64,000 bases of DNA. Source: Dehalococcoidia bacterium. GTDB taxonomy: Bacteria; Chloroflexota; Dehalococcoidia; Lucifugimonadales; JAGWBF01. The first letter of the stretch is position 1. The number at the start of each line of letters is the position of its first letter. Both the position numbers and the translations under genes were made by a program. Where the stretch lies: the NCBI GenBank assembly GCA_034423015.1, contig DAOUJG010000039.1, forward strand, positions 75,633 to 139,632. Reading direction: 5' to 3'. Of this stretch, positions 1 to 64,000 are shown in pieces. The notes under the pieces are model-generated. The model was not told where the DNA came from and did no database searches. It saw nothing but the letters and a program-made list of their open reading frames with translations.

Positions 1-108
1 AGCGCCGAGCTGACCATCCCGGGGCCCATCGCCATAGCCCACCACCTGATAAGGGCGTGGGCCACCGGCCACGTGTCCGGGAACGCCGGCGCGACGCCCA
101 ACACCTAA
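1..108 (+). CDS. 3' end of an unidentified CDS entering from upstream (35 codons, ...HVSGNAGATPNT*)
   Basis: Frame 1 is open from nt 1 to TAA at 106-108. Too short to classify. Confidence 0.3.
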   Translation, partial: SAELTIPGPIAIAHHLIRAWATGHVSGNAGATPNT

Positions 109-143
109 CCCGGCCCAATACCCGGCCTTAATGGAGGTGCCCG

Positions 144-803
144 ATGGCACAGGCGAACCACGACGCTCCCGGAGCCAGCCTCTTTCCCCAATACGGGCCT
201 GACATGTATGCCATGGTGGCCTCGGAGGTGGAGGGGCTCACCGACGAGCAGCTTGACTGGGAGTCCGACCGGTGGGAGTGGAGCAAGTGGAGCATCCGCC
301 GCCAGGTCAGCCACATGTCCAGCTTCGTGAAGGGCTGGCTGATACAACGCTGGGGGGACCAGCTCTTCCCCAACGGCACGGGACACCTGGAAGAGATAGC
401 CGAGTTCGACCGGTCTCCCAAGGGGTCGTGGCTGAACGAGGACCGGTTCTGGGATATCTCCGTCCTTCTGGAGCAGTGGGAGAACTCCATCGACGTGGCC
501 CTCCACGTCCTGGAGGCCGAGACAGTGGGGTCCATGAGGAGCAAAACGGTGACGGCCCCCGGCGCCTCGGAGTTCTGGAGGCTGGCGGTGCCCGCCCATG
601 ACACGGGGGTCAGCTACGATCCCGCCGACTCCGACTCCATAGTGCTGACCCTGGAGGGGACCTTCCGCCACATCTACTACGAGTTTACCACCCACCTGCA
701 CAACATCCTGCGCCTCAAGCGCGCCCAGGGCCTCTCCACAGCGGTCGACATCCCGCGGGAGGGGTACTGGGTTATGTCGACCTGGGACCGGTCCGAACCC
801 TAG
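144..803 (+). CDS. DinB-family (DinB_2-like) helical-bundle protein
   Basis: 219-aa ORF with ggagg RBS just upstream of the ATG. His-bearing helices (WSIRRQVSHM, HIYYEFTTHLHNI) resemble the DinB/YfiT metal-binding bundle. Assigned from sequence pattern only. Confidence 0.55.
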   Translation: MAQANHDAPGASLFPQYGPDMYAMVASEVEGLTDEQLDWESDRWEWSKWSIRRQVSHMSSFVKGWLIQRWGDQLFPNGTGHLEEIAEFDRSPKGSWLNEDRFWDISVLLEQWENSIDVALHVLEAETVGSMRSKTVTAPGASEFWRLAVPAHDTGVSYDPADSDSIVLTLEGTFRHIYYEFTTHLHNILRLKRAQGLSTAVDIPREGYWVMSTWDRSEP

Positions 804-857
804 CGACCGCGCACCGTCCAGCCGCATCGCCCCGTCCAACCGCATCGGAGGTAGGTC

Positions 858-2498
858 ATGGCCAAGTCCACGATGGCGTCCCCAGCCAGCCGCCCGGTGG
901 TCATGGGCGTCAATGGAATGGTGGCTTCCGCCCATCCCCTGGCGTCGCTGGCCGGCGTCCAGGTGCTGACGGAGGGCGGCAACGCCTTCGACGCGGCCGT
1001 GGCCACCGCCGCCTCGCTGAACGTGGTGGAGCCGTACATGTCGGGCATGGGCGGCATCGGCGTGGCCCTGGCCCACGTGGCCAAGGAGGGCAGGATACGG
1101 GCGCTGAACTTCTCCGGGCGGGCCCCCAAGGCCGCGGAGCCCGACCGCTTCACCGACGACACCAAGGAATACAGCACCCTGGCCTCCCTGGTCCCAGGCA
1201 ACGTGGCCGGGTGGCTCACCCTGCACGAGGCCTACGGCTCCCTGGAGCGAGAGAGGCTGTTTCGCCCAGCCATCGGCTACGCGGAGAACGGCTTTCCCAT
1301 CACGCACCTGAACAGCACCTTCATGGCCCACCAGGCGGCCCTGCTGGGCCGCTACCCCCACTCCGCCGGCATCTTTCTGAACGGCGGCGCACCTTCTCCC
1401 GGGTCCCGGCTGCAGATGCCTCTGCTGGCGGACAGCCTCAGGCAGGTGGCCGGCGGGGGGATGGAGAGCTTCTACCGGGGAGAGCTGGCCCACCGCATCG
1501 TGGAGGGGAACCGGGCGCTGGGCGGCCTCTTCGCCGAGGAGGACCTGGCCGAGTATCGGGCCGAGTGGCAGGATCCCATCAGCGTGGACTACCGGGGGCA
1601 CCAGGTGTTCACCGTCCCGCCCAACTGCAGCTCCTTCCAGGTGCTCCAGACCCTGAAACTCATGGAGGCCTTCGACCCGGCGGAGCTGACCCTGCACGAG
1701 CCGGACACGATGCACAGGTTGCTGGAGGCCGTCAAGCTGTGCGTCACCGACCGCATCCAGTGGGCGGGGGACCCGGACTTCGTGCAAGCGCCCCTGAAGG
1801 GGCTCCTGTCACCGGCCTACGCCAGGAGCCAGAGCAGGCGCATAGACGCCGGGAAGGCCGCCGTCGTGTCCGGCGAGCACTACGCTCTCGCGGGGCCGGA
1901 GGGGGCTCTGAGGCCCGGCAACCCGGCCGATTTCGACGGCGGCATGACGACCCACTTCGCCGTGGCGGACCGGGACGGCAACGTGGTCAGCATCACCCAG
2001 ACCCTTGGGGGCGCCTTCGGCTGCGGGGCGGCCGCCGGGGACACTGGGGTGTTCCTGAACAACATGGCCAGCTACTTCGACCTCGAGGAGGGGAGCCCCA
2101 ACCTCATCGGGCCTGGCAAGAGGGTCGACTTCGTCGTAGCCCCGACCCAGACACTCCGGGACGGCAGGTTCTTCCTCAGCCTCAGCACGCCGGGGAGTTG
2201 GGGCATCCTCCAGACGACGCCGCAGCTGCTGCTGCACGTCCTCGAGTTCGGCTTGAACGTCCAGCAGGCCATCGACGCGCCCCGCTTCCGCTACTTCACC
2301 GGGCGGCACGTCAAGATGGAGGAGCGCTTCCCCCTGCAGCTACGGCGGGAGCTGCAGGAGCGCGGCCACGAGGTCGAGGTCATCGAGGCGTGGTCCACCA
2401 TCGTCGGCGGGGCCCAGGGCATCATGGTCGACACCGAGCAGGGCACCTTCCAGGGCGGCGCCGACCCCCGCCGGGACGGCGCCGCCCTGGGATACTGA
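858..2498 (+). CDS. ggt: gamma-glutamyltransferase
   Basis: 546-aa ORF, ggagg RBS. Autoprocessing/nucleophile region DGGMTTHFAVADRDGNVVSITQTLGGAFG plus family-typical N-terminal MVASAHPLAS...GGNAFDAAVA. Confidence 0.9.
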   Translation: MAKSTMASPASRPVVMGVNGMVASAHPLASLAGVQVLTEGGNAFDAAVATAASLNVVEPYMSGMGGIGVALAHVAKEGRIRALNFSGRAPKAAEPDRFTDDTKEYSTLASLVPGNVAGWLTLHEAYGSLERERLFRPAIGYAENGFPITHLNSTFMAHQAALLGRYPHSAGIFLNGGAPSPGSRLQMPLLADSLRQVAGGGMESFYRGELAHRIVEGNRALGGLFAEEDLAEYRAEWQDPISVDYRGHQVFTVPPNCSSFQVLQTLKLMEAFDPAELTLHEPDTMHRLLEAVKLCVTDRIQWAGDPDFVQAPLKGLLSPAYARSQSRRIDAGKAAVVSGEHYALAGPEGALRPGNPADFDGGMTTHFAVADRDGNVVSITQTLGGAFGCGAAAGDTGVFLNNMASYFDLEEGSPNLIGPGKRVDFVVAPTQTLRDGRFFLSLSTPGSWGILQTTPQLLLHVLEFGLNVQQAIDAPRFRYFTGRHVKMEERFPLQLRRELQERGHEVEVIEAWSTIVGGAQGIMVDTEQGTFQGGADPRRDGAALGY

Positions 2499-2499
2499 C

Positions 2500-3492
2500 C
2501 TAAGCCCCGAACCTGTCCCAGGCCTGGGGCAGGGCATCCATCGCCTGGGAGGGAAGCGGCCCGTTGGAGGCGTACTCCACGGCCTTCTCCAGGTGGTCCA
2601 TGCTGGAGAACCCGACCAGCACGGTGGACACCTGCTCCTTGGTCAGCGCGAACCGTATCGCCCCCTCTACCAGGCTCTCCGCGTGGCCCTGGTCCACCAG
2701 GAACCCGAACTCCCCCGCACGTCTCACGTCCTCGGCGTAGTCGTTGCGCGACGCCAGCGCCGTCGCCTCCTGGTCCGCCACCGGGTGCCTGGACACGACG
2801 CCGGTGAGGGCGCCCTCGGCCAGCACCGATATGACGACGACCCCCATGTCTCCGGCGCCGGCCCTGTCTATGAGCTCCCCGAAGTCCTGCCCGTCGAACC
2901 CGGAGTGCATCGGCCTGCCCGCGCTGGGGTTCAGCAGGTTGTAGCACGCCTGGACGGTGCTCATTTCGCCCGAGTCCAGCACCCTGAGGACAGCCTCGGT
3001 CTCGCCGAGGCCCGTGATGCCGAAGTGCCTGGCCTTCCCCTGCCGCTGGATCTCCTGGAACGCCTCCACCACCTCCCCCAGCACGTCGTCGACGCTCATG
3101 GCGTCCTTGGGGACGTCGTGCCGGGCCGTGATGCGGTTGTGTAGCTGTATGAAGTCGACGGAGTCGCGGCCCAACAGGCCGAGGCTGGTGTCCATGGACT
3201 TGAGGACGTTGGCCCGGATATCGTCCAGCTCGCCGCCCAGGAGCCCGACCTTGGTGCTGACGACCACGTCGGCATTCAGCTCCTTGAGGGCCAGCCCCAG
3301 GTTCCGCTCGGACACCCCCCCGCCATAGGCCGGGGCGGTGTCGAAGTAGTTGACTCCCAGCTCGATGGCCCGGGCCACCGTCCTGACGCGGTCCCTCTCG
3401 TCACCCCGTACTATCAGACCTCCCACGTTCCCGCACCCGAACCCTATCTCCGAGACCTTCAGTCCGGTGCCGCCAAGCTGCCTGTATCTCAT
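2500..3492 (-). CDS. aldo/keto reductase
   Basis: N-terminus MRYRQLGGTGLKVSEIGFGCGNVGG is typical of AKRs. Start moved from the ORF-track start (3618) to ATG 3492, preceded by aaggagg. Confidence 0.9.
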   Translation of the reverse strand: MRYRQLGGTGLKVSEIGFGCGNVGGLIVRGDERDRVRTVARAIELGVNYFDTAPAYGGGVSERNLGLALKELNADVVVSTKVGLLGGELDDIRANVLKSMDTSLGLLGRDSVDFIQLHNRITARHDVPKDAMSVDDVLGEVVEAFQEIQRQGKARHFGITGLGETEAVLRVLDSGEMSTVQACYNLLNPSAGRPMHSGFDGQDFGELIDRAGAGDMGVVVISVLAEGALTGVVSRHPVADQEATALASRNDYAEDVRRAGEFGFLVDQGHAESLVEGAIRFALTKEQVSTVLVGFSSMDHLEKAVEYASNGPLPSQAMDALPQAWDRFGA

Positions 3493-3611
3493 GGTTCCTC
3501 CTTGTCTACGTTCCACTGGCAGGTTCGGGAGACATCTTCTGTCTCTCTCGCCTATACTATAATGCCTTTCCCCCAGGGGTTCCACGACCCTTTGGGAAGG
3601 CGCTCCCAGGT

Positions 3612-3640
3612 TTGACACCGTTCATAGGCGTTGGTATACT
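3612..3640 (+). promoter_or_regulatory. sigma-70-type promoter candidate for hyuA (TTGACA-17 nt-TATACT)
   Basis: -35 TTGACA(CC) at 3612-3617, 17-nt spacer, -10 TATACT at 3635-3640, about 120 nt upstream of the hyuA start. Confidence 0.5.
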
Positions 3641-3765
3641 CCGCCAGTCGAGGAGGGGCAACGATTCTCGACGGGATGCCGTGTGTTCGAGAGCTTTGCG
3701 TAAGGCTCCCGCGCCTCCAGACCAACCCAGGCCGGCCCCCCAAGCACAGATCGAGGAGAGTATGG

Positions 3766-5853
3766 ATGAGCACGTATAGGATCGGCGTAGACATCGGCGG
3801 GACGTTTACGGACGTGGTGTTCCTGGGCAGCGACGGCTCGGTGCTGGCCAGGAAGATCGCCAGCACGCCCGACGACTATAGCCGCGCAGTGCTTACGGGC
3901 ATCGACGGCGGCATACAGGAGCTGAAGATCTCCTCGGCGCAGGTCTCCGAGGTGGGTCACGGCTTCACCGTAGCAACCAACGCCATCATCGAGGGCCGGG
4001 GAGCCCAGACGGCCCTGATCACCACCGACGGGTTCAGGGACGTCCTGGAGTTCCGGCGCAACCGCATCCCCCGGCTCTACGACCTTTACTACGAGAAGCC
4101 GCCCACCCTGGTGAAGAGGCAGTACCGCCTGGAGGTCCGGGAGCGCATGAACTACAAGGGTGAGGTGCTCCGGCCCCTGGAGAAGGAGGACGTGGACCGG
4201 GCCGTGGACCGCATCCTGAAGGAGGGGATCAAGTCCGTAGCCATCTCCCTGCTCCACTCCTACGCCAACCCGGAGCACGAGGAGTACATCGCCAAGGTCC
4301 TCCGGGAGCGGGCCCCAGACATCATCCTCACGGTCTCCAGCGAGCTGCTCCCGGAGATGAAGGAGTACGAGCGGACCAGCACCACCGTCATCAACAGCTA
4401 CGTCCGGCCGGTGGTGGACCGCTACCTGACCCGCCTGGCCGACGGTCTCAAGGACATGGGCGTCACCGTTCCCCTGGGCGTGATGCAATCCAACGGCGGC
4501 CTGGCCACGACCCAGATCGCCAAGGAGAAGCCCGTCTACTGCATCGAGTCGGGCCCGGCAGCGGGGGTGGTGGGCGCCTTCCACCTGGGCAAGCGCCTGG
4601 GCATAGACAACATGATGACCCTGGACATGGGCGGCACTACGGCCAAGGCGTGCATGATCGAGGACGGCGAGATGCTGCAGGCCCCCGAGTACGAGGTGGG
4701 CGGAGGCATCAGCGCCGGCCACCGGCTCCTGAAGGGCGCTGGGCACATTCTAAGGGTGCCTGCCATTGACCTGGCGGAGGTGGGCGCCGGCGGCGGCAGC
4801 ATCGCCAGCGTGGACAAGAGCGGGTCCCTCCGGGTCGGTCCCGACAGCTCGGGCGCCGTGCCCGGGCCCTCCTGCTACAGCAACGGGGGCACCGACGCCA
4901 CCGTCACCGACTCGGACGTGCTGCTGGGGTACCTGAACCCCGAGCACCTGCTGGGCGGCGCGTTCCCCATCGACCGGGACAAGGCCAGCAAGGCCGTCAT
5001 CGACCACGTGGCGAACCCCCTGGGCCTGTCGGAGATCGAGGCGGCCCACGGGATCCACCTCCTGGTGAACTCCAACATGGGCAGGGCCCTGAGGGCGGTC
5101 TCCAGCGAGCGTGGCCGCGACCCGAGGCGGTTCGTTCTGGTGGCCTTCGGGGGCGGCGGGCCCGTCCACGCCGCCGGCCTGGCCGAGATGCTTGACATCA
5201 CCAAGGTCATAGTCCCTCCGTTCCCCGGGGTGTTCAGCTCCTTCGGCCTGCTGTACGCCGACGTGGAGCACCACTTCGTGCAGACCTACTTCAAGACCTT
5301 CGAGGAGCTGGACATGGGCGCCCTCAACGACATCCTGGAGGGTCTGTGGGAAGAGGGCCGAAGCCAGCTCCGGGAAGAGGGCTTCGCCGACGACTCCCAC
5401 GAGGTGGTGACCCAGGTGGACATGAAGTACGAGGGGCAGGTCTCCGAGCTCACGGTCTACCTCCCGCCGGGCAGGGTAACGCCCGAGAACCTGAAGAAGC
5501 TCAGCGACTCCTTCGAGGAGGAGCACGAGAGGACCTACGGCTACCGCACCGACGCCACCTTCCAGCTTGTAAACCTGCGGGTAATCGCCCGCGGGCTGTC
5601 CAAGGAGTCGCGGATACCGGACAGCATGGAAATACCCTCGACTTCCAACAGCGGCGCCTCGCAGCGCCCGGTGTACTTCGGACCCAACCACGGTTTCATG
5701 GACGCGCCGGTGATGAGCCGGGGGGCCCTTGCCGGCAAGACCATGTCCGGCCCCCTGATCATCGAGGAGTACGACTCGACCACGGTGGTCCCTCCCGGCT
5801 GGAAGGCCTCCATAGACCAGTGGAGAGACGTGGTCCTGGACCGGGAGGAGTAG
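3766..5853 (+). CDS. hyuA: hydantoinase/oxoprolinase family protein, A (HyuA-type) subunit
   Basis: N-terminus MSTYRIGVDIGGTFTDVV is the family hallmark. Start set to ATG 3766 behind gaggagag; the upstream 45 codons of the ORF look non-coding. Confidence 0.9.
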   Translation: MSTYRIGVDIGGTFTDVVFLGSDGSVLARKIASTPDDYSRAVLTGIDGGIQELKISSAQVSEVGHGFTVATNAIIEGRGAQTALITTDGFRDVLEFRRNRIPRLYDLYYEKPPTLVKRQYRLEVRERMNYKGEVLRPLEKEDVDRAVDRILKEGIKSVAISLLHSYANPEHEEYIAKVLRERAPDIILTVSSELLPEMKEYERTSTTVINSYVRPVVDRYLTRLADGLKDMGVTVPLGVMQSNGGLATTQIAKEKPVYCIESGPAAGVVGAFHLGKRLGIDNMMTLDMGGTTAKACMIEDGEMLQAPEYEVGGGISAGHRLLKGAGHILRVPAIDLAEVGAGGGSIASVDKSGSLRVGPDSSGAVPGPSCYSNGGTDATVTDSDVLLGYLNPEHLLGGAFPIDRDKASKAVIDHVANPLGLSEIEAAHGIHLLVNSNMGRALRAVSSERGRDPRRFVLVAFGGGGPVHAAGLAEMLDITKVIVPPFPGVFSSFGLLYADVEHHFVQTYFKTFEELDMGALNDILEGLWEEGRSQLREEGFADDSHEVVTQVDMKYEGQVSELTVYLPPGRVTPENLKKLSDSFEEEHERTYGYRTDATFQLVNLRVIARGLSKESRIPDSMEIPSTSNSGASQRPVYFGPNHGFMDAPVMSRGALAGKTMSGPLIIEEYDSTTVVPPGWKASIDQWRDVVLDREE

Positions 5854-5951
5854 AAGCCCGGCCCGTCACCCGGCCCGGCGAGACCCACGGTGAACCAGCG
5901 CTCCAATCCCCGCCGGGGCCGTTCCCTTACGCAGGCCAGGAGGAAGACAGG

Positions 5952-7691
5952 ATGCAGCAGACCACGGACCCGGTCACCCGGGAGATCATCAAGAACGCTC
6001 TGATGAGCGCCGCCGACACCATGGCGCTCACGGTGGTCCGCACGGCCCGCTCGGCGGTCATCAAGCACGGCATGGACTTCTCCACCGCGCTGTTCACGGC
6101 CGACGGGCAGCAGGTGGCCCAGGGCCTGACTCTGCCGGCCCACCTGGGGTCCATGGCCCCGGCTCTGGAAGGAGTGATGAAGGCCTTCGGGGACGACGTC
6201 CAACCGGGAGACATCTTCGCCAACAACGACCCCTACGAGGGCGGCAGCCACCTGCCGGACATCTTCCTCTTCAAGCCCATATTCGCCTACGACACCCTGG
6301 TGGGCTGGAGCTGCTGCATCGGGCACCAGACAGACATCGGCGGACGCATCCCCGGCGGCAACGCCTGCGACAGCACCGAGATCTACCAGGAGGGCCTCCA
6401 GATCCCTCCCCTCAAGCTGTACAGCAAGGGCGTCCTGAACCAGGCCGTGTGGCGCATCCTGGAGAAGAACGTGCGCGTCCCCGACAAGGTGCTGGGCGAC
6501 GTGCAGGCCCAGCTTGCCGCCGTACGGTTCGGCGAGCGGGACCTCCAGCGCCTGGTCGACGACTACGGCGTCGAGGAGATCAAGAGCTACATGTCCGACA
6601 TCCTGGACTCCACCGAGCGCATGACCCGGGCGGAGATACAGGGCCTGCCCGACGGCGAGTGGGAGTTCACCGACCACCTGGACAACGACGGCATCGACAT
6701 GCGGCCCATCGCCATCCACGCCAAGGTGAAGATAGATGGGGACACGGTGTACGTGGACTTCGAGGGCACCTCGCCCCAGGCCAGGGGCTCCATCAACCCC
6801 AACTTCGCCTACACCAAGTCCCAGGTATACGCAGTGATGAAGTGCCTGATCGACCCCGCCATCCAGTCCAACAGCGGCTTCTTCAGGGCTTTCCAGATCA
6901 AGGCGCCCGAGGGCTGCTTCGTGAACCCGCAGCACCCGGCGCCGGTGGCGGCCCGGGGGATGTCCGGCTTCCGCGTGTGCCACGCCCTCTTCGGCGCCAT
7001 GGCCCAGGCGTTGCCGGGGCGGGTGCCGGGAGCGTGGGGCGGCGGAGAGGCGGGCCTGAGCTTCGGCGGCTACCACCCCGACCGCAAGGCGTGGGTCTAC
7101 CTGGAGTTCGACAACGACGGCCCCAGGGGCGGCGGCCCCTTCGTAGACGGGGCCGACGGGCTGGCCGCGCCCATACACAACATGGCCAACACTCCCATAG
7201 AGACCATAGAAGCCGACCAGCCGCTGCTGGTGGAGCGGTACGGCCTGGTGCCCGACAGCGGCGGGCCGGGGACCTTCCGGGGCGGGCTCGGGATGGTCCG
7301 GGAGTTCCGCGTGACCGCCGAAGAGGCCACCTTCCAGCTTCGCTCGGACCGCCAGAACTTCAGGCCCTGGGGCGCCGAGGGAGGCATGGACGGCACCCCC
7401 ACGGAGAACTACATAAACCCCGGCACCGACAGCGAGCAGATTCCCGCCAAGTACCTGACCACCCTCAAAAAAGGGGACCTGTACCGGCTAATCCAGGCCG
7501 GGGGCGGCGGGTACGGCGACCCCCTGGACCGGGACGTGAACGCCGTGCTGGAGGACGTGGAGCAGGAGAAGATGTCCGTCGAGTACGTCAGGCGGGAGTA
7601 CGGCGTCGTAATCGACCCCGAGACCCTGAACCTGGACCCCAGGGGCACCGACGAGCTAAGGGCCCGCATGCGGGCCGAGCGGAGCGGCTAG
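5952..7691 (+). CDS. hyuB: hydantoinase B/oxoprolinase family protein (HyuB-type subunit)
   Basis: MQQTTDPVTREIIKNALMSAADTM... and NDPYEGGSHLPD motif. Start ATG 5952 behind aggagga; directly follows hyuA. Confidence 0.9.
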   Translation: MQQTTDPVTREIIKNALMSAADTMALTVVRTARSAVIKHGMDFSTALFTADGQQVAQGLTLPAHLGSMAPALEGVMKAFGDDVQPGDIFANNDPYEGGSHLPDIFLFKPIFAYDTLVGWSCCIGHQTDIGGRIPGGNACDSTEIYQEGLQIPPLKLYSKGVLNQAVWRILEKNVRVPDKVLGDVQAQLAAVRFGERDLQRLVDDYGVEEIKSYMSDILDSTERMTRAEIQGLPDGEWEFTDHLDNDGIDMRPIAIHAKVKIDGDTVYVDFEGTSPQARGSINPNFAYTKSQVYAVMKCLIDPAIQSNSGFFRAFQIKAPEGCFVNPQHPAPVAARGMSGFRVCHALFGAMAQALPGRVPGAWGGGEAGLSFGGYHPDRKAWVYLEFDNDGPRGGGPFVDGADGLAAPIHNMANTPIETIEADQPLLVERYGLVPDSGGPGTFRGGLGMVREFRVTAEEATFQLRSDRQNFRPWGAEGGMDGTPTENYINPGTDSEQIPAKYLTTLKKGDLYRLIQAGGGGYGDPLDRDVNAVLEDVEQEKMSVEYVRREYGVVIDPETLNLDPRGTDELRARMRAERSG

Positions 7692-7702
7692 CTCCCGGGG
7701 AC

Positions 7703-8602
7703 TCAGAAGGCGCCGACGCCGGGGGTCTTGACCCTCACGCTGTAGAGGGAGCGGCCCCCGGTCACGTAGAGGGTCCGGAAGTCCTCGTCACCGAAGGTCA
7801 TGTTCCTGGGCACCTCGGGAAAGCGTATGACACCGATCCTGCCGCCCTGGTCGTCGGTGACCCATATGCCCTCGGGGCCGGTGCAGTAGATGCGTCCCTC
7901 CCGGTCCACCTTTATACCGTCGGGCACTCCCGGCGCCGCCGAGGTCATCCGCACCAGAATCCGGTTGTTGGCCAGGTCCCCCGCCGGGCTGACGTCGAAG
8001 GCCCTGATGAGCATGTGGCTGCAGACCTCCCCGCGCTCCTCCTCGCCCAGGCACCCCTCGTCCCTGCGGCTGATGGCCACGTAGAGCACCGACTCGTCCA
8101 CCGAGAGGGCGAGTCCGTTGGGATACTCACACTCGTCGTTGCACAGGACGAGCTCGCCGTCCGGCGTAATCCGGAACACGCCGGAGAAGCCCAGCTCCCG
8201 TCTGTCCGGCGGGCACCGCATCTCCGGGTCCGTGAAGAAGATGGTGCCGTCGGAGCGGCAGATTATGTCGTTGGGACGGTTCAGGCGCCTGCCCTGCCAT
8301 CGCTCGGCCAGGACGGTTATGGAGCCGTCGGCATCCATTCGGGTGATGCGCCGGATGTTGGCCGCCTCGCACATGATCAACCGGCGCTCCCTGTCCAGGG
8401 TGCAGCCGTTGCCCTCTCCCGTGCCCTCCCGGACCACCTCCGCTCCGCCCGTCGGGCGCCAGCGGAGGAGTTGGCTTGCGGCGTAGTCTACGAAGGTGAC
8501 GGATCCGTCCGGGTGGTACACGGGCCCCTCGGTGGCGCCGTAGCCCGTGGCCAGCAGCACGGGGTCTCCGGGCTCCACGACTGTCGATATGTCCTCGGGC
8601 AT
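7703..8602 (-). CDS. SMP-30/gluconolactonase/LRE-family beta-propeller protein
   Basis: ATEGPVYHPDGSVTFVD..., NRPNDIICRSDGTIFFTDP, PNGLALSVDESVLYV and PDGIKVDREGRIY blades. Start ATG 8602 behind gaaggagg. Confidence 0.8.
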   Translation of the reverse strand: MPEDISTVVEPGDPVLLATGYGATEGPVYHPDGSVTFVDYAASQLLRWRPTGGAEVVREGTGEGNGCTLDRERRLIMCEAANIRRITRMDADGSITVLAERWQGRRLNRPNDIICRSDGTIFFTDPEMRCPPDRRELGFSGVFRITPDGELVLCNDECEYPNGLALSVDESVLYVAISRRDEGCLGEEERGEVCSHMLIRAFDVSPAGDLANNRILVRMTSAAPGVPDGIKVDREGRIYCTGPEGIWVTDDQGGRIGVIRFPEVPRNMTFGDEDFRTLYVTGGRSLYSVRVKTPGVGAF

Positions 8603-8745
8603 GGCGTCCTCCTTCAGCAGAACTCCGGCAGCAGAACTCCGGGCGGGCAACCGTAGGGCGGTGAGAGTCGGTCCGCTCACCGGATTATACCATCGGCCCC
8701 GTTGACACCAGCGGGAGGCCCCCCTCGCGCCGCCGGACGGCCCCG

Positions 8746-8774
8746 TTGACACCACCCGGAGGCGTGGCTAACAT
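8746..8774 (+). promoter_or_regulatory. sigma-70-type promoter candidate for the nitroreductase gene (TTGACA-17-TAACAT)
   Basis: -35 TTGACA(CC) at 8746-8751, -10 TAACAT at 8769-8774. The -35 lies inside the second copy of a 17-bp direct repeat. Confidence 0.45.
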
Positions 8775-8810
8775 GCCTCTTGTCCCCAAGATCGAGACCT
8801 AGGAGCCATC

Positions 8811-9494
8811 ATGGACCTGGAAACCGTCGATTCCCTGCTTACCACGACCCGCAGCGTCCGCAAGCGCCTAGACCTGGACCGCCCGGTGGAACCCGAGGTG
8901 ATCGAGCGGTGCATAGAGATCGCCATGCAGGCGCCCACGGCGTCCAACCTGCAGGGATGGCACTTCGTCGTAGTCCGGGACCCGGCGAAGCGGGCCGCCA
9001 TAGGCGACATATATCGGAGGGGGTTCGCCGAGTACCGGGCCATGCAGGAGCGCCGGTCGCCTCTGTGGGGACCCGAGGACCTCCGGGCGGTCCAGCGCAT
9101 GCGCATAGGACCCTCCAGCGGGTACCTCGCCGAGAACATGCACCGGGTGCCCGTGCTCATCATTCCCTGCGTGGAGAGCGAGATGGCCGAGGTGCCCCAC
9201 CTCTCGGAGGTCAGGGAGCATGAGTCCCTGTACAACGCGACCATCTACGGGTCGATACTGCCCGCCGCTTGGTCGTTGATGCTGGCGCTTCGCGCCCGGG
9301 GGCTCGGAGCGGCGTGGACCACTCTTCACCTGATGTACGAGGCAGAGGCGGCCCAGGTGCTGGGTATTCCCGAAAACGTGATGCAGGCCGCGTTGCTCCC
9401 CATCGCCTACTACACCGGGTCGGGCTTCAGGCCCGCCAGGCGGCTTCCCGCCCGAGAGCTGACCCACTGGGACCGCTGGAAGGGCAGCCGGTAG
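8811..9494 (+). CDS. nitroreductase family protein
   Basis: 227-aa ORF; LLTTTRSVRKRLDLDRPVEPEVIERCIEIAMQAPTASNLQGWHFVVV matches the nitroreductase N-terminal signature. RBS aggag. Confidence 0.8.
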   Translation: MDLETVDSLLTTTRSVRKRLDLDRPVEPEVIERCIEIAMQAPTASNLQGWHFVVVRDPAKRAAIGDIYRRGFAEYRAMQERRSPLWGPEDLRAVQRMRIGPSSGYLAENMHRVPVLIIPCVESEMAEVPHLSEVREHESLYNATIYGSILPAAWSLMLALRARGLGAAWTTLHLMYEAEAAQVLGIPENVMQAALLPIAYYTGSGFRPARRLPARELTHWDRWKGSR

Positions 9495-9530
9495 CCCGGT
9501 ACGGGGCGTCGGCCACCGACTAGGGCCCAA

Positions 9531-10823
9531 CTAGGGATAGAGGCCGCGGACCCTTATCGCCTCCTCCAGTCGCCTGACGGCAAGGAGCATCGCCGCCTCC
9601 CGCAGGTCGACCTTCTCCGCCCGGGACATGGCAAAAATCTCGGCGAAGCTATCTGCGATGATCCGGTCCATCTTCTGGTTGATCTCACCGATGTCCCAGA
9701 AATAGCGCTGGATGTCCTGCACCCACTCGAAGTAGGAGACGACGACCCCGCCGGCGTTGGCCAGGATGTCGGGGACTACCATGACACCCTTGTCCTCCAG
9801 GATCCTGTCGGCCTCGGGAGTCGTGGGCCCGTTCGCCCCCTCCACCACGACCCGCGCCCGCACTCCATCGGCGTTGTCGACCCTGATCTGGGCCTCCAAA
9901 GCGGCGGGGATGAGGATATCGCAGGGAAGGGACATCAGCTCCTTGGGAGACACGGGCTCCGACCCCGGATACCCGCCCACGGTGCCCGTGGCCCTTTCGT
10001 GGGCCTGCAGGTCGTCGGGGTCTATGCCGCCCTCGTAGTAGGACGACCCGAGGCTGTCGGCGGCCGCGATGAGCACGCAGCCCTCCTGGGCCAGGAGTCG
10101 GGCCGCCGTGGACCCCACGTTGCCGAAACCCTGCACCACCATCCGGGCGCCGCGCAGGTCCATGCCCAGCCGGGCCGCCGCCTCCCTGACGGAGATCATG
10201 ACGCCCCGTCCGGTGGCGTCGACCCTCCCCAGCGACCCGCCGATGCTCACGGGCTTGCCAGTAACGACGCCCGGTACGGTGAAGCCGCTGTGCATGCTTA
10301 TGGTGTCCATTATCCAGGCCATGATACGCCCGTCGGTGTTCATGTCCGGAGCCGGGATGTCCCTGTCGGGACCGATGAGGATGGATATCTCCGTAGCGTA
10401 ACGCCTGGTCATGCGTTCCAGCTCGGCCTCGGACATATCCCTGGGGTCGCAGGCCACGCCGCCCTTGGCGCCTCCGTACGGGATGCCGGTGATGGCGCAC
10501 TTCCAGGTCATCCACATGGCCAGCGCCTTCACCTCGTCCAACGTAACGTCGGGATGGTAGCGTATCCCTCCCTTGCCCGGGCCCCTGGACAGGTTGTGCT
10601 GCACCCGGTAACCCTTGAAGACCCTGACGTCGCCGTCGTCCATTCTCACGGGGATGGCGACGGTGAGCTCTCTCTTGGGCGTGCTCAATACCCGGCGGAT
10701 CCCCTCGTCTATACCCAACCTGTCGGCGGCGGCCTGGAACTGCTCCAGGGCCATGCCGTAGATGGATGCCGGCGGCGGCCCGGAGTCATGGCCTGCGGCG
10801 GGGTCATCCTGGATCTTCAGCAC
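9531..10823 (-). CDS. Glu/Leu/Phe/Val dehydrogenase family, glutamate dehydrogenase
   Basis: KGGIRYHP, GIPYGGAKGG (catalytic Lys region) and GFGNVG Rossmann motif. GTG start at 10823 is tentative (alternative ATG at 10754). Confidence 0.9.
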   Translation of the reverse strand: MLKIQDDPAAGHDSGPPPASIYGMALEQFQAAADRLGIDEGIRRVLSTPKRELTVAIPVRMDDGDVRVFKGYRVQHNLSRGPGKGGIRYHPDVTLDEVKALAMWMTWKCAITGIPYGGAKGGVACDPRDMSEAELERMTRRYATEISILIGPDRDIPAPDMNTDGRIMAWIMDTISMHSGFTVPGVVTGKPVSIGGSLGRVDATGRGVMISVREAAARLGMDLRGARMVVQGFGNVGSTAARLLAQEGCVLIAAADSLGSSYYEGGIDPDDLQAHERATGTVGGYPGSEPVSPKELMSLPCDILIPAALEAQIRVDNADGVRARVVVEGANGPTTPEADRILEDKGVMVVPDILANAGGVVVSYFEWVQDIQRYFWDIGEINQKMDRIIADSFAEIFAMSRAEKVDLREAAMLLAVRRLEEAIRVRGLYP

Positions 10824-11103
10824 TGCTTACACCCCCTTGAGTCTTTTGACACGGGCCCAAGAGCGCCGGAAGCGACAGCCCTCTCGCGAAGACCGGACCG
10901 TTCGGACGCTGCCCTTGCAAACAATGATAACACGTACGCGTCGGGGCTTTCCCGAACGGGCACAGTCATACCCACATCAATTCGGTAGTCTTCGAAGGGG
11001 CCGCGGTGTACAATTGCATGCGAGTCACACGGTCTACGCGACCCTTGGAGATTCCAGGCCAGCGGCGACACCAACGCCACCTGAGGCCAGTAAGGAGCAG
11101 GGA

Positions 11104-11589
11104 ATGGCTGCCGACCACGAGGGGTTCATGAGGATGGGTCTGGAGGAGGCCGAGAGGGCCGGGGCCGAAGGCAACGACGGAGTGGGCGCCGTGATAGTCC
11201 GCGGCGGGTCCGTGGTGGCCATAGGCAGGAACCGGATCTACACGACCAACGACCCGACGGCCCACGCCGAGACGGACGCCATAAGAAACGGCGGGGAGGC
11301 CCTGGTCAACGAGCCGGCATCGGACTACGTTCTCTACACCACCGCGGAGCCGTGCCCGATGTGCTGTGCCGCGATAATGGGGGCCGGCATCGGGACGCTG
11401 GTGATGGGGGGACGCTACCAGCGCTCCCGCGGCCGCTGGGGCGATTGGGGGGTGGAGCGGCTGATCGACCTGGTCGGCCGGAGCGACAGCTTCCAGGTGG
11501 TCACCGGCATCCTGGTTGACGAGTGCCTGTCGGTGTCGGGGAAGTGGCGGGAGAAAAACACCCCGGGCCGGAAGAGCCCGTCACTCTAG
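11104..11589 (+). CDS. zinc-dependent nucleoside/nucleotide deaminase (CMP/dCMP deaminase fold; TadA/guanine-deaminase-like)
   Basis: H-A-E (TAHAETDAI) and PCxxC (EPCPMCCAAI) zinc motifs. Start ATG 11104 behind aaggag. Confidence 0.8.
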   Translation: MAADHEGFMRMGLEEAERAGAEGNDGVGAVIVRGGSVVAIGRNRIYTTNDPTAHAETDAIRNGGEALVNEPASDYVLYTTAEPCPMCCAAIMGAGIGTLVMGGRYQRSRGRWGDWGVERLIDLVGRSDSFQVVTGILVDECLSVSGKWREKNTPGRKSPSL

Positions 11590-11645
11590 CGACGCGCGCA
11601 GCCCGGGTCCGGCCTCCACGAGACCCGGAGAAGCGAACGCCCCAA

Positions 11646-13064
11646 CTATATCGGCGGGCGTCTCCGGTGCCACTCCGTCGCCTGCTCGTAGGCGTGGGCC
11701 GCCCTGAGCACCGTCAGCTCGTCGAAGGGCCTGCCCGCAATCTGCAACGACAGGGGCAGACCGTCCTGGAAGCCGCACGGGACGCAGATGGCGGGAGCGC
11801 CTGACAGGCTGTACGGGCCGCGGAAGCTGCCCTCCACCAACGCCGCGTAGGCCTGCTCCTTGCTGTCCACTGTGGGATGCTCCACCAGCCTGCCGGCGGG
11901 GGCCGACGCGATGGGATGCACCAGCACGTCGACCCGGCCGAGGGCATCCAAAACCTCCCGCCGTATCATCTCCCGGAGCTTCAACGCCTTGAGATACACA
12001 TGTCCCGGAAGCAGGTTGGCGGTGGTGAAGCCGACCCTGGTGACGTAGTGGTGCTCCTCCGGCCTCTCCCGCAGCCAGTCCGGGTGGATGCTCACGCGCT
12101 CCACGTGGCTGATGGTGCGGGTCACCGGGCCGGAGGAGACGGCCATGGGCAGGGACACGTCGGTCACGTCTGCGCCCCGGTCCCTGAGCACCTCCGCGGC
12201 GGAGAGGACAGCGTCCCTGGTCACCTGCCCGAGGCCCAGTTCCGGCGTATCCAGGAACTCCCGGACCACTCCCACCCGCAGGCCCTTGACGTCCCCGCTC
12301 AGGCTGCCCATGTAGTCCTGCACAGGAGCCGGGCTGGAATAGGGGTCCCTGGGGTCGTGGTCCGCGATGGCCCCCAGGGTCATCGCACAGTCTGAGACGG
12401 TGCGGGAGATTGGACCCACTGTGTCTATGGACCAGCAAGCGCCGTCCACCCCGTACCGGCTCACCCGACCCCACGAGGGCCGGAGGCCGGCCAGGCCGCA
12501 GTTGGCCGCGGGATTCCGAACGGAGCCCCCGGTGTCCTCTCCCAGGGAGGTGGCGCAGAGAAAAGCGGCCGTCGCCGCCCCGGAGCCCGTGCTGGAGCCG
12601 CCCGGTGTGCGCTCCAGGTCCCACGGATTTCGCGCCGGACCGGTCAGGGAGCTCACGGGCTCGCCAAGGGCGAACTCGCTCATGTTCAGCTTCCCAAGGA
12701 GCACGGCGCCCGCTTCCTTCAACCTCGTCACCACCGTGGCGTCCTCCTGGGGGACGAAGCCCGCTCTGACCCGGGAGCCGTCGGTAGTGAGGATGCCCCT
12801 GGTGTGTATCTGGTCCTTGATGGCGATGGGAACGCCGTGCATCGGCCCCCGATACCGGCCGGCGGCTATCTCCGACCCGGCCTCGCGAGCGGCCTCCAGG
12901 GCCTCGTCGGCGCACAGGGTCACGTAGGAGTTCACCTTCGAGTCGACGGCGGCAATCCGCTCCAGGTAGGCCTCGGTGACCTCCAGCGGCGAGAGCTCCC
13001 CCGCCTTCATCCTGGCGGATAGCTCTGTGGCGGAGAGAAAAACTATGTCGGATGCGGCCACCAT
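11646..13064 (-). CDS. amidase (amidase-signature family), copy 1
   Basis: GGSSTGSGAA and GTDTGGS-like AS-family motifs. N-terminus MVAASDIVFLSATELSARMKAGELSPLEVTEAYLERI. Start ATG 13064 (ORF-track start 13475 rejected). Confidence 0.9.
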   Translation of the reverse strand: MVAASDIVFLSATELSARMKAGELSPLEVTEAYLERIAAVDSKVNSYVTLCADEALEAAREAGSEIAAGRYRGPMHGVPIAIKDQIHTRGILTTDGSRVRAGFVPQEDATVVTRLKEAGAVLLGKLNMSEFALGEPVSSLTGPARNPWDLERTPGGSSTGSGAATAAFLCATSLGEDTGGSVRNPAANCGLAGLRPSWGRVSRYGVDGACWSIDTVGPISRTVSDCAMTLGAIADHDPRDPYSSPAPVQDYMGSLSGDVKGLRVGVVREFLDTPELGLGQVTRDAVLSAAEVLRDRGADVTDVSLPMAVSSGPVTRTISHVERVSIHPDWLRERPEEHHYVTRVGFTTANLLPGHVYLKALKLREMIRREVLDALGRVDVLVHPIASAPAGRLVEHPTVDSKEQAYAALVEGSFRGPYSLSGAPAICVPCGFQDGLPLSLQIAGRPFDELTVLRAAHAYEQATEWHRRRPPI

Positions 13065-13135
13065 ACCCCCTTCCCGATTACGGTTCTGACAGATACAGGG
13101 TGTCCACGGAGCCCCACGGTCCGCTCCGCGGCCGG

Positions 13136-14314
13136 TTACTCGTAGGGTTGGAGCTCGATCTCGTGGAGCGCGGGAACGACCTCTTTGCCCAGCAGCTCGA
13201 TGGACCGCATGACGTCCTCGTGAGGGATCGGACCGTCGATGCCGATGAGGATCAGGTATCCCGGGTTCAGCTTCTCGACGGTGCCGGCCAGCTTGCGGGT
13301 GACGGTCTCGGGGCTCCCCACGACGATGGCGTTCATCTGCTGCTGCTCCTCGTAGGTGAGCGCCCGTCCCGGGCCCACAGGCCTGCGCTGCTGCATGGTC
13401 CGGGCCACCCGGGACTGGTAGCCCGGCGGGTCGTTGTGCTCCCTTGGGCCCCTCTGGCGGTGCCCGATGGTCCACATGAAGCCTCTGCCCAGCTCTTGGG
13501 CCTTCTCATCGGTGTCGGCCACCAGCGCGCGGAGCTGGTACCCGAAGTGCTCGGGTCCGGGCTTGAACCCGACCTCGTGGGCCGTGTCGATGTACGCCTG
13601 CTTCAGCTCCATCGTCAGGTCGATGAGAGCGCCCAGGTTCATGTAGGCGTAGCCGTGGGAGGCCGCCCAGCGCACGCTCTCGGGGCTGCTGTTGCCGGGG
13701 AACCAGACGGGAGGATGGGGTTTCTGCATGGGCAGCACCCACGGGTTCACGGCCCGGTAGTGGTAGTACTTCCCCTCGTACCGGAAGGGTCCGGGCTCGG
13801 TCCAACACCTGATGATCAGGTCGTGGGCCTCCTCGAAACGCTCCCTGTTCTCGGTGGGGTTGATGCCCGCCTGGAGGGTCTCCACTGCCCCGCCCCGGAC
13901 GAACCCGGAGATTATCCGCCCGCCGGAGTAGCAGTCCAGCATGGCGATCTCCTCGGCCAGGCGGACGGGGTCCCCGATGGGGATGATGTTGCCCAGTATG
14001 GCGATCTTGACCCTCTCGGTGATCTTGCTGATCACCGCGGCGTCCAGGTTGGCCGAGGGCTTCATGTTGCCGTAATACGAGTGGTGCTCGTTGGTCATGA
14101 TCCCGTCGATGCCCACCTCGTCGGCCAGGGCGTACTGCTCGTGGTACTGGTTGTAGAGCTCGTGGGCCTTGTGGGGATCGAAGTAGGTGTTTGGGAACAG
14201 CAGGCGGCCCGCGCCGTACCGGTCCAGCTCCTCGTCGGACACGTGCACGTAGGGCTGCTGGGAGTGGAAGTAGACTTCCACGCTGTCCCTGGGCGGGTTG
14301 AGCTTCACGACCAT
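13136..14314 (-). CDS. LLM-class (luciferase-like) flavin-dependent oxidoreductase, copy 1
   Basis: 392 aa; GIDGIMTNEHHS and IAMLDCYSGGRIISGFVRG are typical LLM segments. Roughly 70% identical by eye to the ORF at 58886-60046. Confidence 0.85.
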   Translation of the reverse strand: MVVKLNPPRDSVEVYFHSQQPYVHVSDEELDRYGAGRLLFPNTYFDPHKAHELYNQYHEQYALADEVGIDGIMTNEHHSYYGNMKPSANLDAAVISKITERVKIAILGNIIPIGDPVRLAEEIAMLDCYSGGRIISGFVRGGAVETLQAGINPTENRERFEEAHDLIIRCWTEPGPFRYEGKYYHYRAVNPWVLPMQKPHPPVWFPGNSSPESVRWAASHGYAYMNLGALIDLTMELKQAYIDTAHEVGFKPGPEHFGYQLRALVADTDEKAQELGRGFMWTIGHRQRGPREHNDPPGYQSRVARTMQQRRPVGPGRALTYEEQQQMNAIVVGSPETVTRKLAGTVEKLNPGYLILIGIDGPIPHEDVMRSIELLGKEVVPALHEIELQPYE

Positions 14315-14396
14315 GACGCCCTCCCTCGGAAGACCCGGGATGCGGTCGGACGGCGGCCGAAGACGGCCCCGAACGGAGCAATTGTAGCACGGGGGC

Positions 14397-15812
14397 TCAG
14401 ATTATGGGCGGCAGGCGCTCTCGCCAGGGCCTGGCCCGCTCGAAGGCCGCGGATGCCCTGAGCACAGTGGCCTCCTCCTCTCGTCTTCCCACGATCTGGA
14501 GGCCGATTGGCATGCCGTCGGAGGAGAAGCCGCAGGGTACGCTGGCGGCGGTCTGCATGGTCATGTTGAAGGGGAAGGTGAAGGGGGTGTAGCCGAAGAA
14601 GGGCTCCACCGGCCGGCCTCCTATGACAGCCGGGTGCTCTCCGACGGGGAAGGCGGGGACCGCCATCGTCGGAGTGAGCAGCAGGTCGTAGGCCTGGAAG
14701 AGGTCCTCCATCTGGACCTGGAGCTGCTGGACCCTCAGCAGGGCCAGGGAGTAGTCGCCCACCGACCGGGTGCTGCCGCGCTCGATGGCCTCCAGCGCGT
14801 AGTCCGTCAGCTCCTCGCCGTGGTCTTCCAGCAGGTGCCCGTACCCGGTGAAGCCGCCGATGGCGAACAGGTCCCAAAAGGCCGGGAACGGGTCCTCCAC
14901 GGTCACTCCCGGCTCGTCCACCGAGCACCCCAGCTCCTCGAACACCCGCGCCGCTGCCGCGGTAGCCGCGGCCACCTCTCCATCCACCGGGGCGTACCCC
15001 AGGTCCGGACTCCAGGCTACTCGCAGCCCCGGCAGACCATCCTCCAGTCTCTGGAAGAAGTCGGGCGGCTCGGCCCTCATGCATCCCGGGTCCCTGGCGT
15101 CGGGGCCGGCCAGCACCTGCAGCAGCAGGGCGCTGTCCCCGACCGTCCGGGTCATGGGGCCGGACTGGGAGAAGGTGTTGTAGCCCGGCCTTCCGACCCC
15201 ACCGACGCGGGGTACGCGGCCCTGGCCCGGCTTGATGCCGTAGATGCCGGTGAAGCTGGACGGGATCCTGATGGACCCGCCCCCGTCGCTGCCGGTGGCC
15301 ATGGTGCAGAGGCCCGCCGCCACGGCGGCCCCTGCCCCGCCCGAGGAGCCCCCCGGGGTCCGCTCGGGGTCCCAGGGGTTGCGGGCGGCCTCTCCCAGCC
15401 GGTTCTCCGTGGTCCCCGAGAAGCCGAACTCGGGGGTGTTGGTCTTGCCGAGAATCACCGCCCCGGCGGCCTTGACCCTCTCCACGACCAGGCTGTCCTG
15501 CTCGGGGACGTGGTCCCGGAACACCAGGCTCCCCATGGTGGTCCGTATCCCGGCGGTCAGCTCCAGGTCCTTGACGGACACGGGGACCCCGTGCAGGGGG
15601 CCCAGGGACTCGCCGCGGGCCGAGGCTTGGTCGGCCCTGGAGGCCGCCGCCAGCGCCTCCTCGGGCGTGACCGTGAGATAGGCGTTGAGCCGGGGGTTCA
15701 GGGAGTCGATGCGCCCCAGGAACATCTCGGTCAGCTCCACGCTGGACACCTCCCGGGCGGCCAGGAGGCGCGTCACCTCGGAGGCCGGTGCAAAGGCGAG
15801 GTCTTTCGTCAC
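14397..15812 (-). CDS. amidase (amidase-signature family), copy 2
   Basis: GGSSGGAGAA and SDGGGSIRIP AS motifs. GTG start at 15812 is inferred from alignment with the other amidase N-termini, so the start is uncertain. Confidence 0.85.
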   Translation of the reverse strand: MTKDLAFAPASEVTRLLAAREVSSVELTEMFLGRIDSLNPRLNAYLTVTPEEALAAASRADQASARGESLGPLHGVPVSVKDLELTAGIRTTMGSLVFRDHVPEQDSLVVERVKAAGAVILGKTNTPEFGFSGTTENRLGEAARNPWDPERTPGGSSGGAGAAVAAGLCTMATGSDGGGSIRIPSSFTGIYGIKPGQGRVPRVGGVGRPGYNTFSQSGPMTRTVGDSALLLQVLAGPDARDPGCMRAEPPDFFQRLEDGLPGLRVAWSPDLGYAPVDGEVAAATAAAARVFEELGCSVDEPGVTVEDPFPAFWDLFAIGGFTGYGHLLEDHGEELTDYALEAIERGSTRSVGDYSLALLRVQQLQVQMEDLFQAYDLLLTPTMAVPAFPVGEHPAVIGGRPVEPFFGYTPFTFPFNMTMQTAASVPCGFSSDGMPIGLQIVGRREEEATVLRASAAFERARPWRERLPPII

Positions 15813-15988
15813 GGGACCATCTCGAACACCATGGGTGTCGCTGGACTGGCGATGCGGTGGGTTGGGTAATCGTAGAGCAGGAGTCAAGAGAGTGTCAAGA
15901 ACGGCCCGCGGCCACAGTGGGTCCCCTTGCCTGACCCTAGACCGCCACGGCGGGAGTGTGGCATAATATAGGCATCCACTAGGCAATG

Positions 15989-16338
15989 GGGACGCGCGGG
16001 CTCGACAGGGGGATGCTTGGCGGAATTGCAGGCCGAGGCGCCACCGCACCTCGTAAAAAGGTGGCACAAAAGTAACTGGCGATCGTGAACTCGCCCTAGC
16101 TGCCTAAGCGCAGCTACGTCCGCCCTGGCTGCTCCCGGAGGCCGGGAAGCGGGCGCCATAAATCCGGGATGCTGCCAGCCCAACGCCGATGAGGCCGGCC
16201 CAAGAACAATCGGCTACGTCTCCGGAGATTCGGCCGGCGGAAGCTCCGGCAGGCGAAGCAAATAGCCGGATAAGCCTGTAGCACATTCCAGTTGGGAGCC
16301 TTCTGGACGGGGAGTTCGACCCTCCCCCGTCTCCACCA
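15989..16338 (+). ncRNA. ssrA: tmRNA (transfer-messenger RNA)
   Basis: 5' GGGGACGCGCGGGCUCGACAGGGG. 3' GGGAG-UUCGACC-CUCCC T-arm followed by CGUCUCC-ACCA. The 7-bp acceptor stem contains G3:U (Ala identity). Internal tag ORF ends ...GAT CGT GAA CTC GCC CTA GCT GCC TAA (..DRELALAA*). Confidence 0.88.
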
Positions 16339-16353
16339 ACCACGGGCAATCAT

Positions 16354-16385
16354 GCGCCTCCGGCCCACCAGCCGGAGGCGCTTCA
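16354..16385 (+). terminator. stem-loop terminator downstream of ssrA
   Basis: Perfect 11-bp stem gcgcctccggc/gccggaggcgc with 6-nt loop, 15 nt after the CCA end, followed by ttcacgtt. Confidence 0.6.
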
Positions 16386-16542
16386 CGTTCCTAGCCATGC
16401 ACAGGTTCCCACAAGGCTCGACATCAAGACCGCGGCTTGCGGTTTTCGGCAAATTCCGGCGCATTTTGCTCCTAATCCAATCCGTATATGAAGGCAACAC
16501 TCATTACGAAAGAGCTATTTGTTCCTCCTAAATAAAGCTATA

Positions 16543-16572
16543 TTGACATGAGTTATCCCCACGTGATACTTT
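16543..16572 (+). promoter_or_regulatory. promoter candidate for ABC cluster 1 (TTGACA-18-TACTTT with TG extension)
   Basis: Lies in an AT-richer 150-bp patch. -35 at 16543-16548, TG at 16564-16565, -10 at 16567-16572. Confidence 0.35.
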
Positions 16573-16671
16573 TGTCGTGCTATCTACCCATGGCCGCCAG
16601 CCCATGGGACCAGGCGGCCCTCACGCTGGGATAGGTTCGCGAGAATATAGCCAGATACCGGAGGTGACGCA

Positions 16672-18746
16672 ATGGGTCGTTCTTGGCTGACTAGCTTCAG
16701 ATGGTGGATCCTGGCTCCCCTGTTGACGTTGCTCGTCCTGGCGGCGGCCTGCGGAGAGGCCGCGACGCCGGAACCCGCACCCACCTCGCCTCCCGCCCCG
16801 GCGGGCGTACCGCCGAGGACGTGGCAGCCGCGGTCCAGGCCGCCGTGGCGGGCCTCCAGCCCGGAGCTCCGGGCGTGTCGCCCGAAGAGATGATGGCCAT
16901 GGTGGAGCAGGCCGTGGCCGCCCAGGCCCAGCCCGGCGCCTCCGCCGCAGAGATAGACGCCATGGTGAAGGCGGCCACAGCGGCGGCCGCCGAGGGCGCA
17001 GTCTCCACAGAGGAGTTGCAGGCGGCCATCGACCAGGCCGTGTCCGACGCCGTGATGCAGGCCGTGGCGGCCATCCCCACGCCGCTGCCGACCTTTACCC
17101 CCGTTCCCATAGCCACGCCCGCGTCGGCCATGATAACGGCCCCGTGGTTCAGGGAGGGCAGACGGGGCGGCGTGATCCCCATGTCCAACACCTCGGACCA
17201 GGGGTTCACCGATCCCCACGCCGAGCCCGGCACCGCCGGCCTCACCTCCAAACTGATGGCCCAAGTGCTGAGGTACGACCACGTGGACACCGGGGTCATC
17301 ATCGGGGACCTGGCCAAGACCTGGGACGTGAGCGCAGACGGCCAAGCCTACACTTTCTTTTTCCACGAGGCCAAGTGGCCCGATGGACGGGCCATTACCG
17401 CCGAGGACGTGAAGTTCAGCCTGGACCGGATGGTGGAGGAGGGCAGCCCCAGGCCCAGGGCAGGCAACCTGAGGCCCTACTACGCCGGCTCCGAGGTGAT
17501 AGACGCCGAAACCCTGAAGGTGAACACCACCATCGCCTACGCCCCGGGCTTCCTCCAGTACCTGGCGATAAACTACATGAAGATACTGCCCAAGCATATC
17601 CTGGAGCCCATGGAGAACGACGAGGCCCAGCAGCGGTTCCTGAACAATCCCGACAACCTCAACAGCGTGGTGTCGGGCCCCTTCAGGGTGCAGTCCTACC
17701 TGCAGGACAACTTCTGGGAGTACGAGAGAAACCCCGGCTACTTCAAGGAGGGGCTGCCCTTCCTGGATGGAATCCGTGTGTTCATCATCAAGAACCTGAC
17801 CAAGCTCACCACGGCCTTCAGGACGGAACAGGTGCTGATGAACCACAACGCGGATATGGGCCTCACCCTCAGGGACCTGGTCGCCTTCCAGGAAGACATG
17901 CGGGGGATCGTCAACGTCCACTTCCTGGGGGCCACGGCCTTCGACGGCTTCACCCTCAACCACACCAAGCCGCCCCTGGACAACCCCAACGTCAGGAGGG
18001 CCATCTACCTGGCCTTTGACCGCCTGGACTTCATAAACACGAACCACCAGGGCCAGGCCAGGATGGGCACCCCCTTCCCGCCGGGCACCTGGATGACCCC
18101 TCCGGACGAGGTGGTGGCCACGTGGCCGGGTTTCCGCTACGTCGACAAGGACGGCAACCCGCTGACGAACTACTACGACGTGCCCGACGCGGTGAAGGAC
18201 CCCAGGGACCTGGAGGAGGCCAACAGGCTGCTCGACGAGGCCGGCTTCGACAGGAGCCAGACCTTTACCTGGCTCATGGGGAATGCGCCCCTGCACAAGA
18301 ACATGGGCACCCTGGCCAAGCAGCAGCTGGAGAAGAACATAGGCGTGAAGATCGAGCTGGAGCTCCAAGAGTTCGCCAGCATCTTCGAGCGCGCCATCTC
18401 CGGCAACTACGACTTCTTCTTCCTCTGGCACGGGATCAACATCTCGGACTCGGACGAGCTGTTCAACCAGATATACGTGACCCCGGGCGGCTCGAAGAAC
18501 CGGCTCAACTGGGAGCATCCCAGGATACAGGAGCTGTTTTACGAGTCGGCCAGGGAGCCGGACCCGACGGCACGCCAGGCGCTGATCTGGGAGGCGGGCG
18601 ACATCCTGCGCCAGGGGGAGGACCACTGGTTCGGCATCGACTGGCGGCAGAACTACGTCGCCGTGAACAACAAGGTCCAGAACTTCTTCCCCGCCCAGAC
18701 GTACCAGCAGGGGAACCACCACGAAGCCATCTGGCTGGCCGAGTAG
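16672..18746 (+). pseudogene. ABC transporter substrate-binding lipoprotein, family 5 (Dpp/Opp-type), with an apparent 1-nt frameshift near 16800-16810
   Basis: The signal peptide and lipobox (MGRSWLTSFRWWILAPLLTLLVLAAAC) are in the frame starting at 16672. The mature SBP_bac_5-like domain is in the frame of ORF 16701-18746. The intact paralog is at 33654-35870. Confidence 0.6.
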
Positions 18747-18791
18747 TCCGAGCGCGGGAAGCCACATACCCGGGATGACATCCCGGTAGAC

Positions 18792-18834
18792 GACCGGCCT
18801 GGGAGAACGGCTCCGCCGTGGTCCCAGGCCGGTC
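18792..18834 (+). other. intercistronic stem-loop between SBP and permease genes
   Basis: Perfect 13-bp stem gaccggcctggga/tcccaggccggtc with a 17-nt loop and no U-tract. Confidence 0.55.
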
Positions 18835-18849
18835 CTGAGAGAGAGGTAC

Positions 18850-19809
18850 ATGGGAGCATACGCGGTAAAGCGCTTGCTGCTCTTTGTCCCGACGCTGATA
18901 CTGGTCTCCCTGCTGGCCTTCGGAGTGATGCGCATCCTGCCCGGGGACCCTGCGATAATGGTCCTCATAGGGCTGGAGGGAGAGGGGACCTACACGCCGG
19001 AGGAGCTGGCGGAGACCCAGCGGCGCCTGGGCACCGACAAGCCCCTGTACGAGCAGTACGTCAGGTGGGTCGCGGATGCGGTGCGTGGGGACTTCGGCTA
19101 CTCCTACTTCCGCAACAAGGCCGTCTCAAAAGAGCTGCTGGAACGGTTTCCCGTCACCATCCAGCTCACGGTTATGTCCCTCATTCTAGCCGTGGTGACG
19201 GCCGTGCCATTGGGCGTCGTATCGGCCGTCTATCAAGATAAATGGCCGGACTACGCGGCCAAGATATTCACCGTCGTCGGAATATCCCTCCCCACCTTCT
19301 GGGCCGGGATACTCATCGTGTTTTTCCTGGCCCAGCTCTTCAACTGGGGAGCGCCCCTGGGCTACGCCAAGCTCTGGGAAGACCCCCTGAAGAACCTCTC
19401 GCAGCTCATATTCCCCGCCCTGTCCCTGGGCTACTTCAACATGGCCTTTACGGCCCGCATAACCCGTTCCGCCATGCTGGAGGTGCTGAGGGAAGACTAC
19501 ATCAGGACGGCCCGTGCCAAGGGCCTGGCGGAGTCGCTGGTGCTCGTTCGCCATGCCCTCAGGAACGCCCTGCTGCCGGTAGTCACCGTCGCCGGGTACC
19601 AGTTCGGGATCCTCCTGGGCGGAGCCGTGGTCACGGAGGACATATTCCTCGTACCGGGAATCGGACAGGCCCTGATACTGGCCCTTGCCACCAGGGACTT
19701 CAACATCATTCAGGCGATAGTCCTGGTGGTGGGGGTGTTCACCGTGACCCTGAACCTGGTCGTCGACATTCTGTACGGGCTGATCAATCCAAGAGTCCGG
19801 TACGCATGA
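18850..19809 (+). CDS. ABC transporter permease (DppB/OppB-type)
   Basis: N-terminus AVKRLLLFVPTLILVSLLAFGVMRILPGDP and EDYIRTARAKGL EAA-loop region. Confidence 0.9.
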   Translation: MGAYAVKRLLLFVPTLILVSLLAFGVMRILPGDPAIMVLIGLEGEGTYTPEELAETQRRLGTDKPLYEQYVRWVADAVRGDFGYSYFRNKAVSKELLERFPVTIQLTVMSLILAVVTAVPLGVVSAVYQDKWPDYAAKIFTVVGISLPTFWAGILIVFFLAQLFNWGAPLGYAKLWEDPLKNLSQLIFPALSLGYFNMAFTARITRSAMLEVLREDYIRTARAKGLAESLVLVRHALRNALLPVVTVAGYQFGILLGGAVVTEDIFLVPGIGQALILALATRDFNIIQAIVLVVGVFTVTLNLVVDILYGLINPRVRYA

Positions 19810-19834
19810 TGAAGCCGGACCGTGGACGGCTGCC

Positions 19835-20755
19835 TTGTTCGGAGTAGGCACAACGGGAGAAGCCTTCGGCTTGGTCCGTAGGGGACTGTTGCACACCACG
19901 CCTGTGCTGCGGGGCGCCGTTGGGTTCTCCAGGCGAAAGCCCCTGGGCACCATCGGCGCCGGGATACTGCTTGTCCTCATCCTCGTCGCGCTCCTGGCTC
20001 CCCTTATCTCTCCCCACGATCCCGAGGAGACCCACGGCCACCAAAACGTACACGTCCCGCCGTTCGAGACCACGAACCTCATTCTGGGAAGCGACCAGAT
20101 CGGCCGCGACGTGATGAGCAGGCTCTTCTACGGCGCCCGTGTCTCTCTGTACGTTGGCGTGGTGAGCGTGCTCATAGGAATCACCCTGGGCTCTCTGCTG
20201 GGTGTCGTCAGCGCCTACTACGGGGGTCCCTTCGACCTCCTGATGCAGCGTGTGGTGGACGCTTTCATGGCCTTCCCTTCCCTCGTTCTTGGACTGGCGA
20301 TTATGGCGCTTCTCGGCTCGACCCTGAACAACGTGATTATCGCCCTGGTCGTCGTTCTGGCGCCGACCTCGGTGCGGACCGTGCGGTCCCAGGCCCTGGC
20401 CATCAAGGAGATGGACTACGTGCTGGCGGCCAGGGCCGTGGGCGCCAGAGACTTTCGCATCATCTTCATCCACGTCGTCCCCAACTGCCTGGCCCTCTTC
20501 ATGATCCTGGTCACTATCCAGCTTGGCTTCGCCATCCTGGTGGAGGCGTCCCTCAGCTTCCTGGGAGCCGGCCTGCCGCCGAACATAGCCACCTGGGGAG
20601 GCATGCTCTCCGAGGCGGGGACCGCGTACATACGGGTGGCCCCCTGGCTGTCCATACTCCCCGGCCTGGCCATATCCCTGGCGGTGTTCGGGATCAACAT
20701 GTTCGGCGACGCCCTGCGGGACGTCCTGGACCCCCGGCTGCGCGGGGCAGGCTAG
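19835..20755 (+). CDS. ABC transporter permease (DppC/OppC-type)
   Basis: LLAPLISPHDP N-terminal motif, multi-TM, C-terminal GDALRDVLDPRLR. TTG start is tentative. Confidence 0.88.
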   Translation: MFGVGTTGEAFGLVRRGLLHTTPVLRGAVGFSRRKPLGTIGAGILLVLILVALLAPLISPHDPEETHGHQNVHVPPFETTNLILGSDQIGRDVMSRLFYGARVSLYVGVVSVLIGITLGSLLGVVSAYYGGPFDLLMQRVVDAFMAFPSLVLGLAIMALLGSTLNNVIIALVVVLAPTSVRTVRSQALAIKEMDYVLAARAVGARDFRIIFIHVVPNCLALFMILVTIQLGFAILVEASLSFLGAGLPPNIATWGGMLSEAGTAYIRVAPWLSILPGLAISLAVFGINMFGDALRDVLDPRLRGAG

Positions 20756-20776
20756 AGACTACTTCGGAGGAGTCCG

Positions 20777-21673
20777 ATGAACCGGGATCTCAGGGGTTAC
20801 GGCAAGACGTACCCGGTCATCTCCTGGCCGAACGACGCCCGCATAGCCGTGTCCCTGGTAGTCCATTTCCAGGAGGGGGCCGAGCGAACTCCGCTGTACG
20901 GCGACAATGGGCCCGAGCTGAGCGCCCAGCCGGTGAGGCCCGCGGGACCCGGACGAAGCTGGAGCGTCGAGTCCATCTACGAGTACGGTCCACGCCGGGG
21001 CTTCTGGAGGCTGATGCGGATATTCGATAAGCACGACGTGAAGGCTACGTTCTTTTGCTCCGGGCAGGCCGCGGAGGGAAACCCGATAGCCGCCCGCAGA
21101 ATCACCGATGGAGGGCACGAGATAGCCGGACACGGTTATCGGTGGCTGCCATCCTACGAATTCACCCGTGACGCGCAGAGGGCCGATATAGCCAAGGCGG
21201 TCGAGGCCATCGTGAGCACGTCGGGAGAGCGCCCCCTGGGTTGGAACAGCAGGGCTCCAAGTGTTCATACGCGAGGGCTGCTGGCCGAGGAGGGCGGTTT
21301 CCTCTACGATTCCGACTCCTACAGCGACGACCTTCCCTTTTTCGCCCAGGTCAACGGTAGACGGTTCCTCACAATTCCTCATAGCCACGACACCAACGAC
21401 GAGAAGTTCTTGCCGGGTCCCCTGGTACCAGGGTTCACCAGGCCTGACCAGTTCTTCGCCAGCCTGAAGGCGACATTCGACGACCTGTACGCCGAAGGGT
21501 CCACGAACCCGAAGATGATGTCCGTGGGGCTGCATTTGCGGCTTTCCGGGAGGCCGCCGCGAGCGGCACAAGTAGACAGATTCATCCAATACGCGAAGGG
21601 CTTCCCGGGGGTATGGTTCGCACGCCGCGTGGACATCGCCCGGTGGTGGCTGGAGCACTACGGCGACCTCTAG
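20777..21673 (+). CDS. polysaccharide-deacetylase-fold protein, PuuE (allantoinase)-like, copy 1
   Basis: RDLRGYG...WPNDARIAVSLVVHFQEG, ESIYEYGPRRGFWRL, GHEIAGHGYRW, EEGGFLYDSDSYSDDLPF and GRPPRAAQVDRFIQYAKGFPGVWFARRVDIARWW all parallel PuuE. Confidence 0.8.
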   Translation: MNRDLRGYGKTYPVISWPNDARIAVSLVVHFQEGAERTPLYGDNGPELSAQPVRPAGPGRSWSVESIYEYGPRRGFWRLMRIFDKHDVKATFFCSGQAAEGNPIAARRITDGGHEIAGHGYRWLPSYEFTRDAQRADIAKAVEAIVSTSGERPLGWNSRAPSVHTRGLLAEEGGFLYDSDSYSDDLPFFAQVNGRRFLTIPHSHDTNDEKFLPGPLVPGFTRPDQFFASLKATFDDLYAEGSTNPKMMSVGLHLRLSGRPPRAAQVDRFIQYAKGFPGVWFARRVDIARWWLEHYGDL

Positions 21674-21730
21674 GACTCCGGGCCATCGACGAACGCGGCG
21701 GAGCCGGTCCGCGGAACGAGGAGAGCAACG

Positions 21731-22651
21731 ATGCTGACCTCAGAACGAGATTTCATCGGCTACGGTGTCGAGTTTCCTCAGATAAAATGGCCCGGCGGCG
21801 CCCGCATCGCCATCTCGCTGGTGATCAACTTCGAAGAGGGCTCCGAGCTCAACCCCTTGCTTGGAGACCCTGTGGCCGAACCCACCGGTGAGGCGTTTCC
21901 CGACTCCCTTGGCCAGCGCCGGCTGATCAACGAGTCCCTGTACGAGTACGGCAGCCGGGTCGGGTTCTGGCGTTTGTTGGAGATTCTCGACAAGAACGAC
22001 GTTAAAGCGACCGGTTCCGCGTGCGGTATGGCCCTGGAGCTGAACCCGGAATCGGCCAGGGAGATCACGGCCCGTGGCCACGAGATCGCCAGCCACGGAT
22101 ACCGCTGGGCCCCGGCCTCTATTGACACAATGGAAGAGGAGCGGGAGTATATCCGCAAGTCGGTCGAGGCGGCCCTGAAGACGACCGGAGAGCGCCCGCT
22201 GGGCTATCATGCAACGACCAGCAGCGGCTATACCCGCGAGCTGCTCGTGGAAGAGGGCGGCTTCGTCTACGACACCGACTCCTACGCCGATGACCTGCCC
22301 TATTTCGTGGAGGTCCATGGAAAGAAGTGGCTCGTGGTGCCCTACGACGTGACCACCAACGATATGCTCTTCTCACACCTTCCCGGTTACGCACAACCCG
22401 AGGACTTCTTCTTTCAGCTCAAAGAGGCCTTCGATTGCCTGTACGAGGAAGGGGCCACCCACCCGCAGATGATGTCGGTGGGTCTACACTTGCGCTTTGC
22501 CGGGAGGCCGGGTCGGAGCCGGTATCTCGACCAGTTCATCCGGTACGCCAAAGGCTTCCCGGGAGTCTGGTTTGCACGACGAATCGATATAGCCCGCTGG
22601 TGGCTCGAGGAGTACGGTGACCTACCCGCGCTCCCCAAGCCGCGTCGCTAG
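21731..22651 (+). CDS. polysaccharide-deacetylase-fold protein, PuuE (allantoinase)-like, copy 2
   Basis: Paralog of the preceding gene, with the same motif series (RDFIGYG, ESLYEYGSRVGFWRL, GHEIASHGYRW, DDLPYF). Confidence 0.8.
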   Translation: MLTSERDFIGYGVEFPQIKWPGGARIAISLVINFEEGSELNPLLGDPVAEPTGEAFPDSLGQRRLINESLYEYGSRVGFWRLLEILDKNDVKATGSACGMALELNPESAREITARGHEIASHGYRWAPASIDTMEEEREYIRKSVEAALKTTGERPLGYHATTSSGYTRELLVEEGGFVYDTDSYADDLPYFVEVHGKKWLVVPYDVTTNDMLFSHLPGYAQPEDFFFQLKEAFDCLYEEGATHPQMMSVGLHLRFAGRPGRSRYLDQFIRYAKGFPGVWFARRIDIARWWLEEYGDLPALPKPRR

Positions 22652-22657
22652 GATTCT

Positions 22658-22717
22658 CGCGGGTATTCACAGCGCGGGTATTCACAGCGCGGGTATTCAC
22701 AGCGCGGGTATTTACAG
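22658..22717. repeat. 4 x 15-bp perfect-phase tandem repeat (cgcgggtattcacag; last copy c->t)
   Basis: Copies start at 22658, 22673, 22688 and 22703. The array ends 3 nt before the ggagg RBS of the amidohydrolase gene starting at 22731. Confidence 0.95.
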
Positions 22718-22730
22718 GAGGTAATGAAAG

Positions 22731-24281
22731 ATGAGCTCTAGTCTGATACGGGGCAAGTACGTCATCTGCAAGATAACGGGACCAGACTCGGCCCAGGTGG
22801 TGTCCGACGGGGCAGTGTACCAGCGGGACGGGGCCATAGTGGAGGTCGGCCCGTACGAGGACCTGCGGCAGCGGCACCCGGACGCGGAGGTCATCGGCTC
22901 CTCCAGCTACGTGGTGATGCCCGGGCTGGTCAACGACCACTTCCACGTCGGATTCAGCCCCTTCCAGATGGGCTCGCCGGACCTGCCCCTGGAGCTATGG
23001 CAGGCGTCGAGGATGGGCGCCCGGCGGATAGACCCGTACCTCGACCAGATCTACGGGGCCATCCAGATGATCGAGTCGGGCACCACAACGGTGCAGGCCA
23101 TCCACGGAGGCGCGGCGTGGTGGAGGCCCATGGACCTGGAGGTGGCCGACAAGGCGGTCGGGGCCTTCCAGGACTCGGGCATGCGGGTGTCCTACGCTCC
23201 CTCGGTGGCCGACCAGGACGCCACCGTGTCCGGGGCCAGGGGAGGGGAGGCGGAGCTGACGGCCCAGATGCCGCCCGAGCTGGCGGAGCGGTACCTGGCC
23301 CCCCTGAGGGCCCGCTACCGCCCGGTGGAGGACCTGATGGCCGCCCTGGAGGAGATCTGCCAGAAGTACGGCAACGACCGGTACGAGCGGGTGCGCATCA
23401 CCATGGCCCCCAGCAACGTCCACAGGTGCTCCGACGCGCTGCTGGACAGCTTCCGGCGCATGGCCACCAAGTACAGCACCGGCATCCACATCCACCTCCT
23501 GGAGACCATCTACCAGAAGGAGTACGGAGCACGCCTGTGGAACAAGAGCCCTCTCCAGCACCTGTACGACCTGGGGTTCCTGGGCCACGACGTGGTGTGC
23601 GGCCACAGCGTGTGGGTGAGCGAGGATGACATCGACATCATGGCGTCCACGGGCACCAACGTATGCCACAACGCCAGCTCCAACCTGCGCCTGCAGAGCG
23701 GCATCGCTCCCGTGGGCCCCCTGCTCCGGAAGAACATCAGGATCGCCATCGGCAGCGACGAGGCGGGCCTCAACGACGACAAGGACCTGTTCCAGGAGAT
23801 GCGCCTGGTGCTGAAGATACACCGGGTGCCGGGAGTAGAGAACGTGCCGCCCACGTCGTACCAGGTGTTCCGGATGGGCACTGAGCACGGGGCCTACGCA
23901 AGCTGGTTCGGGGACAAGGTCGGCACCCTGGAGCCCGGCAAGCGGGCGGACGTCGTGCTGCTGAACCTGCGGAACATCGAGGAGCCTTACCTGGACCCCG
24001 ACGTGTCCATCGTGGACGCGGTGGTCCACCGGGGACGCAGCATCGACGTCGACACGGTCATAGTGGACGGCGAGGTCGTGATGCGGGACCGCAAGCTGAC
24101 CAAGATCGACAAGGAGGCGCTGTACGCCGAGTTCAAGAAGGCGCTGGACCGTCCCCTGGAGCCGGGGGAGGTCGACAGCCGGGCCCTGGGCCGGGAGGTG
24201 ATCCCGTACATGCGGCGGTTCTACGAAGGGACCCTGCCCGACAACCCCGTCAGCCACTCGATGTACAACGCCCGCCGGTAG
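22731..24281 (+). CDS. metal-dependent amidohydrolase (chlorohydrolase/aminohydrolase, SsnA/TRZ-ATZ-like), copy 1
   Basis: VMPGLVNDHFHVG (HxH metal site), HLLE, CGHSVW and GSDEAGLNDD motifs; 516 aa. Confidence 0.85.
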   Translation: MSSSLIRGKYVICKITGPDSAQVVSDGAVYQRDGAIVEVGPYEDLRQRHPDAEVIGSSSYVVMPGLVNDHFHVGFSPFQMGSPDLPLELWQASRMGARRIDPYLDQIYGAIQMIESGTTTVQAIHGGAAWWRPMDLEVADKAVGAFQDSGMRVSYAPSVADQDATVSGARGGEAELTAQMPPELAERYLAPLRARYRPVEDLMAALEEICQKYGNDRYERVRITMAPSNVHRCSDALLDSFRRMATKYSTGIHIHLLETIYQKEYGARLWNKSPLQHLYDLGFLGHDVVCGHSVWVSEDDIDIMASTGTNVCHNASSNLRLQSGIAPVGPLLRKNIRIAIGSDEAGLNDDKDLFQEMRLVLKIHRVPGVENVPPTSYQVFRMGTEHGAYASWFGDKVGTLEPGKRADVVLLNLRNIEEPYLDPDVSIVDAVVHRGRSIDVDTVIVDGEVVMRDRKLTKIDKEALYAEFKKALDRPLEPGEVDSRALGREVIPYMRRFYEGTLPDNPVSHSMYNARR

Positions 24282-24300
24282 ACACGGCCGGGCGGGAAGC

Positions 24301-25338
24301 CTAGATGTTCAGGCGGACGTCCTGGTAGCTCGGGTCCTTCTCGTATATCTGGAGCCTGTGGTGCCGCGCCTCGACGATGACGATCTTGTAGTCGTCTCCC
24401 ACGTCCACCGCCACCGGCCTGCGGAGCAGGGTATCGGGGGTCATGTCCACCCTGGCCCTGGCCTTGACCAGGTCCGGGCTGCCCCGCAGGGTTAGCTGGA
24501 GCCACGGGGACACCTCAGTCGCCTCGCCGGTAATGGCCACGAGGAAGTCGCCGTCCTCGTCGTATACGTTCAGCCTGTCGTTGCCCCAGTCGCAGACGTA
24601 GACGTCCCCGTCCTTGTCCACGGCCACGCCAGCCGGGCGCCGCAGCTCTCCCCGGCCTGTACCCGGGCTCCCGATGGTGGACAGGTACTCGCCCTGGGGA
24701 GAGAACTTCTGGACTCTGTCGTTGCCCCAGTCCCCCACGTAGAACGCACCGTGCCGGTCCGTGGTTATGCCCCAGGGCCGGTCGAACCGGCCCTCCTCCG
24801 AGCCCGGTCCGCCCCAGGTGGAGACGTACTCGCCCTCCCTCGTAAACACCTGCACACGGTGGTTCAGGCTGTCGACTATGTGGAGGTTCTCGTCGGCGTC
24901 TATCGTCACGCCCGCCGGCGCGTCGAGCTCGCCCTCGCCGGTCCCGTGCCTGCCCCACCTGCCCAGGAAGGCGCCGTCCGTGGCGAACCTGTGCACCTGG
25001 TGGGTGGCCTGGTCGGTGACGAAGAGGGTCTCGTCGCCGTCCATGGCCAGGCCTCCCGGCCAGAGGAACTGGCCGTCCTGCAGCTTCTCCACCGTAAGCA
25101 CGTTGAAGCCCGTTCCGGGGCCAGGTACACCGATGTCCTGGACCCACTCGTGGTCCAGGGTGCATTTGGTGATCCGTGGAGAGTTGTTGCGCTCGTCGCT
25201 GGCGTTGACGACATAGAGGACGTCTCCCGACCGGACCAGGTCGGCCGGGTGCTGGAACGAGGTCATCGAGTTCCCGAAGCGGCCCATGGAGTAGAGGTAC
25301 GTGAAGGCCCGGTTGCCGGCAACGCGAGTAGTGGGCAC
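24301..25338 (-). CDS. NHL-repeat six-bladed beta-propeller protein, copy 1
   Basis: Repeated blades (...PAGVTIDADENLHIVDSLNHRVQVF, PWGITTDRHGAFYVGDWGNDRVQKF, PAGVAVDKDGDVYVCDWGNDRLNVY). GTG start behind gggagg. No signal peptide. Confidence 0.85.
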   Translation of the reverse strand: MPTTRVAGNRAFTYLYSMGRFGNSMTSFQHPADLVRSGDVLYVVNASDERNNSPRITKCTLDHEWVQDIGVPGPGTGFNVLTVEKLQDGQFLWPGGLAMDGDETLFVTDQATHQVHRFATDGAFLGRWGRHGTGEGELDAPAGVTIDADENLHIVDSLNHRVQVFTREGEYVSTWGGPGSEEGRFDRPWGITTDRHGAFYVGDWGNDRVQKFSPQGEYLSTIGSPGTGRGELRRPAGVAVDKDGDVYVCDWGNDRLNVYDEDGDFLVAITGEATEVSPWLQLTLRGSPDLVKARARVDMTPDTLLRRPVAVDVGDDYKIVIVEARHHRLQIYEKDPSYQDVRLNI

Positions 25339-25353
25339 CTCAACGACCTCCCG

Positions 25354-26724
25354 CTAGCAGAACTGGTACTCCTTGGTTGCCCCGATGAGCTGCAGCACCT
25401 TGGTCACCCGGTCCTCGAAGGCTTCCGGGGCGTCCTCGGCGTGTCCCACGACCTCATCGTACGTCTCCTCGCCCAGGCGCACCGAGCCCAGTAGCTCCAG
25501 GCAGCCGTCGACCAACTCGCGGGAGGAGCGGCCCTCGCGCTCTCCGAGCCTGGCGATGATGTCCCTGACGCCCGGCAGGCTGGGATTGCTGAGGCGGTCC
25601 GCGCAGAAGTTGATCCGCCGGACCAGGGAGCCGCCGTCGATCCACTCCTTGCCCGTGTGCCAGCCCTCGACGCTGGGAGGATTGAGCAGGTCCTGGCCCT
25701 GGTACACCGATTCGAAGGCAAGCTCCATTACGCCGTGTCTGAGCTGGCCGTACTCGCCCACCAGCCGCACGGTGCTGACCACCACCTCGGCCGGGCTCCT
25801 CACCTTGGCGAACCAGACGGCCTCGTCCTTGAAGAAGTCCGAGTTGAAGACGAAACGCAGGGTCTCGGCGATGTCGTAGTCCGAGGAGGCCAGGGCGCCG
25901 GCTATCGCCTCCACCGCCTGGGGGTCCCGCGGGGGGATGTCGTTCCAGCTTGGGACCTGGACCTCGTCGGCGACGAAGAAGTTGTAGAGATGGCGGGCGA
26001 TGAACCGCGACGTGGCCGGGTGCCTCACTATTATGTCGATGACGTCCTCGCCGTTGAACCGGCCGCGCTGGCCGAGGAACACCTTCTCATCGAAGTCGTG
26101 GTCCTCGGGCCTGTACTCGAAGCTCCACAGGTTGGCGCCGGGCACCTTGGGCGAGATGGTCCAGCCCGTGAAGGCACGGGCCGCCTCGAACACGTCCTGC
26201 TCGGTGTAGTTGCCCTGGCCCATGGAGAAGAGCTCCAGCAGCTCCCGGCCCCAGTTCTCGTTGGGCGAGCCCTTGTGGTTCTCGTTATTGTCCAGCCAGA
26301 AGATCATGGCCGGGTCCATGGCCAGACACACCAACAGCTCCCGGTAGCTGCCCATGCCGTAGCGCCGGAACATGCCGATCTGGTGGACCATCTGGGTGAT
26401 GTTGTCCACCTTGGCGTCCCCCGTGGCGAAGACCATGTGCCAGAACAGGGCCATCTTCTCTTCCAGGGGGCGCGGCGTGGTCAGGAGGTGGTACATGAAG
26501 TTGGACGCACCCAGGTAGGGAGAGGTGGGGTACTCGTGCCCAGGGTAGTACCGGTTCATGGCCAGCTCGTCGAATTCGGGAACGCCGTTGGCCCCCGGAT
26601 ATACCAGCTCGTCGACGGTGGCCTCGTAGCCCCGGGCGGCCCGGGCCTCCAGCTCGCCGTAGGACGCTCCGAACCCGGCGCGGCGCATCAGATGGGCCAT
26701 CAAGGCGATACGCTTGTCTGCCAT
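25354..26724 (-). CDS. DUF1800 family protein, copy 1
   Basis: IALMAHLMRRAGFGA, EEKMALFWH, DPAMIFWLDN..N.KGSPNENWGRELLELFSMG and ARAFTGW motifs. Start ATG 26724. Confidence 0.8.
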   Translation of the reverse strand: MADKRIALMAHLMRRAGFGASYGELEARAARGYEATVDELVYPGANGVPEFDELAMNRYYPGHEYPTSPYLGASNFMYHLLTTPRPLEEKMALFWHMVFATGDAKVDNITQMVHQIGMFRRYGMGSYRELLVCLAMDPAMIFWLDNNENHKGSPNENWGRELLELFSMGQGNYTEQDVFEAARAFTGWTISPKVPGANLWSFEYRPEDHDFDEKVFLGQRGRFNGEDVIDIIVRHPATSRFIARHLYNFFVADEVQVPSWNDIPPRDPQAVEAIAGALASSDYDIAETLRFVFNSDFFKDEAVWFAKVRSPAEVVVSTVRLVGEYGQLRHGVMELAFESVYQGQDLLNPPSVEGWHTGKEWIDGGSLVRRINFCADRLSNPSLPGVRDIIARLGEREGRSSRELVDGCLELLGSVRLGEETYDEVVGHAEDAPEAFEDRVTKVLQLIGATKEYQFC

Positions 26725-26869
26725 GTGCACGACCTCTACCGGCGGGCTTCCCAGGCATACACTACCCGGCTGCCGCAGCTACACCCGCCGGACCCTATGG
26801 CCTACACTATATCACCCCGGATTTGGCAAATCAAAGAGATATGCGGAATTCCCCGATAACTTACGAATG

Positions 26870-26898
26870 AAGATGACGGTTTCGTTTGCCTGTAGGGT
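26870..26898. repeat. left end of transposon: 8-bp target-site duplication AAGATGAC (26870-26877) plus IR-L ggtttcgtttgcctgtagggt (26878-26898)
   Basis: IR-L matches the reverse complement of 30229-30249 at 20/21 positions. The same 8-mer abuts the outside of both IRs. Confidence 0.9.
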
Positions 26899-26913
26899 TT
26901 AGGCCATTTTAGA

Positions 26914-26941
26914 CCCCACGGCACGGCGCCGTGCCGTGGGG
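26914..26941. terminator. perfect 28-nt palindrome (14-bp arms) just beyond the last ORF of the transposon operon
   Basis: ccccacggcacggc/gccgtgccgtgggg, 6 nt downstream of the stop at 26947 (minus strand). No clear U-tract. Confidence 0.45.
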
Positions 26942-26946
26942 GTTCT

Positions 26947-27138
26947 TTATCCCGGCTTCCGACGGGGGTTTGCCTTTACGGTTGGTTCCAAGCTATCGGA
27001 CACCTCAGCCATGAGGCGAGCATACTGCCATGCTAAAGCAACGTGTATGCGCGACATGGCCTCATTGCCGCCTTCATAGGCCAATATGCCGGCCAGTGCC
27101 TGTCCAGCAAAATAATCCATTCGTGATATAGGTGTCAT
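26947..27138 (-). CDS. hypothetical small protein (63 aa)
   Basis: MTPISRMDYFAGQALAGILAYEGG...; ATG 27138 behind ggggaga. No family recognised. Confidence 0.4.
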   Translation of the reverse strand: MTPISRMDYFAGQALAGILAYEGGNEAMSRIHVALAWQYARLMAEVSDSLEPTVKANPRRKPG

Positions 27139-27161
27139 CGTATCTCCCCTGATGTCTTCAC

Positions 27162-28265
27162 TCAGTTTCGTCCCGGCAGCCGTGGGCGCAGCTGCACCCA
27201 CTTCGGCGGCAGCTTCCGCTCCCGCTTTCGGCCCGACACCTTCGGCAGCAACGGCTTAGGCATCCGGCGTCTTCGCTTGCGTGTCCGGCCCTCTCCCTGG
27301 CCGGGAGTTGCTGGTTTCGGTTTCGATGATGTGGGCAGCTTCGGCTGCGGTGACTTCGGCCCTTTGGCCCGCCGCGTCTCCGTCGCAGCGACGACTTTTG
27401 GAGACGCGGCGTCGGCTTTTACCACGTCCGCCCACTCCCGGAATGGCGGCGTCACGTGCGCCACTTCCCCGGGCGTCTTGTTCCCAAGGCTGTGATGCTT
27501 CCTGAACAGGTTGTAGTTGAGCGTCCAGCCGTCCAGGTAGCGTTGGCCGCTCTCGATGCTATCAAGGCCTCGGAGGGTCTTGGTGCGGTCCCTGAATGTC
27601 CCTTGCAGACGCTCCGACAGGTTGTTGTTGACTTCGGCCCTCATGCCTTGGGACTGGACGTGCTCCGCCTCAGGGAGGATGTCCTTGATGGGCTTGATGT
27701 AGGCCCGCCACTTGTCGGTGGTGATTTTCTTCGGCGGCCCGTCCGCGGCAGCCGCGGCCTTCCGGATCGCGGCCCTGGCCGCGTGGCCGTCCCGCCTGTA
27801 GGACAGGTGCGAGGCGAGGATGTAACGGGTGTCCTCGTCCATGACGTTCCAGTTGTAGGCCTTCTTCCCCCCGACGTCCACGACCATCTCGTCGGCCACC
27901 CAATGCCCGCCGCCGGTCTTGGCCTTCTGGTCTTTCATCCCCTTGACGGCCTCGTCGGTGTAGGTCTTGACCCACTCGAACACCGTCGCCTTGGAGGGCT
28001 CCGGGATGTCGTACTCCTTCTCCAACCCTTCGGCTATCTGCTTGTACGACTTCCCGCTGTAGTAGTCCTGGATGGCGCTCCCCATGAGCTCGGCGTCCAT
28101 GCGCCGCCCCTTGCCCTTGCCGTTGGCCCGGAACTTGGTCTTGCAGGCCTTGCACATGTAGCGTTGCTGTCCGGCCTGCTTCCCGACCTTCACCACCTTG
28201 TCACAGGCGCATTCAGGGCAAGCCAGGGTGACGGTTCGGACGGTCGTTTCTTCGAATTGAGTCAT
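27162..28265 (-). CDS. IS6-family DDE transposase with N-terminal zinc-ribbon and long K/R/P-rich C-terminal tail
   Basis: CPECACDK...CKACKTKF zinc ribbon. DDE segments HWVADEMVVDVGGKKAYNWNVMDEDTRYIL, KITTDKWRAYI and NNNLSERLQGTFRDRTK parallel IS26 (WHVDETYVKV.., INTDKAPAY, NNVIECDHGKLKR). Confidence 0.8.
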   Translation of the reverse strand: MTQFEETTVRTVTLACPECACDKVVKVGKQAGQQRYMCKACKTKFRANGKGKGRRMDAELMGSAIQDYYSGKSYKQIAEGLEKEYDIPEPSKATVFEWVKTYTDEAVKGMKDQKAKTGGGHWVADEMVVDVGGKKAYNWNVMDEDTRYILASHLSYRRDGHAARAAIRKAAAAADGPPKKITTDKWRAYIKPIKDILPEAEHVQSQGMRAEVNNNLSERLQGTFRDRTKTLRGLDSIESGQRYLDGWTLNYNLFRKHHSLGNKTPGEVAHVTPPFREWADVVKADAASPKVVAATETRRAKGPKSPQPKLPTSSKPKPATPGQGEGRTRKRRRRMPKPLLPKVSGRKRERKLPPKWVQLRPRLPGRN

Positions 28266-28465
28266 GGGCTCTCCTGCAAGCGCTCCGCAAGAGGGTTGTC
28301 AGCACGTAGCGGGTACAAGGACTCCATAGTCTCGAGCCGCTTCATGATCTCCACCCACGCTTTGCGCGTATCGGGTGAACAGTTGATCAACGCCTGGAGC
28401 AACGCCTCGACTTGGCGGGTCATATTCACGGGCACGACCTTTGTAGTATTGCGAACTGACGCCAA
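28262..28465 (-). CDS. hypothetical small helical protein, translationally coupled (ATGA) to the transposase
   Basis: GC3 is about 73% in this frame versus about 40% in the overlapping frame across 28300-28460. TTG start is uncertain (internal ATG, MTRQVEALL...). Confidence 0.4.
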   Translation of the reverse strand: MASVRNTTKVVPVNMTRQVEALLQALINCSPDTRKAWVEIMKRLETMESLYPLRADNPLAERLQESP

Positions 28466-28910
28466 CGCCGCCGTCTTTCTTGTCCGACACGCGAAAGCCG
28501 ATATCGCCGACTCGGCGACAAAGCCACAGCATGTCTTCTTCAGTCCGGACGTGTACCTCTACTACATCAACCCCACGCTTCACCAACCTGTCCAGACAAG
28601 CCCGTTTCTGCGCCGTGGGAGGGCTGGTGACAACCACCTCGACAATCCGTACTGGCGTGTCGTCGTCCCCGTACATGATCAAGTCAGGGACGATGCCTCC
28701 CACGGAGTCCCACTCGCCGGGAATCTTCGTACGGGCCACCCCTGCTCGAATATCCACGTCATACGCACCCCCAGGGCTGGTTCGAATCCAGACCCCGGTA
28801 TCTTCGGTGCCGCGTCGCGTTATCTCGTCATACAGCAGGGCCACGGTGCGGGCGTGCAGGTATGACTCCGGAGCCCCCGCAGTGCCGACGTTCCTACGCA
28901 TGTCCACCAT
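28299..28910 (-). CDS. hypothetical protein with PD-(D/E)xK-nuclease-like core. The 3' third is probably not translated in this frame.
   Basis: IVPDLIMYGDDDTPVRIVEVVVTS...VDVVEVHV resembles a CoiA/TnsA-type nuclease core. ATG 28910 behind ggagg. The C-terminal 55 codons have low GC3 and overlap ORF 28262-28465. Confidence 0.35.
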   Translation of the reverse strand: MVDMRRNVGTAGAPESYLHARTVALLYDEITRRGTEDTGVWIRTSPGGAYDVDIRAGVARTKIPGEWDSVGGIVPDLIMYGDDDTPVRIVEVVVTSPPTAQKRACLDRLVKRGVDVVEVHVRTEEDMLWLCRRVGDIGFRVSDKKDGGVGVSSQYYKGRAREYDPPSRGVAPGVDQLFTRYAQSVGGDHEAARDYGVLVPATC

Positions 28911-28954
28911 CGTTGTACCTCCATTCTCATTCTGCGCCCGGTTTCGTTTGCGCA

Positions 28955-29329
28955 CTACGGGTTCACCCCCACCAAATGTTCGGACGCTCGCCGGATTGCA
29001 ACGCCGATCGGCGTCAAGACAGAGTCGCCCGGCACGCTCCGCCAGTACGTCACGATGTCCCCGGTGTCAGTAACGATTGTCGCGTCGCTCACTCCAGCGC
29101 CCAAGGTGAGCGTGTCACTGGCGGAGTCATAGCCCAGCGTGCCCAACGGGAGGTAGGCCGACGCGCCCATCACGTCCACACTCACCACGTGTGTGCCTGC
29201 GTCGTCGTCAAGACCGACCAGCACTCCAAGGTCATCCTCTAGGTGCGCGCACGTTACCTCGCGGTCGGCCTCGTGGGTCATAACCCGCAACACGTCGGCG
29301 TCCTGGTCGTACACTATTGTCAGCCCCAC
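28955..29329 (-). CDS. tandem DUF2283-domain protein (antitoxin-like)
   Basis: Two YD..aD.L motif domains (LTIVYDQDADVLRV...VSVDVMGAS; LGYDSASDTLTL...IGVAIRRAS). GTG 29329 behind ggagg, overlapping the upstream stop (GTGGGGCTGA). Confidence 0.6.
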   Translation of the reverse strand: MGLTIVYDQDADVLRVMTHEADREVTCAHLEDDLGVLVGLDDDAGTHVVSVDVMGASAYLPLGTLGYDSASDTLTLGAGVSDATIVTDTGDIVTYWRSVPGDSVLTPIGVAIRRASEHLVGVNP

Positions 29330-29730
29330 TCTCGTACCTCCACGTCCTCGAAGCGTCGCTCGAAGTAGGCCCGATTCCCCTCGCGCCATGCCACAGTAGC
29401 GTTCCTGTCCTGAAAGGCGTTCACGATGGTCGAATCGTCCATCGACACCACAACCCGCACCACCTTCCCCAGCTCCGCCACATAAGCCATGTAATTCCGG
29501 CTCGGTCGCCCTGTCCTGTCAACGTAGACTCCACTCACAAACCAATCGTCCAGCACCTTCGCCACGACCTTTCTGGACATGCCGCTGTGTGGACTGTCGA
29601 ACATGTGGCGAGAGATGGCGCGGGTCCGCCCTCCGGCATCCAGTCTACGCCCGTAGCCACAGCTTGGACAGCCGGGCCTAGTGCTGGGCGTCTGCTTGCG
29701 TCGACAGCCTGAACCGCATCTGTGGCTCAC
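29320..29730 (-). CDS. DUF4258-like protein (toxin-like partner of DUF2283)
   Basis: ...AISRHMFDS...GMSRKVVAKVL...GKVVRVVVSMDDSTIVNAFQ fits the DUF4258 pattern. The start is uncertain (a GTGA overlap with the upstream ORF at 29727-29730). Confidence 0.45.
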   Translation of the reverse strand: MSHRCGSGCRRKQTPSTRPGCPSCGYGRRLDAGGRTRAISRHMFDSPHSGMSRKVVAKVLDDWFVSGVYVDRTGRPSRNYMAYVAELGKVVRVVVSMDDSTIVNAFQDRNATVAWREGNRAYFERRFEDVEVREWG

Positions 29731-30212
29731 GCTCCTTCATCCTCTATACCGTCTTGCGCCCGTTTCCACTCCCATAGACGGCGTTCTATTTCCGGCCACT
29801 GTTTCTCGGCATCCTCGCCGCTTATGGCGATAATCAGATGGTCGCCGTGGGTTGCATGGAAGTCCATGTGGCTCTCGATCTCTGTTGCCCGGTCGTTGAG
29901 CCAAGCTGTCCTCTCTTCTACCTTTCGCATCGCCCTGTACGCCATGTAGCGGAAGACCCCGTAGTTCACAATGGCCAGCACGCATCCTATGGCCAGTAAG
30001 AACCCCGTGTGTTCTAGGGTTGCCGCCGGAATCCTATGTTCAAAGGCAACGCTCACCCCAGCAAATATCACGGCCAGTACACCGAACGGGGCCAAGAAAA
30101 GCCCGCATCCGACAGCGAGAGCAATCCCTGTCCCCATGTGATAGCCTGGCCTGCCCAGGCGCTCCTCTAGCAACTTCGCTGTCCCCGGCACCAGCTCCCA
30201 GTCCATACGCAC
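29727..30212 (-). CDS. hypothetical membrane protein (3 predicted TM helices plus acidic C-terminal domain)
   Basis: 161 aa with hydrophobic stretches GIALAVGCGLFLAPFGVLAVIFAGVSVAF and GFLLAIGCVLAIVNYGVF. First gene inside IR-R. Confidence 0.5.
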   Translation of the reverse strand: MRMDWELVPGTAKLLEERLGRPGYHMGTGIALAVGCGLFLAPFGVLAVIFAGVSVAFEHRIPAATLEHTGFLLAIGCVLAIVNYGVFRYMAYRAMRKVEERTAWLNDRATEIESHMDFHATHGDHLIIAISGEDAEKQWPEIERRLWEWKRAQDGIEDEGA

Positions 30213-30228
30213 ATCATATCACCCCCAT

Positions 30229-30257
30229 ACCCTACAGGTAAACGAAACCAAGATGAC
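30229..30257. repeat. right end of transposon: IR-R accctacaggtaaacgaaacc (30229-30249) plus 8-bp target-site duplication AAGATGAC (30250-30257)
   Basis: See the left-end feature for the matching sequences. Confidence 0.9.
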
Positions 30258-30335
30258 AAGACCGGCAAACCCGGTCAACCAGCCCCATCGCAACGGCCTG
30301 CCTGGAAGGGATTTCGGCCCCCTCGCGCCCGTCGA

Positions 30336-30364
30336 TTGACACCGTACGCCTGAGCAAGTACGCT
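30336..30364 (+). promoter_or_regulatory. promoter candidate for amidohydrolase copies 2/3 (TTGACA-17-TACGCT)
   Basis: -35 TTGACA(CC) at 30336-30341, -10 at 30359-30364, outside the transposon. Confidence 0.4.
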
Positions 30365-30407
30365 ACCGGCAGACCCCCTTCCGTAGCCGTCGCAAGGAGG
30401 TGTGGCC

Positions 30408-31961
30408 GTGGCTTCGTCATTGATAAGGGGCAAGTACGTCGTGTCCAAGATTACCGGGCCCGACTCGGCCGAGGTGGTCTCGGACGGGGCCGTGTTTCAG
30501 AGGGACGGCGCCATCGTCGAGGTGGGCCCGTACGCGGACCTGAAGGAGCGGCACCCGGACGTGGAGGTGATAGGCTCCCCCAGCTACGTGGTGATGCCGG
30601 GGATGGTCAACGACCACTTCCACGTGGGGCTGAGCCCGTGCCAGATGGGGGCGTTGGACAATACCCAGGAGCTGAGGGCCCTGATAAGGATGGGCGCCAG
30701 GCGTATAGACCCATACCTGGACCAGCTGTACGGGGCCATCCAGATGATCGAGACGGGCACCACAACGGTGTGCGCCATACACGGCGGAATCACCAGGACG
30801 AACCCCGCCGAGATCCCGGACGTGGCGGACAAGGCCCTGAAGGCCTATCAGGAAGCCGGGATGCGCGTCTCCTACGCCCCCACCATCGCCGACCAGAACG
30901 CCCACATCGTGGGGCCCCGGGGGAACGAACGAGATTTCGCCGCGTTCATGCCCGGGGACCTGGGAGAGCGGTTCGCCAGCCACGTGGGGCGGGCTTACGG
31001 CCGGGTGGAGGAGTGGATGGAGGCCCTGGAAGAGGTCTTCAGGAGGTACGGCAACGACCAGTACGAGCGGATTCGAGTCACCCTGGCGCCCAGCAACGTG
31101 CACCGGTGCTCGGACGACTTGCTCGTCGCCTTCAAGGAGCTGGCCACCAAGTACCGGACGGGCATCCACATCCACCTCCAGGAGAGCCCTTACCAGAAGT
31201 TCTACGGCATGAACGCCTACGGGAAGACCCCCTTCCAGCACCTGGGCGACCTGGGCTTTCTGGGGCCCGAGGTGGTGTGCGGCCACAGCGTCTGGATCAC
31301 CGACGAGGACATCGAGCTCATGGCGGCCACGGGCACCAACGTGTGCCACAACGCCAGCTCCAACCTGCGCATCCACAACGGCATCGCCCCGGTGGGCAAG
31401 CTGCTGCAGAAGGGCATAAGGGTCGCCCTGGGCAGCGACGAGGCGACTATCAACGACGACAAGGACATGTACCAGGAGATGCGCCTGGCCCTGCGCCTGC
31501 ACTACCTGCCGGGCATAGACAACGTCATCCCAACGCCCTACGACCTCTTCCGGATGGGCACCGAGCACGGGGCCTACGCCGCCTGGTTCGGGGACCGGGT
31601 GGGGACGCTGGAGCCCGGCAAGCGGGCCGACATCGTCCTGATGGACCTGCGGAACATCGAGTACCCGTTCATCGACCCGGAGATAACCCTAATCGACGCC
31701 CTGGTATACCGGGGCAGGAGCCAGGACGTGGATACGGTGATTATCGACGGCGACGTGGTGATGCGCGACGGAAAGCTGACCCACGTGGACAAGGAGGCGG
31801 TGCTCCAGGAGATCAGCTCGGCCCTGAACAGGCCCCTGTCCGCCAGGGAGATGGAGGCCCGCGACCTGGTGAGGCAGGTCGAGCCGTACATGCGGCGGTT
31901 CCTCGAGGGCACCTTCCCCCAGGACCTGACGCCCCACTCCGTGTACAACTCGCGGTACTAG
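30408..31961 (+). CDS. metal-dependent amidohydrolase, copy 2
   Basis: Paralog of 22731-24281 (ASSLIRGKYVVSKITGPDSAEVVSDGAVFQRDGAIVEVGPY..., MPGMVNDHFHVG). GTG 30408 chosen (7 nt after aaggagg) over 30402. Confidence 0.85.
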   Translation: MASSLIRGKYVVSKITGPDSAEVVSDGAVFQRDGAIVEVGPYADLKERHPDVEVIGSPSYVVMPGMVNDHFHVGLSPCQMGALDNTQELRALIRMGARRIDPYLDQLYGAIQMIETGTTTVCAIHGGITRTNPAEIPDVADKALKAYQEAGMRVSYAPTIADQNAHIVGPRGNERDFAAFMPGDLGERFASHVGRAYGRVEEWMEALEEVFRRYGNDQYERIRVTLAPSNVHRCSDDLLVAFKELATKYRTGIHIHLQESPYQKFYGMNAYGKTPFQHLGDLGFLGPEVVCGHSVWITDEDIELMAATGTNVCHNASSNLRIHNGIAPVGKLLQKGIRVALGSDEATINDDKDMYQEMRLALRLHYLPGIDNVIPTPYDLFRMGTEHGAYAAWFGDRVGTLEPGKRADIVLMDLRNIEYPFIDPEITLIDALVYRGRSQDVDTVIIDGDVVMRDGKLTHVDKEAVLQEISSALNRPLSAREMEARDLVRQVEPYMRRFLEGTFPQDLTPHSVYNSRY

Positions 31962-31994
31962 CCCCAGCGGCCAGACAGGTACAGGAGGAGACCC

Positions 31995-33545
31995 ATGGCT
32001 TCATCGTTGGTACGGGGAAAGTACGTCATCTGCAAGGTAACGGGCCCCGACTCCGCCGAGGTGGTGGCCGACGGGGCGCTGTTCCAGAGGGACGGCGAGA
32101 TCGTCGAGGTGGGGGACTACGAGCAGCTCAGGGCCAACCATCCCGACGTGGAGGTCATCGGCTCCCCGCGATACGTGGTGATGCCCGGGTTGGTCAACGA
32201 CCACTTCCACGTGGGACTGACCCCCTTCCAGCTTGGCGCCCCCGACCTGCCCCTGGACCTGTGGGGCCTGGTGACCATGGGAAGAGCTTACGCCCGGCGT
32301 CTGGACCCCTACCTGGACCAGATGTACGGCGCGGTCCAGATGATCGAATCGGGCACCACCACGGTACAGGCCATACACGGGTCGAACAGGGGGGCCCGGC
32401 CCATGAACCCTGAAGCGGCGGGCAGGGCCATCACGGCGTTCCAGGAGTCGGGCATGCGGGTGTCGTACTGTCCCGCCGTGGCCGACCAGAACTCCCTGGT
32501 CTCCCTGGGCACCGAGGCCGGCTTCGCCGCCACCCTGCCCCCGGAGCTGGCGGAGCGGTTCACGTCGTTCATGGCGGCCAGCTACCGGCCCGTCGAGGAG
32601 ACGATAGAGTCCTTCGAGGAGATAAGCGAACGGTGGGGCAACCGCTACGAGCGGGTCCGCCTCACCCTCGCCCCCAGCAACGTCCACCGGTGCTCCGACG
32701 AGCTGCTGGTGGCCTTCAGGGAGCTGGCCAACAAGCACAAGACCGGGATACACATCCACCTTCAGGAGAGCATATACCAGAAGCTGGAGGGCCTGAGAGC
32801 CTGGAACAAGACCCCGCTGCAGCACCTGAACGACCTGGGATTCCTGGGCCCCGACGTGGTCTGCGGCCACAGCGTCTGGGTCACCGACGAGGACATCGAG
32901 GTGATGGCGGCGACGGGCACCAACGTGTGCCACAACGCCAGCTCCAACCTCCGGATCTCCAGCGGCATCGCGCCCATAGGGAAGCTGCTCCGAAAGGGCA
33001 TCCGGGTGGCCATAGGCAGCGACGAGGCCGGCATCAACGACGACAAGGACCTGCTCCAGGAGATGCGCCTGGTGCAGAAGATCCACAAGGCCCCCGGGGT
33101 GGAGACGGTTCCCCCCACCTCCTACCAGGTGTTCCAGATGGCCACGGAGAACGGCGCCTACGCGAGCTGGTTCGGCGACAGGGTGGGCACCCTGGAGCCC
33201 GGCAAGCGGGCCGACGTCGTACTCCTGAGCCTGGACAGCATCGAGGAGCCGTACCTGGACCCCGAGGTGTCCATTGTGGACGCGGTGGTCCACAGGGGCA
33301 CCAAGTGGGACGTGCACACGGTGCTGGTGGACGGGGAGGTGGTCATGCGGGACCGCAAGCTGACCAAGATCGACAAGGAGGGCCTCTACCGGGAGCTGAA
33401 AGAGGTGCTCAACAGGCCCAAGACCGACTACCAGATCGAGATGCGGGACATGACCGACCAGCTCATGCCCTACCTGAGGCGGTTCTACGAGGGCACCATA
33501 CCCGAGGGCATGACGCCCCACACCATCTACAACGCGAGCCAGTAA
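31995..33545 (+). CDS. metal-dependent amidohydrolase, copy 3
   Basis: MASSLVRGKYVICKVTGPDSAEVVADGALFQRDGEIVEVGDY..., MPGLVNDHFHVG. RBS aggagga. Confidence 0.85.
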   Translation: MASSLVRGKYVICKVTGPDSAEVVADGALFQRDGEIVEVGDYEQLRANHPDVEVIGSPRYVVMPGLVNDHFHVGLTPFQLGAPDLPLDLWGLVTMGRAYARRLDPYLDQMYGAVQMIESGTTTVQAIHGSNRGARPMNPEAAGRAITAFQESGMRVSYCPAVADQNSLVSLGTEAGFAATLPPELAERFTSFMAASYRPVEETIESFEEISERWGNRYERVRLTLAPSNVHRCSDELLVAFRELANKHKTGIHIHLQESIYQKLEGLRAWNKTPLQHLNDLGFLGPDVVCGHSVWVTDEDIEVMAATGTNVCHNASSNLRISSGIAPIGKLLRKGIRVAIGSDEAGINDDKDLLQEMRLVQKIHKAPGVETVPPTSYQVFQMATENGAYASWFGDRVGTLEPGKRADVVLLSLDSIEEPYLDPEVSIVDAVVHRGTKWDVHTVLVDGEVVMRDRKLTKIDKEGLYRELKEVLNRPKTDYQIEMRDMTDQLMPYLRRFYEGTIPEGMTPHTIYNASQ

Positions 33546-33584
33546 CGGCCAACGGCAGGCGCGGCGCCAATCTTGATAGTAAGC

Positions 33585-33613
33585 TTGACGCTCCTACGAA
33601 CTGGCTGTATCCT
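33585..33613 (+). promoter_or_regulatory. promoter candidate for SBP 2 (TTGACG-17-TATCCT)
   Basis: -35 at 33585-33590, -10 at 33608-33613, 40 nt upstream of ATG 33654. Confidence 0.4.
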
Positions 33614-33653
33614 AGTACGCGCTTGACTCGGATTTGATTCTGTGGAGGAAGCA

Positions 33654-35870
33654 ATGTCGCGTGTTTTGCGGGCCGGTTGGAAGTGGCTACTATTGGGAGC
33701 CTTGCTGGCTGTATTTGTCGTAGGCGCGGCCTGCGGCGAGGACCCGACTCCGGCGCCAACGCAAGCCCCCGGCATAACGTCGGCGGACGTAGAGTCGGCA
33801 GTCAGGTCCGCCGTCGGTGAGGCTGTTGGAGAAGCCGTCGGTGAGGCTGTTGGAGAAGCCGTAGGCGAAACCGTGTCGGCTGAGGAGATCGCGGGGATGG
33901 TCAACGAGGCCGTCGCCGGGATAGACATCCCCGAGGGCGTGTCCGCCGACGACGTCAGCATGCTGGTGAACGAGGCCATCCAGGGCATCGATATCCCCGA
34001 AAGCGTTTCCGCCGAGGAGATCGACAGGATGGTCAAACAGGCCACCGCCGACGCCGTCGCGGGGGCGGAAGCAGGCGTCACCTCCGAGGAGCTGGCGATG
34101 GCCATTGACCAGGCCGTGGCCGACGCCGTGGCCCAGGCCTCGGAGATCCAGATAGAGGAGATACTGGAACGCATAGCGACCCCCGTGGCCATGGCCGAGG
34201 CAGCCCCGGTGCCCGACTGGGTGGGGCGGGGCAAGTACGGCGGGACGATAAACTTCGCGTCCACCTCGGACCCGGGGTTCATCGACCTGCACTTCTCGGC
34301 AAGCATCAACTCCGGCCTGACGGTGGCCGGCAACCGGTTCAACCAGCTGGTGGAGTTCAACCCGGTCAACGCCAGCGAGGTCATCGGTGACCTGGCAACG
34401 ACCTGGGAGGCGAGCCCGGACGGGCGCGTCTACACCTTCACCATCCACCCCGACGCCAACTGGACCGACGAGGCCCGCACCCCCGTGACGGCTGCCGACG
34501 TGGTGTTCAGCCTGGACCGGGTGGTGGACCCGGACGCGATCAGGCCACGGGCCGGAGCAGCCCTGAAGCCCTTCTACGCGCCGGGCAACTCCAGGGTCAT
34601 CGACGACAAGACGGTGGAGGTCACCATCAAGTTCCCCTCCGCCGCCTTCCTGCCCTGGCTTGCCTTCGACTACGTGAAGGTGTACCCCAAGCACATCGTC
34701 GAGAACCTGACCCAGGACGAGGTCAACTGCTGCTACGAGAACCTGGTGGGCTCGGGCCCCTGGATGTTCAAGAACCTGGAGCGGGGCGTAGTCATAGAGT
34801 GGGAGAAGAACCCCAACTACTTCAAGGAAGGCCGTCCCTTCTTCGACGGCTGGAAGGGCATCCTGTTCAAGGACCGGCTCAGGGCCATCTCCGCCATGCA
34901 GTCGGAGCAGGTGATGGGCTGGACGGCCACCTACCAGAACGCGCCCACCTTCGACGTGTACGAGCAGCTCGAGGAGGACACGGGCGGTAAGCTCAGGGCT
35001 TTCCAGCTCCCGGGAGCCGGCGCGCCCGGAATAATGCTCAACTGGACCAAGCCGCCCTTCGACGACCCCAATGTGCGAAAGGCCGTCATGATGGCCTTGG
35101 ACCGCGTCGAGATAATCAAGACGGTGTTCAAGGGAATCGGGCGGCAGGGGACCTTCCTTCCCGGAGGCTCCTCCGTTGCCGAAGCCGAGGCCAGCTGGCC
35201 CGGATGGAGGTACGTGGACGCCGACGGCAACCTCATCACGACGGACCCGGTGAAGGTCGTGGGCTCCCAGAAGCACCCCGACGACATCGCCGAGGCCCAG
35301 AGGCTGGTACGGGAGGCCGGATACGAGAACAACTTCTCGGGGGACGTCCTCTCCTTCGACGACGCCTCCAGCGTGAACATGTCCGACCTGATCGCAAGGC
35401 AGATGAACGAGACCTTCGGCTGGGACTTGAAGGTGACGGTGCTGGACCTGGCCGCCGCGTCCATCGAGCGCAACGAGGGCCGGTTCGACCTCCACCAGGA
35501 GAGCCACGGCGTCGAGCTGAACGACCCCAACGCGTTGCTGGGCCAGATGTACCTGGCCGGCGGCGGCAGGAACTCCCTGAACTGGCACGACCCCAGGATA
35601 GACGAGCTGGCCGAGCGGCAGTCCAGGGCCGGGTCTACGGAAGAGCGCAAGGCGCTGGTGCTGGAGATCGAAGCGATCCTCAGGGACGAGGGCGTCGCCC
35701 AGTGGGTGCCCCTGGGCTGGATACCCGTCAACGGGGCCCTGAACGTCCAGATCAGGAACTTCCACCTGCCCAAGGCCAGTGACGTAGGGGCGGCCTGGAA
35801 CGTGATCCACAAGAAGGAGCACCTCTGGTACGACCCCGACGCTCAGCCTGACTGGGGCCTGGGACAATAA
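33654..35870 (+). CDS. ABC transporter substrate-binding lipoprotein, family 5 (Dpp/Opp-type), copy 2
   Basis: Signal and lipobox MSRVLRAGWKWLLLGALLAVFVVGAAC, about 150-aa repeat linker, then the SBP_bac_5 core (IGDLATTWEASPDGRVYTFTIHPDANWTD...AADVVFSLDR). Confidence 0.88.
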   Translation: MSRVLRAGWKWLLLGALLAVFVVGAACGEDPTPAPTQAPGITSADVESAVRSAVGEAVGEAVGEAVGEAVGETVSAEEIAGMVNEAVAGIDIPEGVSADDVSMLVNEAIQGIDIPESVSAEEIDRMVKQATADAVAGAEAGVTSEELAMAIDQAVADAVAQASEIQIEEILERIATPVAMAEAAPVPDWVGRGKYGGTINFASTSDPGFIDLHFSASINSGLTVAGNRFNQLVEFNPVNASEVIGDLATTWEASPDGRVYTFTIHPDANWTDEARTPVTAADVVFSLDRVVDPDAIRPRAGAALKPFYAPGNSRVIDDKTVEVTIKFPSAAFLPWLAFDYVKVYPKHIVENLTQDEVNCCYENLVGSGPWMFKNLERGVVIEWEKNPNYFKEGRPFFDGWKGILFKDRLRAISAMQSEQVMGWTATYQNAPTFDVYEQLEEDTGGKLRAFQLPGAGAPGIMLNWTKPPFDDPNVRKAVMMALDRVEIIKTVFKGIGRQGTFLPGGSSVAEAEASWPGWRYVDADGNLITTDPVKVVGSQKHPDDIAEAQRLVREAGYENNFSGDVLSFDDASSVNMSDLIARQMNETFGWDLKVTVLDLAAASIERNEGRFDLHQESHGVELNDPNALLGQMYLAGGGRNSLNWHDPRIDELAERQSRAGSTEERKALVLEIEAILRDEGVAQWVPLGWIPVNGALNVQIRNFHLPKASDVGAAWNVIHKKEHLWYDPDAQPDWGLGQ

Positions 35871-35917
35871 GGCAATCCGATCGGTTGGTGGCCGCTGTGG
35901 CCGAAGAAGACCGGTCT

Positions 35918-35949
35918 CAGGGCTGGGGTCGCCGACCCCAGCCCTGTTT
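35918..35949 (+). terminator. strong stem-loop (13-bp perfect stem, 3-nt loop) followed by TTT, after SBP 2
   Basis: cagggctggggtc-gcc-gaccccagccctg-ttt. May be a terminator, attenuator or mRNA-stabilising element. Confidence 0.6.
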
Positions 35950-36009
35950 GGATGCGCGACGGGACGGCGTACGCCGCCGTTCGGGTATAAGGTGGCACAA
36001 GGAGCCGAG

Positions 36010-37416
36010 ATGACGACGGAAAGCATCGCTCTCATGGCCCATCTGTTCAGGCGGGCCGGGTTCGGGGCCACCATGGAAGAGCTGGAGAGATATGCGGCCA
36101 AGGGATACGAGGAGACGGTCGAGGAGCTGCTCCACCCGGAACGCCAACCCGAGTGGGACGAGGAGCGTCTCTTCAGGGACTTCCCCGAGCTACAGGACCG
36201 CACGGCCATCGAGCCCGGCCAGATATTCTGGACCCACAGGCTGATAGAGACCCGCCGCCCCCTGGAAGAGAAGATGGCCCTGTTCTGGCATGGTGTCCTG
36301 TGCACCGGCGCCGGCAAGGCCGACAACGTCCGCCAGGTCACCATCCAGATCGACATGTTCCGGAGGCTGGGGCTGGGCCGCTTCCCGGATATTCTGGTGG
36401 AGCTGTCCAAGGACCCGGCCATGCTCTACTACCTGGACAACACGGAGAACCACAAGGGGTCCATCAACGAGAACTACGGCCGGGAGCTGCTGGAGCTGTT
36501 CTCCCTGGGTGTCGGCATGGACGGCGAGGCCAACTACACGGAGGATGACGTCCAGGCGTGCTCGCGGGCCTTCACGGGGTGGGGCATCAAGCCTCCCCTG
36601 CCCACGGACCCCTACGGGCCCCACACGTGGACTTTCTACTACGACGCAACCGACCACGACGACGGGGAGAAGACGTTCCTGGGCGAGACCGGGCGCTGGA
36701 ACGGCGAGGACGTGATAGATATCCTGGCCCGGCAGCCCGCGACGCGCCGGTTCATCGCCCGCCACCTGTACAACTTCTTCGTCGCCGACGAGCCGATCGT
36801 GCCCACCTGGAAGGACATCCCGCCCAGGGACCCTCAAGCCATAGAGACACTTGAGGGGGTGTTGGTGGAGAGCGACTACGATATGCGCCAGGTGATGCGG
36901 GTACTGCTGAATTCGGACTTCTTCAAGGACGCCCGCTTCCAGAAGGTCAAGAGCCCGGTGGAGGTGGTGATAGGCACGGTCAAGCAGACGGGGGAGTTCG
37001 CCGCCAACAAGCCCGGGGCCCTGGACCTGGTCATGGAGATGCGGTACATGGGCCAGGACATCCTCAACCCCCCCACGGTGGAGGGGTGGCACACCGGCAG
37101 AGACTGGATCGACAGCGGGACGCTGGTGGAGCGCATCAACTACACCGCGGACCAGATGGGGAACCTGGAGCATCCCGGCATCCGCTCCATCGTGGACCGA
37201 TTGGCCTCCACGGGGCCGCTGCTGTCTCCCGAGAGACTGGTCGACGGCTGCCTCGACGTCCTGGGAGGCTACCGGCTGCCTCAGCAGACCCGGGACAAGC
37301 TGGTCGCACACCTGGCCAAGGGTGGAGACCTGGACACCGCCAGCGAAGAGTTCGGCCAACGGGTGGCGCAAACGCTGCAGCTCATAGTGGCGACCCAGGA
37401 GTACCAGTTCGCTTAG
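36010..37416 (+). CDS. DUF1800 family protein, copy 2
   Basis: IALMAHLFRRAGFGA, EEKMALFWHG, DPAMLYYLDNTENHKGSINENYGRELLELFSLG, SRAFTGW. ATG 36010 behind aaggag. Confidence 0.8.
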   Translation: MTTESIALMAHLFRRAGFGATMEELERYAAKGYEETVEELLHPERQPEWDEERLFRDFPELQDRTAIEPGQIFWTHRLIETRRPLEEKMALFWHGVLCTGAGKADNVRQVTIQIDMFRRLGLGRFPDILVELSKDPAMLYYLDNTENHKGSINENYGRELLELFSLGVGMDGEANYTEDDVQACSRAFTGWGIKPPLPTDPYGPHTWTFYYDATDHDDGEKTFLGETGRWNGEDVIDILARQPATRRFIARHLYNFFVADEPIVPTWKDIPPRDPQAIETLEGVLVESDYDMRQVMRVLLNSDFFKDARFQKVKSPVEVVIGTVKQTGEFAANKPGALDLVMEMRYMGQDILNPPTVEGWHTGRDWIDSGTLVERINYTADQMGNLEHPGIRSIVDRLASTGPLLSPERLVDGCLDVLGGYRLPQQTRDKLVAHLAKGGDLDTASEEFGQRVAQTLQLIVATQEYQFA

Positions 37417-37509
37417 GAAATCTCTGAACGAGGAGTGCTTCCTTCCGGACTAACTCGGCAGGGACTTGCTCAGGCCATTTCCAGGGGGAGACAGATGGAG
37501 GGGAGACAG

Positions 37510-38649
37510 ATGGCTACAAACGGCAAAGACCGGATCTTGGTAGTGCTCCAGCTCTCCGGGGGGAACGACTCCCTCAACACCATCGTCCCGTATGGGGACC
37601 CGCTGTACGCCGACAACCGGCCGTCGTTGAGGATAGCCGAGGAGGACGTGCTCCCCATCGACGACCATATAGGGTTCCATCCCGCGATGGCGCCCATCAA
37701 GACCCTCTACGACCAGGGGAAGGTGGCGATCATCCAGGGCATCGGGTACCCGAACCCCAACCGTTCCCACTTCCGCTCCATGGACATCTGGCACACCTGC
37801 GAGCCGGAGAAGGTGGGCACCGAGGGATGGCTGGGCCGCTCCATCCGGGAGATCGACCCGCGATCGGAGAACGTGCTGACGGGCGTGAACTTCGGACGCG
37901 GCCTGCCCCGGGCCCTGGCCGCGCCGGGGATACCCGTGGCGTCGGTGGGCAACCTGGAGACCTACGGCCTGCTGACGGGCATCCAGGGCGAGGACCAGAG
38001 GGCGGAGGCGCTGGACGTGTTCGCCAACATCTACGCTCCCATGATCGGGAGAAGCGAGGTGTCCGACTACCTCTCCCAGACGGGGACCGACGCCCTGAAG
38101 GGAGCGGACATACTGAGGACGGCGCCCGAGCGCTACACCTCCTCCGTGGAGTACGCCGGCAACTCGGTGGCCCAGTACATGAAGAACATAGCCCAGGTGC
38201 ACCTGGCGGGCTTCGGCACACGCATCCTGTACACAACCGCCCCGTACAACAGCTTCGACACCCATGCGGGGCAGGCCGGGGTCCACGACCAGCTCCTGGA
38301 AAACGTTTCCGGCGCCGTCTACGACTTCTACGAGGACCTGAAGGAGCACAACGCCAGCGAGGAGGTCGTGGTGCTGCTGTTCTCCGAGTTCGGCCGCCGG
38401 GTGCACGACAACGGCTCGGGAACGGACCACGGGTCGGGGGGCACCGCCTTCGTCATCGGCGACGCGGTGGCGGGAGGCCTCTACGGAGAGCACCCCTCCC
38501 TGGAGCCCAGCCGGCTGCTGGAGGGCGACCTCCACTTCAACAACGACTTCCGGGGCACCTACGCGTCGCTGGCGGAGAAGTGGATGGGACTGGAGGCCGC
38601 GCCCATCGTCGGCGGCGTCTTCGAGCAGCCCGACTTCATCAGAGCTTAG
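37510..38649 (+). CDS. DUF1501 family protein (alkaline-phosphatase/sulfatase-like fold), copy 1, no Tat/Sec leader
   Basis: ILVVLQLSGGNDSLNTIVPY, GIGYPNPNRSHFRSMDIWHT, FSEFGRRVHDNGSGTDHG. Start ATG 37510 chosen by alignment with the copy at 46610 (alternative ATG at 37495). Confidence 0.78.
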   Translation: MATNGKDRILVVLQLSGGNDSLNTIVPYGDPLYADNRPSLRIAEEDVLPIDDHIGFHPAMAPIKTLYDQGKVAIIQGIGYPNPNRSHFRSMDIWHTCEPEKVGTEGWLGRSIREIDPRSENVLTGVNFGRGLPRALAAPGIPVASVGNLETYGLLTGIQGEDQRAEALDVFANIYAPMIGRSEVSDYLSQTGTDALKGADILRTAPERYTSSVEYAGNSVAQYMKNIAQVHLAGFGTRILYTTAPYNSFDTHAGQAGVHDQLLENVSGAVYDFYEDLKEHNASEEVVVLLFSEFGRRVHDNGSGTDHGSGGTAFVIGDAVAGGLYGEHPSLEPSRLLEGDLHFNNDFRGTYASLAEKWMGLEAAPIVGGVFEQPDFIRA

Positions 38650-38722
38650 GGGAGAGCACACGGTCGGGACGGGCGGCGTGGTAGGCTCTCCAAGAATGGC
38701 AGACCGGAGCGAGGGTACGTAG

Positions 38723-39715
38723 ATGGTCAGCGTGCACTTTGGCGTTACCAGCAGGGCGTTCAACTACTCGCACACCGTCGGGCGCATGACGTTCTTCGGC
38801 GAGGGGTTCAGGCACCCCATGGACATAGCCGTCGGCAAGGACGGCCGCATCTACGTGCCCAACCGGTCGAGGCAGGACAGACCCAACGGGGTCCGCGTGA
38901 CCGTGTGCACCGTGGACGAGGAGTTCCTGTACCAGTTCAGCGCCTTCGGGGCCGAAGACGGCCAGCTCACGTGGCCCGTCTCCATCGCCCTGGACAGCAC
39001 GGAGAACATCTACGTGGCGGACCAGTGGCTGAACCGGATAAGCATCTTCAGCAACGGCGGGGACTTCCTCGGCAAGTGGGGCACAGCGGGGAGCGGCGAT
39101 GGGGAGCTGGACCAGCCCTTTGGCATGAGATTCGATTCCCAGGACCATCTGTTCATAGTGGACAGCCGCAACGGCCGAATCCAGAAATTCACCAAGGACG
39201 GGCGCTTCCTGGCCAAGTTCGGGGAGCCGGGAAGCGGGCCGGGCCAGTTCGACCTTCCGTGGGGTATCGACTTCGACCGGGAGGGCTACCTGTACGTAGC
39301 CGACTGGAACAACCACCGGGTCCAGAAGCTCACCCCCGAGGGAGAGTATGTCTCCGAGCTCGGCATCCACGGCAGCGGCGCCGGAGAGTTCCACAGGCCA
39401 TCGGGAGTGGCCGTGGACGCAGACGGCGACATCTACGTGGCAGACTGGGGCAACCACCGTCTCCAGGTCTTCACCTCCGACGGCCGTCACATAAGCACGT
39501 TCACCGGAGACGCCACCCTCTCCAAGTGGGGCGAGCTATCCCTGGAGGCGAACCCGGACAAGGCGTGGCAGCGCAACCTGGTGAGAGACTTCGAGCCGGA
39601 GAGACGGTTCTGGAACCCGGTGGCGGTGGCTGTCGACCCCGAGAACCGGGTGCTGGTCGCCGACTGCATGCGCCACCGCCTGCAGGTCTATCGTAAGATA
39701 TATGCGTCCCGATAG
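38723..39715 (+). CDS. NHL-repeat beta-propeller protein, copy 2
   Basis: Blades PFGMRFDSQDHLFIVDSRNGRIQKF, PWGIDFDREGYLYVADWNNHRVQKL and PSGVAVDADGDIYVADWGNHRLQVF. N-terminal AFNYSHTVGR motif is shared with the other copies. Confidence 0.85.
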   Translation: MVSVHFGVTSRAFNYSHTVGRMTFFGEGFRHPMDIAVGKDGRIYVPNRSRQDRPNGVRVTVCTVDEEFLYQFSAFGAEDGQLTWPVSIALDSTENIYVADQWLNRISIFSNGGDFLGKWGTAGSGDGELDQPFGMRFDSQDHLFIVDSRNGRIQKFTKDGRFLAKFGEPGSGPGQFDLPWGIDFDREGYLYVADWNNHRVQKLTPEGEYVSELGIHGSGAGEFHRPSGVAVDADGDIYVADWGNHRLQVFTSDGRHISTFTGDATLSKWGELSLEANPDKAWQRNLVRDFEPERRFWNPVAVAVDPENRVLVADCMRHRLQVYRKIYASR

Positions 39716-39839
39716 GATGTCCCGGACCGATGGCCGAGGCTTCCGAGACCGTCGCTGAAACGGAAGGGCCTCGAAGCGGAGCCCGCGCGACCCGGGGCCC
39801 TAGGAGAGCCCGGGCCGCCTCCAGACAGATGGACTAGCA

Positions 39840-40802
39840 TTGAAAACGTACATCATCAAACGCCTGCTGCTGTTCCCGCCTACCGTGGTGATAGTCACCC
39901 TTCTGGTGTTCTTCATCATGTGGATCGTGCCTGGGGACGCCGCGATAGTCATCCTGGCCGGCGAGGGGGGAGAAGCGGGCGTCAACCAGGAGGACTTGGA
40001 GAGGCTCAGAAAGCAGCTGGGGCTGGACAGGCCCGTTTACATTCAGTACGGGGACTGGGTCTGGGACCTGATCAGGGGAGACATGGGGGACTCGGTCTAC
40101 TACAAGATACCCGTCATGGACGAGCTGAAGGGGAAGTTCCTGGTCACCCTGGAGCTGTCCGTAATGGCCATCCTGATGTCCGCCATCCTGGCCATCCCCA
40201 TCGGGGTACTCTCCGCCGTGAAGCAGGACACCATCTTCGACTACGGGGTGCGGACGTTTACCCTGGCCGGCATCGCCCTGCCCAGCTTCTGGGTGGGCAT
40301 ACTCATCGTGGCGGCCCTCACCTTCTGGTTCGATTGGGCGTTGCCTCCGCTGCAATACCAACCGCCTTGGGACGAGCCCTTAACGAACCTCCACCAGCTC
40401 ATCTTCCCGGCGATGGCGCTGGCCTTCGGGGAGCTTGCCTTTGCTGCCCGAATCACGCGCTCCACCATGCTGGAGGTGATGCGGGACGACTACGTCAGGA
40501 CCGCCAGGGCTAAGGGGCTGTCGGAGCTGGCGGTGATCGGCCGGCACGCCCTGAAGAACGCCCTGCTGCCCGTGGTCACCGTATCGGGCTGGCAGTTTGG
40601 CCGTCTTCTGGGGGGTGTGGTGGTCATCGAGCGGATATTCCTGGTGCCCGGGGTAGGCAGCTTTCTCATAGACGCGATAGTCCACCGGGACTACACCGTG
40701 ATCCAGGCGATCATGGTGATGGTGGCCGGGCTGATCCTGGTCCTGAACCTGCTGATCGACGTCCTGTACGGCTGGCTGGACCCCAGGATCCGGTATGCGT
40801 AA
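39840..40802 (+). CDS. ABC transporter permease (DppB/OppB-type), set 2
   Basis: IIKRLLLFPPTVVIVTLLVFFIMWIVPGD, DDYVRTARAKGL. TTG start. Confidence 0.88.
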   Translation: MKTYIIKRLLLFPPTVVIVTLLVFFIMWIVPGDAAIVILAGEGGEAGVNQEDLERLRKQLGLDRPVYIQYGDWVWDLIRGDMGDSVYYKIPVMDELKGKFLVTLELSVMAILMSAILAIPIGVLSAVKQDTIFDYGVRTFTLAGIALPSFWVGILIVAALTFWFDWALPPLQYQPPWDEPLTNLHQLIFPAMALAFGELAFAARITRSTMLEVMRDDYVRTARAKGLSELAVIGRHALKNALLPVVTVSGWQFGRLLGGVVVIERIFLVPGVGSFLIDAIVHRDYTVIQAIMVMVAGLILVLNLLIDVLYGWLDPRIRYA

Positions 40803-40820
40803 GCCGAGCTCACGGTCAGG

Positions 40821-41732
40821 TTGGCAATGATAGGTCAGAGAGCCGCAGCTTTCCCCAACGCCCGGTCGGCCCTGTCCTGGCTGCCCGGGGCGGCGGGCCA
40901 GGTAGCCGCGTTCTGCAAGAGGAAGCCCCTGGGAGCCCTGGGAGGGATCCTGATTACCTCCATGGGTCTGATCGCCATCCTGGCCCCGATCATATCGCCC
41001 CACGACCCCTACGAGGTCTACGTGGACTACGTGGAGAACCCTCCCTCCAAGACCTTTCCCCTGGGCACCGACAACCTGGGGCAGGACGTCCTCAGCCGGC
41101 TGTTTCACGGGGCACGCCTTTCCCTCAGGGTGGGACTGCTCAGCGTGCTGATCGGCATAACCGGCGGCTTCGTGCTGGGCATCGCCACCGCCTACGCGGG
41201 AGGGGCCGTCGATCTCGCCTTCCAACGGCTCGTCGATTCGATGATCGCCTTTCCCAGCGTAATCCTGGCCATGGCCATCATGGCCGTCCTGGGGGCCTCG
41301 GTCACCAACGTGGTCATAGCCCTGGTGTTCGTGTTGATACCGCCCGCGGTGCGGGCCATCCGCTCCCAGGTGCTCAGCCTCAAGGAAATGGACTACGTGC
41401 TGGCGGCCAAGGCCGTCGGGTGCTCCCCCCTCCGGATCATGATCCGGCACATCGTGCCCAACTGCTTCGCCATCTACATCATCCTGGCCACAATCACCCT
41501 GGGGTTTGCCATCATCGTGGAGGCGTCTCTCAGCTTCCTGGGGATAGGCGTACCAGCAGGCACGCCCACGTGGGGAGGCATGCTGACCCAGGCGTCCCAA
41601 CAGCACATCAAGACGGCTCCATGGGTAGCCATAGCTCCGGGCGTAGCGATATCGGTGGTGGTGTTCTCGGTCAACTGGCTGGGCGATGCCCTGCGGGACG
41701 TGCTGGACCCGCGGCTCCGGGGCGCCGACTAG
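40821..41732 (+). CDS. ABC transporter permease (DppC/OppC-type), set 2
   Basis: LAPIISPHDP, multi-TM, GDALRDVLDPRLR C-terminus. Start is TTG 40821 or ATG 40827. Confidence 0.88.
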   Translation: MAMIGQRAAAFPNARSALSWLPGAAGQVAAFCKRKPLGALGGILITSMGLIAILAPIISPHDPYEVYVDYVENPPSKTFPLGTDNLGQDVLSRLFHGARLSLRVGLLSVLIGITGGFVLGIATAYAGGAVDLAFQRLVDSMIAFPSVILAMAIMAVLGASVTNVVIALVFVLIPPAVRAIRSQVLSLKEMDYVLAAKAVGCSPLRIMIRHIVPNCFAIYIILATITLGFAIIVEASLSFLGIGVPAGTPTWGGMLTQASQQHIKTAPWVAIAPGVAISVVVFSVNWLGDALRDVLDPRLRGAD

Positions 41733-41887
41733 GGCCGTTCCAGCAGCCCCGGAGGCCCCCTGGACTCGTACTCTAAGAGGCCGGGCGCCAGGGGCACTGG
41801 ACCATCGTCACCCTGGCGCCGGCACGGCGACGCGCCAACGGAGCAGGCGCCACCAGGCCATACCAGAGATTGGGGTGTAGCTAGCTC

Positions 41888-43309
41888 GTGGGAGAGCTCG
41901 TCCGCGTCTGCGCCCGCTGCGGCCACGTCAACCTCATGGACGGGCCCGACCGGTGCCGCAACTGCTGGGCGGCGCTGGCGGGGGTCGCGCCGGTCCCCCG
42001 GGCCGAGGGAGAGAAAAACCCCAGGTTCGCGTTTCTCAGGAGACGCCGGGTCCTTCTGCCAACCCTTCTCGCACTGGCCGTGGGCCTGACCGTGTGGGGG
42101 GTCCTGGTCTTCTTCGACCTTGGCCCCAACCCGCCGTCCGCCACTACCAGCGCAGCCGCGGAGGTCCTGGGAGGCGTGTGGTCGCAGGTGGGAAGGACCC
42201 CCGAGAACAGCGGCTACACGCCGGAGCACGTCTTCGTGCCCAGAGGGATAGACTGGACCTACGACACGTCCGAGCCTCTTCTGGCCGCCCCTGCCGTGGA
42301 CCAGGAACGGCTGTACCTGACAACTCAGACGGGCCGTATCATAGCCCTGGACAGGGAGACCGGCGAATCCGTCTGGCAGTACGACACCGGCCACCAGGCG
42401 GGCTTCCCGGCGACGGCCGCGCCCGCGGTGGCGGGGGACCTGGTCATCGCCCCGGTGCGTCCCGGCCGGGTGGTCGGCCTGGACCGCCGCACCGGGGAGG
42501 CCGTGTGGGAGACGGACATAAGGACCCCGCTGATGGCCTCCCCCATCGTGGTGGAGGGCTCGGTGTACGTTGGAGCCGGAGACGAGAAGCTGTACGCCCT
42601 GGACGCGGCCAACGGGCAGGAGCGATGGACGTTCCACGTCCTGGACCGGATAACGGCCCCCGTTGCCTACGCCGACGACGCGGTGGTGGTCGTAAACGAG
42701 GAGAGCCTGCTCCACATCGTGGACACCAACACGGGGCGCAAGCGGTTCGTCTACGACGTGGGGGCCGGGAGCCTGGGCAGGAACATCCGGGGCGGACCGG
42801 CCATCCACGGAGACACCGCGTACTTCCACACCCAGGGAGGCGCCGTGTGGGCCGTGGACCGGCGGACGATCACGTACCCCTTCGAGAGGGCGATAGGGTA
42901 CTGGAAGACCAACTTCTTCCTGTGGGGCATCACCTCGGAGCTCCCCGTCCAGAAGGGCACCCTGTGGACCAGGGGTCTCGGCGGCACCCTGATGCACGGC
43001 CCCGCCGCGGCCCACGACACCGTCTACGCGGCCACCGTGGAGGGGCGGGTGTGGGCCCTGGACGCCGCAAGCGGAGAGGAACGGTGGAGCGCCCAGACGG
43101 GGGCCGGGACAAGCTCGGGGGCCACGGTGGCCGGCGACACCCTGGTCCTGGGGACCGAGGACGGCAGGCTCCTGGGCCTGAACGCCCACACCGGGGAGCG
43201 GCAGTGGGACTTCCGCCTGGGCGGGAGGATATCGGCCCGCCCCGTGGTCGTAGAAGGGAAGCTCTACGTGGCTTCCGAGGACGGCAAGGTCTACGCCGTC
43301 AGCGGGTAG
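41888..43309 (+). CDS. membrane-anchored PQQ-like (BamB-type) beta-propeller repeat protein with N-terminal zinc-ribbon
   Basis: CARCGHVN...CRNCWAAL zinc ribbon, one TM (LLPTLLALAVGLTVWGVLVFF), then repeats of the type G.vyA(l)D...Ge..W. Confidence 0.7.
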   Translation: MGELVRVCARCGHVNLMDGPDRCRNCWAALAGVAPVPRAEGEKNPRFAFLRRRRVLLPTLLALAVGLTVWGVLVFFDLGPNPPSATTSAAAEVLGGVWSQVGRTPENSGYTPEHVFVPRGIDWTYDTSEPLLAAPAVDQERLYLTTQTGRIIALDRETGESVWQYDTGHQAGFPATAAPAVAGDLVIAPVRPGRVVGLDRRTGEAVWETDIRTPLMASPIVVEGSVYVGAGDEKLYALDAANGQERWTFHVLDRITAPVAYADDAVVVVNEESLLHIVDTNTGRKRFVYDVGAGSLGRNIRGGPAIHGDTAYFHTQGGAVWAVDRRTITYPFERAIGYWKTNFFLWGITSELPVQKGTLWTRGLGGTLMHGPAAAHDTVYAATVEGRVWALDAASGEERWSAQTGAGTSSGATVAGDTLVLGTEDGRLLGLNAHTGERQWDFRLGGRISARPVVVEGKLYVASEDGKVYAVSG

Positions 43310-43381
43310 ACGGGACCAACTGGTGGGCGGTCAGCGGACTCATTCGGGCCATTCCCAGGTCACAAGACCCGGGGCCGGGGG

Positions 43382-44809
43382 TCACGAGACCGGAGGCCGG
43401 TGCTGTATCCATGGCCTGGCCCGCTCGAAGGCGGCCGACGCGGCTATGACCGTCTCCTCGCCGCCCCTCTTCCCGACGATGTGAAGGCCGATGGGCAGCC
43501 CGTCGGAGGAGAAGCCGGCCGGGACGCTGGCGGCGGCGTGCCCGATGGCGTTGATGGGGTAGGTGAAGGGATGGAAGCTGAAGTACCGGTGGGGGTAGGC
43601 CGGCCTGCCCGCGATCTCCTCGGGGAACTCGCCCACCGGTATGGCGGGCAGGGCCAGGGTGGGCGACAGCAGCAGGTCGTATCTCTGGAACAGGGCGGTC
43701 ATCTGGACCTTGAGGGCGTCTATGAGCCCGAGGGCGCGGGCATAGGCGGCGCCGGTGACCCTGGACCCGGCCTCGAAGAAGTCCCTGGCATAGTACGTCA
43801 GCCGGTCCCCGTGGCTCTCCAGGTACTGTCCGTAGGAGGCATAGGCGGCGACCTCGTATATGGGCCCGTAGGCGTCGTAGGGCGAGTCCATGACCAGGTC
43901 CGACTCCTCCACGTGGCACCCCAGCTCCTCGAACACCCGCGCCGCCCTGGAGGTAACTTCCAGGACCTCTGGGTCCACCGCCGCGAACCCGTAGTCCGGG
44001 CTCCAGGCGATGCGCAGGCCGCCCACGTCCCCGTCCACGGCGGCCAGGAAGTCGGGGGTAGGCTCGCGCAGGGAGCCGGGGTCCCTGGGGTCGTACCCGG
44101 CCAAGACCTGCAGCAGCAGGGCCGAGTCCCGCACGGTACGGCTCAGGGGCCCCTGCTGGCCGAAGAAGTTGGGCATGCCTGGGCCCTCCAGGCCGGTGTA
44201 GCTGGACACCCTGCCCTGGGTGGGCTTGATGCCGTAGATACCGCAGAAGCTGGCGGGAATGCGTATGGAGCCACCGCCGTCGCCCCCGGTGGCCAGGGGA
44301 CAGAGGCAGGCGGCCATGGCCGCGGCCGCGCCGCCGCTGGACCCGCCCGGCGTCCGGCCGGTGTTCCAGGGGTTGCGGCCGTGGTCTCCCAGCCGGTTCT
44401 CGCAGGTGCCGACCAGGCCGAACTCCGGGGAGTTGGTCTTGCCCAGCATGATCGCCCCGGCCTCCTTGACCCGTTCCACGACGGCCGAGTCCCGGTCGGG
44501 CACCCTGTCCTCGAAGACCAGCGACCCCACGGTGGTCCGGACACCCTTCGTCATCTGCGTGTCCTTGATGGAGATGGGCAGGCCGTGCAGGGCGCCAAGT
44601 TCGTCGCCGCGCATCACCGCCTCCTCGGCAGCCCTGGCGGAGCCCAAGGCCTCATCGCGGGTGAGGAGCAGGTACGAGTTGAGCCGGGAGTCCAACCTGT
44701 CGATGCGTTCGAAGTAAAGCTCGGCAAGCTCCACCGGAGAGACCCGCTTCGTAGCTATCAGGCGCAGCAGGTCCGCCGCCGGGGTGAAGGCCAGCTCGTT
44801 GTCCACCAT
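43382..44809 (-). CDS. amidase (amidase-signature family), copy 3
   Basis: GGSSGGAAAA and GDGGGSIRIP. N-terminus MVDNELAFTPAADLLRLIATKRVSPVELAELYFERI. ATG 44809 behind gaggaga. Confidence 0.88.
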   Translation of the reverse strand: MVDNELAFTPAADLLRLIATKRVSPVELAELYFERIDRLDSRLNSYLLLTRDEALGSARAAEEAVMRGDELGALHGLPISIKDTQMTKGVRTTVGSLVFEDRVPDRDSAVVERVKEAGAIMLGKTNSPEFGLVGTCENRLGDHGRNPWNTGRTPGGSSGGAAAAMAACLCPLATGGDGGGSIRIPASFCGIYGIKPTQGRVSSYTGLEGPGMPNFFGQQGPLSRTVRDSALLLQVLAGYDPRDPGSLREPTPDFLAAVDGDVGGLRIAWSPDYGFAAVDPEVLEVTSRAARVFEELGCHVEESDLVMDSPYDAYGPIYEVAAYASYGQYLESHGDRLTYYARDFFEAGSRVTGAAYARALGLIDALKVQMTALFQRYDLLLSPTLALPAIPVGEFPEEIAGRPAYPHRYFSFHPFTYPINAIGHAAASVPAGFSSDGLPIGLHIVGKRGGEETVIAASAAFERARPWIQHRPPVS

Positions 44810-45127
44810 GATGTCTCCTCTCGTTGCACCTCGATTCCGGGTGACTCCAGGGTCCTGCCCGCCCGCCGAACGAGAACCGCGTGAAGACCGGTCCCAGGCT
44901 CTTCCAATTATAGCCCAGTCCAGGGCCCGGTGGACGGGCGGCAAGGGTAGGGTCTTGCTTGTCCAGTCGCGGCGGCCGTGGTGTAGAATAACCGTGACGC
45001 GACGGGTGTCGGCCTGCCCGGAAGGGGAGGGCTGTACATCCAGGCGGCTACAGGAGTAAAATCAGGGTGCTGGACGGTTGCCGTCGTGCGGATGGCCGGT
45101 GTCCTCAGATAATTGGAGGAGAGCCAG

Positions 45128-46531
45128 ATGGCAGACAACGATATCGCTCTAATGGCCCACCTGATGCGACGGGCCGGGTTCGGCGCCCGGTACGAAGAGC
45201 TGGAGGCCCGGGCTGCCAAGGGGTACGAGGCCACCGTCGAGGAGCTGCTGAACCCCGAGGAGCATTCCAACGGCCTGGAGCTGGACCTGGCGGAACGGTA
45301 CTTCATCGAGTGGAACCAGTTCACCAGGGGCGTCCCCGAGTACTTCGCCTGGCGCATGATGAACTCCAGGGCCCAGCTCGAAGAGAAGATGATCCTCTTC
45401 TGGCACGGCATCCTGTGCACGGCTGACAGCAAGACCCAGAGCTACGCCACGTCCTACGTGGAGCTGGAGATGTTCCGCCGCTACGGTATGGGCAGCTTCC
45501 GGGACCTGCTGGTGGAGATCTCCAAGGACCCGGCCATGGTCTACTTCCTGGACAACTGCCTGAGCCACAAGGGGGCCATCAACGAGAACTATGGACGGGA
45601 GCTGCTGGAGCTGTTCTCCATGGGCGTGGGCATGGACGACCAGTTCAACTACACCGAGGACGACGTAAAGGAGTGCTCCCGGGCCTTCACCGGCTGGACC
45701 ATCGCCAACTCCATCCCGACGCAGCCCTACGGGCCCTACGAAGCCAGGTTCGTCTACAACCCGCTGGACCACGACGACGGGGTGAAGACCTTCCTGGGCG
45801 AGACCGGGCGCTTCAACGGCGAGGACGTCATCGACATCATCTGCAAGCAGCCGGCCACGGCCCGGTTCATCTCCCGCCACGTGTACAGCTACTTCGTGGC
45901 CGACGAGGCCCAGGTGCCCCTATGGATGGAGACCCCGCCCCGGGACCCGGACACCATCAAGATGCTGGAGGAGGAGTACTTCCGGTCGGGCTACGACATC
46001 CGCTCCATGCTGCGGGTGCTGTTCCACTCGGACGCCTTCAAGAACGCCCGCTTCTCCAGGGTAAAAGGGCCAATCGAGACGGTGATGGGAACCATGCGCC
46101 TGATAGGGGACTGGACGTCTCCCAAACCCGGGTTCGAGTTCATCTTCGACGAGATGAAGTTCATGGGGCAAGAGATACTGAACCCGCCCTCGGTGGAAGG
46201 CTGGCACACGGGCAAGGAGTGGATCGACGGCGGCACCCTGGTGCACCGCATCAACTTCACCGCCGACTTCGTGGGCGACACGAGCTACCCGGGCGTGCAG
46301 AGTATAGTCAACAGGCTGGCCTCGGAGGCACCCACCCTCTCGGCCGATGGGCTGGTGGACGGATGCCTGCGGCTGCTGGGACACTACGAGCTGGACGCCG
46401 AGACCCGGGAGATGCTCGTGGCCCGCGCCCAGAAGGGCGGCGACCTGCGCACCGACAGCGAGGAGTTCCCCCAGAGGGTCAGGCAGATGCTGCAGCTGAT
46501 AGTTGCCACGAAAGAGTACCTTTACGCCTAG
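45128..46531 (+). CDS. DUF1800 family protein, copy 3
   Basis: MADNDIALMAHLMRRAGFGA, EEKMILFWHG, DPAMVYFLDN..SHKGAINENYGRELLELFSMG, SRAFTGW. ATG 45128 behind ggaggag. Confidence 0.8.
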   Translation: MADNDIALMAHLMRRAGFGARYEELEARAAKGYEATVEELLNPEEHSNGLELDLAERYFIEWNQFTRGVPEYFAWRMMNSRAQLEEKMILFWHGILCTADSKTQSYATSYVELEMFRRYGMGSFRDLLVEISKDPAMVYFLDNCLSHKGAINENYGRELLELFSMGVGMDDQFNYTEDDVKECSRAFTGWTIANSIPTQPYGPYEARFVYNPLDHDDGVKTFLGETGRFNGEDVIDIICKQPATARFISRHVYSYFVADEAQVPLWMETPPRDPDTIKMLEEEYFRSGYDIRSMLRVLFHSDAFKNARFSRVKGPIETVMGTMRLIGDWTSPKPGFEFIFDEMKFMGQEILNPPSVEGWHTGKEWIDGGTLVHRINFTADFVGDTSYPGVQSIVNRLASEAPTLSADGLVDGCLRLLGHYELDAETREMLVARAQKGGDLRTDSEEFPQRVRQMLQLIVATKEYLYA

Positions 46532-46609
46532 GCGGAGCCCCGGGCCCCGGGAAGTTGTCGGCGGGCAGGTCCCTCATTTCGGGCCCCCATTGGAAAAGGA
46601 GGAGGAAAC

Positions 46610-47746
46610 ATGACGGCCAACAAGAAAGACCCGGTGCTGGTGGTGCTGCAGCTGTCGGGGGCCTACGACGCGCTGAACACGGTCATCCCGTACGAAGACC
46701 CCCTGTACATGGACTACCGCCCGGTGCTGAAGGTGGAGCCTGAGGAGGTCCTGCCGCTGGACGACAAGGTTGTGCTCAACCCGGCGATGGCGCCGGTGAA
46801 GGAGCTGTACGACCAGGGGAAGGTTGCCGTCATCCAAGGCATCGGCTATCCCAACCCCATCCGCTCCCACTTCCGGTCGATGGACATCTGGCATACCGCG
46901 GTGCCCGAGAAGATGGTCACCGACGGCTGGCTGGGCCGGGCCATCCGGGAGCTGGACCCCCACAAGGAGAACGTGCTGACGGCCGTGAACTTCGGCCGGG
47001 GACTGCCCAGGGCCCTGGCGGCCCCGGGAGTGTCGGTGGCATCGGTGGGCAACTTGGAGACCTACGGGGTGCTGACCGGGATCAAGGGCCAGGACCAGAG
47101 GACGGACGCCCTGGACGCATTCGCCAGGATGTACTCGCCCCTGATCGGCAACGGCCCGGTGAACGACTACCTGTCCCAGACCGGACTGGACGCCCTGAAG
47201 GGCGCCGACATCCTGGCAACCGCCCCAGACGCGTACTCCTCCACCGTGGAGTACGCCGGGGACCCATTCTCCCAGTGGGTCAAGAACATCGCGCAGGTGC
47301 ACCTGGCGGAGTTCGGCACACGCATCCTCTACACCGCCCTGGACCCGGGGGCGTTCGATACCCACGCCAACCAGGCAACGGCGTTCCCCAAGCTGTGGTC
47401 CGAGGTGTCCAACGCGGCGAGCGACCTGTACCACGACCTGAAGGAGCACGACGCCAACCAGGAGGTGGTGATCCTGATGTTCACCGAGTTCGGCCGGCGC
47501 GTGCAGGAGAACGGCTCGGGCACGGACCACGGCTCGGGCGGGGTGGCCTTCGTAATGGGGGACGCGGTCAAGGGCGGGCTGTACGGGGAGTACCCCTCCC
47601 TGGAGCCGTCCAAGCTGGACGAAGGCGACCTCAGTTGGAACAACGACTTCCGGGGGATGTACGCGACGCTGCTGGAGAAATGGATGGGCATGGAGCCCCA
47701 GCCCATTCTCGGAGGGTCCTTCGAGCAGTTCGACCTCATCAAGTGA
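46610..47746 (+). CDS. DUF1501 family protein, copy 2, no Tat/Sec leader
   Basis: VLVVLQLSGAYDALNTVIPY, GIGYPNPIRSHFRSMDIWHT, FTEFGRRVQENGSGTDHG. Confidence 0.78.
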   Translation: MTANKKDPVLVVLQLSGAYDALNTVIPYEDPLYMDYRPVLKVEPEEVLPLDDKVVLNPAMAPVKELYDQGKVAVIQGIGYPNPIRSHFRSMDIWHTAVPEKMVTDGWLGRAIRELDPHKENVLTAVNFGRGLPRALAAPGVSVASVGNLETYGVLTGIKGQDQRTDALDAFARMYSPLIGNGPVNDYLSQTGLDALKGADILATAPDAYSSTVEYAGDPFSQWVKNIAQVHLAEFGTRILYTALDPGAFDTHANQATAFPKLWSEVSNAASDLYHDLKEHDANQEVVILMFTEFGRRVQENGSGTDHGSGGVAFVMGDAVKGGLYGEYPSLEPSKLDEGDLSWNNDFRGMYATLLEKWMGMEPQPILGGSFEQFDLIK

Positions 47747-47802
47747 GCCGGCCGGGTGCGGGCTCGGCCGTCGGGCGTGAACCAAGAACTAGCGAGGAAG
47801 AG

Positions 47803-48840
47803 ATGGTCACTCAGATACCGCCTTTAACCTTCGAGTACAGCCACACCATCGGGCGGCAAGAGGTCCGGAGTGGGAACGGGTTCTTCTTCCCGGTGGCCAT
47901 AACCAAGGACGAGGAGGGCCTGCTGTACGTGCTGAGCCGGGGCACCGAGACCCCTGCGTTCTTCCCATGTAAGCGGGTGACGGTGTTCACGGTGGACGAG
48001 GATCTGGTCAGGGACTACGGGCAGAAGGTCCCCCCGGAAGAGGCGACCAGGGAGATGGCCCCGGACGGCAGTTTCATGTGGCCCACCTCCGTCGCCCTGG
48101 ACTCGGAGAACAACACCTACGTGTCCGACGAGTGGCTGGACCATATATCCGTATTCGACAAGGATGGGAAGTGGACCGCCAAGTGGGGCACTCCCGGAGA
48201 CGGCGACGGCGAGATCGACCGACCCTCGGGCCTGGCGTTTGACAAGAACGACAACCTGTACCTGGTGGACAGCCGGAACAGCCGGGTCCAGATATTCACC
48301 AGGGACGGCCGGTTCCTGGACAAGTGGGGCCGTAAGGGCGACGGCGACGGCGAGTTCGACATGCCGTGGGGCATCGAAATCGACGGGAACGGGGACGTGT
48401 ACATAGCCGACTGGCGGAACGACCGGATCCAGAAGTTCGCCCCGGATGGCCGGTTCCTGATGAAGTTCGGCACGTCGGGCCAGGGGGACGGGGAGTTCAA
48501 CCGGCCCACGGGAGTCGCCGTCGACGGCGAGGGGATCATCTACGTCACAGACTTCAAGAACGACCGGCTCCAGGTGTTCGACCCAGAGGGCGGCTTCATC
48601 ACCAAGCTGACGGGCGAGGCCACCCTGTCCCAGTGGGGAAGGGAGCGGGTGGAGCTGGACCCGCTGGCGTCCAAGGGCCGGAGGGTGGCCCAGGGCCTGC
48701 GGGAGCGCGAGAAGGTGTTCCAGGGGCCCATCGCGGTGGAGGTGGACGACGAGGACCGGGTCTTCGTGGTGGAGTGCGCCCGCCACCGGGTCCAGGTGTT
48801 CCACAAGCAGTCCGCCATATTCCAGGGGGGGCTGCTGTAG
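47803..48840 (+). CDS. NHL-repeat beta-propeller protein, copy 3
   Basis: MVTQIPPLTFEYSHTIGR...; blades PSGLAFDKNDNLYLVDSRNSRVQIF, PWGIEIDGNGDVYIADWRNDRIQKF and PTGVAVDGEGIIYVTDFKNDRLQVF. ATG 47803 (ORF-track start 47275 rejected). Confidence 0.85.
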   Translation: MVTQIPPLTFEYSHTIGRQEVRSGNGFFFPVAITKDEEGLLYVLSRGTETPAFFPCKRVTVFTVDEDLVRDYGQKVPPEEATREMAPDGSFMWPTSVALDSENNTYVSDEWLDHISVFDKDGKWTAKWGTPGDGDGEIDRPSGLAFDKNDNLYLVDSRNSRVQIFTRDGRFLDKWGRKGDGDGEFDMPWGIEIDGNGDVYIADWRNDRIQKFAPDGRFLMKFGTSGQGDGEFNRPTGVAVDGEGIIYVTDFKNDRLQVFDPEGGFITKLTGEATLSQWGRERVELDPLASKGRRVAQGLREREKVFQGPIAVEVDDEDRVFVVECARHRVQVFHKQSAIFQGGLL

Positions 48841-48947
48841 ACGGGGCCTTCGGTCACTTTCCTCATCTTTTGGGAAAGGATCTCCGTATTCATCCTCGTA
48901 TGCGGCCTTCGCATGACCATGGCGGCTCCGCTGTAGCTGCCCAACCC

Positions 48948-49493
48948 CTACAGGTCAAACTGGTCAAATGGATTGTGCCCCAACAATGTTTGCGTGAGCC
49001 GGTCATTCCCCGCTGGAATATGCGTGCCCCGCTCATATACAAACGGTAACTTCTGCATCCTGTTATCCTTCCGCCAGAACTGCTTGAGTTTCCGCACTGT
49101 GTCCGGTGTCTTGCATACGACCGTGAGTAATACCCGTGGGCAGGCTGGATGGAAGAGGAGCGGCATATAGTCGTGGTCTTCATCTTCGGAGTAGTCGCAG
49201 GCACTCCGCCACTTCCTCGTGGGGCCATAGTACCTCACCCCATTGTCTCCCTGGACCCACTCATCCCGGTCTATGCAGTCTTTGAAATCGGCATCGTCGA
49301 CCTCAACCCGAATGACTTTCCACCCAATGCTTCCATGGTCGGTGACCAAGCGGAAGTAACAGTCGCCCGGCGACAGGGGCCATTCGTACAACTTTACCTG
49401 TGGCAACGGTTGTTCAGTGCTGGTGGGGCGTTTGAGAAAAGGGAGGATGAGAGCTACGAAATTACCGAGGAGCCCAATGATTGTCAGCCACAT
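48948..49493 (-). CDS. hypothetical protein with N-terminal TM helix (181 aa)
   Basis: MWLTIIGLLGNFVALILPFL... then a Cys/Trp/Asp-rich soluble part. Lies in the low-GC islet, 17 nt downstream of the Mrr-cat gene. No family recognised. Confidence 0.5.
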   Translation of the reverse strand: MWLTIIGLLGNFVALILPFLKRPTSTEQPLPQVKLYEWPLSPGDCYFRLVTDHGSIGWKVIRVEVDDADFKDCIDRDEWVQGDNGVRYYGPTRKWRSACDYSEDEDHDYMPLLFHPACPRVLLTVVCKTPDTVRKLKQFWRKDNRMQKLPFVYERGTHIPAGNDRLTQTLLGHNPFDQFDL

Positions 49494-49510
49494 GGTCGGC
49501 CACTAACCCG

Positions 49511-50326
49511 TCAGGATCGCTGTTGCGCTTCAATGATTTCACTCATTCTGGCCAGTTCTGGAGCGTCAACAAGTATTATCGGTTTGCCGCGTGCAAAGTC
49601 CTTGACTCCCTTTGTGAACCCTCCGGTACACGCCAGGATTGCATTGTTGGCACGAAGATGCACCATGGTCCCATATAACTCTCTGACAACCGCTACGCCT
49701 ACTGGGGACCGGTACCTCTTGCACTGAACGACGGTCTTTTTGCCCTTCTTCCGCAAAATGAGGTCAGCCCCTCCATCGCTCGAACCACCGGTGTACGACA
49801 CTTTGTACCCACGACGTTCACAAAGTGCTCCTAGTTCAAGTTCAAATTCGTCATCGCTGAGCCCATTCCAATACCCCTCTCGCTTTCTGAGAGCTTCCCG
49901 CTCAGCTTCCTCCCGCGCTCTTTCCTCTGCCCACCGTACGCGCTCGGTTTCCCGTCGCACCTGCTCAGCTTCCTGTCGTGCCCTCTCCGTCTCCCGCTGC
50001 ACTTCCTCATAGGCAGACTGCGCCACTTCGTACCGATTGATTTGAGAGGCTACAGGGCTCTTGAACAGACGCGACGTCTTGAACCGCTCTATAAGCGGCC
50101 ATACCAAAAACATAATACAAGGGACCAGAAAATAGAATGCGAACACTCCAACGGCAAGTGCGACTACCCAGCTTCTAGTAATGACGAAAGTGACAAAGGC
50201 AACGACCAACGTCAAGACAACCAATGTGAGTCCAAGGAGGAGGCCCCCAGGCCCGCCACTCTTGCCAATATAGAGCGCATATTCCTCGGGTGTTACCCCG
50301 AAGTCTTGCAATTCTGGCTTCTGCAA
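49511..50326 (-). CDS. membrane-anchored restriction-endonuclease-like protein (Mrr_cat PD-(D/E)xK domain) with coiled-coil linker
   Basis: 2-3 TM helices, charged heptad segment RETERARQEAEQVRRETERVRWAEERAREEAEREA, then LSDDEFELELGALCERRGYKVSYTGGSSDGGADLILRKKGKKTVVQCKRYRSPVGVAVVRELYG (Mrr_cat pattern D-GG-D...Q-C-K). TTG start. Confidence 0.7.
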   Translation of the reverse strand: MQKPELQDFGVTPEEYALYIGKSGGPGGLLLGLTLVVLTLVVAFVTFVITRSWVVALAVGVFAFYFLVPCIMFLVWPLIERFKTSRLFKSPVASQINRYEVAQSAYEEVQRETERARQEAEQVRRETERVRWAEERAREEAEREALRKREGYWNGLSDDEFELELGALCERRGYKVSYTGGSSDGGADLILRKKGKKTVVQCKRYRSPVGVAVVRELYGTMVHLRANNAILACTGGFTKGVKDFARGKPIILVDAPELARMSEIIEAQQRS

Positions 50327-50410
50327 ACCCCATCACCCGGGCGCCGTTTGGTCACCTAGTCTAACGTCGCCTCCCCAAGCATCCGAGTCTCTATGAGAAT
50401 ACCGGCGGCT

Positions 50411-50689
50411 TTACCCATGGGCCTCGACTTCTTTATCGACTCCGCATGGCTGGCACAGTTCGAAGTCTTGTATGCCCAGTTGGGCAAAGCCGCCCAGTGC
50501 ACCGTCGAGGGTGTTGTAACGCATCAGGGTTTCAGGGTCGAGCACTGCTGGACAGGGTATCCGGTGGATTATTTTGCTTTCGTGTTCGGTCGAAATGCCG
50601 TACATCACTCGCCTTCCATGGTCCATACCACCCCGTGGATTCCGGCTCGGGGCCGGAAATACGGTGAGGATGAGACCGACCGGGCGCAC
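50411..50689 (-). CDS. hypothetical ORF (92 aa), doubtful
   Basis: Only an open frame between amidase 4 and the Mrr-cat gene. No recognisable family or clear RBS. Confidence 0.2.
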   Translation of the reverse strand: MRPVGLILTVFPAPSRNPRGGMDHGRRVMYGISTEHESKIIHRIPCPAVLDPETLMRYNTLDGALGGFAQLGIQDFELCQPCGVDKEVEAHG

Positions 50690-50690
50690 G

Positions 50691-52100
50691 CTAAGCGAAG
50701 GGCGGCCTCCTGGTATGCCATGGGGTGTTCTGCTCGTAGGCGTGGGCGACCCTCAGCACCGTTGCCTCTTCACCGGGACGGCCGGCTATCTGTAGCCCTA
50801 TGGGCAGGCCGTTGGAGGCGAAGCCGCAGGGCACCGAGGCGGCGGGCGTGCTGGCCAGGCTGAAGCCGGCGGTGCTGCTGAAGGGGACGGCGCTCGGCGG
50901 CTCCCCAGCCGCCGGGGGCTGGTCGACCTCCCGGACCGGCGGCGCGGTCATGCCCGACGTGGGCTGCACCAGAACATCGTACCTCTCCAGAGCCTCCAGT
51001 ATCTGGCGCCTGAGCAGGGTCCTCAGCTTCCGGGCCTTGTAGTAAGCCTGGGACGGCATGATGCTCCCGGTGAGAAGACCTATGCGGTTGTCGTGGCCGT
51101 AGTCCTGAAGACGGCCCCTGATCCACTCCCGGTGGGTCGAGGCCGCCTCCACGGCGGACTGCACCCCCGAGATATCGAGCATGTGCCTGGTCAACGGGAC
51201 CGATACCTCCTCCACCGATGCGCCCATCTCTCCCAGGACACCGGCGGCGGTGACCACCGCCTCCCGCACCTCGGGCTCCGCGAAGTCCGCGTCCACCTGC
51301 TCGGCAATGAGCCCCACGCGAAGGCCGGCGATGTTGCCGTCCAGGGCCTTCCTGTAGTCGGGGACGGGGGTGTGCCACGTGTACGGGTCCCTGGGGTCGT
51401 ACCCGGCGATGGCGCCCAGGGTAATGGCCGCGTCCTCGACGGTGCGGGAAATGGGGCCGACGGTATCCATGGACCAGGAGCCGGGCATGACGCCGTAGCG
51501 GCTCACCCTGCCCCACCCGGGCTTCATGCCCGTCAGGCCGCACCACGCCGCGGGCCGGCGCAGGGAGCCGCTGGTGTCCTCGCCCAGGGAGGTGGCGCAG
51601 AGGAAGGCGGCGGTGGCGGCCCCAGACCCGCTGCTGGACCCGCCGGGGCAGGTGTTCAGGTCCCAGGGGTTGCGGGGGTAGCTGAAGCGGTGGGAGAACC
51701 CCGTGATGGCGAACTCGGTCATGTTGGTCTTGCCCAGGAGCACGGCCCCGGCCACTTTCAAGTTGGCTATGACCGTCGCGTCCTCCTCGGGGAAGAAGCC
51801 GGCCAGGATGCGCGAGCCCCCCGTGGTCCGGACGCCCTTGCTCCAGAGCTGGTCCTTCACCGCCACGGGAACCCCGTGCATGGGTCCGAGGTAGCCGTCC
51901 CGGGCGATGGCGTCCTCGGCGTCCTTCGCCGCCCGGAGGGCCTCATCGCGGCAAACGGTCAGGTAGGAGTTGAACCTGAAGTCCAGATCGTCGATGCGCT
52001 CCAGGTACGCCTGGGTGACCTCGACGGGAGAGACCTCTTTGGTCCGGATGAGGTCCGACAGTCGGGTGACGCTGAGGAACGGGATCTCCGCTCGGTTCAT
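50691..52100 (-). CDS. amidase (amidase-signature family), copy 4
   Basis: GGSSSGSGAA and GEDTSGSLRRP. N-terminus MNRAEIPFLSVTRLSDLIRTKEVSPVEVTQAYLERI. Confidence 0.9.
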   Translation of the reverse strand: MNRAEIPFLSVTRLSDLIRTKEVSPVEVTQAYLERIDDLDFRFNSYLTVCRDEALRAAKDAEDAIARDGYLGPMHGVPVAVKDQLWSKGVRTTGGSRILAGFFPEEDATVIANLKVAGAVLLGKTNMTEFAITGFSHRFSYPRNPWDLNTCPGGSSSGSGAATAAFLCATSLGEDTSGSLRRPAAWCGLTGMKPGWGRVSRYGVMPGSWSMDTVGPISRTVEDAAITLGAIAGYDPRDPYTWHTPVPDYRKALDGNIAGLRVGLIAEQVDADFAEPEVREAVVTAAGVLGEMGASVEEVSVPLTRHMLDISGVQSAVEAASTHREWIRGRLQDYGHDNRIGLLTGSIMPSQAYYKARKLRTLLRRQILEALERYDVLVQPTSGMTAPPVREVDQPPAAGEPPSAVPFSSTAGFSLASTPAASVPCGFASNGLPIGLQIAGRPGEEATVLRVAHAYEQNTPWHTRRPPFA

Positions 52101-52125
52101 CGCTGGCTCCCTTCTCGACCCCAGG

Positions 52126-53289
52126 TCACGCCCGGGCCAGGAGGCGCTCCCGCACTCCCGTGTCCGAGGCGATGTCGATGGCGGTCCACGCCATGGCCGT
52201 GGCGCCGTCTATGACGGCCCTGTCGCCGGCGGGGCTGACGCAGTGGGCGGTGAACTCGGGCTGGTGGTTCACGGCGGGCAGGGAGTCTATCCCGATCATG
52301 GGATGTATGGAGGGCAGGGCCAGGGAGACGTTGCCCATGTCGGTGGAGGCGGCGGCCCGCTCCAGCATGGGGCCCAGGTCGGGGTAGCTGCGGCCCAGGG
52401 CCTCGCTGTTGCGCCGGTACATGTCGGCGATGGCCTCGTCGTGGTGCATCTCGGCATAGGGCTTGGTGCCCCCGACCACCTCCATGGTGCTGCCGGTGGC
52501 CAGGGCCCCCGCCTCGAAGCACCTGAGGACCCTTGGCCGTAGCTCCTCCATCTCCTCCAACGACTGTCCGCGCACGATGTACTTGGCGCTGGTGAAGGAG
52601 GGGATCACGTTGGGGGCGTCTCCGCCCTTGGTTATGATGCCGTGGACCCTCTGGGTGGGCAGGATGTGCTGCCGCAGCAGGCCGATGCTCGTCTGGGCGA
52701 TGGTCAGGGCGTCGGCGGCGTTGATACCCCGCTCGGGGAAGGCCGCGGCGTGGGCCTCTTTGCCGGTGTAGTTGACCTCGAACATGGACGCCGCGATTAT
52801 CCTGGGCATTACGATGTCGAAGGGCGCGGGGTGGACCATCATGGCGGCGTGCATTCCGTCGAAGGCGCCCCGCTCCAGCATCAATATCTTCCCGCCGGCG
52901 TCTCCGACCTCCTCGGCCGGCGTCCCGACCACACTGACTGTCAGGCCCAGGTCGTCGGCTACCCTGGCGGCGGCCAGCGCGGCGCCGATGGCGGCGGAGG
53001 CGATGATGTTGTGGCCGCAGGCGTGCCCGATGACGGGGAGGGCGTCGTACTCGGCGCAGATGCCCAGGTGCAGGGGACCGCTTCCCGCCCGGGCGATGAA
53101 CGCCGTGGGCAGATCGCACACGCCCGTCTCCACGACGAACCCCTTGTCGGACAGGAGCTCCGCCAGCCAGCCCGAGGACTTGGTCTCCTGGTAGCCCAGC
53201 TCCGGGTTCGCGTGAATCCTGTGGCTGAGCTCGATCAGGGAGTCTTGCTCTCCACGAATCAGCTCTCGAGCGCCGTCCTTCGCGTCCAT
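52126..53289 (-). CDS. M20-family amidohydrolase/peptidase (AbgB/hippurate-hydrolase-like)
   Basis: LSHRIHANPELGYQE, ICAEYDALPVIGHACGHN, GTPAEE motifs; 387 aa. Confidence 0.85.
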   Translation of the reverse strand: MDAKDGARELIRGEQDSLIELSHRIHANPELGYQETKSSGWLAELLSDKGFVVETGVCDLPTAFIARAGSGPLHLGICAEYDALPVIGHACGHNIIASAAIGAALAAARVADDLGLTVSVVGTPAEEVGDAGGKILMLERGAFDGMHAAMMVHPAPFDIVMPRIIAASMFEVNYTGKEAHAAAFPERGINAADALTIAQTSIGLLRQHILPTQRVHGIITKGGDAPNVIPSFTSAKYIVRGQSLEEMEELRPRVLRCFEAGALATGSTMEVVGGTKPYAEMHHDEAIADMYRRNSEALGRSYPDLGPMLERAAASTDMGNVSLALPSIHPMIGIDSLPAVNHQPEFTAHCVSPAGDRAVIDGATAMAWTAIDIASDTGVRERLLARA

Positions 53290-53376
53290 GACACCTCCTC
53301 AGGCCGTCCGCCCCGGCCCCATCATGGATTATACACCAGACCATGACCGTTGCCCCCCGGCGGCCCGGCGGCCCAA

Positions 53377-53385
53377 TGGTATACT
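53377..53385 (+). promoter_or_regulatory. extended -10 element (TGgTATACT) upstream of the molybdopterin-subunit gene
   Basis: TG at 53377-53378, TATACT at 53380-53385, no good -35. A TATAAT on the opposite strand (53328-53333) faces the M20 gene. Confidence 0.35.
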
Positions 53386-53435
53386 ACCCCCAACCCGGGC
53401 TCCCCCCAACTCGGCGTCCGCAGGGAGGCGATGAC

Positions 53436-55751
53436 GTGACAAGCTACCTGGGACGGTCGCTGCGCCGGTCCGAAGACCACCGGCTCCTCCAGGGCCGGGA
53501 CGCCTTCGTGGACGACATCCGCCTCCCCGACGCCCTGCACGCCTGCGCGGTCAGGAGTCCCCACGCCAGCGCCCGCATCGCGTCGGTGGACGCCGCGGAC
53601 GCCGCGAGCGCGCCGGGCGTGGTAACGGTGCTTACGGGGGAAGACCTGCGGGGCGTCCTCGGCGACGTGCCCACCCGCAGCATGGAGAGGGAGCCGGGGG
53701 TGGAGGAGATGCGGTCGGTGGGGCACCCGGTCCTGGCGCAGGACCGGGTGTGCTACGTGGGGCAGGCCGTTGCCATGGTGGTGGCCACGGACCGGTATGC
53801 CGCACGGGACGCCGCGGACCTGGTGAGGGTCGACTACGAGCCAATGGCCCCGCTGGTGGAGGCGCCCGCGGCCCTGGACGACGGGGCCACTTTGGTCCAT
53901 CCCGACCTGGGCACCAACGTGGGCATGCGGATCATACAGGAGGGCGGCGACGTGGAGGCGGCCTTCGCCCGGGCCGCCCACCGGGTGTCGGAGCGCTTCG
54001 ACGTCCAGCGGCTTGCCCCGGCGCCCATCGAGACCAGGGGGGTGCTGGCCAGGTACGAGGCCGACGACGACACTCTGACCGTCTGGTCTTCCACCCAGGA
54101 GCCCCACCAGCTAAGAAGGCACCTGGCCGCCGCCATGCACATGCCCGTCGACCGGGTCCGGGTCGTAGCCCCGGACGTGGGCGGCGGGTTTGGCGAGAAG
54201 AGCAGCATGTTCCCCGAGGAGTTCTGCATTCCGTACCTGGCGAAACACCTGGGAAGACCCGTGAAGTGGATAGAGGACCGTCAGGAGAACATGCTGGCCT
54301 TCCACGGCCGCGGCTACACCGTCGACGTCGAGGCCGCCGTGACGGAGGACGGCGTCATCGAGGGGATGCGGGTGAGGCTGGTGGCGGACCTGGGGGCGTA
54401 CACCCTGATCTCGACCCCGGCCATCCCCCTCCTTGCCGGTCACCGGGTGGCTGGGCCCTACAGGACCCCGGCAGCCAGGGTGGACGTCTTCGGCGTCTTC
54501 ACCAACAAGCCCCCCACCGGCGCCTACCGGGGAGCGGGAGGGCCCGAGTCAGCCTACTGCATAGAGCGCACCATGGACCTGATCGCCCGGGACCTAGGCC
54601 TGGACCCGGCGGAGGTGCGGCGGCGGAACCTGATCCCACCCGACGCCTTCCCCTTCGACACGCCCACGGGGCTCACCTACGACTCCGGCGACTACCAGCG
54701 CGCCCTGGACCGCGCGCTGGAGCTCTCCGGGTATGACTCCTGGCGGCAGAGGGCCGCGGAGCAGGGCCAAGACGGACCGCTGGTGGGAGTCGGCCTGGCG
54801 ACGGTGGTGAAGGCGTCGGGCGGCGCCGGGGAGATGAGGACCGAGGTGGCGGAGGTGCGGGTCCAGCCCTCGGGCCGGGTGGTGGCCTACACGGGCGTCT
54901 CTCCCCACGGCCAGGGAACGGAGACGACCTTCGCCCAGATAGTGGCCTCGGAGCTGGGCGTTACCCCCGGCGACGTGACGGTGACCCACGGGGACACCGA
55001 CCTCAACCCCCTGGGCGGAGGGACGGCCGCCAGCCGGGGGATGGTCGTGGGGTCCTCGGCGCTGCAGATGGTGGCCCGGCAGGCGCGGGCCAAGCTGGCC
55101 AGGACCGCGGCCCACCTGCTGGGCTGCCCCGCAGACCAGGTGGCCTTTGGCGACGGGAGAGCCTACGTCGGCGGCGACCCATCCCGGTGGACGCCCTACG
55201 CCGACGTCGCCTCGGCGGCCTACGACGAGGAGCGGCTGCCTCCCGGCGAGGAGCCGGGCCTGCTCTTCGCAGGGTCGTTCACCCTGCCGGGTCCCGCCTT
55301 CGGTTTCGGGGCCCACGTGGCGGTGGTGGAGGTGGACCGGGACACGGGGGACGTGAAGATCGTGAAGTACGCCGCCGTCCACGACGTGGGCCGGGTGGTG
55401 AACCCCATGCTCCTGGACGGCCAGGTCCACGGCGCCATCGTCCAGGGCATCGGCCAGGCCCTGACAGAGGAGGTCAGCTTCGGCCCCGACGGTCAGCCCC
55501 TGACGGCCAGCCTCCTGGACTACTCGCTGCCCGACGCCGGCGGCACGCCGTGGATGGAGCTGGACACCATCGAGACGCCCTCGCCCATGACACCCCTGGG
55601 AGTAAAGGGGGTGGGGGAGCTGCCCACCGTGGCCGCCCCCGTGGCCGTGGCCAACGCGGTCATGAACGCCCTGGCGCCCCTGGGCGTGCGGGACATCGAG
55701 ACACCGCTGACGCCCGAGCGGGTGTGGAGGGCGATTCACGGAGGCGGGTGA
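53436..55751 (+). CDS. xanthine dehydrogenase/aldehyde oxidase/CoxL-family molybdopterin-binding subunit
   Basis: LGRSLRRSEDHRLLQGRDAFVDDI N-terminus, GGGFG(E)K, AYRGAGGPE, GxGE..(GVGELPTVAAPVAVANAV) C-terminal motif. GTG 53436 sits 7 nt after gggagg. Confidence 0.88.
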   Translation: MTSYLGRSLRRSEDHRLLQGRDAFVDDIRLPDALHACAVRSPHASARIASVDAADAASAPGVVTVLTGEDLRGVLGDVPTRSMEREPGVEEMRSVGHPVLAQDRVCYVGQAVAMVVATDRYAARDAADLVRVDYEPMAPLVEAPAALDDGATLVHPDLGTNVGMRIIQEGGDVEAAFARAAHRVSERFDVQRLAPAPIETRGVLARYEADDDTLTVWSSTQEPHQLRRHLAAAMHMPVDRVRVVAPDVGGGFGEKSSMFPEEFCIPYLAKHLGRPVKWIEDRQENMLAFHGRGYTVDVEAAVTEDGVIEGMRVRLVADLGAYTLISTPAIPLLAGHRVAGPYRTPAARVDVFGVFTNKPPTGAYRGAGGPESAYCIERTMDLIARDLGLDPAEVRRRNLIPPDAFPFDTPTGLTYDSGDYQRALDRALELSGYDSWRQRAAEQGQDGPLVGVGLATVVKASGGAGEMRTEVAEVRVQPSGRVVAYTGVSPHGQGTETTFAQIVASELGVTPGDVTVTHGDTDLNPLGGGTAASRGMVVGSSALQMVARQARAKLARTAAHLLGCPADQVAFGDGRAYVGGDPSRWTPYADVASAAYDEERLPPGEEPGLLFAGSFTLPGPAFGFGAHVAVVEVDRDTGDVKIVKYAAVHDVGRVVNPMLLDGQVHGAIVQGIGQALTEEVSFGPDGQPLTASLLDYSLPDAGGTPWMELDTIETPSPMTPLGVKGVGELPTVAAPVAVANAVMNALAPLGVRDIETPLTPERVWRAIHGGG

Positions 55752-55791
55752 GTGTGCATAAATATATGTGACTCAGTAATGGAGCAGTACA

Positions 55792-56046
55792 ATGCGCACA
55801 CACATGGTCCTACCAGACGACCTCATCAAGAGTATCGATTCCCTGGTAGGTAGAGGGAAGAGGACGCGGTTTGTGCAGGAGGCGATTCGGGAGAAGCTTC
55901 GGCGCGAGACTCTAGTCGCTGCCCTGGAGGCGACTGCCGGAGTCCTGGCGAAGGATGACCATCCCGAATGGGATACCACCGAGAAGGTTGCCGCCTGGGT
56001 GAGGGAAACGCGCCGTCAGGGCCCCGACGAGTCCGATAGTGGCTAA
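55792..56046 (+). CDS. ribbon-helix-helix (CopG/VapB-like) antitoxin-type protein
   Basis: MRTHMVLPDDLIKSIDSLVGRGKRTRFVQEAIREKL is a canonical RHH N-terminus; 84 aa. Confidence 0.65.
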   Translation: MRTHMVLPDDLIKSIDSLVGRGKRTRFVQEAIREKLRRETLVAALEATAGVLAKDDHPEWDTTEKVAAWVRETRRQGPDESDSG

Positions 56047-56266
56047 GTATCCCGCCTACACGCGGTACCTGTCGATGAACTCCCAAATTGGTGGACGGAC
56101 TGTTGTCGGCGGTCGGTTCGTGGCTGAGGGAGTCATCGGTAAGACGAGGATTCACCCCTAGACGCTCGTGGGTGGTCGTCTGTGGTTGACGGCATTGAAT
56201 CTCAACGGCGGCTGAGGGTCTGGAAGTGCTTCAGACTCATGGTCATGGCATAGACACCCTATTCCT

Positions 56267-56644
56267 CTAGAACACCAACACGACTACTAAAGCAACTAGA
56301 GTCGCTACAAAAAGCCCAAACCCCACGAATTGTTTCCTCTCCGCTGCGGCGAGACTCGCCCGATCGATATCGTGTTGCTTCTCCGCTGCGGCGAGACTCG
56401 CCTGATCGATATCGTGTTGCTTCTTCGCTGCGGCGAGACTCGCCTGATCGATATCGTGTTGCTTCTTCGCGTCCGCGAGCTGGGCCTCCAAATCTGCCAG
56501 TAGTTCTAGGAGCTCTCGGAGCTCTCGATCGTCTATCGCCGGTTTTTTTCCAAAAATTTTCCTGTCGAGGAACTTCGAGGCCGCCATCAACCCTAGTTTC
56601 TTCGCTAGTGCCGCCAATACAGGCGGAATAATCGGTAGTGCCAT
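56267..56644 (-). CDS. tail-anchored coiled-coil protein with 3 tandem 14-aa repeats (KKQHDIDQASLAAA)
   Basis: 125 aa, C-terminal TM FVGFGLFVATLVALVVVLVF. The repeats are encoded by a 42-bp tandem array. Confidence 0.55.
   Translation of the reverse strand: MALPIIPPVLAALAKKLGLMAASKFLDRKIFGKKPAIDDRELRELLELLADLEAQLADAKKQHDIDQASLAAAKKQHDIDQASLAAAEKQHDIDRASLAAAERKQFVGFGLFVATLVALVVVLVF
56339..56464. repeat. 3 x 42-bp tandem repeat (plus a partial 4th) inside ORF 56267-56644
   Basis: Units at 56339-56380, 56381-56422 and 56423-56464 differ by 1-2 nt. Confidence 0.95.
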
Positions 56645-56794
56645 TTAGAGCCAACCTGTCCAGCGCTTGGGTGTCTCCGCCTTACTCTCCCCATAACTTG
56701 GGCGAAGGCCTCGCGCCTTGCTTCTGCCAGCCTGGCAGTCCCGGCGTACCCATGCCGGCAGGATGCGGTCGGGGGACTCTGGGCGGGCGCTCTC

Positions 56795-57868
56795 CTACAC
56801 CCTGTACCTGTCGATGAACTCCCAGTCCAGGTCGAGGCCCAGGCCCGGCTTCTCGGTCATGGCGATCCGGCCGTTCTCCACTATGAAGGGCGGCGAGTAG
56901 AGCCTGGACCATATCTGGAAGTCCTCCACGTGGGGACAGGTGGACACCATGAAGCCGTTGGGCACCGCCGCCACCATGTGGCAGTTGATGTCCGGGTACT
57001 GGGCGCCGTGGGGGGCGAAGGGGAGATGGTACGCCTCGGCCAACGCGGCGATCTTGCGCAGGCCCGTGTAGCCGCCGCCCTCCAGGATGTCCGTCTGCAC
57101 CACCTGAAGCGCCCCCTCGTTGAGCAGGCGGCGGACGCCGAAGAGGGTTCCCTCGGCCTCGCCGCCGGTGACCAGCGCCTTCGTGTTGGCCTGGACCATG
57201 CGCATGTACATGGGCTCGTCGTCGTGGCGGACGGGTTCCTCTATCCAGTAGAGACCGTAGGGCTCCAGCTTCTTCACCATCTCCACCGCCAGGGGCCCGG
57301 ACCAGGCGCGCCACACGTCTATCATGAGCCTCTTGTCGGGGCCGATGACCTCCCGGCAGAGGCGCACCTTGTCCAGCACCTCCTGGGGGTCGCTCCTGTG
57401 GAAGTGGAGCTTGAAGGCGTCGAAGCCAAGGGCCTGATGGCCATCGATCTTGGCCGCCACGGCCTGGGGAGACTGGTCCGAGAAGTCGATGCCGTCGGCG
57501 TAGGCGGGAACGGTGTCCTTGAATCCGCCCAGCAGCCGCCACACCGGCTGCCCGCAGACCCTCCCATACAGGTCCCACAGGGCCACGTCCACCGCGCCGA
57601 TGGAGGCCATCCCGGCCCGGTTGGGGCCGCGGTAGCGCCACACGGACTCGTACATGCGGTCCCACAGGGACGCGATATTCCGGGGGTCGCTGCCCACCAG
57701 CAGCGGCGCCAGGTCGCCCGAGATGACGCCCACGTCCCCTCCACGTCCGAACCCCGTGACGCCCTCGTCGGTGTGGACCAGCACGTTGACCCAGTCCCTG
57801 GTCTGGGCGGCTTCCGGCGGCCCGACGGGGCACCGGAGCACGACAGGCTCGACTTCGGTTATACGCAC
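56795..57868 (-). CDS. enolase-superfamily enzyme (mandelate racemase/muconate lactonizing family)
   Basis: MRITEVEPVVL..., AVDVALWDLYGRVCGQPVWRLLGG, LMIDVWRAW, YGLYWIEEP; 357 aa. Confidence 0.85.
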   Translation of the reverse strand: MRITEVEPVVLRCPVGPPEAAQTRDWVNVLVHTDEGVTGFGRGGDVGVISGDLAPLLVGSDPRNIASLWDRMYESVWRYRGPNRAGMASIGAVDVALWDLYGRVCGQPVWRLLGGFKDTVPAYADGIDFSDQSPQAVAAKIDGHQALGFDAFKLHFHRSDPQEVLDKVRLCREVIGPDKRLMIDVWRAWSGPLAVEMVKKLEPYGLYWIEEPVRHDDEPMYMRMVQANTKALVTGGEAEGTLFGVRRLLNEGALQVVQTDILEGGGYTGLRKIAALAEAYHLPFAPHGAQYPDINCHMVAAVPNGFMVSTCPHVEDFQIWSRLYSPPFIVENGRIAMTEKPGLGLDLDWEFIDRYRV

Positions 57869-57871
57869 GGC

Positions 57872-58237
57872 CTACCCCTTGTTCTCGGTGACCTCGATGC
57901 GCACGCCGTCGGGACCCTCCAGGAATGCGCACGGCCCCATGGAGGAGGGAAGCTGCTCCAGCACCTTGGCGCCCGCCGCCTCGAGCTGCTGCAGGGACTC
58001 TTTCAGGTCGTCGGTGAACAGGCCGATGTGCTCCAGGCCGGCGAACTGCTCCAGCTCCTGGCCCTGGACGAACCCGGTTATGTTAAGGGGCACGCCGTCC
58101 AGGTCGAGGCGGATGCCCACGGTCCCCGCCACCTCTTTCTTGCGGGTGATCTTGGCTCCCAGGTTGTCCGCCCACCACTGGGCCGTCTTCTCGGGGTCGG
58201 GGCTCTTGAAGTGCAGGTTGTGGATCCTGTAGGCCAC
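57872..58237 (-). CDS. VOC (glyoxalase/bleomycin-resistance/dioxygenase) family protein, copy 1
   Basis: VAYRIHNLHFKSPDPEKTAQWWADNLGA...GLEHIGLFTDDL. GTG 58237 behind aggaagg, aligned with the paralog's start. Confidence 0.75.
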   Translation of the reverse strand: MAYRIHNLHFKSPDPEKTAQWWADNLGAKITRKKEVAGTVGIRLDLDGVPLNITGFVQGQELEQFAGLEHIGLFTDDLKESLQQLEAAGAKVLEQLPSSMGPCAFLEGPDGVRIEVTENKG

Positions 58238-58282
58238 GGGACGCCTCCTTCCTGATATACCCATGTTCATGTCCCCATCCGG

Positions 58283-58657
58283 CTAATCGTCTTTCTGGGT
58301 GATCTCCAGGCGCACGCCCTCGGGGCCCTCCACGAAGGCGCCCTTCTGCCCGTAGGGGTTCACGAAGTGCTCCAGCACACGCCCGCCGCCGGCCTCGACA
58401 TCGGCCAGCGTGGCCTCGAGGTCCGAGGTGTATATGCCGACGTGCTCCAGCCCGTACCACTGGTTGGAGGTCTGCCCCGTTGTGAACCCGGTGAACATCA
58501 GGGGAACCCCCCCGAGCTCCACCCGCACGGCGATGGTGCCGATGCTGGAGAGCTCCCTCTCGTAGGAGAGCTCGGCGCCCAGGTTGTCGATGTACCACTG
58601 GGCGGACTTTCGGGGATCGGGGCTCTTGAAGTGGAAGTTGTTGACGCTGAACGGCAT
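58283..58657 (-). CDS. VOC family protein, copy 2
   Basis: MPFSVNNFHFKSPDPRKSAQWYIDNLGA...GLEHVGIYTSDL; 124 aa. Confidence 0.78.
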   Translation of the reverse strand: MPFSVNNFHFKSPDPRKSAQWYIDNLGAELSYERELSSIGTIAVRVELGGVPLMFTGFTTGQTSNQWYGLEHVGIYTSDLEATLADVEAGGGRVLEHFVNPYGQKGAFVEGPEGVRLEITQKDD

Positions 58658-58775
58658 GAATCACCTCCGGGAATGGGCGCCGGGAGAACACCCGTAGAAT
58701 AGCCCGCCGGCCGGACGCGGTCAAGGTCTCTACGGAGCCGCAACCCGGGCCGCGACCTGGGCCGCGCCGCCGTTC

Positions 58776-58804
58776 TTGACACCCCGTTGGCCCGGTGATA
58801 GTCT
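58776..58804 (+). promoter_or_regulatory. promoter candidate for LLM copy 2 (TTGACA-17-TAGTCT with TG extension)
   Basis: -35 TTGACA(CC) at 58776-58781, TGa at 58796-58798, -10 at 58799-58804. Confidence 0.4.
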
Positions 58805-58885
58805 GCCCACTAGGCCGCCCTGTGGCTGGGCAGCCGGGTTCCGGCGAGGCCCCGGGAGCCGGGACGGCGGCCAAGGGGGACGCCC

Positions 58886-60046
58886 ATGAAGGACCAGGTA
58901 GAGGTATTCTTCCACTCACAGCAACCCTACACCCACGTGGAGGAGGACGACCTCAAGAACTACCCCTCCCGCATCCAGTTCCCCAACGACAGGTTCGATC
59001 CCAAGAAGGCGGTCCAGCTATACAACCAGTACCACGAGCAGTACGCCTGCGCCGACGAGAGCGGCCTGGACGGCATCATGACCAACGAGCACCACGCGGC
59101 CTACTGGAACATGAAGCCCTCGGCCAACCTGGACGCCGCCGTCATTGCCAAGATCACCAAGAGGGTGAAGATAGCCATCCTGGGCAACATACTCCCCATC
59201 AACGACCCCATCAGGATGGCCGAAGAGATCGCCATGCTGGACCTGTACTCCAACGGCCGTCTCATCTCCGGCTTCGTCCGGGGCAGCCCCACCGAGACCC
59301 TTCAGGCGGGGTTGGACCCCAGCGAGAACCGGGAGAGGTTCGAGGAGTCCCACGACCTGATTATCAAGGCCTGGACCACCCCCGGGCCGTTCCGCTACGA
59401 GGGAAAGCACTTCCACTACCGGAACGTCAATCCCTGGGTGCTGCCCATCCAGAAGCCCCATCCCCCCATATGGTTCCCCGGCGGCAGCAGCCCGGAGAGC
59501 CTTAACTGGGCGGCGACCCACCAGTACACGTACATCAACCTGGGCGCCATCCTGGACCTGACCCTGGACCTGAAGAGGATGTACATAGAAACGGCCCATG
59601 AGGTGGGGTTCACCCCCGGTCCCGAGCACTTCGGCTACCAGCTAAGGTGCTTCTGCGCCGACACCGACGAGACGGCCCAGGAGATAGGCCGGAACTTCAT
59701 GTGGACCGTGGACCACAGGCTCCGGGGGCCCCGTGAGCACAACGACCCGCCGGGCTACCAGTCCCGCGCAGCCTCGGTACTGATGAAGCGCCGCCCGGGC
59801 TCCAGCGCCCGGGGCCGGGCCATGACCTACGAGGAGCTCCAAGATATCAACACGGTGGTGGTGGGCAGCCCCGAGACGGTGACGCGCAAGCTGCGGAACC
59901 TGGTGGAGGCCCTGAACCCCGGATACCTGATACTCATCGGCATCGACGGGCCCATCCCCCACGAGCACATGCTGCGCTCCCTGGAGCTGCTGGGCACGGA
60001 GGTGGTCCCCGCCCTCCACGAGGTCAAGCTCCAGCCCTACGAGTAG
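58886..60046 (+). CDS. LLM-class flavin-dependent oxidoreductase, copy 2
   Basis: Paralog of 13136-14314 (VEVFFHSQQPYTHV, GLDGIMTNEHHA, IAMLDLYSNGRLISGFVRG). Confidence 0.85.
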   Translation: MKDQVEVFFHSQQPYTHVEEDDLKNYPSRIQFPNDRFDPKKAVQLYNQYHEQYACADESGLDGIMTNEHHAAYWNMKPSANLDAAVIAKITKRVKIAILGNILPINDPIRMAEEIAMLDLYSNGRLISGFVRGSPTETLQAGLDPSENRERFEESHDLIIKAWTTPGPFRYEGKHFHYRNVNPWVLPIQKPHPPIWFPGGSSPESLNWAATHQYTYINLGAILDLTLDLKRMYIETAHEVGFTPGPEHFGYQLRCFCADTDETAQEIGRNFMWTVDHRLRGPREHNDPPGYQSRAASVLMKRRPGSSARGRAMTYEELQDINTVVVGSPETVTRKLRNLVEALNPGYLILIGIDGPIPHEHMLRSLELLGTEVVPALHEVKLQPYE

Positions 60047-60074
60047 CTCCGCACGCGCCTGGCGGCATGCCCCT

Positions 60075-60420
60075 CCCCTGGGTCCCGGCCTTCGCTGGGA
60101 TGACAGTAAAGCCCCCTCGCCCGTCATTCCGAGCGGAGCGCAGCGCAGCCGAGGAATCTCACCTCCGCCCTTGCGAGCCCCGGCCCGACCGCCACCCGCG
60201 CTCGAGGACACGGGCCTGAGATTCCTCGCTGCGCTCGGAATGACAGATGGGGCGGCTCGGGATGACGGTGGCTCTGGATGACGGTAAGGAGGGCTCTCCC
60301 TCCGTCACCCCCGCGAAAGCTGGGGGCCACGGCCCCCGACCCCCTGGGTCCCGGCGATGGTGTCGCTCATTCTCCCGCCCTCAGTCCCCACGGCCCCCCC
60401 AACCCTGGGTCCCGGCCTAC
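60075..60420. repeat. cluster of REP-like intergenic repeats
   Basis: Three copies of ccctgggtcccggc (starting at about 60076, 60342 and 60403). Three copies of (g/t)ggatgac(a/g)gt. One long inverted repeat, gtcattccgagcg..gaggaatctca (60123-60161) against 60217-60244. Confidence 0.7.
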
Positions 60421-60551
60421 GCAGCGACGACGGGGTGGGCGTTCGCCATCATGGAGAAGCCGGGTGCGGCAGGCAGTGGGGAAGGGTTCCTCGCAGTTGC
60501 GGGCGGGAGCCGGGGGTCCCGGACAGCGGGCTGGCCCGGGGGCCGCGCCCC

Positions 60552-60794
60552 TTAGCCGGAGCGGAGGGCGGCGTCGATGACGCCGGCCAGGCGGTCCGTC
60601 TCCGCGGGGACATCCTCGGGCTCCACGGGGATGGGCAACTTGTCCAGCTCGTCCACCACGGCTCCCCGCAGGACCGACGCTTCCTCAGGAGAGAGGCCCC
60701 AGTGGGCAACCACGTCCTCAGGGCTGTACAGGACGACCTGGCGAAAGCCGTAGTCGGCGATGGCCTTTCCCGCTATCTCCACCAAAGCGCTCAT
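60552..60794 (-). CDS. small hypothetical protein (80 aa) with FRxxxL-x-PE...LSxEE helical motif (NHLP-clan/LigA-like resemblance)
   Basis: MSALVEIAGKAIADYGFRQVVLYSPEDVVAHWGLSPEEASVLRG.... Lies 17 nt downstream of the SDR gene on the same strand. Family assignment is tentative. Confidence 0.4.
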   Translation of the reverse strand: MSALVEIAGKAIADYGFRQVVLYSPEDVVAHWGLSPEEASVLRGAVVDELDKLPIPVEPEDVPAETDRLAGVIDAALRSG

Positions 60795-60811
60795 GCTGCA
60801 GCTCCCACGGA

Positions 60812-61576
60812 TCAGTGTGCTCCCGACCCGGCTCCGCCGTCCACCAGGAAGGTGCTGCCGCTGACGAAGGACGCCTCGTCGGAGGCCAGGAACAGCACCA
60901 TGTTAGCAATCTCTTCGGGCTTGCCCGCGCGGCCCATGGGGTGCTCCCGGCCGCGGTTATCGAACTCCATGGTGCTGGCCGTGCTGCCGCGCATCTGGGG
61001 CGTGTCGATGGGGCCGGGGGCGATGGCGTTTATGCGTATGCCCTGGGAGGTGTACTGGGCCGCCGCCGTGGTCGTCAGGTGGATGACCCCCGCCTTGCTC
61101 ACGCCGTATGGCAGGGACGTGCCGTAGCCCCGGAGGCCCGCCTGGGAGGAGATGTTCACTATGGAGCCCCCGCCGCTCTGGACCATCGCCGGTATGGCGT
61201 ACTTGCAGCAGAAGAAGAGCCCCTTCAGGTTGGTGGACATGATCAGGTCCCAGTCGCGCTCGTCCACCTCGGCCAGGGGAGGGGTGCGGATGAGTATGGC
61301 GGCGGCGTTCACCAGGGCGTCCAGCCGGCCGAAGCGGGCGACGGTGGCGTCCACCATCGCCTTGACGCTGTCGGGCTTGGACACGTCCACGGGGACGAAG
61401 CACACGTTGTCGCCGTACTCCCCTGCCATGGAGACCGTCTCCTGGCCGCCCCGGGGGTTGCGGTCTGCCACCGCCACCCTGGCGCCCTCCTCCAGGAACC
61501 GTAGGGCGGTGACGCGGCCGATCCCCGAGGAGCCTCCCGTGACGATGGCCACCTTGTCCTTGAGCCTGTCTGCCAT
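60812..61576 (-). CDS. SDR-family oxidoreductase, copy 1
   Basis: VAIVTGGSSGIG (TGxxxGxG), NAA, S...YGVSK (YxxxK), PGPIDTP. Confidence 0.9.
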   Translation of the reverse strand: MADRLKDKVAIVTGGSSGIGRVTALRFLEEGARVAVADRNPRGGQETVSMAGEYGDNVCFVPVDVSKPDSVKAMVDATVARFGRLDALVNAAAILIRTPPLAEVDERDWDLIMSTNLKGLFFCCKYAIPAMVQSGGGSIVNISSQAGLRGYGTSLPYGVSKAGVIHLTTTAAAQYTSQGIRINAIAPGPIDTPQMRGSTASTMEFDNRGREHPMGRAGKPEEIANMVLFLASDEASFVSGSTFLVDGGAGSGAH

Positions 61577-61632
61577 GCTTCGACCCCCGCCGGGTATTAC
61601 GATATGAACGGACCCGCCTGCGGGCTGGCCAC

Positions 61633-61662
61633 ATTATAGGTCGGGCCCGCAGACTTGGTCAA
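61633..61662 (-). promoter_or_regulatory. promoter candidate for SDR copy 1 (TTGACC-18-TATAAT on the minus strand)
   Basis: The minus-strand -10 TATAAT corresponds to plus-strand 61633-61638. The -35 TTGACC corresponds to 61657-61662, inside a 14-bp tandem duplication. Confidence 0.5.
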
Positions 61663-61712
61663 CGACGGGGGGTCAACGACGGGACCGCGGCGGTACGGGC
61701 CGGGAGGGCCGG

Positions 61713-61721
61713 TGTTATAAT
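61713..61721 (+). promoter_or_regulatory. consensus extended -10 (TGtTATAAT) for the aldolase/SDR2 operon
   Basis: TG at 61713-61714, TATAAT at 61716-61721, 44 nt upstream of ATG 61765. Confidence 0.5.
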
Positions 61722-61764
61722 ATGGCCTGTTCCGTACAACGCAGCAATCCAGGAAGGAGGCGCC

Positions 61765-62556
61765 ATGGCCAGCGGAAGGGGAGTACCGGTCAACAAGACC
61801 AAAGCCAAGGCCCAGGCGGGCCAGATAGCCCAGGGGGCCCTCATGACGTTCCACTCCCCCGAGACGGTGGAGATGCTGGGCGCATTGGGCTTCGACTTCG
61901 TCACCCTGGACCTGGAGCACGAAGCCTACGACGAGCTGGCCCTGGTGCACAGCATACGGGCCGCCGAGGCCTTCGGCATGACCGCCATCGTGCGCCTGGC
62001 CAACGACCCGGACCTGGTTCTGCGCCTGCTGGACGGCGGGGCCCAGGGCATCCACATCCCCCGGGTGAACACCAAGCGGGACGCCGAGCAGGCGGTGGAG
62101 GCCAGCCGGTTCTACCCCCAGGGAAAGCGCACCTTCTACGCCACCGGCCGGTCGGGCAGCTATGGGCTGGGCATGACCGAAGAGGAGTACGCCGAGGCAT
62201 CCAATCGCGAGACCCTGGTGATCCTCCAGGTCGAGGAGCAGGAGGGCATCGAGAACCTGGACGACATACTGTCGGTGGACGGGGTGGACGCCATCCAGTT
62301 CGGCCCCAAGGACCTGTGGCAGTCCATGGGGATGCCCGACCGCAGCGAGGTGTGGAAGATCATAGACGCGTCCCTCATCAAGGTGGCCGAGGCCGGCAGG
62401 TGGGGGAGCATGGTGTGCTGGATGGACTCGGACGTGAAGACGGCGCAGGCCAGGTACAAAGAGCAGGGCGTGCGCCTGGTCACCGTATCCCCCAAGGAGC
62501 TTCTGGCCCACGGCGCCGGGTTCTACCTGGGCCAGGCCTCCCAGGCGAGCGGCTAG
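61765..62556 (+). CDS. HpcH/HpaI aldolase/citrate-lyase family protein
   Basis: PETVEMLGALGFDFVTLDLEHE, IVRLANDP, GAQGIHIPRVNT, VDAIQFGPKDL. RBS aggaagg. Confidence 0.85.
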   Translation: MASGRGVPVNKTKAKAQAGQIAQGALMTFHSPETVEMLGALGFDFVTLDLEHEAYDELALVHSIRAAEAFGMTAIVRLANDPDLVLRLLDGGAQGIHIPRVNTKRDAEQAVEASRFYPQGKRTFYATGRSGSYGLGMTEEEYAEASNRETLVILQVEEQEGIENLDDILSVDGVDAIQFGPKDLWQSMGMPDRSEVWKIIDASLIKVAEAGRWGSMVCWMDSDVKTAQARYKEQGVRLVTVSPKELLAHGAGFYLGQASQASG

Positions 62557-62602
62557 CCAGTATCCCGGCTTACCAGATCCCGGCTAGAGGAGGCGGTTGG
62601 AC

Positions 62603-63379
62603 ATGGCCTACACAGGTCTCAGCTTGGAGGGCCAGGTGGCCCTGGTCACCGGTTCGGCGAGGGGCATCGGCAAGGCGCTGGCCATCGGGTTGGCGGAGGC
62701 CGGGGCCGACGTGGCCGTATCGGACATCCCGTCGATGCTGGAGGAGGCCAGGACCACCCAGCAGATGGTGGAGAGCAAGGGCAAGAGGTGCCGGACCTAT
62801 GCCCTGGACGTCCTGGACGTGGGGAACATCAACGGCACCGTCAACCAGGTGGTGGCCGACTTCGGACGCCTGGACATTCTGGTGAACAACGCCGGAATCC
62901 GGGTCCGCCGCCTGGCCCTGGAGGTGACGCCCGAGGACTGGGACGCCGTGATCGACACCAACCTGAAGGGCACGTTCTTCTGCGCCCAGGCGGCCGCCCG
63001 TCACATGGTCGACCAGGGCGGGGGACGCATCATCAACATCGCCTCCCAGATGGGCACGGTGGGGGCCACACAGCGGGCTGCCTACTGCGCCAGCAAGGGC
63101 GGCGTGGTCAACCTGACCAAGGTGCTGGCCCTGGAGTGGATCCAGCACGGGATAACGGTCAACGCCATCGGCCCCGGGCCAACCTCGACCCCGGGGATGC
63201 TGGCCGCGGATACCCGGAGCGCCGAGGAGGTGGCCCAGGACATGGAGTTCCACATGCCCCTGGGACGCCGCATGGAGCCCGAGGAGCTGGTGGGCGCCTG
63301 CGTGTACCTGGCAAGCCCCTCGGCCGGGGCCACCACGGGACACCACCTCATAGTGGACGGCGGCTGGACGGCCCTGTAG
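62603..63379 (+). CDS. SDR-family oxidoreductase, copy 2
   Basis: VALVTGSARGIG, NNAG, S...YCASK, PGPTSTP. ATG 62603 preferred over TTG 62597. Confidence 0.9.
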   Translation: MAYTGLSLEGQVALVTGSARGIGKALAIGLAEAGADVAVSDIPSMLEEARTTQQMVESKGKRCRTYALDVLDVGNINGTVNQVVADFGRLDILVNNAGIRVRRLALEVTPEDWDAVIDTNLKGTFFCAQAAARHMVDQGGGRIINIASQMGTVGATQRAAYCASKGGVVNLTKVLALEWIQHGITVNAIGPGPTSTPGMLAADTRSAEEVAQDMEFHMPLGRRMEPEELVGACVYLASPSAGATTGHHLIVDGGWTAL

Positions 63380-63423
63380 CGCCCCTTCTCCCCTGATGGG
63401 AGGGGGTCAGGATTAGGGGGACG

Positions 63424-63753
63424 ATGGCCTACAGCGAAGAGACCGCCCAACGGGTACGCGGCCTTCTGGCCAGGGAGCCGGGCCTCTCGGAGCGCAAGAT
63501 GTTCGGCGGCCTCTGCTTCATGGTCTCGGGAAACATGGCCTGCGGCGTGTTGAACGACGACCTCGTCGTGCGGGTCGGGGCCAAGGGGCACGAGGACGCC
63601 GTCAGCCAACCCCACGCCAGGCCCATGGACGTCACGGGCCGCCCCATGAAGGGCATGGTCTACGTGGGCCCCGGCGGACTCGAATCCCCCGAGGACCTGA
63701 AGGACTGGGTGGGGCGCGGCCTGGGGTTCGCCCGGTCGCTGCCGCCCAAGTAG
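63424..63753 (+). CDS. TfoX N-terminal-domain protein
   Basis: 109 aa; ERKMFGGLCFMVSGNMACGV...LVVRVG fits the TfoX_N pattern. Confidence 0.65.
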   Translation: MAYSEETAQRVRGLLAREPGLSERKMFGGLCFMVSGNMACGVLNDDLVVRVGAKGHEDAVSQPHARPMDVTGRPMKGMVYVGPGGLESPEDLKDWVGRGLGFARSLPPK

Positions 63754-63926
63754 CCGGCACGACTCCGGCTCTCCGGGGCCGGGACACACTTTATTCCGCA
63801 GTCTCCCCCGGGGCATCGGGGCCGCTGGACGCTCCCCACGGCGTGGGCTATAATTCCGGTGCCGCCCGCAGTCATTTCCGTTGAGCCGCACGTCCCAGGG
63901 GGCGGGACTATTCGAGGAGGACGGAC

Positions 63927-64000
63927 ATGAAGAGTATCGAGCTGGACTACAGCAAGCGTTGCGCTGACGAGCCATCCAAGGGGCACAATCGCTGGCACCC
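63927..64000 (+). CDS. acetamidase/formamidase family protein (5' fragment, runs off the window)
   Basis: MKSIELDYSKRCADEPSKGHNRWH matches the FmdA/AmdA N-terminal ...GHNRWHP signature. RBS gaggagg 6 nt upstream. Confidence 0.6.
   Translation, partial: MKSIELDYSKRCADEPSKGHNRWH

Follow-up and report, generated by a model that had tools for sequence, protein, structure and literature searches.

The gene order DUF1800–DUF1501–NHL is a real conserved unit that recurs across loci above chance, and the proteins of this clade lack export leaders family-wide. Their closest known relatives form the widespread Tat-exported DUF1800–DUF1501 pair of Proteobacteria and other phyla (COG5267/COG4102), which has the same two families in the same order. 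We examined the cassette in a window of 64,000 nucleotides from a marine-type Dehalococcoidia (SAR202-like) genome. The explanation we favor, with a rough probability of 0.45, is that the cassette encodes a module of several subunits that works in the cytoplasm as a metallo-hydrolase or transferase and derives from the Tat-exported pair.

Three copies of the cassette in the window

Using Pfam and open reading frames (ORFs), we identified three cassette copies in the window: two trios, copies B and C, and a DUF1800–NHL pair, copy A. Copy B, on the plus strand, encodes a DUF1800 protein of 468 aa (36010..37416), a DUF1501 protein of 379 aa (37510..38649), in which the Pfam domain begins at residue 10, and an NHL propeller of 330 aa (38723..39715). 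Copy C, also on the plus strand, encodes proteins of 467 aa (DUF1800; 45128..46531), 378 aa (DUF1501; 46610..47746) and 345 aa (NHL; 47803..48840). Copy A is on the minus strand and consists of a DUF1800 gene (456 aa; 25354..26724) followed after 15 nt by an NHL gene (345 aa; 24301..25338), with no DUF1501 gene between them. All eight genes are ORFs with a high GC3 coding signal, and the original prediction had their coordinates and strands right. It had also called for confirmation of the families with profile models, and the assignments hold, with scores far above the cut-offs. DUF1800 (PF08811, cut-off 26.1 bits) scored 358.6, 337.1 and 321.4 bits in copies B, C and A; DUF1501 (PF07394, cut-off 27 bits) scored 81.8 bits in copy B and 83.8 bits in copy C; and NHL (PF01436, cut-off 20 bits), a six-bladed propeller, scored 144.9, 113.3 and 93.0 bits in copies B, C and A. 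The gaps within cassettes measure 15, 93, 73, 78 and 56 nt, matching the predicted range of 15-93 nt. The N-terminal motifs read as had been quoted; only the copy A NHL protein, with F-T-Y-L-Y-S-M-G-R, is a loose fit. For the copy C NHL gene, the start at 47803 agrees with the family N-terminus, and a longer ORF from 47275 overlaps the DUF1501 gene off-frame and is Arg/Gly/Pro-rich.

Identity between the window copies is 39–70%, and judged from their sequences cassettes A, B and C are old paralogues. The copy B DUF1800 is 100% identical to the homologue P0241, and its 90%-identity cluster includes P0511 (MCE2405587.1), named as a protein of a Dehalococcoidia MAG. The nearest relatives of the copy C DUF1800 are 81-84% identical and lie in loci L080 and L058. 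As in the window, several cassette copies are found in other loci.

DUF1800 is present in every cassette variant

In a set of loci that come mostly from one class, Dehalococcoidia, so that shared ancestry inflates the counts, DUF1800 adjoined NHL in 79 of 80 NHL-seeded loci, and the exact order DUF1800–DUF1501–NHL was found in 66 of these 80 and in 68 of 82 DUF1501-seeded loci, most of the remaining DUF1501-seeded loci being permuted or cut by a contig end. Co-occurrence of NHL with DUF1800 and DUF1501 is seen far beyond this contig, whether the search starts from NHL or from DUF1501, and extends to more than one phylum. A three-component system had been proposed, but DUF1501 is missing from copy A, as it is from at least 7 of 80 loci elsewhere in the NHL-seeded set, and we conclude that it is not an obligatory cis component. 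The pair-only architecture of copy A was found in L001-L003, L021, L072, L077 and L081, and L004 has three pair-only cassettes in tandem.

These variants bear on an alternative in which DUF1800 and NHL are the functional core, DUF1800 being the real enzyme or binder and DUF1501 a trans-acting accessory or maturation factor. DUF1800 is the sole member common to Tat-type pairs, leaderless trios and pair-only cassettes; the pair-only form recurs; and pair-type DUF1800 proteins partly cluster, with the nearest neighbor also being pair-type in 14 of 19. DUF1800 has about 60 universally invariant residues, and many polar ones are invariant in both clades: H11, R14, R15, W93, H94, N153-E154-N155, R158, E159 and E162, as well as Y176-E178, D180, H216-D217, K221 and D234. 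Copy A keeps every residue that is invariant in the family alignment. The DUF1800 of this clade has extra loops relative to that of the Tat-type pairs, and a clade-specific insertion, QVPxWxxxPPRDP, arrives together with the NHL partner. However, DUF1501 is the most conserved of the three families (approximately 75% identity across more than 100 clusters) and retains all candidate catalytic residues, which would be odd for a dispensable accessory. DUF1800, moreover, is like no known enzyme fold: the AlphaFold2 model of the copy B protein (pLDDT 83.7) is all-helical and found no match among PDB folds. We consider a DUF1800–NHL core unlikely.

DUF1501 has conserved candidate active-site residues

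The residues of DUF1501 that are invariant in both clades are D20, S86-H87, D250, H252 and D306-H307 (copy B numbering). Each motif comes after a predicted beta-strand, as in alkaline-phosphatase-superfamily enzymes, and their order (an Asp after beta-strand 1, a Ser at a helix N-terminus, and D-x-H and D-H after later strands) would mirror the metal and nucleophile sites of that superfamily. The motifs are therefore candidate metal ligands and a candidate nucleophile, in a mapping made by analogy. The model of the copy B DUF1501 is of low confidence (pLDDT 60.7), and all of its best Foldseek matches, weak ones (E ~1e-3, TM 0.3-0.4), were to this superfamily: LtaS, sulfatases, NPP/autotaxin and alkaline phosphatase. 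To this extent, DUF1501 resembles alkaline-phosphatase-superfamily folds. It differs from solved members of the superfamily in showing no detectable sequence similarity to them and in having an obligatory-looking helical partner, and the sulfatase motif C/S-x-P-x-R is absent on direct reading of the sequence. Neither DUF1800 nor DUF1501 matched any solved structure by sequence, and the literature has no biochemical function on record for any protein of either family.

The NHL family (~328 aa) gave 6588 matches at E<=1e-10 among 8000 candidates scored, a count that takes in the generic NHL-repeat superfamily. The window NHL proteins have six blades in common with TRIM71, TRIM2/3, Brat, the PknD sensor and peptidyl-alpha-hydroxyglycine alpha-amidating lyase (PAL). 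Unlike these known propellers, they are stand-alone proteins of ~330 aa with their own N-terminus (F-x-Y-x-H-T-x-G-R) and a specific C-terminal segment, and their genes adjoin DUF1800 at nearly every locus. A PAL-like lyase role had been suggested; its one testable feature fails, because the family alignment has no invariant histidine for the PAL Zn site, and this role is not supported.

The cassette could also be a non-enzymatic binding, scaffolding or regulatory assembly, with NHL a binder of the TRIM or PknD-sensor type and DUF1501 a pseudo-enzyme. The best NHL matches are indeed to binding domains, those of TRIM71 (E = 3.5e-105), TRIM2/3 and the PknD sensor (PknD, E = 3.9e-21), with PAL at E = 6.6e-11, and the invariant NHL residues are structural repeat residues, among which no catalytic set is obvious. 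Yet more than 60% sequence divergence has left the Asp, Ser and His motifs of DUF1501 intact, as is usual for an active enzyme, and a high copy number in catabolic neighborhoods suits metabolism better than regulation. We judge such an assembly improbable.

The cassette proteins lack export signals

No Sec, Tat or lipoprotein signal and no transmembrane segment was found in the three families, either in the window or in approximately 150 homologues of each. For six of the eight cassette genes, an in-frame stop is found 0-26 codons before the start: directly upstream for the copy B NHL, 6 codons upstream for the copy C DUF1800, 19 for the copy A DUF1800, and 26 for the copy C DUF1501, with no start codon between. 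The two possible N-terminal extensions, six residues for the copy B DUF1800 and that of the copy C NHL, contain no hydrophobic stretch. None of the eight proteins exceeds a Kyte-Doolittle maximum of 1.31 (over 19 residues), whereas controls encoded in the same window (the lipoprotein SBP, a TM-anchored PQQ-repeat protein and a permease) score at least 2.0. Among homologues of all three families, the conserved domain starts a median of 9-13 codons after the upstream in-frame stop, and longer upstream extensions almost never have hydrophobic stretches. The original claim that the proteins are leaderless is borne out with alternative starts taken into account.

Outside the clade, the nearest DUF1501 relatives show 36–46% identity and are 400-460 aa long, and of 17 sampled, 13 carry a twin-arginine motif of the RRxF[LIM] type with a hydrophobic stretch after it. 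Their conserved domain starts at about residue 40-55, compared with about residue 7 here. In the three outside relatives with readable context, DUF1501 lies in a DUF1800–DUF1501 pair whose DUF1800 is itself leaderless. Downstream sequence can be read in two of these loci, and there the pair is not followed by an NHL gene; the third contig stops 210 nt past the DUF1501 gene. In two divergent leaderless DUF1501 members (56% and 47% identity), an NHL gene again lies downstream.

We hypothesized that the cassette proteins could instead reside outside the cytoplasmic membrane, by non-classical export or hitchhiking, and pre-process substrates for the family-5 binding protein. This would agree with Tat export of the canonical DUF1501 relatives, with the place of copy B between SBP and permease genes, and with the abundance of DUF1800 proteins, perhaps of another clade, and of SBP5 proteins in an Entotheonella vesicle fraction (PMC12981691). 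The family-wide lack of signals argues against it, since exported proteins in the same window show theirs clearly and hitchhiking requires one signal-bearing partner, which none of the three is. An extracytoplasmic location is very unlikely.

Genomic context and linkage

The genes around the cassettes in the window are catabolic: amidohydrolases, amidases, PuuE-like deacetylases, hydantoinases, luciferase-like monooxygenases and SBP5 transporters. Upstream of copy B is a family-5 solute-binding lipoprotein gene (SBP_bac_5, PF00496; 33642..35870, plus strand) with a lipobox, LLGALLAVFVVGAAC, and a promoter-like site ahead of it at 33585-33613. Directly downstream of copy B are two ABC permease genes (BPD_transp_1, DppB-like and DppC-like; 39840..41732, plus strand; PF00528, PF19300, PF12911), so that the predicted position of copy B between the two was confirmed. 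Scanning the plus strand from the SBP gene to the first permease gene revealed no terminator-like site, and SBP_bac_5 and copy B are probably in the same operon. No ABC ATPase gene was among the window ORFs scanned. Copy C had been described as flanked by amidases: one is upstream (43382-44944, minus strand), but the downstream one (50691-52100) is 1.85 kb away, past an Mrr-like nuclease gene. The described divergence of copy A from two amidohydrolase genes (30402-33545) holds only if an intervening 3.4-kb IS6-like element (26878..30249), which we regard as context outside the system, is a later insertion. The element has 26-nt terminal inverted repeats (26878-26903 and 30224-30249; 88% complementary) and a transposase gene (27162-28265, minus strand), and GC content drops within it.

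Across the 80 loci, a family-5 transporter lies within 8 kb of the cassette in 14 and is a direct same-strand neighbor in 7; in these 7, as in window copy B, the cassette is part of an SBP5-permease operon or follows it directly. The link to family-5 transporters, though real, holds for only ~10–18% of loci, and the original proposal that the cassette acts on substrates of these transporters is weaker than claimed. The flanking genes are otherwise heterogeneous. We conclude that the cassette stands on its own and is no fixed part of a transporter or amidase pathway, and that its flanks allow no substrate to be named.

The idea that adjacency is inherited synteny or an assembly artefact, with three functionally unrelated genes, draws on the Dehalococcoidia bias and is close to refuted by the many non-orthologous sites per genome with unrelated flanks, linkage that outlasts permutation of gene order (L022, L054, L151, L158, L165), presence of the cassette in Entotheonellia and a Nitrospinota MAG, the age of the paralogues, and independent retrieval from genome and metagenome collections. 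The permutations and the presence in Entotheonellia favor a functional link over inherited synteny.

Relationship to known systems

The DUF1800 and DUF1501 genes have been treated as an operon of unknown function (PMC5122149). The window DUF1501 has all invariant motifs in common with that of the Tat-exported pair, and DUF1800 its ~60 invariant residues. The cassette differs in the missing twin-arginine signal, the earlier domain start, the third gene, the extra DUF1800 loops and the several copies in the window. PVC-superphylum genomes have DUF1501 modules with PSCyt1/PSCyt2/PSD1, some with a PSCyt1/WD40 protein (Kamneva et al. 2012, PMC3542564). Like the cassette, these combine DUF1501 with a large helical partner, occur in many paralogous copies per genome and, in their most complex clusters, include a beta-propeller protein. 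DUF1800 residues 237-307 matched PSD1 and PSD2 weakly (E = 0.016 and 0.22), the PSD1 likeness being below threshold. In contrast to the cassette, PVC modules have signal peptides or Tat motifs, cytochrome-c CxxCH domains and a WD40 rather than NHL propeller; the three window families have no heme motif.

A 69%-identical NHL homologue is labelled 'YncE' by JGI, and homologues of the other families are labelled DUF1501 and DUF1800. We take COG3391, COG4102 and COG5267 to be the families named YncE, DUF1501 and DUF1800. These COGs are among the 50 most abundant categories in a 2020 SAR202 pangenome (Saw et al., PMC6946804) and appear to be the same three families as the window cassette. That study gave only COG-abundance correlations, with no operon, localisation, Tat kinship or functional proposal. 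The system had been called undescribed; its COGs were already listed, but the operon, leader loss and NHL gain appear undescribed in the literature.

A model for the cassette

Taken together, we favor a cytoplasmic metallo-hydrolase or transferase module with the following history. In the ancestral pair, a DUF1501 with an alkaline-phosphatase-superfamily fold would have carried the twin-arginine signal, and a signal-less helical DUF1800 presumably left the cell with it as part of a pre-folded complex. In the Dehalococcoidia/SAR202 clade, also represented in Entotheonellia and the Nitrospinota MAG, the Tat signal is absent and an NHL gene would have joined the operon; without the signal, the complex would stay in the cytoplasm. 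We suggest that catalysis falls to DUF1501, which would work as a metal-dependent hydrolase or transferase through a Ser nucleophile; its substrate may be a phospho-, sulfo- or similar ester of a small organic compound that the cell imports. DUF1800 would serve as the obligate helical partner of DUF1501, with NHL as a third subunit for substrate binding or for scaffolding the complex. The paralogues in each genome may have different substrate specificities, like other catabolic paralogue expansions of SAR202. We conclude that the cassette, not so far an explained system, is a good target for function discovery.

Family assignment of the cassette genes

The window has a G+C content of about 65%, and because of its strong third-position GC bias the gene calls were clear. 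Pfam bore out the cassette as the original prediction had described it, with all eight genes found where it had placed them and all three family assignments above the Pfam gathering scores. DUF1800 genes lie at 25354-26724 (copy A, − strand), 36010-37416 (copy B, + strand) and 45128-46531 (copy C, + strand); DUF1501 genes at 37510-38649 (copy B, + strand) and 46610-47746 (copy C, + strand); and NHL propeller genes at 24301-25338 (copy A, − strand), 38723-39715 (copy B, + strand) and 47803-48840 (copy C, + strand). The 15-nt gap between DUF1800 and NHL in copy A is too small for any DUF1501 gene. The DUF1800 proteins (PF08811/COG5267) scored 358.6, 337.1 and 321.4 bits against a gathering score of 26.1, and the match spans model positions 1-418 of 419, which is the whole protein. 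The DUF1501 proteins (PF07394/COG4102) scored 81.8 and 83.8 bits against a gathering score of 27, modest values because this leaderless clade is divergent from the seed sequences. The NHL proteins scored 93-145 bits with PF01436, with three to four repeats above threshold per protein, and also matched the six-bladed-propeller model PF17170.

Between copies in the window, identity was 54-60% for DUF1800, 70% for DUF1501 and 39-48% for NHL. Relatives in other genomes reached 92% for the copy B DUF1501, 74% for the copy B NHL and 81-84% for the copy C DUF1800. The copies tested are therefore far closer to proteins of other genomes, and we conclude that the triplication is ancient and not a recent tandem duplication.

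Members of the 90%-identity clusters of the copy B proteins are annotated merely as "DUF1800/DUF1501 domain-containing" or "NHL repeat-containing", and the literature searched gives no function for DUF1800 or DUF1501. Homologues of the three window proteins carry the JGI names YncE, DUF1501 and DUF1800, which we take to correspond to the COGs in Saw et al. We found no description of the operon, the leader loss or the NHL partnership in the literature beyond the COG listing of that study. Its passage on the COG-category correlation matrix also names Dpp-type transporter COGs (PMC6946804). A second study reports DUF1800 proteins as abundant in the proteome of an Entotheonella vesicle fraction (PMC12981691).

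The cassette is a conserved operon

We collected related loci in two independent searches. The first, a scan of a genome collection with an NHL-family seed, returned 80 loci, nearly all from Dehalococcoidia, SAR202 or other Chloroflexota MAGs and one from a Nitrospinota MAG; their gene content was scored with home-made HMMs. DUF1800 adjoined NHL in 79 of these loci, and the exact order DUF1800–DUF1501–NHL was present in 66. The second search used a DUF1501 seed in a metagenome scan and, together with two Entotheonellia contigs, yielded 82 loci. The exact trio was found in 68 of them, and the remainder were mostly permuted or ended by a contig edge. The co-occurrence of NHL with DUF1800 and DUF1501 that the original prediction expected outside this contig was thus confirmed in both sets. 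Several of the NHL-seeded loci held only a DUF1800–NHL pair, like copy A, and one related locus (L004) held three such pairs in tandem. Such pairs speak for the main rival explanation, in which DUF1800 and NHL would be the functional core and which we consider less likely than the reading we favour.

Permuted orders included DUF1501–DUF1800–NHL, DUF1800–NHL–DUF1501 and NHL–DUF1501. The trio also occurred in Entotheonellia, a different phylum-level lineage, and in divergent members of the clade, and the genes flanking the cassette were very diverse. The permuted orders, the tandem pairs, the trio in another lineage and the diverse flanks argue for functional coupling and not inherited synteny. 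Taken together, we conclude that DUF1800–DUF1501–NHL is a conserved operon, with adjacent, leaderless genes on one strand that recur across genomes.

Some loci carried additional genes. In one subclade (L024, L025, L045, L051 and L083), a short-chain dehydrogenase gene (PF13561) lies between DUF1800 and DUF1501. In the two Entotheonellia loci (L084 and L085), a gene for a TetR-family regulator precedes the trio and BREX genes (BrxA, BrxB, BrxC) follow it; the BREX adjacency is probably coincidental. Scanning with the PADLOC defence-system models gave no match for DUF1800 or DUF1501 and one chance-level match for NHL (E = 0.004), and an anti-phage defence reading was rejected on this negative scan.

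When 139 upstream neighbours were tallied by Pfam family and 577 flanking proteins were clustered, no universal fourth cassette gene emerged. The neighbours were only clade-specific: a 115-aa protein, PF02621, MoCF_biosynth, a polyprenyl synthetase and an HpnH-like radical SAM protein. The conserved protein of about 115 aa is encoded beside the cassette, in one orientation or the other, at 24 of the 162 related loci (for example L006:9080-9436 and L009:9098-9445, with 22 further loci), and has the pattern YWPRVKE...PGIH.YYW...MP.RGPF...WID.GMP. Its C-terminus gave weak, sub-threshold matches to the end of a cytochrome-c domain (PF13442, E = 0.02-0.14), and the CxxCH motif is absent. We found no credible copy of this family in the window, where the sole match covers 29 residues at 63701-63850 (E = 0.0014). 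This neighbour, possibly a fourth partner confined to one subclade, recalls the PSCyt-DUF1501 link of PVC bacteria.

The cassette proteins are predicted to lack export signals

The original prediction held that none of the cassette proteins has an export leader, and named longer, leader-bearing starts as evidence that would overturn it. In-frame stops lie 0-26 codons 5' of the start in six of the eight cassette genes (26 codons for the copy C DUF1501), and the possible N-terminal extensions of the remaining two contain no hydrophobic stretch. The highest 19-residue hydropathy in any cassette protein was 1.31. As a comparison, the lipoprotein solute-binding protein (SBP), the membrane-anchored PQQ-repeat protein and a permease of the window all reached at least 2.0, and proteins that are exported or membrane-bound can therefore be recognised in this organism. 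The twin-arginine (Tat) signal of canonical exported DUF1501 is not present in the DUF1501 proteins of the window; in copy B the Pfam domain begins at residue 10 of 379. We considered whether H-L-x-R-R-A-G-F-G at the N-terminus of DUF1800 could be a Tat motif and rejected it: the Pfam domain starts there (position 1 onward), the motif is found in all members of the DUF1800 family, and it is followed by a polar helix with no hydrophobic region.

We extended the survey to 143-159 homologues per family, drawn from 162 related loci. Counted from the upstream in-frame stop, the conserved domain began after a median of 9-13 codons across families (9 codons for DUF1501, 154 homologues), and the minority of homologues with longer upstream room showed essentially no hydrophobic segment. 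The predicted lack of leaders thus held in the window and across the homologues, and the whole DUF1800–DUF1501–NHL family is, as judged from these reading frames, leaderless.

Relation to the exported DUF1800–DUF1501 pair

An exhaustive search with the copy B DUF1501 returned 13,423 representative clusters. The leaderless clade is reduced to a few representatives, of 375-382 aa, and its next relatives are 400-460 aa long with 36-46% identity. Of 17 outside relatives sampled, 13 carry a twin-arginine motif of the RRxF[LIM] type with a hydrophobic stretch behind it. The genomic context was readable for three Tat-type relatives (L166, L172 and L174), and all three are plain DUF1800–DUF1501 pairs. 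No NHL gene follows in the two with readable downstream sequence; the third contig stops 210 nt on. NHL does lie downstream of two divergent DUF1501 proteins that lack a leader (56% and 47% identity). In this small sample, leader loss and NHL presence go together, and by sequence comparison this large clade has dropped its Tat signal and acquired NHL as a partner.

In the three Tat-type pairs only DUF1501 has a twin-arginine signal, and DUF1800 begins directly at its conserved domain. Such a distribution of signals suggests export of DUF1800 as a DUF1501 passenger, a Tat 'hitchhiker' in a pre-assembled complex, which would mean that DUF1800 and DUF1501 form a complex. We did not find a statement of such co-export in the literature examined.

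Structural features of the three proteins

The DUF1501 model (pLDDT 60.7) was built from a shallow alignment (73-98% identity) and was used for fold class only. Its best Foldseek matches in the PDB were exclusively LtaS, sulfatases, NPP/autotaxin and alkaline phosphatases, all weak (E ~1e-3, TM 0.3-0.4) and with no residue-level alignment to a solved enzyme. Across the leaderless and Tat-bearing clades, D20, T24, S86-H87-F88, W94, D250, H252, Q255, E293-F-G-R-R297, N301 and D306-H307 are invariant. Each Asp/Ser/His group (D20, S86-H87, D250/H252, D306-H307) follows a predicted beta-strand, a placement that in this low-confidence model is as in active sites of the alkaline-phosphatase superfamily. 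Enzymes of that superfamily have an alpha/beta core in which a metal-binding Asp follows beta-strand 1, the nucleophile sits at the N-terminus of a helix and Asp-His ligands come behind later strands, and the invariant DUF1501 residues come in that order relative to the predicted strands. A formylglycine-dependent sulfatase was ruled out, since the C/S-x-P-x-R motif is absent throughout the DUF1501 alignment, where the conserved segment reads G-Y-P-N-P-x-R-S-H-F-R-S-M, and Pfam gave no Sulfatase match even at E<=10.

The DUF1800 model is all-helical and of good confidence (pLDDT 83.7). Foldseek against the PDB found no fold match for it, returning chance-level matches only (helical membrane proteins, TM ~0.1). 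Among all PDB chains, single-sequence searches found no match to DUF1800 or DUF1501, nor did a profile search with DUF1501, and NCBIfam has no model for either family. About 60 DUF1800 residues are invariant, Tat-type partners included. The protein also resembles, below threshold, the PSD1 and PSD2 domains of planctomycetes, which are known DUF1501 partners in PVC bacteria (PMC3542564).

The NHL protein is a canonical six-bladed propeller with full-length PDB matches to the TRIM71 NHL, and is closest to the TRIM71 and PknD-sensor types. By eye, its sequence shows one degenerate blade at the N-terminus and five repeats resembling D-x-x-N-x-R-[IVL]-Q. Peptidyl-alpha-hydroxyglycine amidating lyase (PAL) carries at its propeller centre a Zn site of three His together with a catalytic Tyr and Arg. 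In a 15-sequence family alignment, the invariant NHL residues are those of the repeat scaffold and no His is invariant or near-invariant, and therefore a PAL-like zinc site is ruled out. The PAL match (E = 6.6e-11, against E = 3.5e-105 for TRIM71) reflects generic repeat similarity, and the PAL-like lyase chemistry suggested by the original prediction found no support. The SGL lactonase model PF08450 scored 40-53 bits, overlapping a much stronger NHL match of the same clan, and NCBIfam gave only a sub-threshold match to ScyF.

Genomic context in the window

Copy B is embedded in an operon with the order SBP5 (family-5 SBP) – cassette – permease – permease. A promoter-like site precedes its SBP gene, and from that gene to the first permease gene the scan detected no terminator-like site on the + strand. 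Across the 80 NHL-seeded loci, seven cassettes immediately follow an SBP5-permease-permease set on their own strand (as also in related locus L001), and such transporter genes occur within 8 kb in 14. The association with family-5 transporters that had been proposed is thus real, in a minority of loci. A fixed role upstream of the amidases was not supported; cassette neighbours differ between genomes, and therefore no pathway can be assigned from context.

Both Dpp-type operons (16701-20755 and 33642-41732) consist of a binding protein and two permeases. No ABC ATPase gene was found in them or among the window ORFs scanned, and related loci L001 and L003 likewise lack one, which suggests shared ATPases encoded elsewhere in this lineage. 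The first SBP5 gene (16701-18746) looks frameshifted: a lipoprotein signal peptide (MGRSWLTSFRWWILAPLLTLLVLAAAC) starts from 16672 in another frame than the mature SBP5 domain, and the affected stretch is 16672-16900. The gene is either a pseudogene or the product of a MAG sequencing error.

The window as a whole is a catabolic island dense in paralogous enzymes typical of SAR202. Its enzymes include four amidases (11646-13475, 14397-16067, 43382-44944 and 50691-52100), three TRZ/ATZ-type amidohydrolases, two PuuE-like deacetylases, two luciferase-like monooxygenases, hydantoinase A and B, gamma-glutamyltranspeptidase, a molybdenum hydroxylase, an SGL lactonase, an enolase-superfamily enzyme and two glyoxalase-fold proteins. 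A lower-GC, IS6-like element of about 3.4 kb (26878-30249) is inserted between copy A and the amidohydrolase genes (30402-33545), which without it would be divergent and some 300 bp apart. The element is bounded by 26-nt inverted repeats (26878-26903 and 30224-30249, 88% complementary) and contains a transposase gene (27162-28265, − strand), whose product has an N-terminal zinc ribbon, and ORFs at 28299-30212 that have no Pfam match. The gene that immediately follows the copy B permeases, in the same direction, encodes a second, unrelated propeller (41888-43309); this PQQ_2/BamB-like protein has one TM helix and, at its N-terminus, a Cys-rich (CxxC...CxxC) segment. Copy C and the next amidase gene are separated by a 1.85-kb spacer of lower GC content that holds an Mrr-type restriction endonuclease gene (49511-50326, − strand), and the small ORFs near the endonuclease gene gave no family match.

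Proposed function and significance

The cassette is a variant of the known but uncharacterised DUF1800–DUF1501 kind. In the explanation we favour, it would encode a multi-subunit assembly that stays in the cytoplasm and derives from the exported DUF1800–DUF1501 complex. DUF1501 would act as a metal-dependent hydrolase or transferase, NHL would be an added binding or scaffold subunit, and the assembly would have diversified into many paralogues for catabolism. We give this explanation as a whole a probability of about 0.45; we are highly confident of its descriptive part, and its mechanistic part is tentative. A bolder and, in our estimate, unlikely version is that the cassette encodes an unrecognised cytoplasmic metalloenzyme of three subunits (DUF1800 with a novel fold, an alkaline-phosphatase-like DUF1501 and the NHL propeller), whose many paralogues would carry out an as yet undescribed type of bond cleavage on imported, degradation-resistant dissolved organics. 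If true, one of the largest unexplained gene-family expansions in the globally abundant SAR202 would represent a new class of enzymes with a bearing on carbon turnover in the ocean.

DUF1800 and DUF1501 are large families spanning many bacterial phyla, and the three genes behave as one unit across related loci. A "DUF pair" thus becomes a testable hypothesis, a soluble, cytoplasmic and hence easily expressed three-protein complex with candidate catalytic residues. The interest of the cassette rests on this direct testability and on its abundance in a globally important clade. Knowing its function would also offer a first way into the exported relatives found in Proteobacteria and Planctomycetes. 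In the dark ocean and in sponges, SAR202 and related lineages are abundant, and the three COGs count among their most expanded families, so that knowledge of their function would fill a gap in models of recalcitrant organic-matter degradation.

Follow-up and report, generated by a model that had tools for sequence, protein, structure and literature searches.

Does the 3.4-kb segment lying between a DUF1800 gene and an amidohydrolase gene in this Dehalococcoidia contig constitute a single mobile unit, and if so, to which transposon family does it belong and what does it carry? We put the probability at roughly 85% that positions 26878-30249 of the window (the whole 64-kb stretch of DNA analysed) form a single transposable unit: an insertion sequence with passengers (tIS) from the long, zinc-finger-bearing branch of the IS6 family. 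Family matches, an empty site in a sister genome and 12 related elements support the core of the first-pass annotation, which had described an IS6-like, single-transposase, cargo-carrying element with an 8-bp duplication.

Element boundaries and the empty site

The element is 3372 bp long and is bounded by ~25-nt inverted repeats starting GGTTYCG. The two arms (26878-26903, plus strand; 30224-30249, minus strand) are 26 nt each and 88% complementary, and their outermost 21 nt match at 20 of 21 positions; this outer repeat has just two matches across the 64 kb, and none of 100 dinucleotide shuffles yielded two. The arm at the 3′ end of the transposase gene (GGTTTCGTTTGCCTGTAGGGTTTAGG, previously labelled IR-L) agrees with the family consensus GGTTcCGTTTGCtT.TaGg; the far arm, at the cargo end upstream of ORF7, is the left end relative to the transposase gene. 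A perfect 8-bp duplication, AAGATGAC, adjoins both ends (26870-26877 and 30250-30257; agreement at 8/8 positions has a chance probability of 4^-8). Every open reading frame (ORF) of the element is on the minus strand, and its GC content shows a real, modest dip (60.9% versus 65.3% in the flanks; other 3372-bp windows have a mean of 66.0 ± 2.1%). Repeat match, duplication, single-strand layout and lower GC had all been claimed from the first inspection and are confirmed.

The insertion is real, because a sister genome keeps the empty site. A syntenic contig of that genome (L013), 95-96% identical, aligns to window positions 22714-26877 and 30250-38000, and the two alignments overlap by exactly its one copy of AAGATGAC, which sits within an uninterrupted DUF1800/amidohydrolase spacer of 305 bp. 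This natural empty site bears out the proposed landing in the divergent spacer and the intergenic region of about 300 bp predicted on excision. Insertion into the spacer, with 8 bp of target duplicated, postdates the split from the 95-96% identical sister lineage. The insertion may have uncoupled the regulation of the two flanking operons, as first suggested; promoter-like sites were found for both flanking genes, outside the insertion point and each on its own gene's side.

Transposase, family and mobility

One DDE transposase (367 aa; 27162-28265, minus strand) is encoded within the element, with a CxxC..CxxC zinc finger, a helix-turn-helix (HTH), the DDE domain and a basic tail ending PRLPGRN. 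Judged by its sequence, it is an intact zinc-finger/HTH/DDE enzyme: it is full length, and D125, D184, E218, R225 (E+7) and the four cysteines, invariant in an alignment of 26 homologues, are all present. It matches the IS6-type Pfam family PF13610 (4.8e-21, 75.8 bits) and scores 121.1 bits over the entire NCBIfam IS6 profile, 4 bits under the curated cutoff of 125, with the second-best model (IS1) far behind at 64. BLASTP aligns it with the ISCpe7 transposase at 33% identity (222 aa, E 2e-34), with an additional 44% identity in the zinc finger, and with Tnp26 of IS26 at 29% (143 aa, E 4e-8), this last similarity being confined to the HTH and the first half of the catalytic domain. Among the plasmid matches listed, nearly all are annotated as IS6 or ISCpe7 transposases. 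The claim of an IS6-type DDE transposase holds.

Twelve related elements, mostly in Dehalococcoidia genomes, have the repeat consensus GGTTYCGTTTGC in common with that of the window. The pattern of repeats and duplication recurs among them: in 9 of the 13 elements (the window's and the 12 relatives) the 8-bp duplication is perfect, each with its own sequence and at an unrelated site. One further element has a 7/8 duplication and three have none, which is expected under IS6-type recombination and is also compatible with decay.

It is possible, but on balance unlikely, that the long zinc-finger elements (ISCpe7, ISTet2, ISDsp3 and the Dehalococcoidia clade) constitute a separate DDE family, split off from IS6/IS26 as argued by Harmer and Hall, and that they have another mode of movement, such as cut-and-paste or copy-out without obligatory cointegrates. 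The restricted similarity to Tnp26 and the NCBIfam score slightly below cutoff point that way, as do the extra zinc finger and the conserved C-terminal tail, both missing in IS26, the sequence SERLQGTFR in place of the IS26 motif E-DH---K (PMC6807381), and the statement that long elements are without experimental data (PMC6807381); however, the best matches are by far IS6 models, the target duplication has the 8-bp length typical of IS6, and the tips of the clade's repeats (GG, G7, GGTTCYGTT) are close to the IS26-family consensus GGTTCTGTTGCAAA, whereas in most long elements described the tips rarely begin with GG (PMC6807381).

ISCpe7 and its clostridial relatives (clade VII, or clade h) have the same N-terminal zinc finger ahead of HTH and DDE domains, a basic residue at E+7 in the NNNL(S/I)E motif and an 8-bp duplication (PMC6807381). 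ISCpe7-type elements are 1.2-1.35 kb and lack passengers, and among the long elements a single one has tips beginning with GG (PMC6807381), whereas the Dehalococcoidia clade combines GG tips and variable cargo with the conserved PRLPGRN tail. IS26 and IS6 proper resemble the element in their 8-bp duplication, the homologous HTH and DDE core, the tips (GGTT.Y.GTT) and a -35-like TTGC inside the repeat; IS26 differs in its length (820 bp) and its 234-aa transposase, with neither zinc finger nor internal passenger, and its cargo moves in pseudo-compound transposons or translocatable units between two IS copies, not inside one IS.

For a tIS of the IS6 family, the transposase would bind both outer repeats and make target cuts staggered by 8 bp. 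Movement would probably involve replicative cointegrate formation, followed by resolution through host recombination, as for IS26; this step is an analogy only, because experimental data on long-transposase IS6-like elements are lacking (PMC6807381). Current activity is unproven, since the assembly holds a single copy, in which one passenger is already frameshifted. The element may conceivably be a stranded fossil, the product of one insertion that is no longer mobile and whose perfect ends and duplication have not yet decayed, but we doubt it. The exact transposase occurs on two contigs only, one of which (L001, the contig inspected) is this very site; the ORF4 frameshift marks the onset of decay, and in the sister sample a sibling of 92% identity persists as a truncated relic (L018). 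Nevertheless, the completeness of the transposase, the 20/21 repeats and the 8/8 duplication weigh against immobility, and copy number is unreliable because assemblies of metagenome-assembled genomes (MAGs) collapse repeats.

Passenger genes and their expression

Gene calls at L001 comprise ORF7, ORF6, ORF5, ORF4, the transposase gene (tnp) and a 63-aa ORF. Where seven ORFs and six passengers had been counted, there are at most five passengers; the remaining 67-aa ORF (28262-28465, minus strand) is the out-of-frame C-terminus of ORF4. One surplus base near 28419 in ORF4 (28299-28910, minus strand; 203 aa in its present reading) severs this original C-terminal frame, a HEAT-like helical domain whose stop overlaps the tnp start (ATGA), from a PD-(D/E)xK-like (VRR-NUC-like) N-domain; a 215-aa protein at L018 (P0247) joins the ORF4 N-terminus and the 67-aa sequence in a single frame. 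ORF4 has 92 representative relatives, and relatives also occur as stand-alone chromosomal genes in housekeeping neighbourhoods. An AF2 model of the intact relative (pLDDT 91) gave BstEII, VRR_NUC and FAN1 as top fold matches, none of them significant; profile and Pfam VRR_NUC signals are weak, and within the (D/E)xK motif conservation does not extend to the canonical lysine.

ORF5 (28955-29329, minus strand; 124 aa) has a DUF2283-like domain that scores below the Pfam cutoff of 23 (E 0.0031, 18.1 bits). ORF6 (29320-29730, minus strand; 136 aa, or 94 aa in the NCBI call) had no family match in the libraries searched, where no toxin domain was detected, and its single-sequence AF2 model (pLDDT 41) is unusable. 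ORF7 (29727-30206, minus strand; 154-159 aa), which comes first after the promoter-bearing end, is a small predicted membrane protein with hydrophobic stretches and a weak, sub-threshold holin-like Pfam match (E 0.0014); related first genes are found at L018, L026/L027 and L011. The 63-aa ORF downstream of tnp (26947-27138, minus strand), a gene call of uncertain coding status, had no match in the family libraries searched and was found in its own contig alone, without homologues.

An inward-facing promoter-like site (30213-30242, minus strand; consensus match) has a predicted -35 (TTTACC) inside the repeat, an 18-nt spacer and a TG-extended -10 (TATGAT) that stops 7 nt ahead of the ORF7 ATG; in 8 of 13 left ends, the pattern TGnTAnnnT lies at nucleotides 32-37, counted from the tip. 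Expression would start at this putative promoter, with its -35 within the cargo-end repeat and its -10 in that same 32-37 nt interval, and would yield a nearly leaderless operon, ORF7 > ORF6 > ORF5 > ORF4 > tnp, in which the original ORF4 frame may have been translationally coupled to tnp through the ATGA. Inside the other end, a strong, GC-rich, terminator-like hairpin (26914-26941, plus strand; consensus match) with a 12-bp stem followed by TTCTTTAT would act on plus-strand transcripts, those entering the element antisense to tnp, and may thereby shield tnp against outside antisense transcription. By eye, the corresponding end is also GC-rich and palindromic in several relatives.

DUF2283 proteins are often antitoxin partners. 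Together with the nuclease-like ORF4 and the holin-like signal of ORF7, the DUF2283 match of ORF5 could indicate a selfish module for stabilisation or defence, either a toxin-antitoxin system or a membrane effector with an abortive-infection nuclease, selected for host retention; one relative (L002) carries a DNA methylase/Mrr-like gene, and sibling elements often adjoin McrBC, GmrSD or type I restriction-modification genes. We think this improbable: no passenger passes threshold in PADLOC, PHROGs, Pfam or NCBIfam, ORF6 offers no toxin domain, ORF4 is frameshifted, and secreted and unrelated proteins are among the passengers of other elements. From the TA-like/nuclease/membrane module first suggested, the nuclease survives on weak but coherent signals, the membrane protein is plausible, and the TA-like label has the sub-threshold DUF2283 match (E 0.003) as its sole basis.

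Very unlikely indeed is a role for ORF4 as an accessory transposition protein coupled to tnp, a TnsA-like second-strand nuclease converting replicative movement to cut-and-paste: despite the ATGA overlap, the recurrence of ORF4-like domains (the window element, L011, L026 and the L018 relic) and weak matches that all lean toward restriction-endonuclease-like nucleases, the gene is broken inside an otherwise intact element, is missing from most elements, including a plain 1.6-kb IS with a 74%-identical transposase (L024), lies downstream of tnp in L026, has relatives that stand alone, shows no conservation of the canonical lysine and gave no significant fold match, TnsA not being among the matches listed.

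The passengers would be true cargo, and on sequence grounds the element is a mosaic. Exact 8-nt direct repeats, TGCGCCCG, lie on either side of the ORF6-ORF5 block (28933-28940 and 29755-29762, 822 bp apart), and the first copy adjoins, with a one-base overlap, an internal third repeat core (28940-28951, plus strand; three matches in the window versus 0.16 expected), recognisable at this end of the block only. The block (ORF6, ORF5 and the internal core; 0.8 kb) is missing from L018 and L011, and no internal copy of the core was found in the other elements checked. ORF7 and ORF4 (now frameshifted) would be the older core, and the ORF6-ORF5 block probably a later addition.

Cargo in the Dehalococcoidia clade

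A tIS is defined by passengers that lie between an IS's own inverted repeats and are moved by its single transposase (PMC7986276). The closest described element is ISDsp3 of Dehalococcoides sp. BAV1, placed by ISfinder in the 'solo' branch of the IS6 family (PMC7986276, PMC6807381); no other IS6 member is on record as carrying a passenger gene (PMC7986276), in agreement with the rarity of IS6 passengers asserted at the outset. The two have in common their family, bacterial class, 8-bp duplication, long terminal repeats (28/36 in ISDsp3) and a transposase longer than that of IS26 (319 aa in ISDsp3) (PMC7986276, PMC6807381). ISDsp3, compared by description only, is 1456 bp with one hypothetical passenger and a zinc finger that is not intact, whereas the window element, at 3372 bp, carries four or five passengers and the third internal repeat core, and its zinc finger is intact. 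The tIS and mobile insertion cassettes of other families are alike in concept, but their transposase families are different, and the Dehalococcoidia clade is set apart by its cargo position, either in the stretch from the repeat-borne promoter to tnp or in that from tnp to the other repeat.

The 13 elements range from 1378 to 4537 bp, and their passenger genes vary widely, with turnover even where transposases are 90% identical. The element joins a known kind and calls for no new mechanism; its clade is common in Dehalococcoidia, and within that clade passengers are the rule, not the exception. The structure of the ORF6-ORF5 block, with a third repeat core at its end and an 8-nt direct repeat on either side, suggests that cargo may grow through the insertion of pieces of sibling elements.

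Insertion boundaries and the empty site

The element occupies 3372 bp of the window (26878-30249) and is bounded by the longest inverted repeat found between 26000 and 31200, whose 26-nt arms (26878-26903 and 30224-30249) are 88% complementary. The outer 21 nt of the arms match at 20 of 21 positions and have no other site in the 64-kb window; none of 100 dinucleotide-preserving shuffles gave two such repeat matches. An 8-bp target-site duplication, AAGATGAC, abuts the element on each side (26870-26877 and 30250-30257), and GC content is 60.9% inside the element, compared with 65.3% in both 5-kb flanks and an average of 66.0 +/- 2.1% in other 3372-bp windows. The first-pass annotation had given correct coordinates for the 20/21 tips and the flanking duplication. 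On one side lies a minus-strand gene for a DUF1800 protein (25354-26730), on the other a plus-strand amidohydrolase gene (30402-31961).

An exact-pattern search of the JGI metagenomes for the empty site returned no match; the real empty site has three base differences immediately to the right of the duplication. That site was reached through a homolog of the flanking amidohydrolase, a 98%-identical protein encoded on a 361-kb ENA contig (L013). The contig and the window are syntenic, with 95-96% nucleotide identity: L013 positions 2683-6850 match window 22714-26877, and positions 6843-14578 match window 30250-38000. The eight bases shared by these alignments are exactly the one copy of AAGATGAC in L013, which lies within a 305-bp spacer. 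This natural uninterrupted site, of the kind that the first-pass annotation had proposed looking for, indicates that the insertion postdates the divergence of the two lineages and that 8 bp of target were duplicated. The element is a genuine, cleanly delimited mobile element, acquired after the split from a 95-96% identical sister lineage.

A prophage or integrative-island remnant is excluded by the lack of an integrase, the exact inverted repeats with their duplication, and the clean excision point; a two-IS compound or pseudo-compound transposon is likewise excluded by the single transposase gene and the lack of a second IS copy in the window. No relatives of ORF5, ORF6 (two of the passenger genes) or the transposase turned up among viral contigs, so nothing points to a phage origin, and an Rfam scan of 26500-30600 found no RNA family.

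The surrounding region has three paralogous amidohydrolase genes (22744-24117, 30402-31961, and 31995-33545; 75-79% nucleotide identity between copies), and in L013 a second DUF1800 gene adjoins a DUF1501 gene; this is thus a cluster of metabolic genes with internal duplications. In genomes carrying an 82%-identical amidohydrolase, an IS4-like (DDE_Tnp_1_4) insertion lies just upstream of the gene, polymorphic and in either orientation (L014 5367-6692 and L016 5004-6329, compared with L015 and L017), so that the region upstream of this gene is a repeated target of IS elements.

Transposase and family assignment

The transposase gene, tnp (27162-28265, minus strand), encodes 367 amino acids that match the Pfam family DDE_Tnp_IS240 (PF13610; 75.8 bits, cutoff 27) and an InsA-type zinc ribbon. 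The NCBIfam IS6 equivalog model NF033587 is matched over its whole profile (2-202 of 202) at 121.1 bits, 4 bits short of the curated cutoff of 125; the next family, IS1, scores 64. In a tblastn search of plasmids, nearly all of the matches listed were annotated IS6 transposases, the best of them ISCpe7-type. Identity to the ISCpe7 transposase is 33% over 222 aa (E 2e-34), with a further 44% over the zinc finger, and identity to Tnp26 of IS26 is 29% over 143 aa (E 4e-8); the Tnp26 sequence used here was verified against plasmid records, at least 5000 of which contain it at 100% identity. More than 860 homologs of 350-380 aa were found, and a PDB search gave no sequence relative.

Eight residues are invariant in 26 aligned transposases: C16, C19, C38, C41, D125, D184, E218, and R225. 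In the pairwise alignments the last four correspond to the WHMDE and NTDK motifs of Tnp26 and to NNNLIE..K in ISCpe7, and R225 supplies the K/R that IS6 enzymes carry seven residues past the glutamate of the DDE triad. In the same alignment, the C-terminal part of the transposase (window 27162-27440) shows a basic low-complexity linker and a conserved motif at the extreme C-terminus, PPWAxLRPRLPGRN, that is absent from IS26 and ISCpe7.

Both tips of the element read GGTTTCG, with the GG and the G at position 7 that are typical of IS6, and the duplication has the expected 8 bp (AAGATGAC on both sides, once at the empty site). Judged by these sequence features (homologous transposase, DDE plus R, GG..G7 tips, and 8-bp duplication), the element fits the IS6 family in the ISfinder sense. 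That family is also characterized by movement solely through cointegrates, either replicative or targeted conservative. Compact IS6 members carry the transposase as their sole gene in about 0.7-0.9 kb (1.2-1.8 kb in the long clades), whereas the window element has 3372 bp and four or five extra ORFs, the organization of a transporter IS (tIS). It also falls outside the narrow IS6/IS26 definition of Harmer and Hall (2019), under which the transposase has about 220-250 aa, an H-HTH domain, no zinc finger, and a conserved E-DH---K motif; here there are 367 aa, an invariant four-Cys zinc finger, and a SERLQGTFR motif.

Only one IS6 member has been recorded with a passenger gene, ISDsp3 of Dehalococcoides sp. 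BAV1, and it is the one precedent for such a tIS (PMC7986276). It measures 1456 bp, encodes a 319-aa transposase, has terminal repeats matching at 28 of 36 positions and an 8-bp duplication, and was placed on a 'solo' branch; the same study suggested that long zinc-finger elements may deserve a family of their own (PMC6807381). As described in the literature, ISDsp3 (NC_009455) resembles the window element and its relatives in host class, family, 8-bp duplication, possession of a passenger, and a size in the class of the smallest clade members (1378-1600 bp). We classify the window element as a new multi-gene tIS in the long-transposase IS6-like (ISDsp3/ISCpe7-related) group. The central reading of the first-pass annotation, an IS6-like element with passengers and an 8-bp duplication, is thus borne out by the transposase matches, the repeats, and the empty site; its suggestion that the insertion may have uncoupled regulation of the two flanking operons is not supported.

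Passenger genes and mosaic structure

Gene layout was taken from calls on a Logan contig identical to the window locus (L001) and from cluster look-ups; all ORFs lie on the minus strand. From the cargo end, they are ORF7 (29727-30206; 154-159 aa, predicted to be a small membrane protein), ORF6 (29320-29730; 136 aa, no family matched), ORF5 (28955-29329; 124 aa), ORF4 (28299-28910; 203 aa, nuclease-like and frameshifted), tnp, and ORF63 (26947-27138; 63 aa, no homologs found). A hairpin with a 12-bp stem and a T-tract on the plus strand lies at the tnp 3' end (26914-26941).

None of the passengers matched Pfam, NCBIfam, PADLOC, or PHROGs above threshold. ORF5 reaches 18.1 bits against Pfam DUF2283 (cutoff 23), and ORF6 has no Pfam match at E <= 0.1, so the two are not recognized as a DUF2283/DUF4258-type toxin-antitoxin pair, in which both partners match their Pfam families; PADLOC gave no match, and a single-sequence AF2 model of ORF6 (pLDDT 41) was discarded. 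These results give no backing to the toxin-antitoxin label in the first-pass annotation. That reading had also counted six passengers, one of them a separate 67-aa ORF (28262-28465). An intact 215-aa relative in locus L018 (P0247, 92% identical) contains the ORF4 N-terminus and the 67-aa sequence in a single frame, and the window carries one extra base near 28419; the 67-aa ORF is the shifted C-terminal frame of ORF4 and is dropped as a gene, leaving four or five extra ORFs. The stop codon of ORF4 in its original frame overlaps the tnp start (ATGA).

ORF4 relatives (92 representatives) are conserved over residues 3-135, and the AlphaFold (AF2) model of the intact form has a pLDDT of 91.4. The best Foldseek matches of this model, none of them significant, were BstEII (4e-3), VRR_NUC (0.06), and the FAN1 nuclease domain; the family profile matches FAN1 VRR-NUC weakly (E about 0.3), and one member matches Pfam VRR_NUC at 7e-4. 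Of the PD...(D/E)xK catalytic motif that marks the PD-(D/E)xK nuclease superfamily, with its restriction-endonuclease-like fold, P75-D76 is invariant within the ORF4 family and E91 nearly so; the lysine is not conserved. Two ORF4 relatives that were looked up are stand-alone genes in housekeeping neighborhoods. Local profile searches identified ORF4-like domains in the L011 and L026 elements and ORF7-like first genes in L018, L026/L027, and L011, so these two genes are a recurrent pair within a subclade.

Between ORF5 and ORF4 (28940-28951) the repeat core, GGTTTCGTTTGC, occurs exactly for a third time, oriented as the 26878 end; the window thus has three core matches where 0.16 are expected, and no internal copy was found in the other elements checked. 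Exact 8-nt direct repeats, TGCGCCCG (28933-28940 and 29755-29762), bracket an extra 822 bp that runs from the final codons of ORF7 through ORF6 and ORF5 to the repeat core. L018, a truncated relic without repeats, retains an ORF7-like gene, ORF4 in intact form, and 117 nt from the start of tnp; it has TGCGCCCG once and is without window 28941-29762. The presence of this octamer twice in the window and once in L018 is the apparent signature of insertion by such a transposase, although the block has a repeat at only one of its ends. Loss of the ORF6-ORF5 block from L018 by deletion is the less likely course, given that the block is missing from L011 too; in L011 the transposase is 90% identical and the ORF7-like and ORF4-like genes are adjacent. 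The ENA sample that yielded the relic (L018 6477-7761) is also the source of the empty-site contig; the relic adjoins a BrnT-like toxin pair and lies downstream of a gene for a 2644-aa S8-peptidase/LRR protein.

Related elements and cargo across the clade

All eight close genome matches were Dehalococcoidia MAGs. A repeat search of the fetched loci gave 12 further elements with two ends, of 1378, 1432, 1600, 1946, 2479, 2786, 3193, 3206, 3210, 3281, 4008, and 4537 bp. Perfect 8-bp duplications, all differing in sequence, flank 9 of the 13 elements including that in the window; one further element has a duplication matching at 7 of 8 positions, and three have none. The repeat and duplication pattern on which the first-pass annotation relied therefore recurs in the relatives. 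The repeat consensus of the clade, GGTTcCGTTTGCtT.TaGgggaTgg (short form GGTTcCGTTTGC), is close to the IS26-family GGTTCTGTTGCAAA (PMC6807381), GG tips and G7 included. A plain 1.6-kb IS (L024) has a transposase 74% identical to that in the window and a perfect duplication.

BLASTP clustering of the ORFs in the first eight elements found none shared besides the transposase. Cargo lies upstream of tnp, downstream, or both, and includes a DNA methylase, secreted proteins, small membrane proteins, and a nested IS630-like element, some of these identified by eye. The long-transposase IS6-like group is widespread in Dehalococcoidia and usually bears cargo.

By eye from its translation, a gene of about 500 aa in the L002 element (3936-7128) resembles a DNA methyltransferase with a restriction-endonuclease-like C-terminus, and an IS630-type-looking transposase is nested in the downstream cargo of the L003 element (5268-9275). 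In L027 a MITE-like 70-bp unit (237-306) joins the left and right family repeats back to back, with no duplication and nothing but these repeats; a full element lies about 480 bp away on that contig. The DNA around clade members is often rich in defense or mobile elements: the L011 flanks have McrBC and PDDEXK_4, those of L012 GmrSD and a resolvase, those of L025 type I R-M, and those of L026 three tandem IS4-like transposases.

At the cargo end of the window element is a promoter-like site in which a -35 (TTTACC) within the repeat is separated by 18 nt from a TG-extended -10, TATGAT (30218-30213), that ends 7 nt before the ORF7 ATG. The same motif, TGnTAnnnT, recurs 32-37 nt from the tip in 8 of the 13 left ends, and 5 of the 13 right ends have it as well. 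In three of these five (L003, L008, and L019), 1.8-2.3 kb of cargo follows tnp, and the downstream-cargo ORFs of L003 and L008 face inward.

A broader reading would make the clade a general gene-shuttle. With an inward promoter in each terminal repeat, any DNA captured between repeat and tnp would be expressed at once; cargo would accumulate as fragments of sibling elements insert, a course hinted at by the ORF6-ORF5 block, which ends in a repeat core and has an 8-nt direct repeat; and the recurrent, tnp-coupled ORF4-like PD-(D/E)xK protein could act as a TnsA-like helper, altering the transposition chemistry of an IS6-type enzyme. That all three hold jointly we consider improbable. Independently of that reading, the locus offers useful leads in clade-wide cargo turnover, putative repeat-borne promoters, a one-ended repeat-terminated block, and a recurrent tnp-coupled nuclease-like gene.

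No experiments exist for long-transposase IS6-like elements (PMC6807381). The clade offers material for testing cointegrate formation by long zinc-finger IS6-like transposases and passenger gain or swap in tIS, its 13 elements are well-delimited material for ISfinder curation, and the 3.4-kb insertion, present in one lineage and absent from its sister, is a natural experiment in which two metabolic genes of divergent orientation are parted. The IS6 family is best known for two-copy pseudo-compound transposons that move resistance genes; the single-copy IS6-like elements of Dehalococcoidia routinely enclose 0.5-3 kb of variable cargo within their own ends, and their insertions still show clean 8-bp duplications.

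Follow-up and report, generated by a model that had tools for sequence, protein, structure and literature searches.

SNIPE is a nuclease with a transmembrane (TM) anchor that cuts phage DNA during injection; deletion of the TM segment is toxic, and tethering prevents self-cleavage (Nature 2026, PMC13190303). This study of a GIY-YIG enzyme was the first, in 2026, to show membrane tethering as a means of self/non-self discrimination by a nuclease (PMC13190303). Epona, which joins two TM helices ('holin-like') to an Mrr_cat domain, is a validated anti-phage protein; its gene alone forms a cassette in the superintegron of Vibrio cholerae (bioRxiv 10.1101/2024.07.02.601686). E. coli Mrr, MspJI and AspBHI are soluble and carry an N-terminal reader of modified DNA, either a winged helix (Mrr_N) or a domain resembling SRA. 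Plasmid proteins of proteobacteria named 'restriction endonuclease' (WP_022560450.1 from Xanthomonas and WP_004164110.1 from Nitrosococcus) combine two N-terminal hydrophobic helices, Mrr_cat and Zn_ribbon_Top1 in ~270-280 aa on mobile DNA, and all are uncharacterised. One representative of PDC-S02, the PADLOC candidate model closest to the nuclease described here, failed to protect E. coli B from T4, T5 or T7 (bioRxiv 10.1101/2024.09.26.614923).

The locus described here lies in the window, by which we mean the whole 64-kb stretch of DNA that was analysed. A first-pass annotation, made from the sequence alone, had proposed a horizontally acquired, possibly defensive system of two genes, a membrane-associated nuclease and a partner. 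The nuclease is a member of a mainly Dehalococcoidia single-gene family. We consider it rather likely that two independent defence-type genes stand side by side, the nuclease being a stand-alone protein that would restrict DNA at the membrane and the partner an optional accessory. The possible defence role was thus retained for each gene separately, on domain content and neighbourhoods, but not for a joint system. The islet and its borders contain the following features.

48852-50679, no strand assigned: foreign low-GC insert occupying a hypervariable slot flanked by convergent core genes (blastn comparison with three same-genus genomes, GC)
47803-48840, plus strand: left flank, core gene for an NHL-repeat beta-propeller protein, GC3 0.91 (Pfam NHL 1.8e-33; 91-95% nucleotide identity to congeners)
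50691-52100, minus strand: right flank, core amidase gene, GC3 0.91, convergent with the NHL gene (Pfam Amidase 7.9e-110)
50628-50679, plus strand: REP-like element of ~52 bp adjoining the amidase stop codon (copies in congener slots)
50411-50689, minus strand: doubtful 92-aa ORF, probably a non-coding stretch that serves as leader or promoter of the nuclease gene (no family, no homologue)

The DNA between 48852 and 50679 is foreign, recently acquired accessory DNA. The insert is ~1.8 kb long, and the GC content of the islet, 0.551, is the lowest of any 1850-bp stretch in the window (mean 0.657, sd 0.028). Windows of 300 bp have a GC content of 0.51-0.58 over 48800-50600 and of 0.63-0.72 in the flanks; the low GC reported earlier (40-55% against about 65% in the flanks) is therefore real, but its lower bound of 40% was too low. 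GC3 is 0.555 in the nuclease gene and 0.676 in the partner gene, against 0.91-0.93 in six flanking genes. Both flanks are kept in the same-genus genomes G001, G002 and G003 at 91-94% nucleotide identity, and their amidase orthologues are 93-96% identical in amino acid sequence. Blastn homology to these congeners ends at 48839-48868 on the left and restarts at 50680-50691 on the right, and the slot between holds unrelated contents of 935 bp (G001), 1320 bp (G002) and 392 bp (G003). The proposal of horizontal acquisition is thus supported by a GC3 far from that of the flanks and by the hypervariable slot; GC and GC3 alike mark the islet as foreign.

The flanks of the islet contain direct or inverted repeats only as short, chance-level matches, and the earlier statement that flanking repeats and an integrase are missing was correct. 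No integrase, transposase or tRNA target was found at the islet, whose slot lies between two convergent protein-coding genes, nor were the terminal repeats or target duplication of an integrative island or transposon. Since neither integrase nor repeats are present, the acquired DNA would have replaced the earlier contents of the slot between the two core genes probably by recombination through the conserved flanks. The REP-like element occurs once in the window and has 81-87% identical copies in the slots of G003 (direct) and G001 (inverted). The 5' end of the 92-aa ORF overlaps this element. This ORF had been called doubtful, rightly so, as it has no family match in Pfam, NCBIfam or PADLOC and no homologue in 60 related genomes. 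An opposite-strand frame at 50393-50644 also has no family and no homologue, and a consensus scan of the islet for promoters and terminators gave chance-level matches only.

The nuclease gene was found at the position given before, and its parts are as follows.

49511-50326, minus strand: gene for a membrane-tethered Mrr-type PD-(D/E)xK nuclease, 271 aa, TTG start (ORF; Mrr_cat 102 bits)
50267-50326, minus strand: conserved N-terminal motif, aa 1-20, consensus KEPELQDFGITPEEYxLY, predicted cytoplasmic (alignment of 27 sequences)
50087-50248, minus strand: two-TM hairpin, aa 27-80, then a basic RFKxSRL segment (Kyte-Doolittle and AF2)
49862-50056, minus strand: charged helical stalk, aa 91-155, E/R-rich, ~65 residues (AF2 and alignment)
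49544-49861, minus strand: Mrr_cat catalytic domain, aa 156-261, with E162, D188 and Q201-x-K203 (Pfam envelope and alignment)

In the AF2 model (pLDDT 90.5), residues 1-155 are taken up by the short motif, the pair of TM helices and a single long helix. In the N-terminal motif (pLDDT 92-95) P4 and D8 do not vary among the 27 aligned sequences, and conservation of L6 and G10 is at least 90%. Kyte-Doolittle windows of 19 residues exceed 1.6 over residues 23-82, and AF2 places helices at 27-50 and 53-89 in this region. Two TM helices are thus supported, within the 2-3 proposed earlier. The charged segment recognised at the same time forms a single AF2 helix at 91-155 (pLDDT 93-98), and its length varies among homologues (columns 300-400 of the 27-sequence alignment). 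By the positive-inside rule, the catalytic domain is predicted to face the cytoplasm.

The Mrr_cat assignment holds (PF04471, score 102 bits, gathering cut-off 21, E 2.8e-29), and the match covers residues 156-261 and profile positions 4-114 of 115. E162, D184, G186, D188, V200, Q201, C202 and K203 are invariant in the 27 family members, and the predicted catalytic residues E162, D188, Q201 and K203, with roles assigned from the known Mrr motif, are intact. A fold search with the model returned the Mrr-like AF1548, the type IV enzymes MspJI and AspBHI, and EndoMS, and the predicted fold superposes on AF1548, MspJI and AspBHI with probability 1.00; at the sequence level no PDB chain was matched. 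Pfam and NCBIfam detected no Mrr_N, SRA or other modified-base reader, and the protein is without a recognisable DNA-recognition domain. In PADLOC the best match was PDC-S02 (E 1.8e-10, 38.6 bits, residues 81-260, profile positions 125-304 of 334), a partial match that may reflect the shared Mrr_cat domain and charged helix alone. PD-Lambda-1 matched weakly (E 4e-4) over residues 65-139, which comprise only TM2 and the charged helix.

The predicted architecture resembles that of SNIPE (PD-lambda-1), which likewise runs from an N-terminal membrane anchor through an elongated central region to a cytoplasmic nuclease at the C-terminus, and which has no methyltransferase. SNIPE consists, however, of one TM helix, a DUF4041 domain that binds DNA and the tape-measure protein, plus a nuclease of the GIY-YIG type, whereas the window nuclease combines two TM helices with a simple charged helix and an Mrr_cat domain of the PD-(D/E)xK type. 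Pfam found no DUF4041 in it, and it is not a member of the SNIPE family. Like Epona, it unites two N-terminal TM helices and Mrr_cat in one protein. Epona is a single gene on small mobile cargo without a methyltransferase, and homologues of the window nuclease likewise stand alone. The homology seen is that of the shared Pfam domain, and the published description of Epona mentions neither a ~65-residue stalk nor a conserved N-terminal motif; Epona is also almost confined to V. cholerae, whereas the window family is mainly found in Dehalococcoidia. The Mrr_cat domains of the plasmid proteins are 41-49% identical to residues 156-271, but these proteins have a short linker, lack the KEPELQDFG motif and end in a zinc ribbon. 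With E. coli Mrr, MspJI and AspBHI the window nuclease shares the catalytic fold, the D...QxK type of motif and the lack of a cognate methyltransferase, but its N-terminal part is a membrane anchor, with no reader domain recognisable.

About 90 full-length homologues of the nuclease, 40-57% identical to it, occur without the partner. Throughout the 27-sequence alignment, hairpin, juxtamembrane motif and N-terminal motif are all conserved. About half of the Dehalococcoidia homologues carry Zn_ribbon_Top1 at the C-terminus, which the window copy lacks. Distribution among relatives is patchy: any match to the family was found in 13 of 61 genomes, and matches at E<=1e-30 only in G000, G001 and G038 and in a contig-end fragment of G003. 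Homologues are found flanked by POR and ATP-synthase genes, in the company of HicB and a transposase, or next to a SocA/Panacea gene, and at five loci the homologue is downstream of a ~330-aa protein that has a HEPN-like Rx4H motif and no Pfam match. The window family is a well-conserved Dehalococcoidia family with a nuclease fold other than that of SNIPE, an Mrr-type PD-(D/E)xK domain, combined with a 2-TM hairpin, a stalk of variable length and an N-terminal motif that is invariant. Seen alongside Epona and the plasmid proteins, it suggests that the tethering strategy may have evolved repeatedly and could be widespread.

Like Epona or SNIPE, the nuclease probably acts at the membrane to restrict DNA. 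The 2-TM hairpin would anchor it, and the ~65-residue helix, likely dimerising, would hold the PD-(D/E)xK domain in the cytoplasm just beneath the membrane, where it may cut incoming phage or plasmid DNA. Tethering, as for SNIPE and as suggested by Epona, rather than a partner methyltransferase would keep it off the chromosome. Both the anti-phage role and spatial self-protection are proposed by analogy with these systems. It is also conceivable, though we regard it as unlikely, that the nuclease is an ordinary type IV restriction enzyme or an Abi effector, with an anchor that is incidental or serves activation (host DNA being cut after a trigger) rather than self-protection. The modification-dependent enzymes MspJI and AspBHI are among the best structural matches, the PADLOC mREase_IV models match at 4e-8 to 9e-8, no methyltransferase is near, and the five loci with the upstream Rx4H protein would suit an Abi-style pairing. 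The missing Mrr_N, SRA or other modified-base reader speaks against such an enzyme, and the family-wide conservation of the hairpin and of the juxtamembrane and N-terminal motifs argues that anchoring is functional.

The second gene, which is co-oriented with the first and 17 nt from it as described before, encodes a different kind of protein.

48948-49493, minus strand: gene for a small beta-sandwich protein with a membrane anchor, 181 aa, whose rare family is associated with defence islands (ORF; AF2)

In the AF2 model (pLDDT 85.9) residues 2-20 form a TM helix and strands follow at 33-154, and the beta-sandwich is predicted to be cytoplasmic. This agrees with the earlier description of one TM helix and no recognisable family: Pfam, NCBIfam, PADLOC and PHROGs gave no match, to a housekeeping family or any other, and none was found among PDB sequences or plasmid and phage records. 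A search of PDB and BFVD folds returned nothing significant (best E ~9e-3, TM-score <0.35), with only generic beta-sandwich resemblance. The family is rare, with 26 representative clusters among 1.84 billion proteins, and a phylum-wide sample of 400 genomes yielded no further homologue. Two long proteins from the representative search, P0143 (VWA repeats) and P0145 (spiralin repeats), were set aside as artefacts of composition or repeats.

In 11 of 13 contexts the first or second gene upstream of the partner is an RM or Abi gene. These upstream neighbours include MTase-HNH at several loci (in one of which, L039, a DUF433 gene stands between it and the partner homologue), a BglII-like REase with a 4-nt overlap, a SacI-like REase, HEPN_RES_NTD1-RES, AIPR/AbiU, and PDC-S32 with DUF433. 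MTase-HNH is not an obligate mate, as close homologues occur without the partner in G010, G027, G038 and G048, and a toxin-immunity pair was ruled out by the many unrelated upstream genes that the partner follows. The family thus offers a separate, modest lead, an unannotated membrane protein repeatedly found at the 3' end of unrelated restriction/Abi operons and a candidate for defence-island catalogues. The partner family could be an undescribed accessory module of such operons, such as an adaptor or gate in the membrane, recruiting nucleases (MTase-HNH, BglII-like, SacI-like, Mrr_cat) to the DNA entry site or controlling their activity, and together with the tethered Mrr nuclease it might here form an injection-site restriction device without a methyltransferase; we hold this to be quite unlikely.

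The 17-nt spacing without a terminator gives the two genes an operon-like look; they are probably co-transcribed here, and their products may interact functionally at this locus. A dedicated two-component membrane system, with the partner as sensor, gate or neutraliser of the nuclease, would fit this arrangement, the absence of a terminator-like site between the genes, its retention in a second strain, and the predicted position of both soluble domains at the cytoplasmic face of the membrane. The proposed two-gene system was nevertheless not supported when co-occurrence was examined, and missing co-occurrence is an outcome that the first-pass annotation had itself named as refuting it. Searched with a partner HMM, the +-6 kb around 51 nuclease homologues gave no match (0/51), a nuclease HMM found nothing across 12 partner-family loci (0/12), and among 61 related genomes both families occur together only in the window's own. 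The sole other copy of the pair, L028, is a strain-level copy 97-98% identical at the same site and is therefore not independent evidence for pairing. Further points against a dedicated pair are the ~90 nuclease homologues that do without the partner, the occurrence of the partner downstream of no fewer than six other, unrelated gene families, and the unequal GC3 of the two genes (0.555 and 0.676). We therefore consider such a system very unlikely. The better explanation, which we think probable, is that the two genes, adjacent in one strain lineage only, are neighbours by accident and not a fixed two-part system. The partner would then be a facultative accessory or an independent, uncharacterised defence-island passenger, riding along with the nuclease here and found elsewhere at the 3' end of varied restriction/Abi operons. 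Close gene spacing by itself does not define a system.

Between the partner and its L028 copy there are seven non-synonymous and two synonymous changes, a dN/dS of ~1 based on small numbers and a low-coverage contig, so the partner may be drifting rather than functional here. That neither gene is defensive, the nuclease acting in a cellular DNA transaction at the membrane (uptake, segregation or repair) and the partner being a decaying passenger ORF, would suit this ratio, the metabolic flanking genes and the nuclease homologues between housekeeping genes, but it is highly improbable given the patchy distribution, foreign composition and variable slot, the toxin-antitoxin genes and transposases that adjoin nuclease homologues, the RM/Abi genes upstream of most partner homologues, and the confident fold and conserved motifs that the partner family retains at 20-35% identity.

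The ORFs of 46000-54000 include no methyltransferase, as was stated earlier. Besides the islet, they are DUF1800-like, DUF1501-like (these two named by eye rather than by a family-library run), NHL, amidase, M20 peptidase and CoxL-like. The genes around the islet are thus metabolic, and the locus is not a classic defence island. The closest MTase-HNH-like match in the same genome lies on a different contig and is disrupted (G000:C26).

Two proteins are encoded in the islet: an Mrr nuclease, tethered to the membrane, that combines a long stalk with a conserved N-terminal motif, and a small, unannotated protein associated with defence genes. The best-supported reading, which we consider reasonably probable, is that two independent defence-type genes were placed side by side. 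The three minus-strand ORFs described in the first-pass annotation were all found in the window, together with a REP-like element:

48948-49493, minus: partner ORF, 181 aa, 17 nt downstream of the nuclease ORF
49511-50326, minus: nuclease ORF, 271 aa, TTG start
50411-50689, minus: 92-aa frame, doubtful ORF
50628-50679: REP-like element (ccggctcggggccggaa..acggtgagg), ~52 bp, adjoining the amidase stop codon

In 300-bp windows, GC falls to 0.51-0.58 over 48800-50600, with values of 0.63-0.72 to either side; the low GC noted earlier is thus confirmed, although the lower bound of 40% was too low. Islet GC (0.551) is the minimum among 1850-bp stretches of the 64-kb window (mean 0.657, sd 0.028), and GC3 is 0.555 in the nuclease and 0.676 in the partner against 0.91-0.93 in six flanking genes. 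The islet is of foreign origin. The GC3 gap between the two genes is consistent with different sources, from which they were later brought together.

The islet lies between convergent NHL-repeat and amidase genes, both conserved at 91-94% nucleotide identity in three same-genus genomes (G001-G003). The content of this slot differs, and is mutually unrelated, across the four genomes:

Window, 48852-50679: 1828 bp
G001 (L025), 3466-4400: 935 bp
G002 (L026), 5290-6609: 1320 bp
G003 (L027), 6195-6586: 392 bp

The G002 slot holds a 173-aa ORF of unknown family. The REP-like element is the sole sequence common to slots, with copies in G003 (L027 ~6429-6478) and, inverted, in G001 (L025), and the doubtful 92-aa ORF is in part made up of this element. 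No integrase, tRNA or terminal repeat was found at the slot, so the simplest route for exchange of its content would be replacement through the conserved flanks. The slot is thus hypervariable, a hot spot of recombination that carries no mobility gene and has none of the machinery of an island. Amidase paralogues (PF01425) number ~30 per 2.6-3.9-Mb genome in this genus (E<=1e-40 to the gene at 50691-52100; G001-G003), a striking expansion for one enzyme family.

Judged from its sequence, the nuclease belongs to the Pfam Mrr_cat family (residues 156-261, 102 bits). It has ~90 full-length homologues at 40-57% identity, roughly half of which carry an extra C-terminal Zn_ribbon_Top1 that the window protein lacks. 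In a 27-sequence alignment, E162, D184, G186, D188, Q201, C202 and K203 are invariant, and E162, D188, Q201 and K203 indicate that the Mrr-type E...D...QxK site is intact. The same alignment shows a conserved N-terminal motif, KEPELQDFGITPEEY, in which P4 and D8 do not vary, and a conserved juxtamembrane segment, RFKRSRLL-SPVASQIKLYEE, joined to the nuclease domain by a charged helix of variable length. In the AlphaFold2 model (pLDDT 90.5), the short N-terminal motif is followed by a predicted TM hairpin (helices 27-50 and 53-89), a stalk formed by one helix (91-155) and an alpha/beta core (158-270). Basic residues after TM2 suggest, by the positive-inside rule, that the nuclease domain is cytoplasmic.

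AF1548 (Mrr-like), EndoMS and the type IV enzymes MspJI and AspBHI all superpose on the modelled core. Lacking a reader domain, the window nuclease does not count as a classical Mrr-type type IV enzyme. That it works as a type IV or Abi effector whose anchor is incidental seems unlikely. PADLOC matches to it are partial, to PDC-S02 (1.8e-10) and the nuclease parts of ZorD and mREase_IV, and the PD-Lambda-1 match (4e-4) is restricted to TM2 and the stalk. One PDC-S02 representative gave no protection of E. coli B against T4, T5 and T7 (bioRxiv 10.1101/2024.09.26.614923). SNIPE (PD-lambda-1) is a TM-anchored nuclease able to cut phage DNA during injection, and once its anchor is removed it becomes toxic to the host (PMC13190303). 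The window nuclease lacks DUF4041 and GIY-YIG and thus falls outside the SNIPE family. Epona, carried in the V. cholerae superintegron and validated as a single-gene defence, reportedly combines Mrr_cat with a 2-TM domain (bioRxiv 10.1101/2024.07.02.601686), and by that description it has the same architecture as the window nuclease. Proteobacterial plasmids encode uncharacterised 2TM-Mrr_cat-Zn-ribbon proteins with 41-49% identity to the nuclease domain, including ~275-aa 'restriction endonucleases' on a Xanthomonas plasmid (L095 2192-3028) and Nitrosococcus plasmid pNWAT01 (L096 2210-3025), in which two N-terminal hydrophobic helices precede Mrr_cat and a C-terminal topoisomerase-type zinc ribbon. 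Membrane-anchored Mrr proteins of this kind occur widely on mobile DNA and are uncharacterised. The most likely role of the window protein is that of a restriction nuclease tethered to the membrane. It may dimerise through its stalk, and we infer both its target and an anti-phage role. This family is well suited to testing whether spatial immunity of the SNIPE kind is also found with other nuclease folds.

The two genes had been proposed to form one system, and their distribution, which the first-pass annotation itself named as a ground for refuting the idea, speaks against this. A scan of one genome per species gave 51 nuclease-homologue loci, each taken with +-6 kb of flank. These are mostly from Dehalococcoidia, with one full-length match in a Pirellulales MAG, a weak one in a Nitrospirota MAG, and nuclease-domain-only matches in Planctomycetota, Anaerolineae and others. 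By hmmsearch, the partner profile matched in 0 of the 51 loci and the nuclease profile in 0 of 12 partner-family loci. Among 61 related genomes, the partner-bearing G017 and G022 have no nuclease match, and G038, G001 and G003 (a contig-end fragment) have strong nuclease matches and no partner. The pair is thus confined to this strain lineage, and a dedicated nuclease-partner pair is improbable. Nuclease homologues occur alone and in varied settings: in one case the neighbours are POR and ATP-synthase genes, in others HicB with a transposase, or a SocA/Panacea gene. A non-defence function is improbable as well.

Directly upstream of the nuclease homologue, five loci carry a protein of ~330 aa with no Pfam match (L050 4925-5932, L057 4973-5968, L051 5192-5962, L058, and L045 4589-5020 + 5546-5887, split). 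It has an Rx4H motif (RN-FAHG) resembling that of HEPN domains. L045 and L050 have just this gene in common and not the wider neighbourhood, so a HEPN-like and TM-Mrr pair may exist in a subclade; the window nuclease has no such gene upstream.

The partner had no match in Pfam, NCBIfam, PADLOC, PHROGs, PDB sequences, or plasmid or phage records. By word-index search, a single protein with 96% identity to it was located on a 924-bp contig (L028), which is the same locus at 97-98% identity, including the 3' ends of the nuclease and NHL genes, and thus comes from a conspecific strain. Between the two copies there are 7 non-synonymous and 2 synonymous differences (dN/dS ~1, from small counts and a low-coverage contig), which hints weakly that selection is relaxed here. 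When the whole genomes of 60 relatives were searched, two gave homologues at 37-38% identity, and a profile search of 1.84 billion representatives gave only 26 matches at E<=1e-3. Of these, 24 are small proteins, 83-191 aa long and mostly of 150-190 aa; two long repeat proteins were discarded. Family members have in common an N-terminal TM helix with basic residues after it, and motifs such as ELPKI-LY, F-L-TD--S-GWKVIRVEV and EW-D-C-YP-G. The AlphaFold2 model of the partner (pLDDT 85.9) is a TM helix plus a beta-sandwich with no significant fold match in PDB or BFVD, and the charge distribution suggests an N-out, C-in protein with a cytoplasmic sandwich.

For 13 independent partner contexts, the same-strand gene immediately upstream was recorded:

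Genes upstream of partner-family members
G017, G022, L033, L041: N6_N4_Mtase-HNH fusion, directly upstream
L039: N6_N4_Mtase-HNH one gene further upstream, behind a DUF433 gene
L037: BglII-like restriction endonuclease and its methyltransferase, 4-nt overlap
L040: SacI-like restriction endonuclease
L031: HEPN_RES_NTD1-RES protein, plasmid-like region
L036: AIPR/AbiU protein, 568 nt away
L038: PDC-S32/AbiJ_NTD4 and DUF433
L042: DUF7700; DpnI and methyltransferase 1.5 kb downstream
L032: unknown gene
Window: TM-Mrr nuclease

A restriction or Abi gene lies one or two genes upstream in 11 of the 13, often with operon-like spacing. The family is a new but small guilt-by-association lead. Two metagenome strains (L038, L039; 1700-4600) carry an identical partner-family protein (P0129) with the DUF433 gene in front, but the upstream defence gene is PDC-S32/AbiJ_NTD4 in one and MTase-HNH in the other, and the surrounding toxin-antitoxin genes differ too. 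This contrast reflects local shuffling of the defence neighbourhood. Close MTase-HNH homologues in related genomes G010, G027, G038 and G048 lack the partner; together with the swapped upstream genes, this marks the partner as a facultative rider of defence operons rather than an obligate subunit of any single one. An MTase-HNH gene is followed by a partner-family gene at L014 6406-8471, L033 3332-5531, L041 33-2331, L039 1737-4567 and L013 6698-8866. In G017, G027 and G038 the MTase-HNH gene is interrupted by a split or a frameshift. The pair is kept despite divergence to 36-44% identity for the fusion and 30-45% for the partner (pairwise, four loci with an intact fusion gene), and this module may be a unit of its own.
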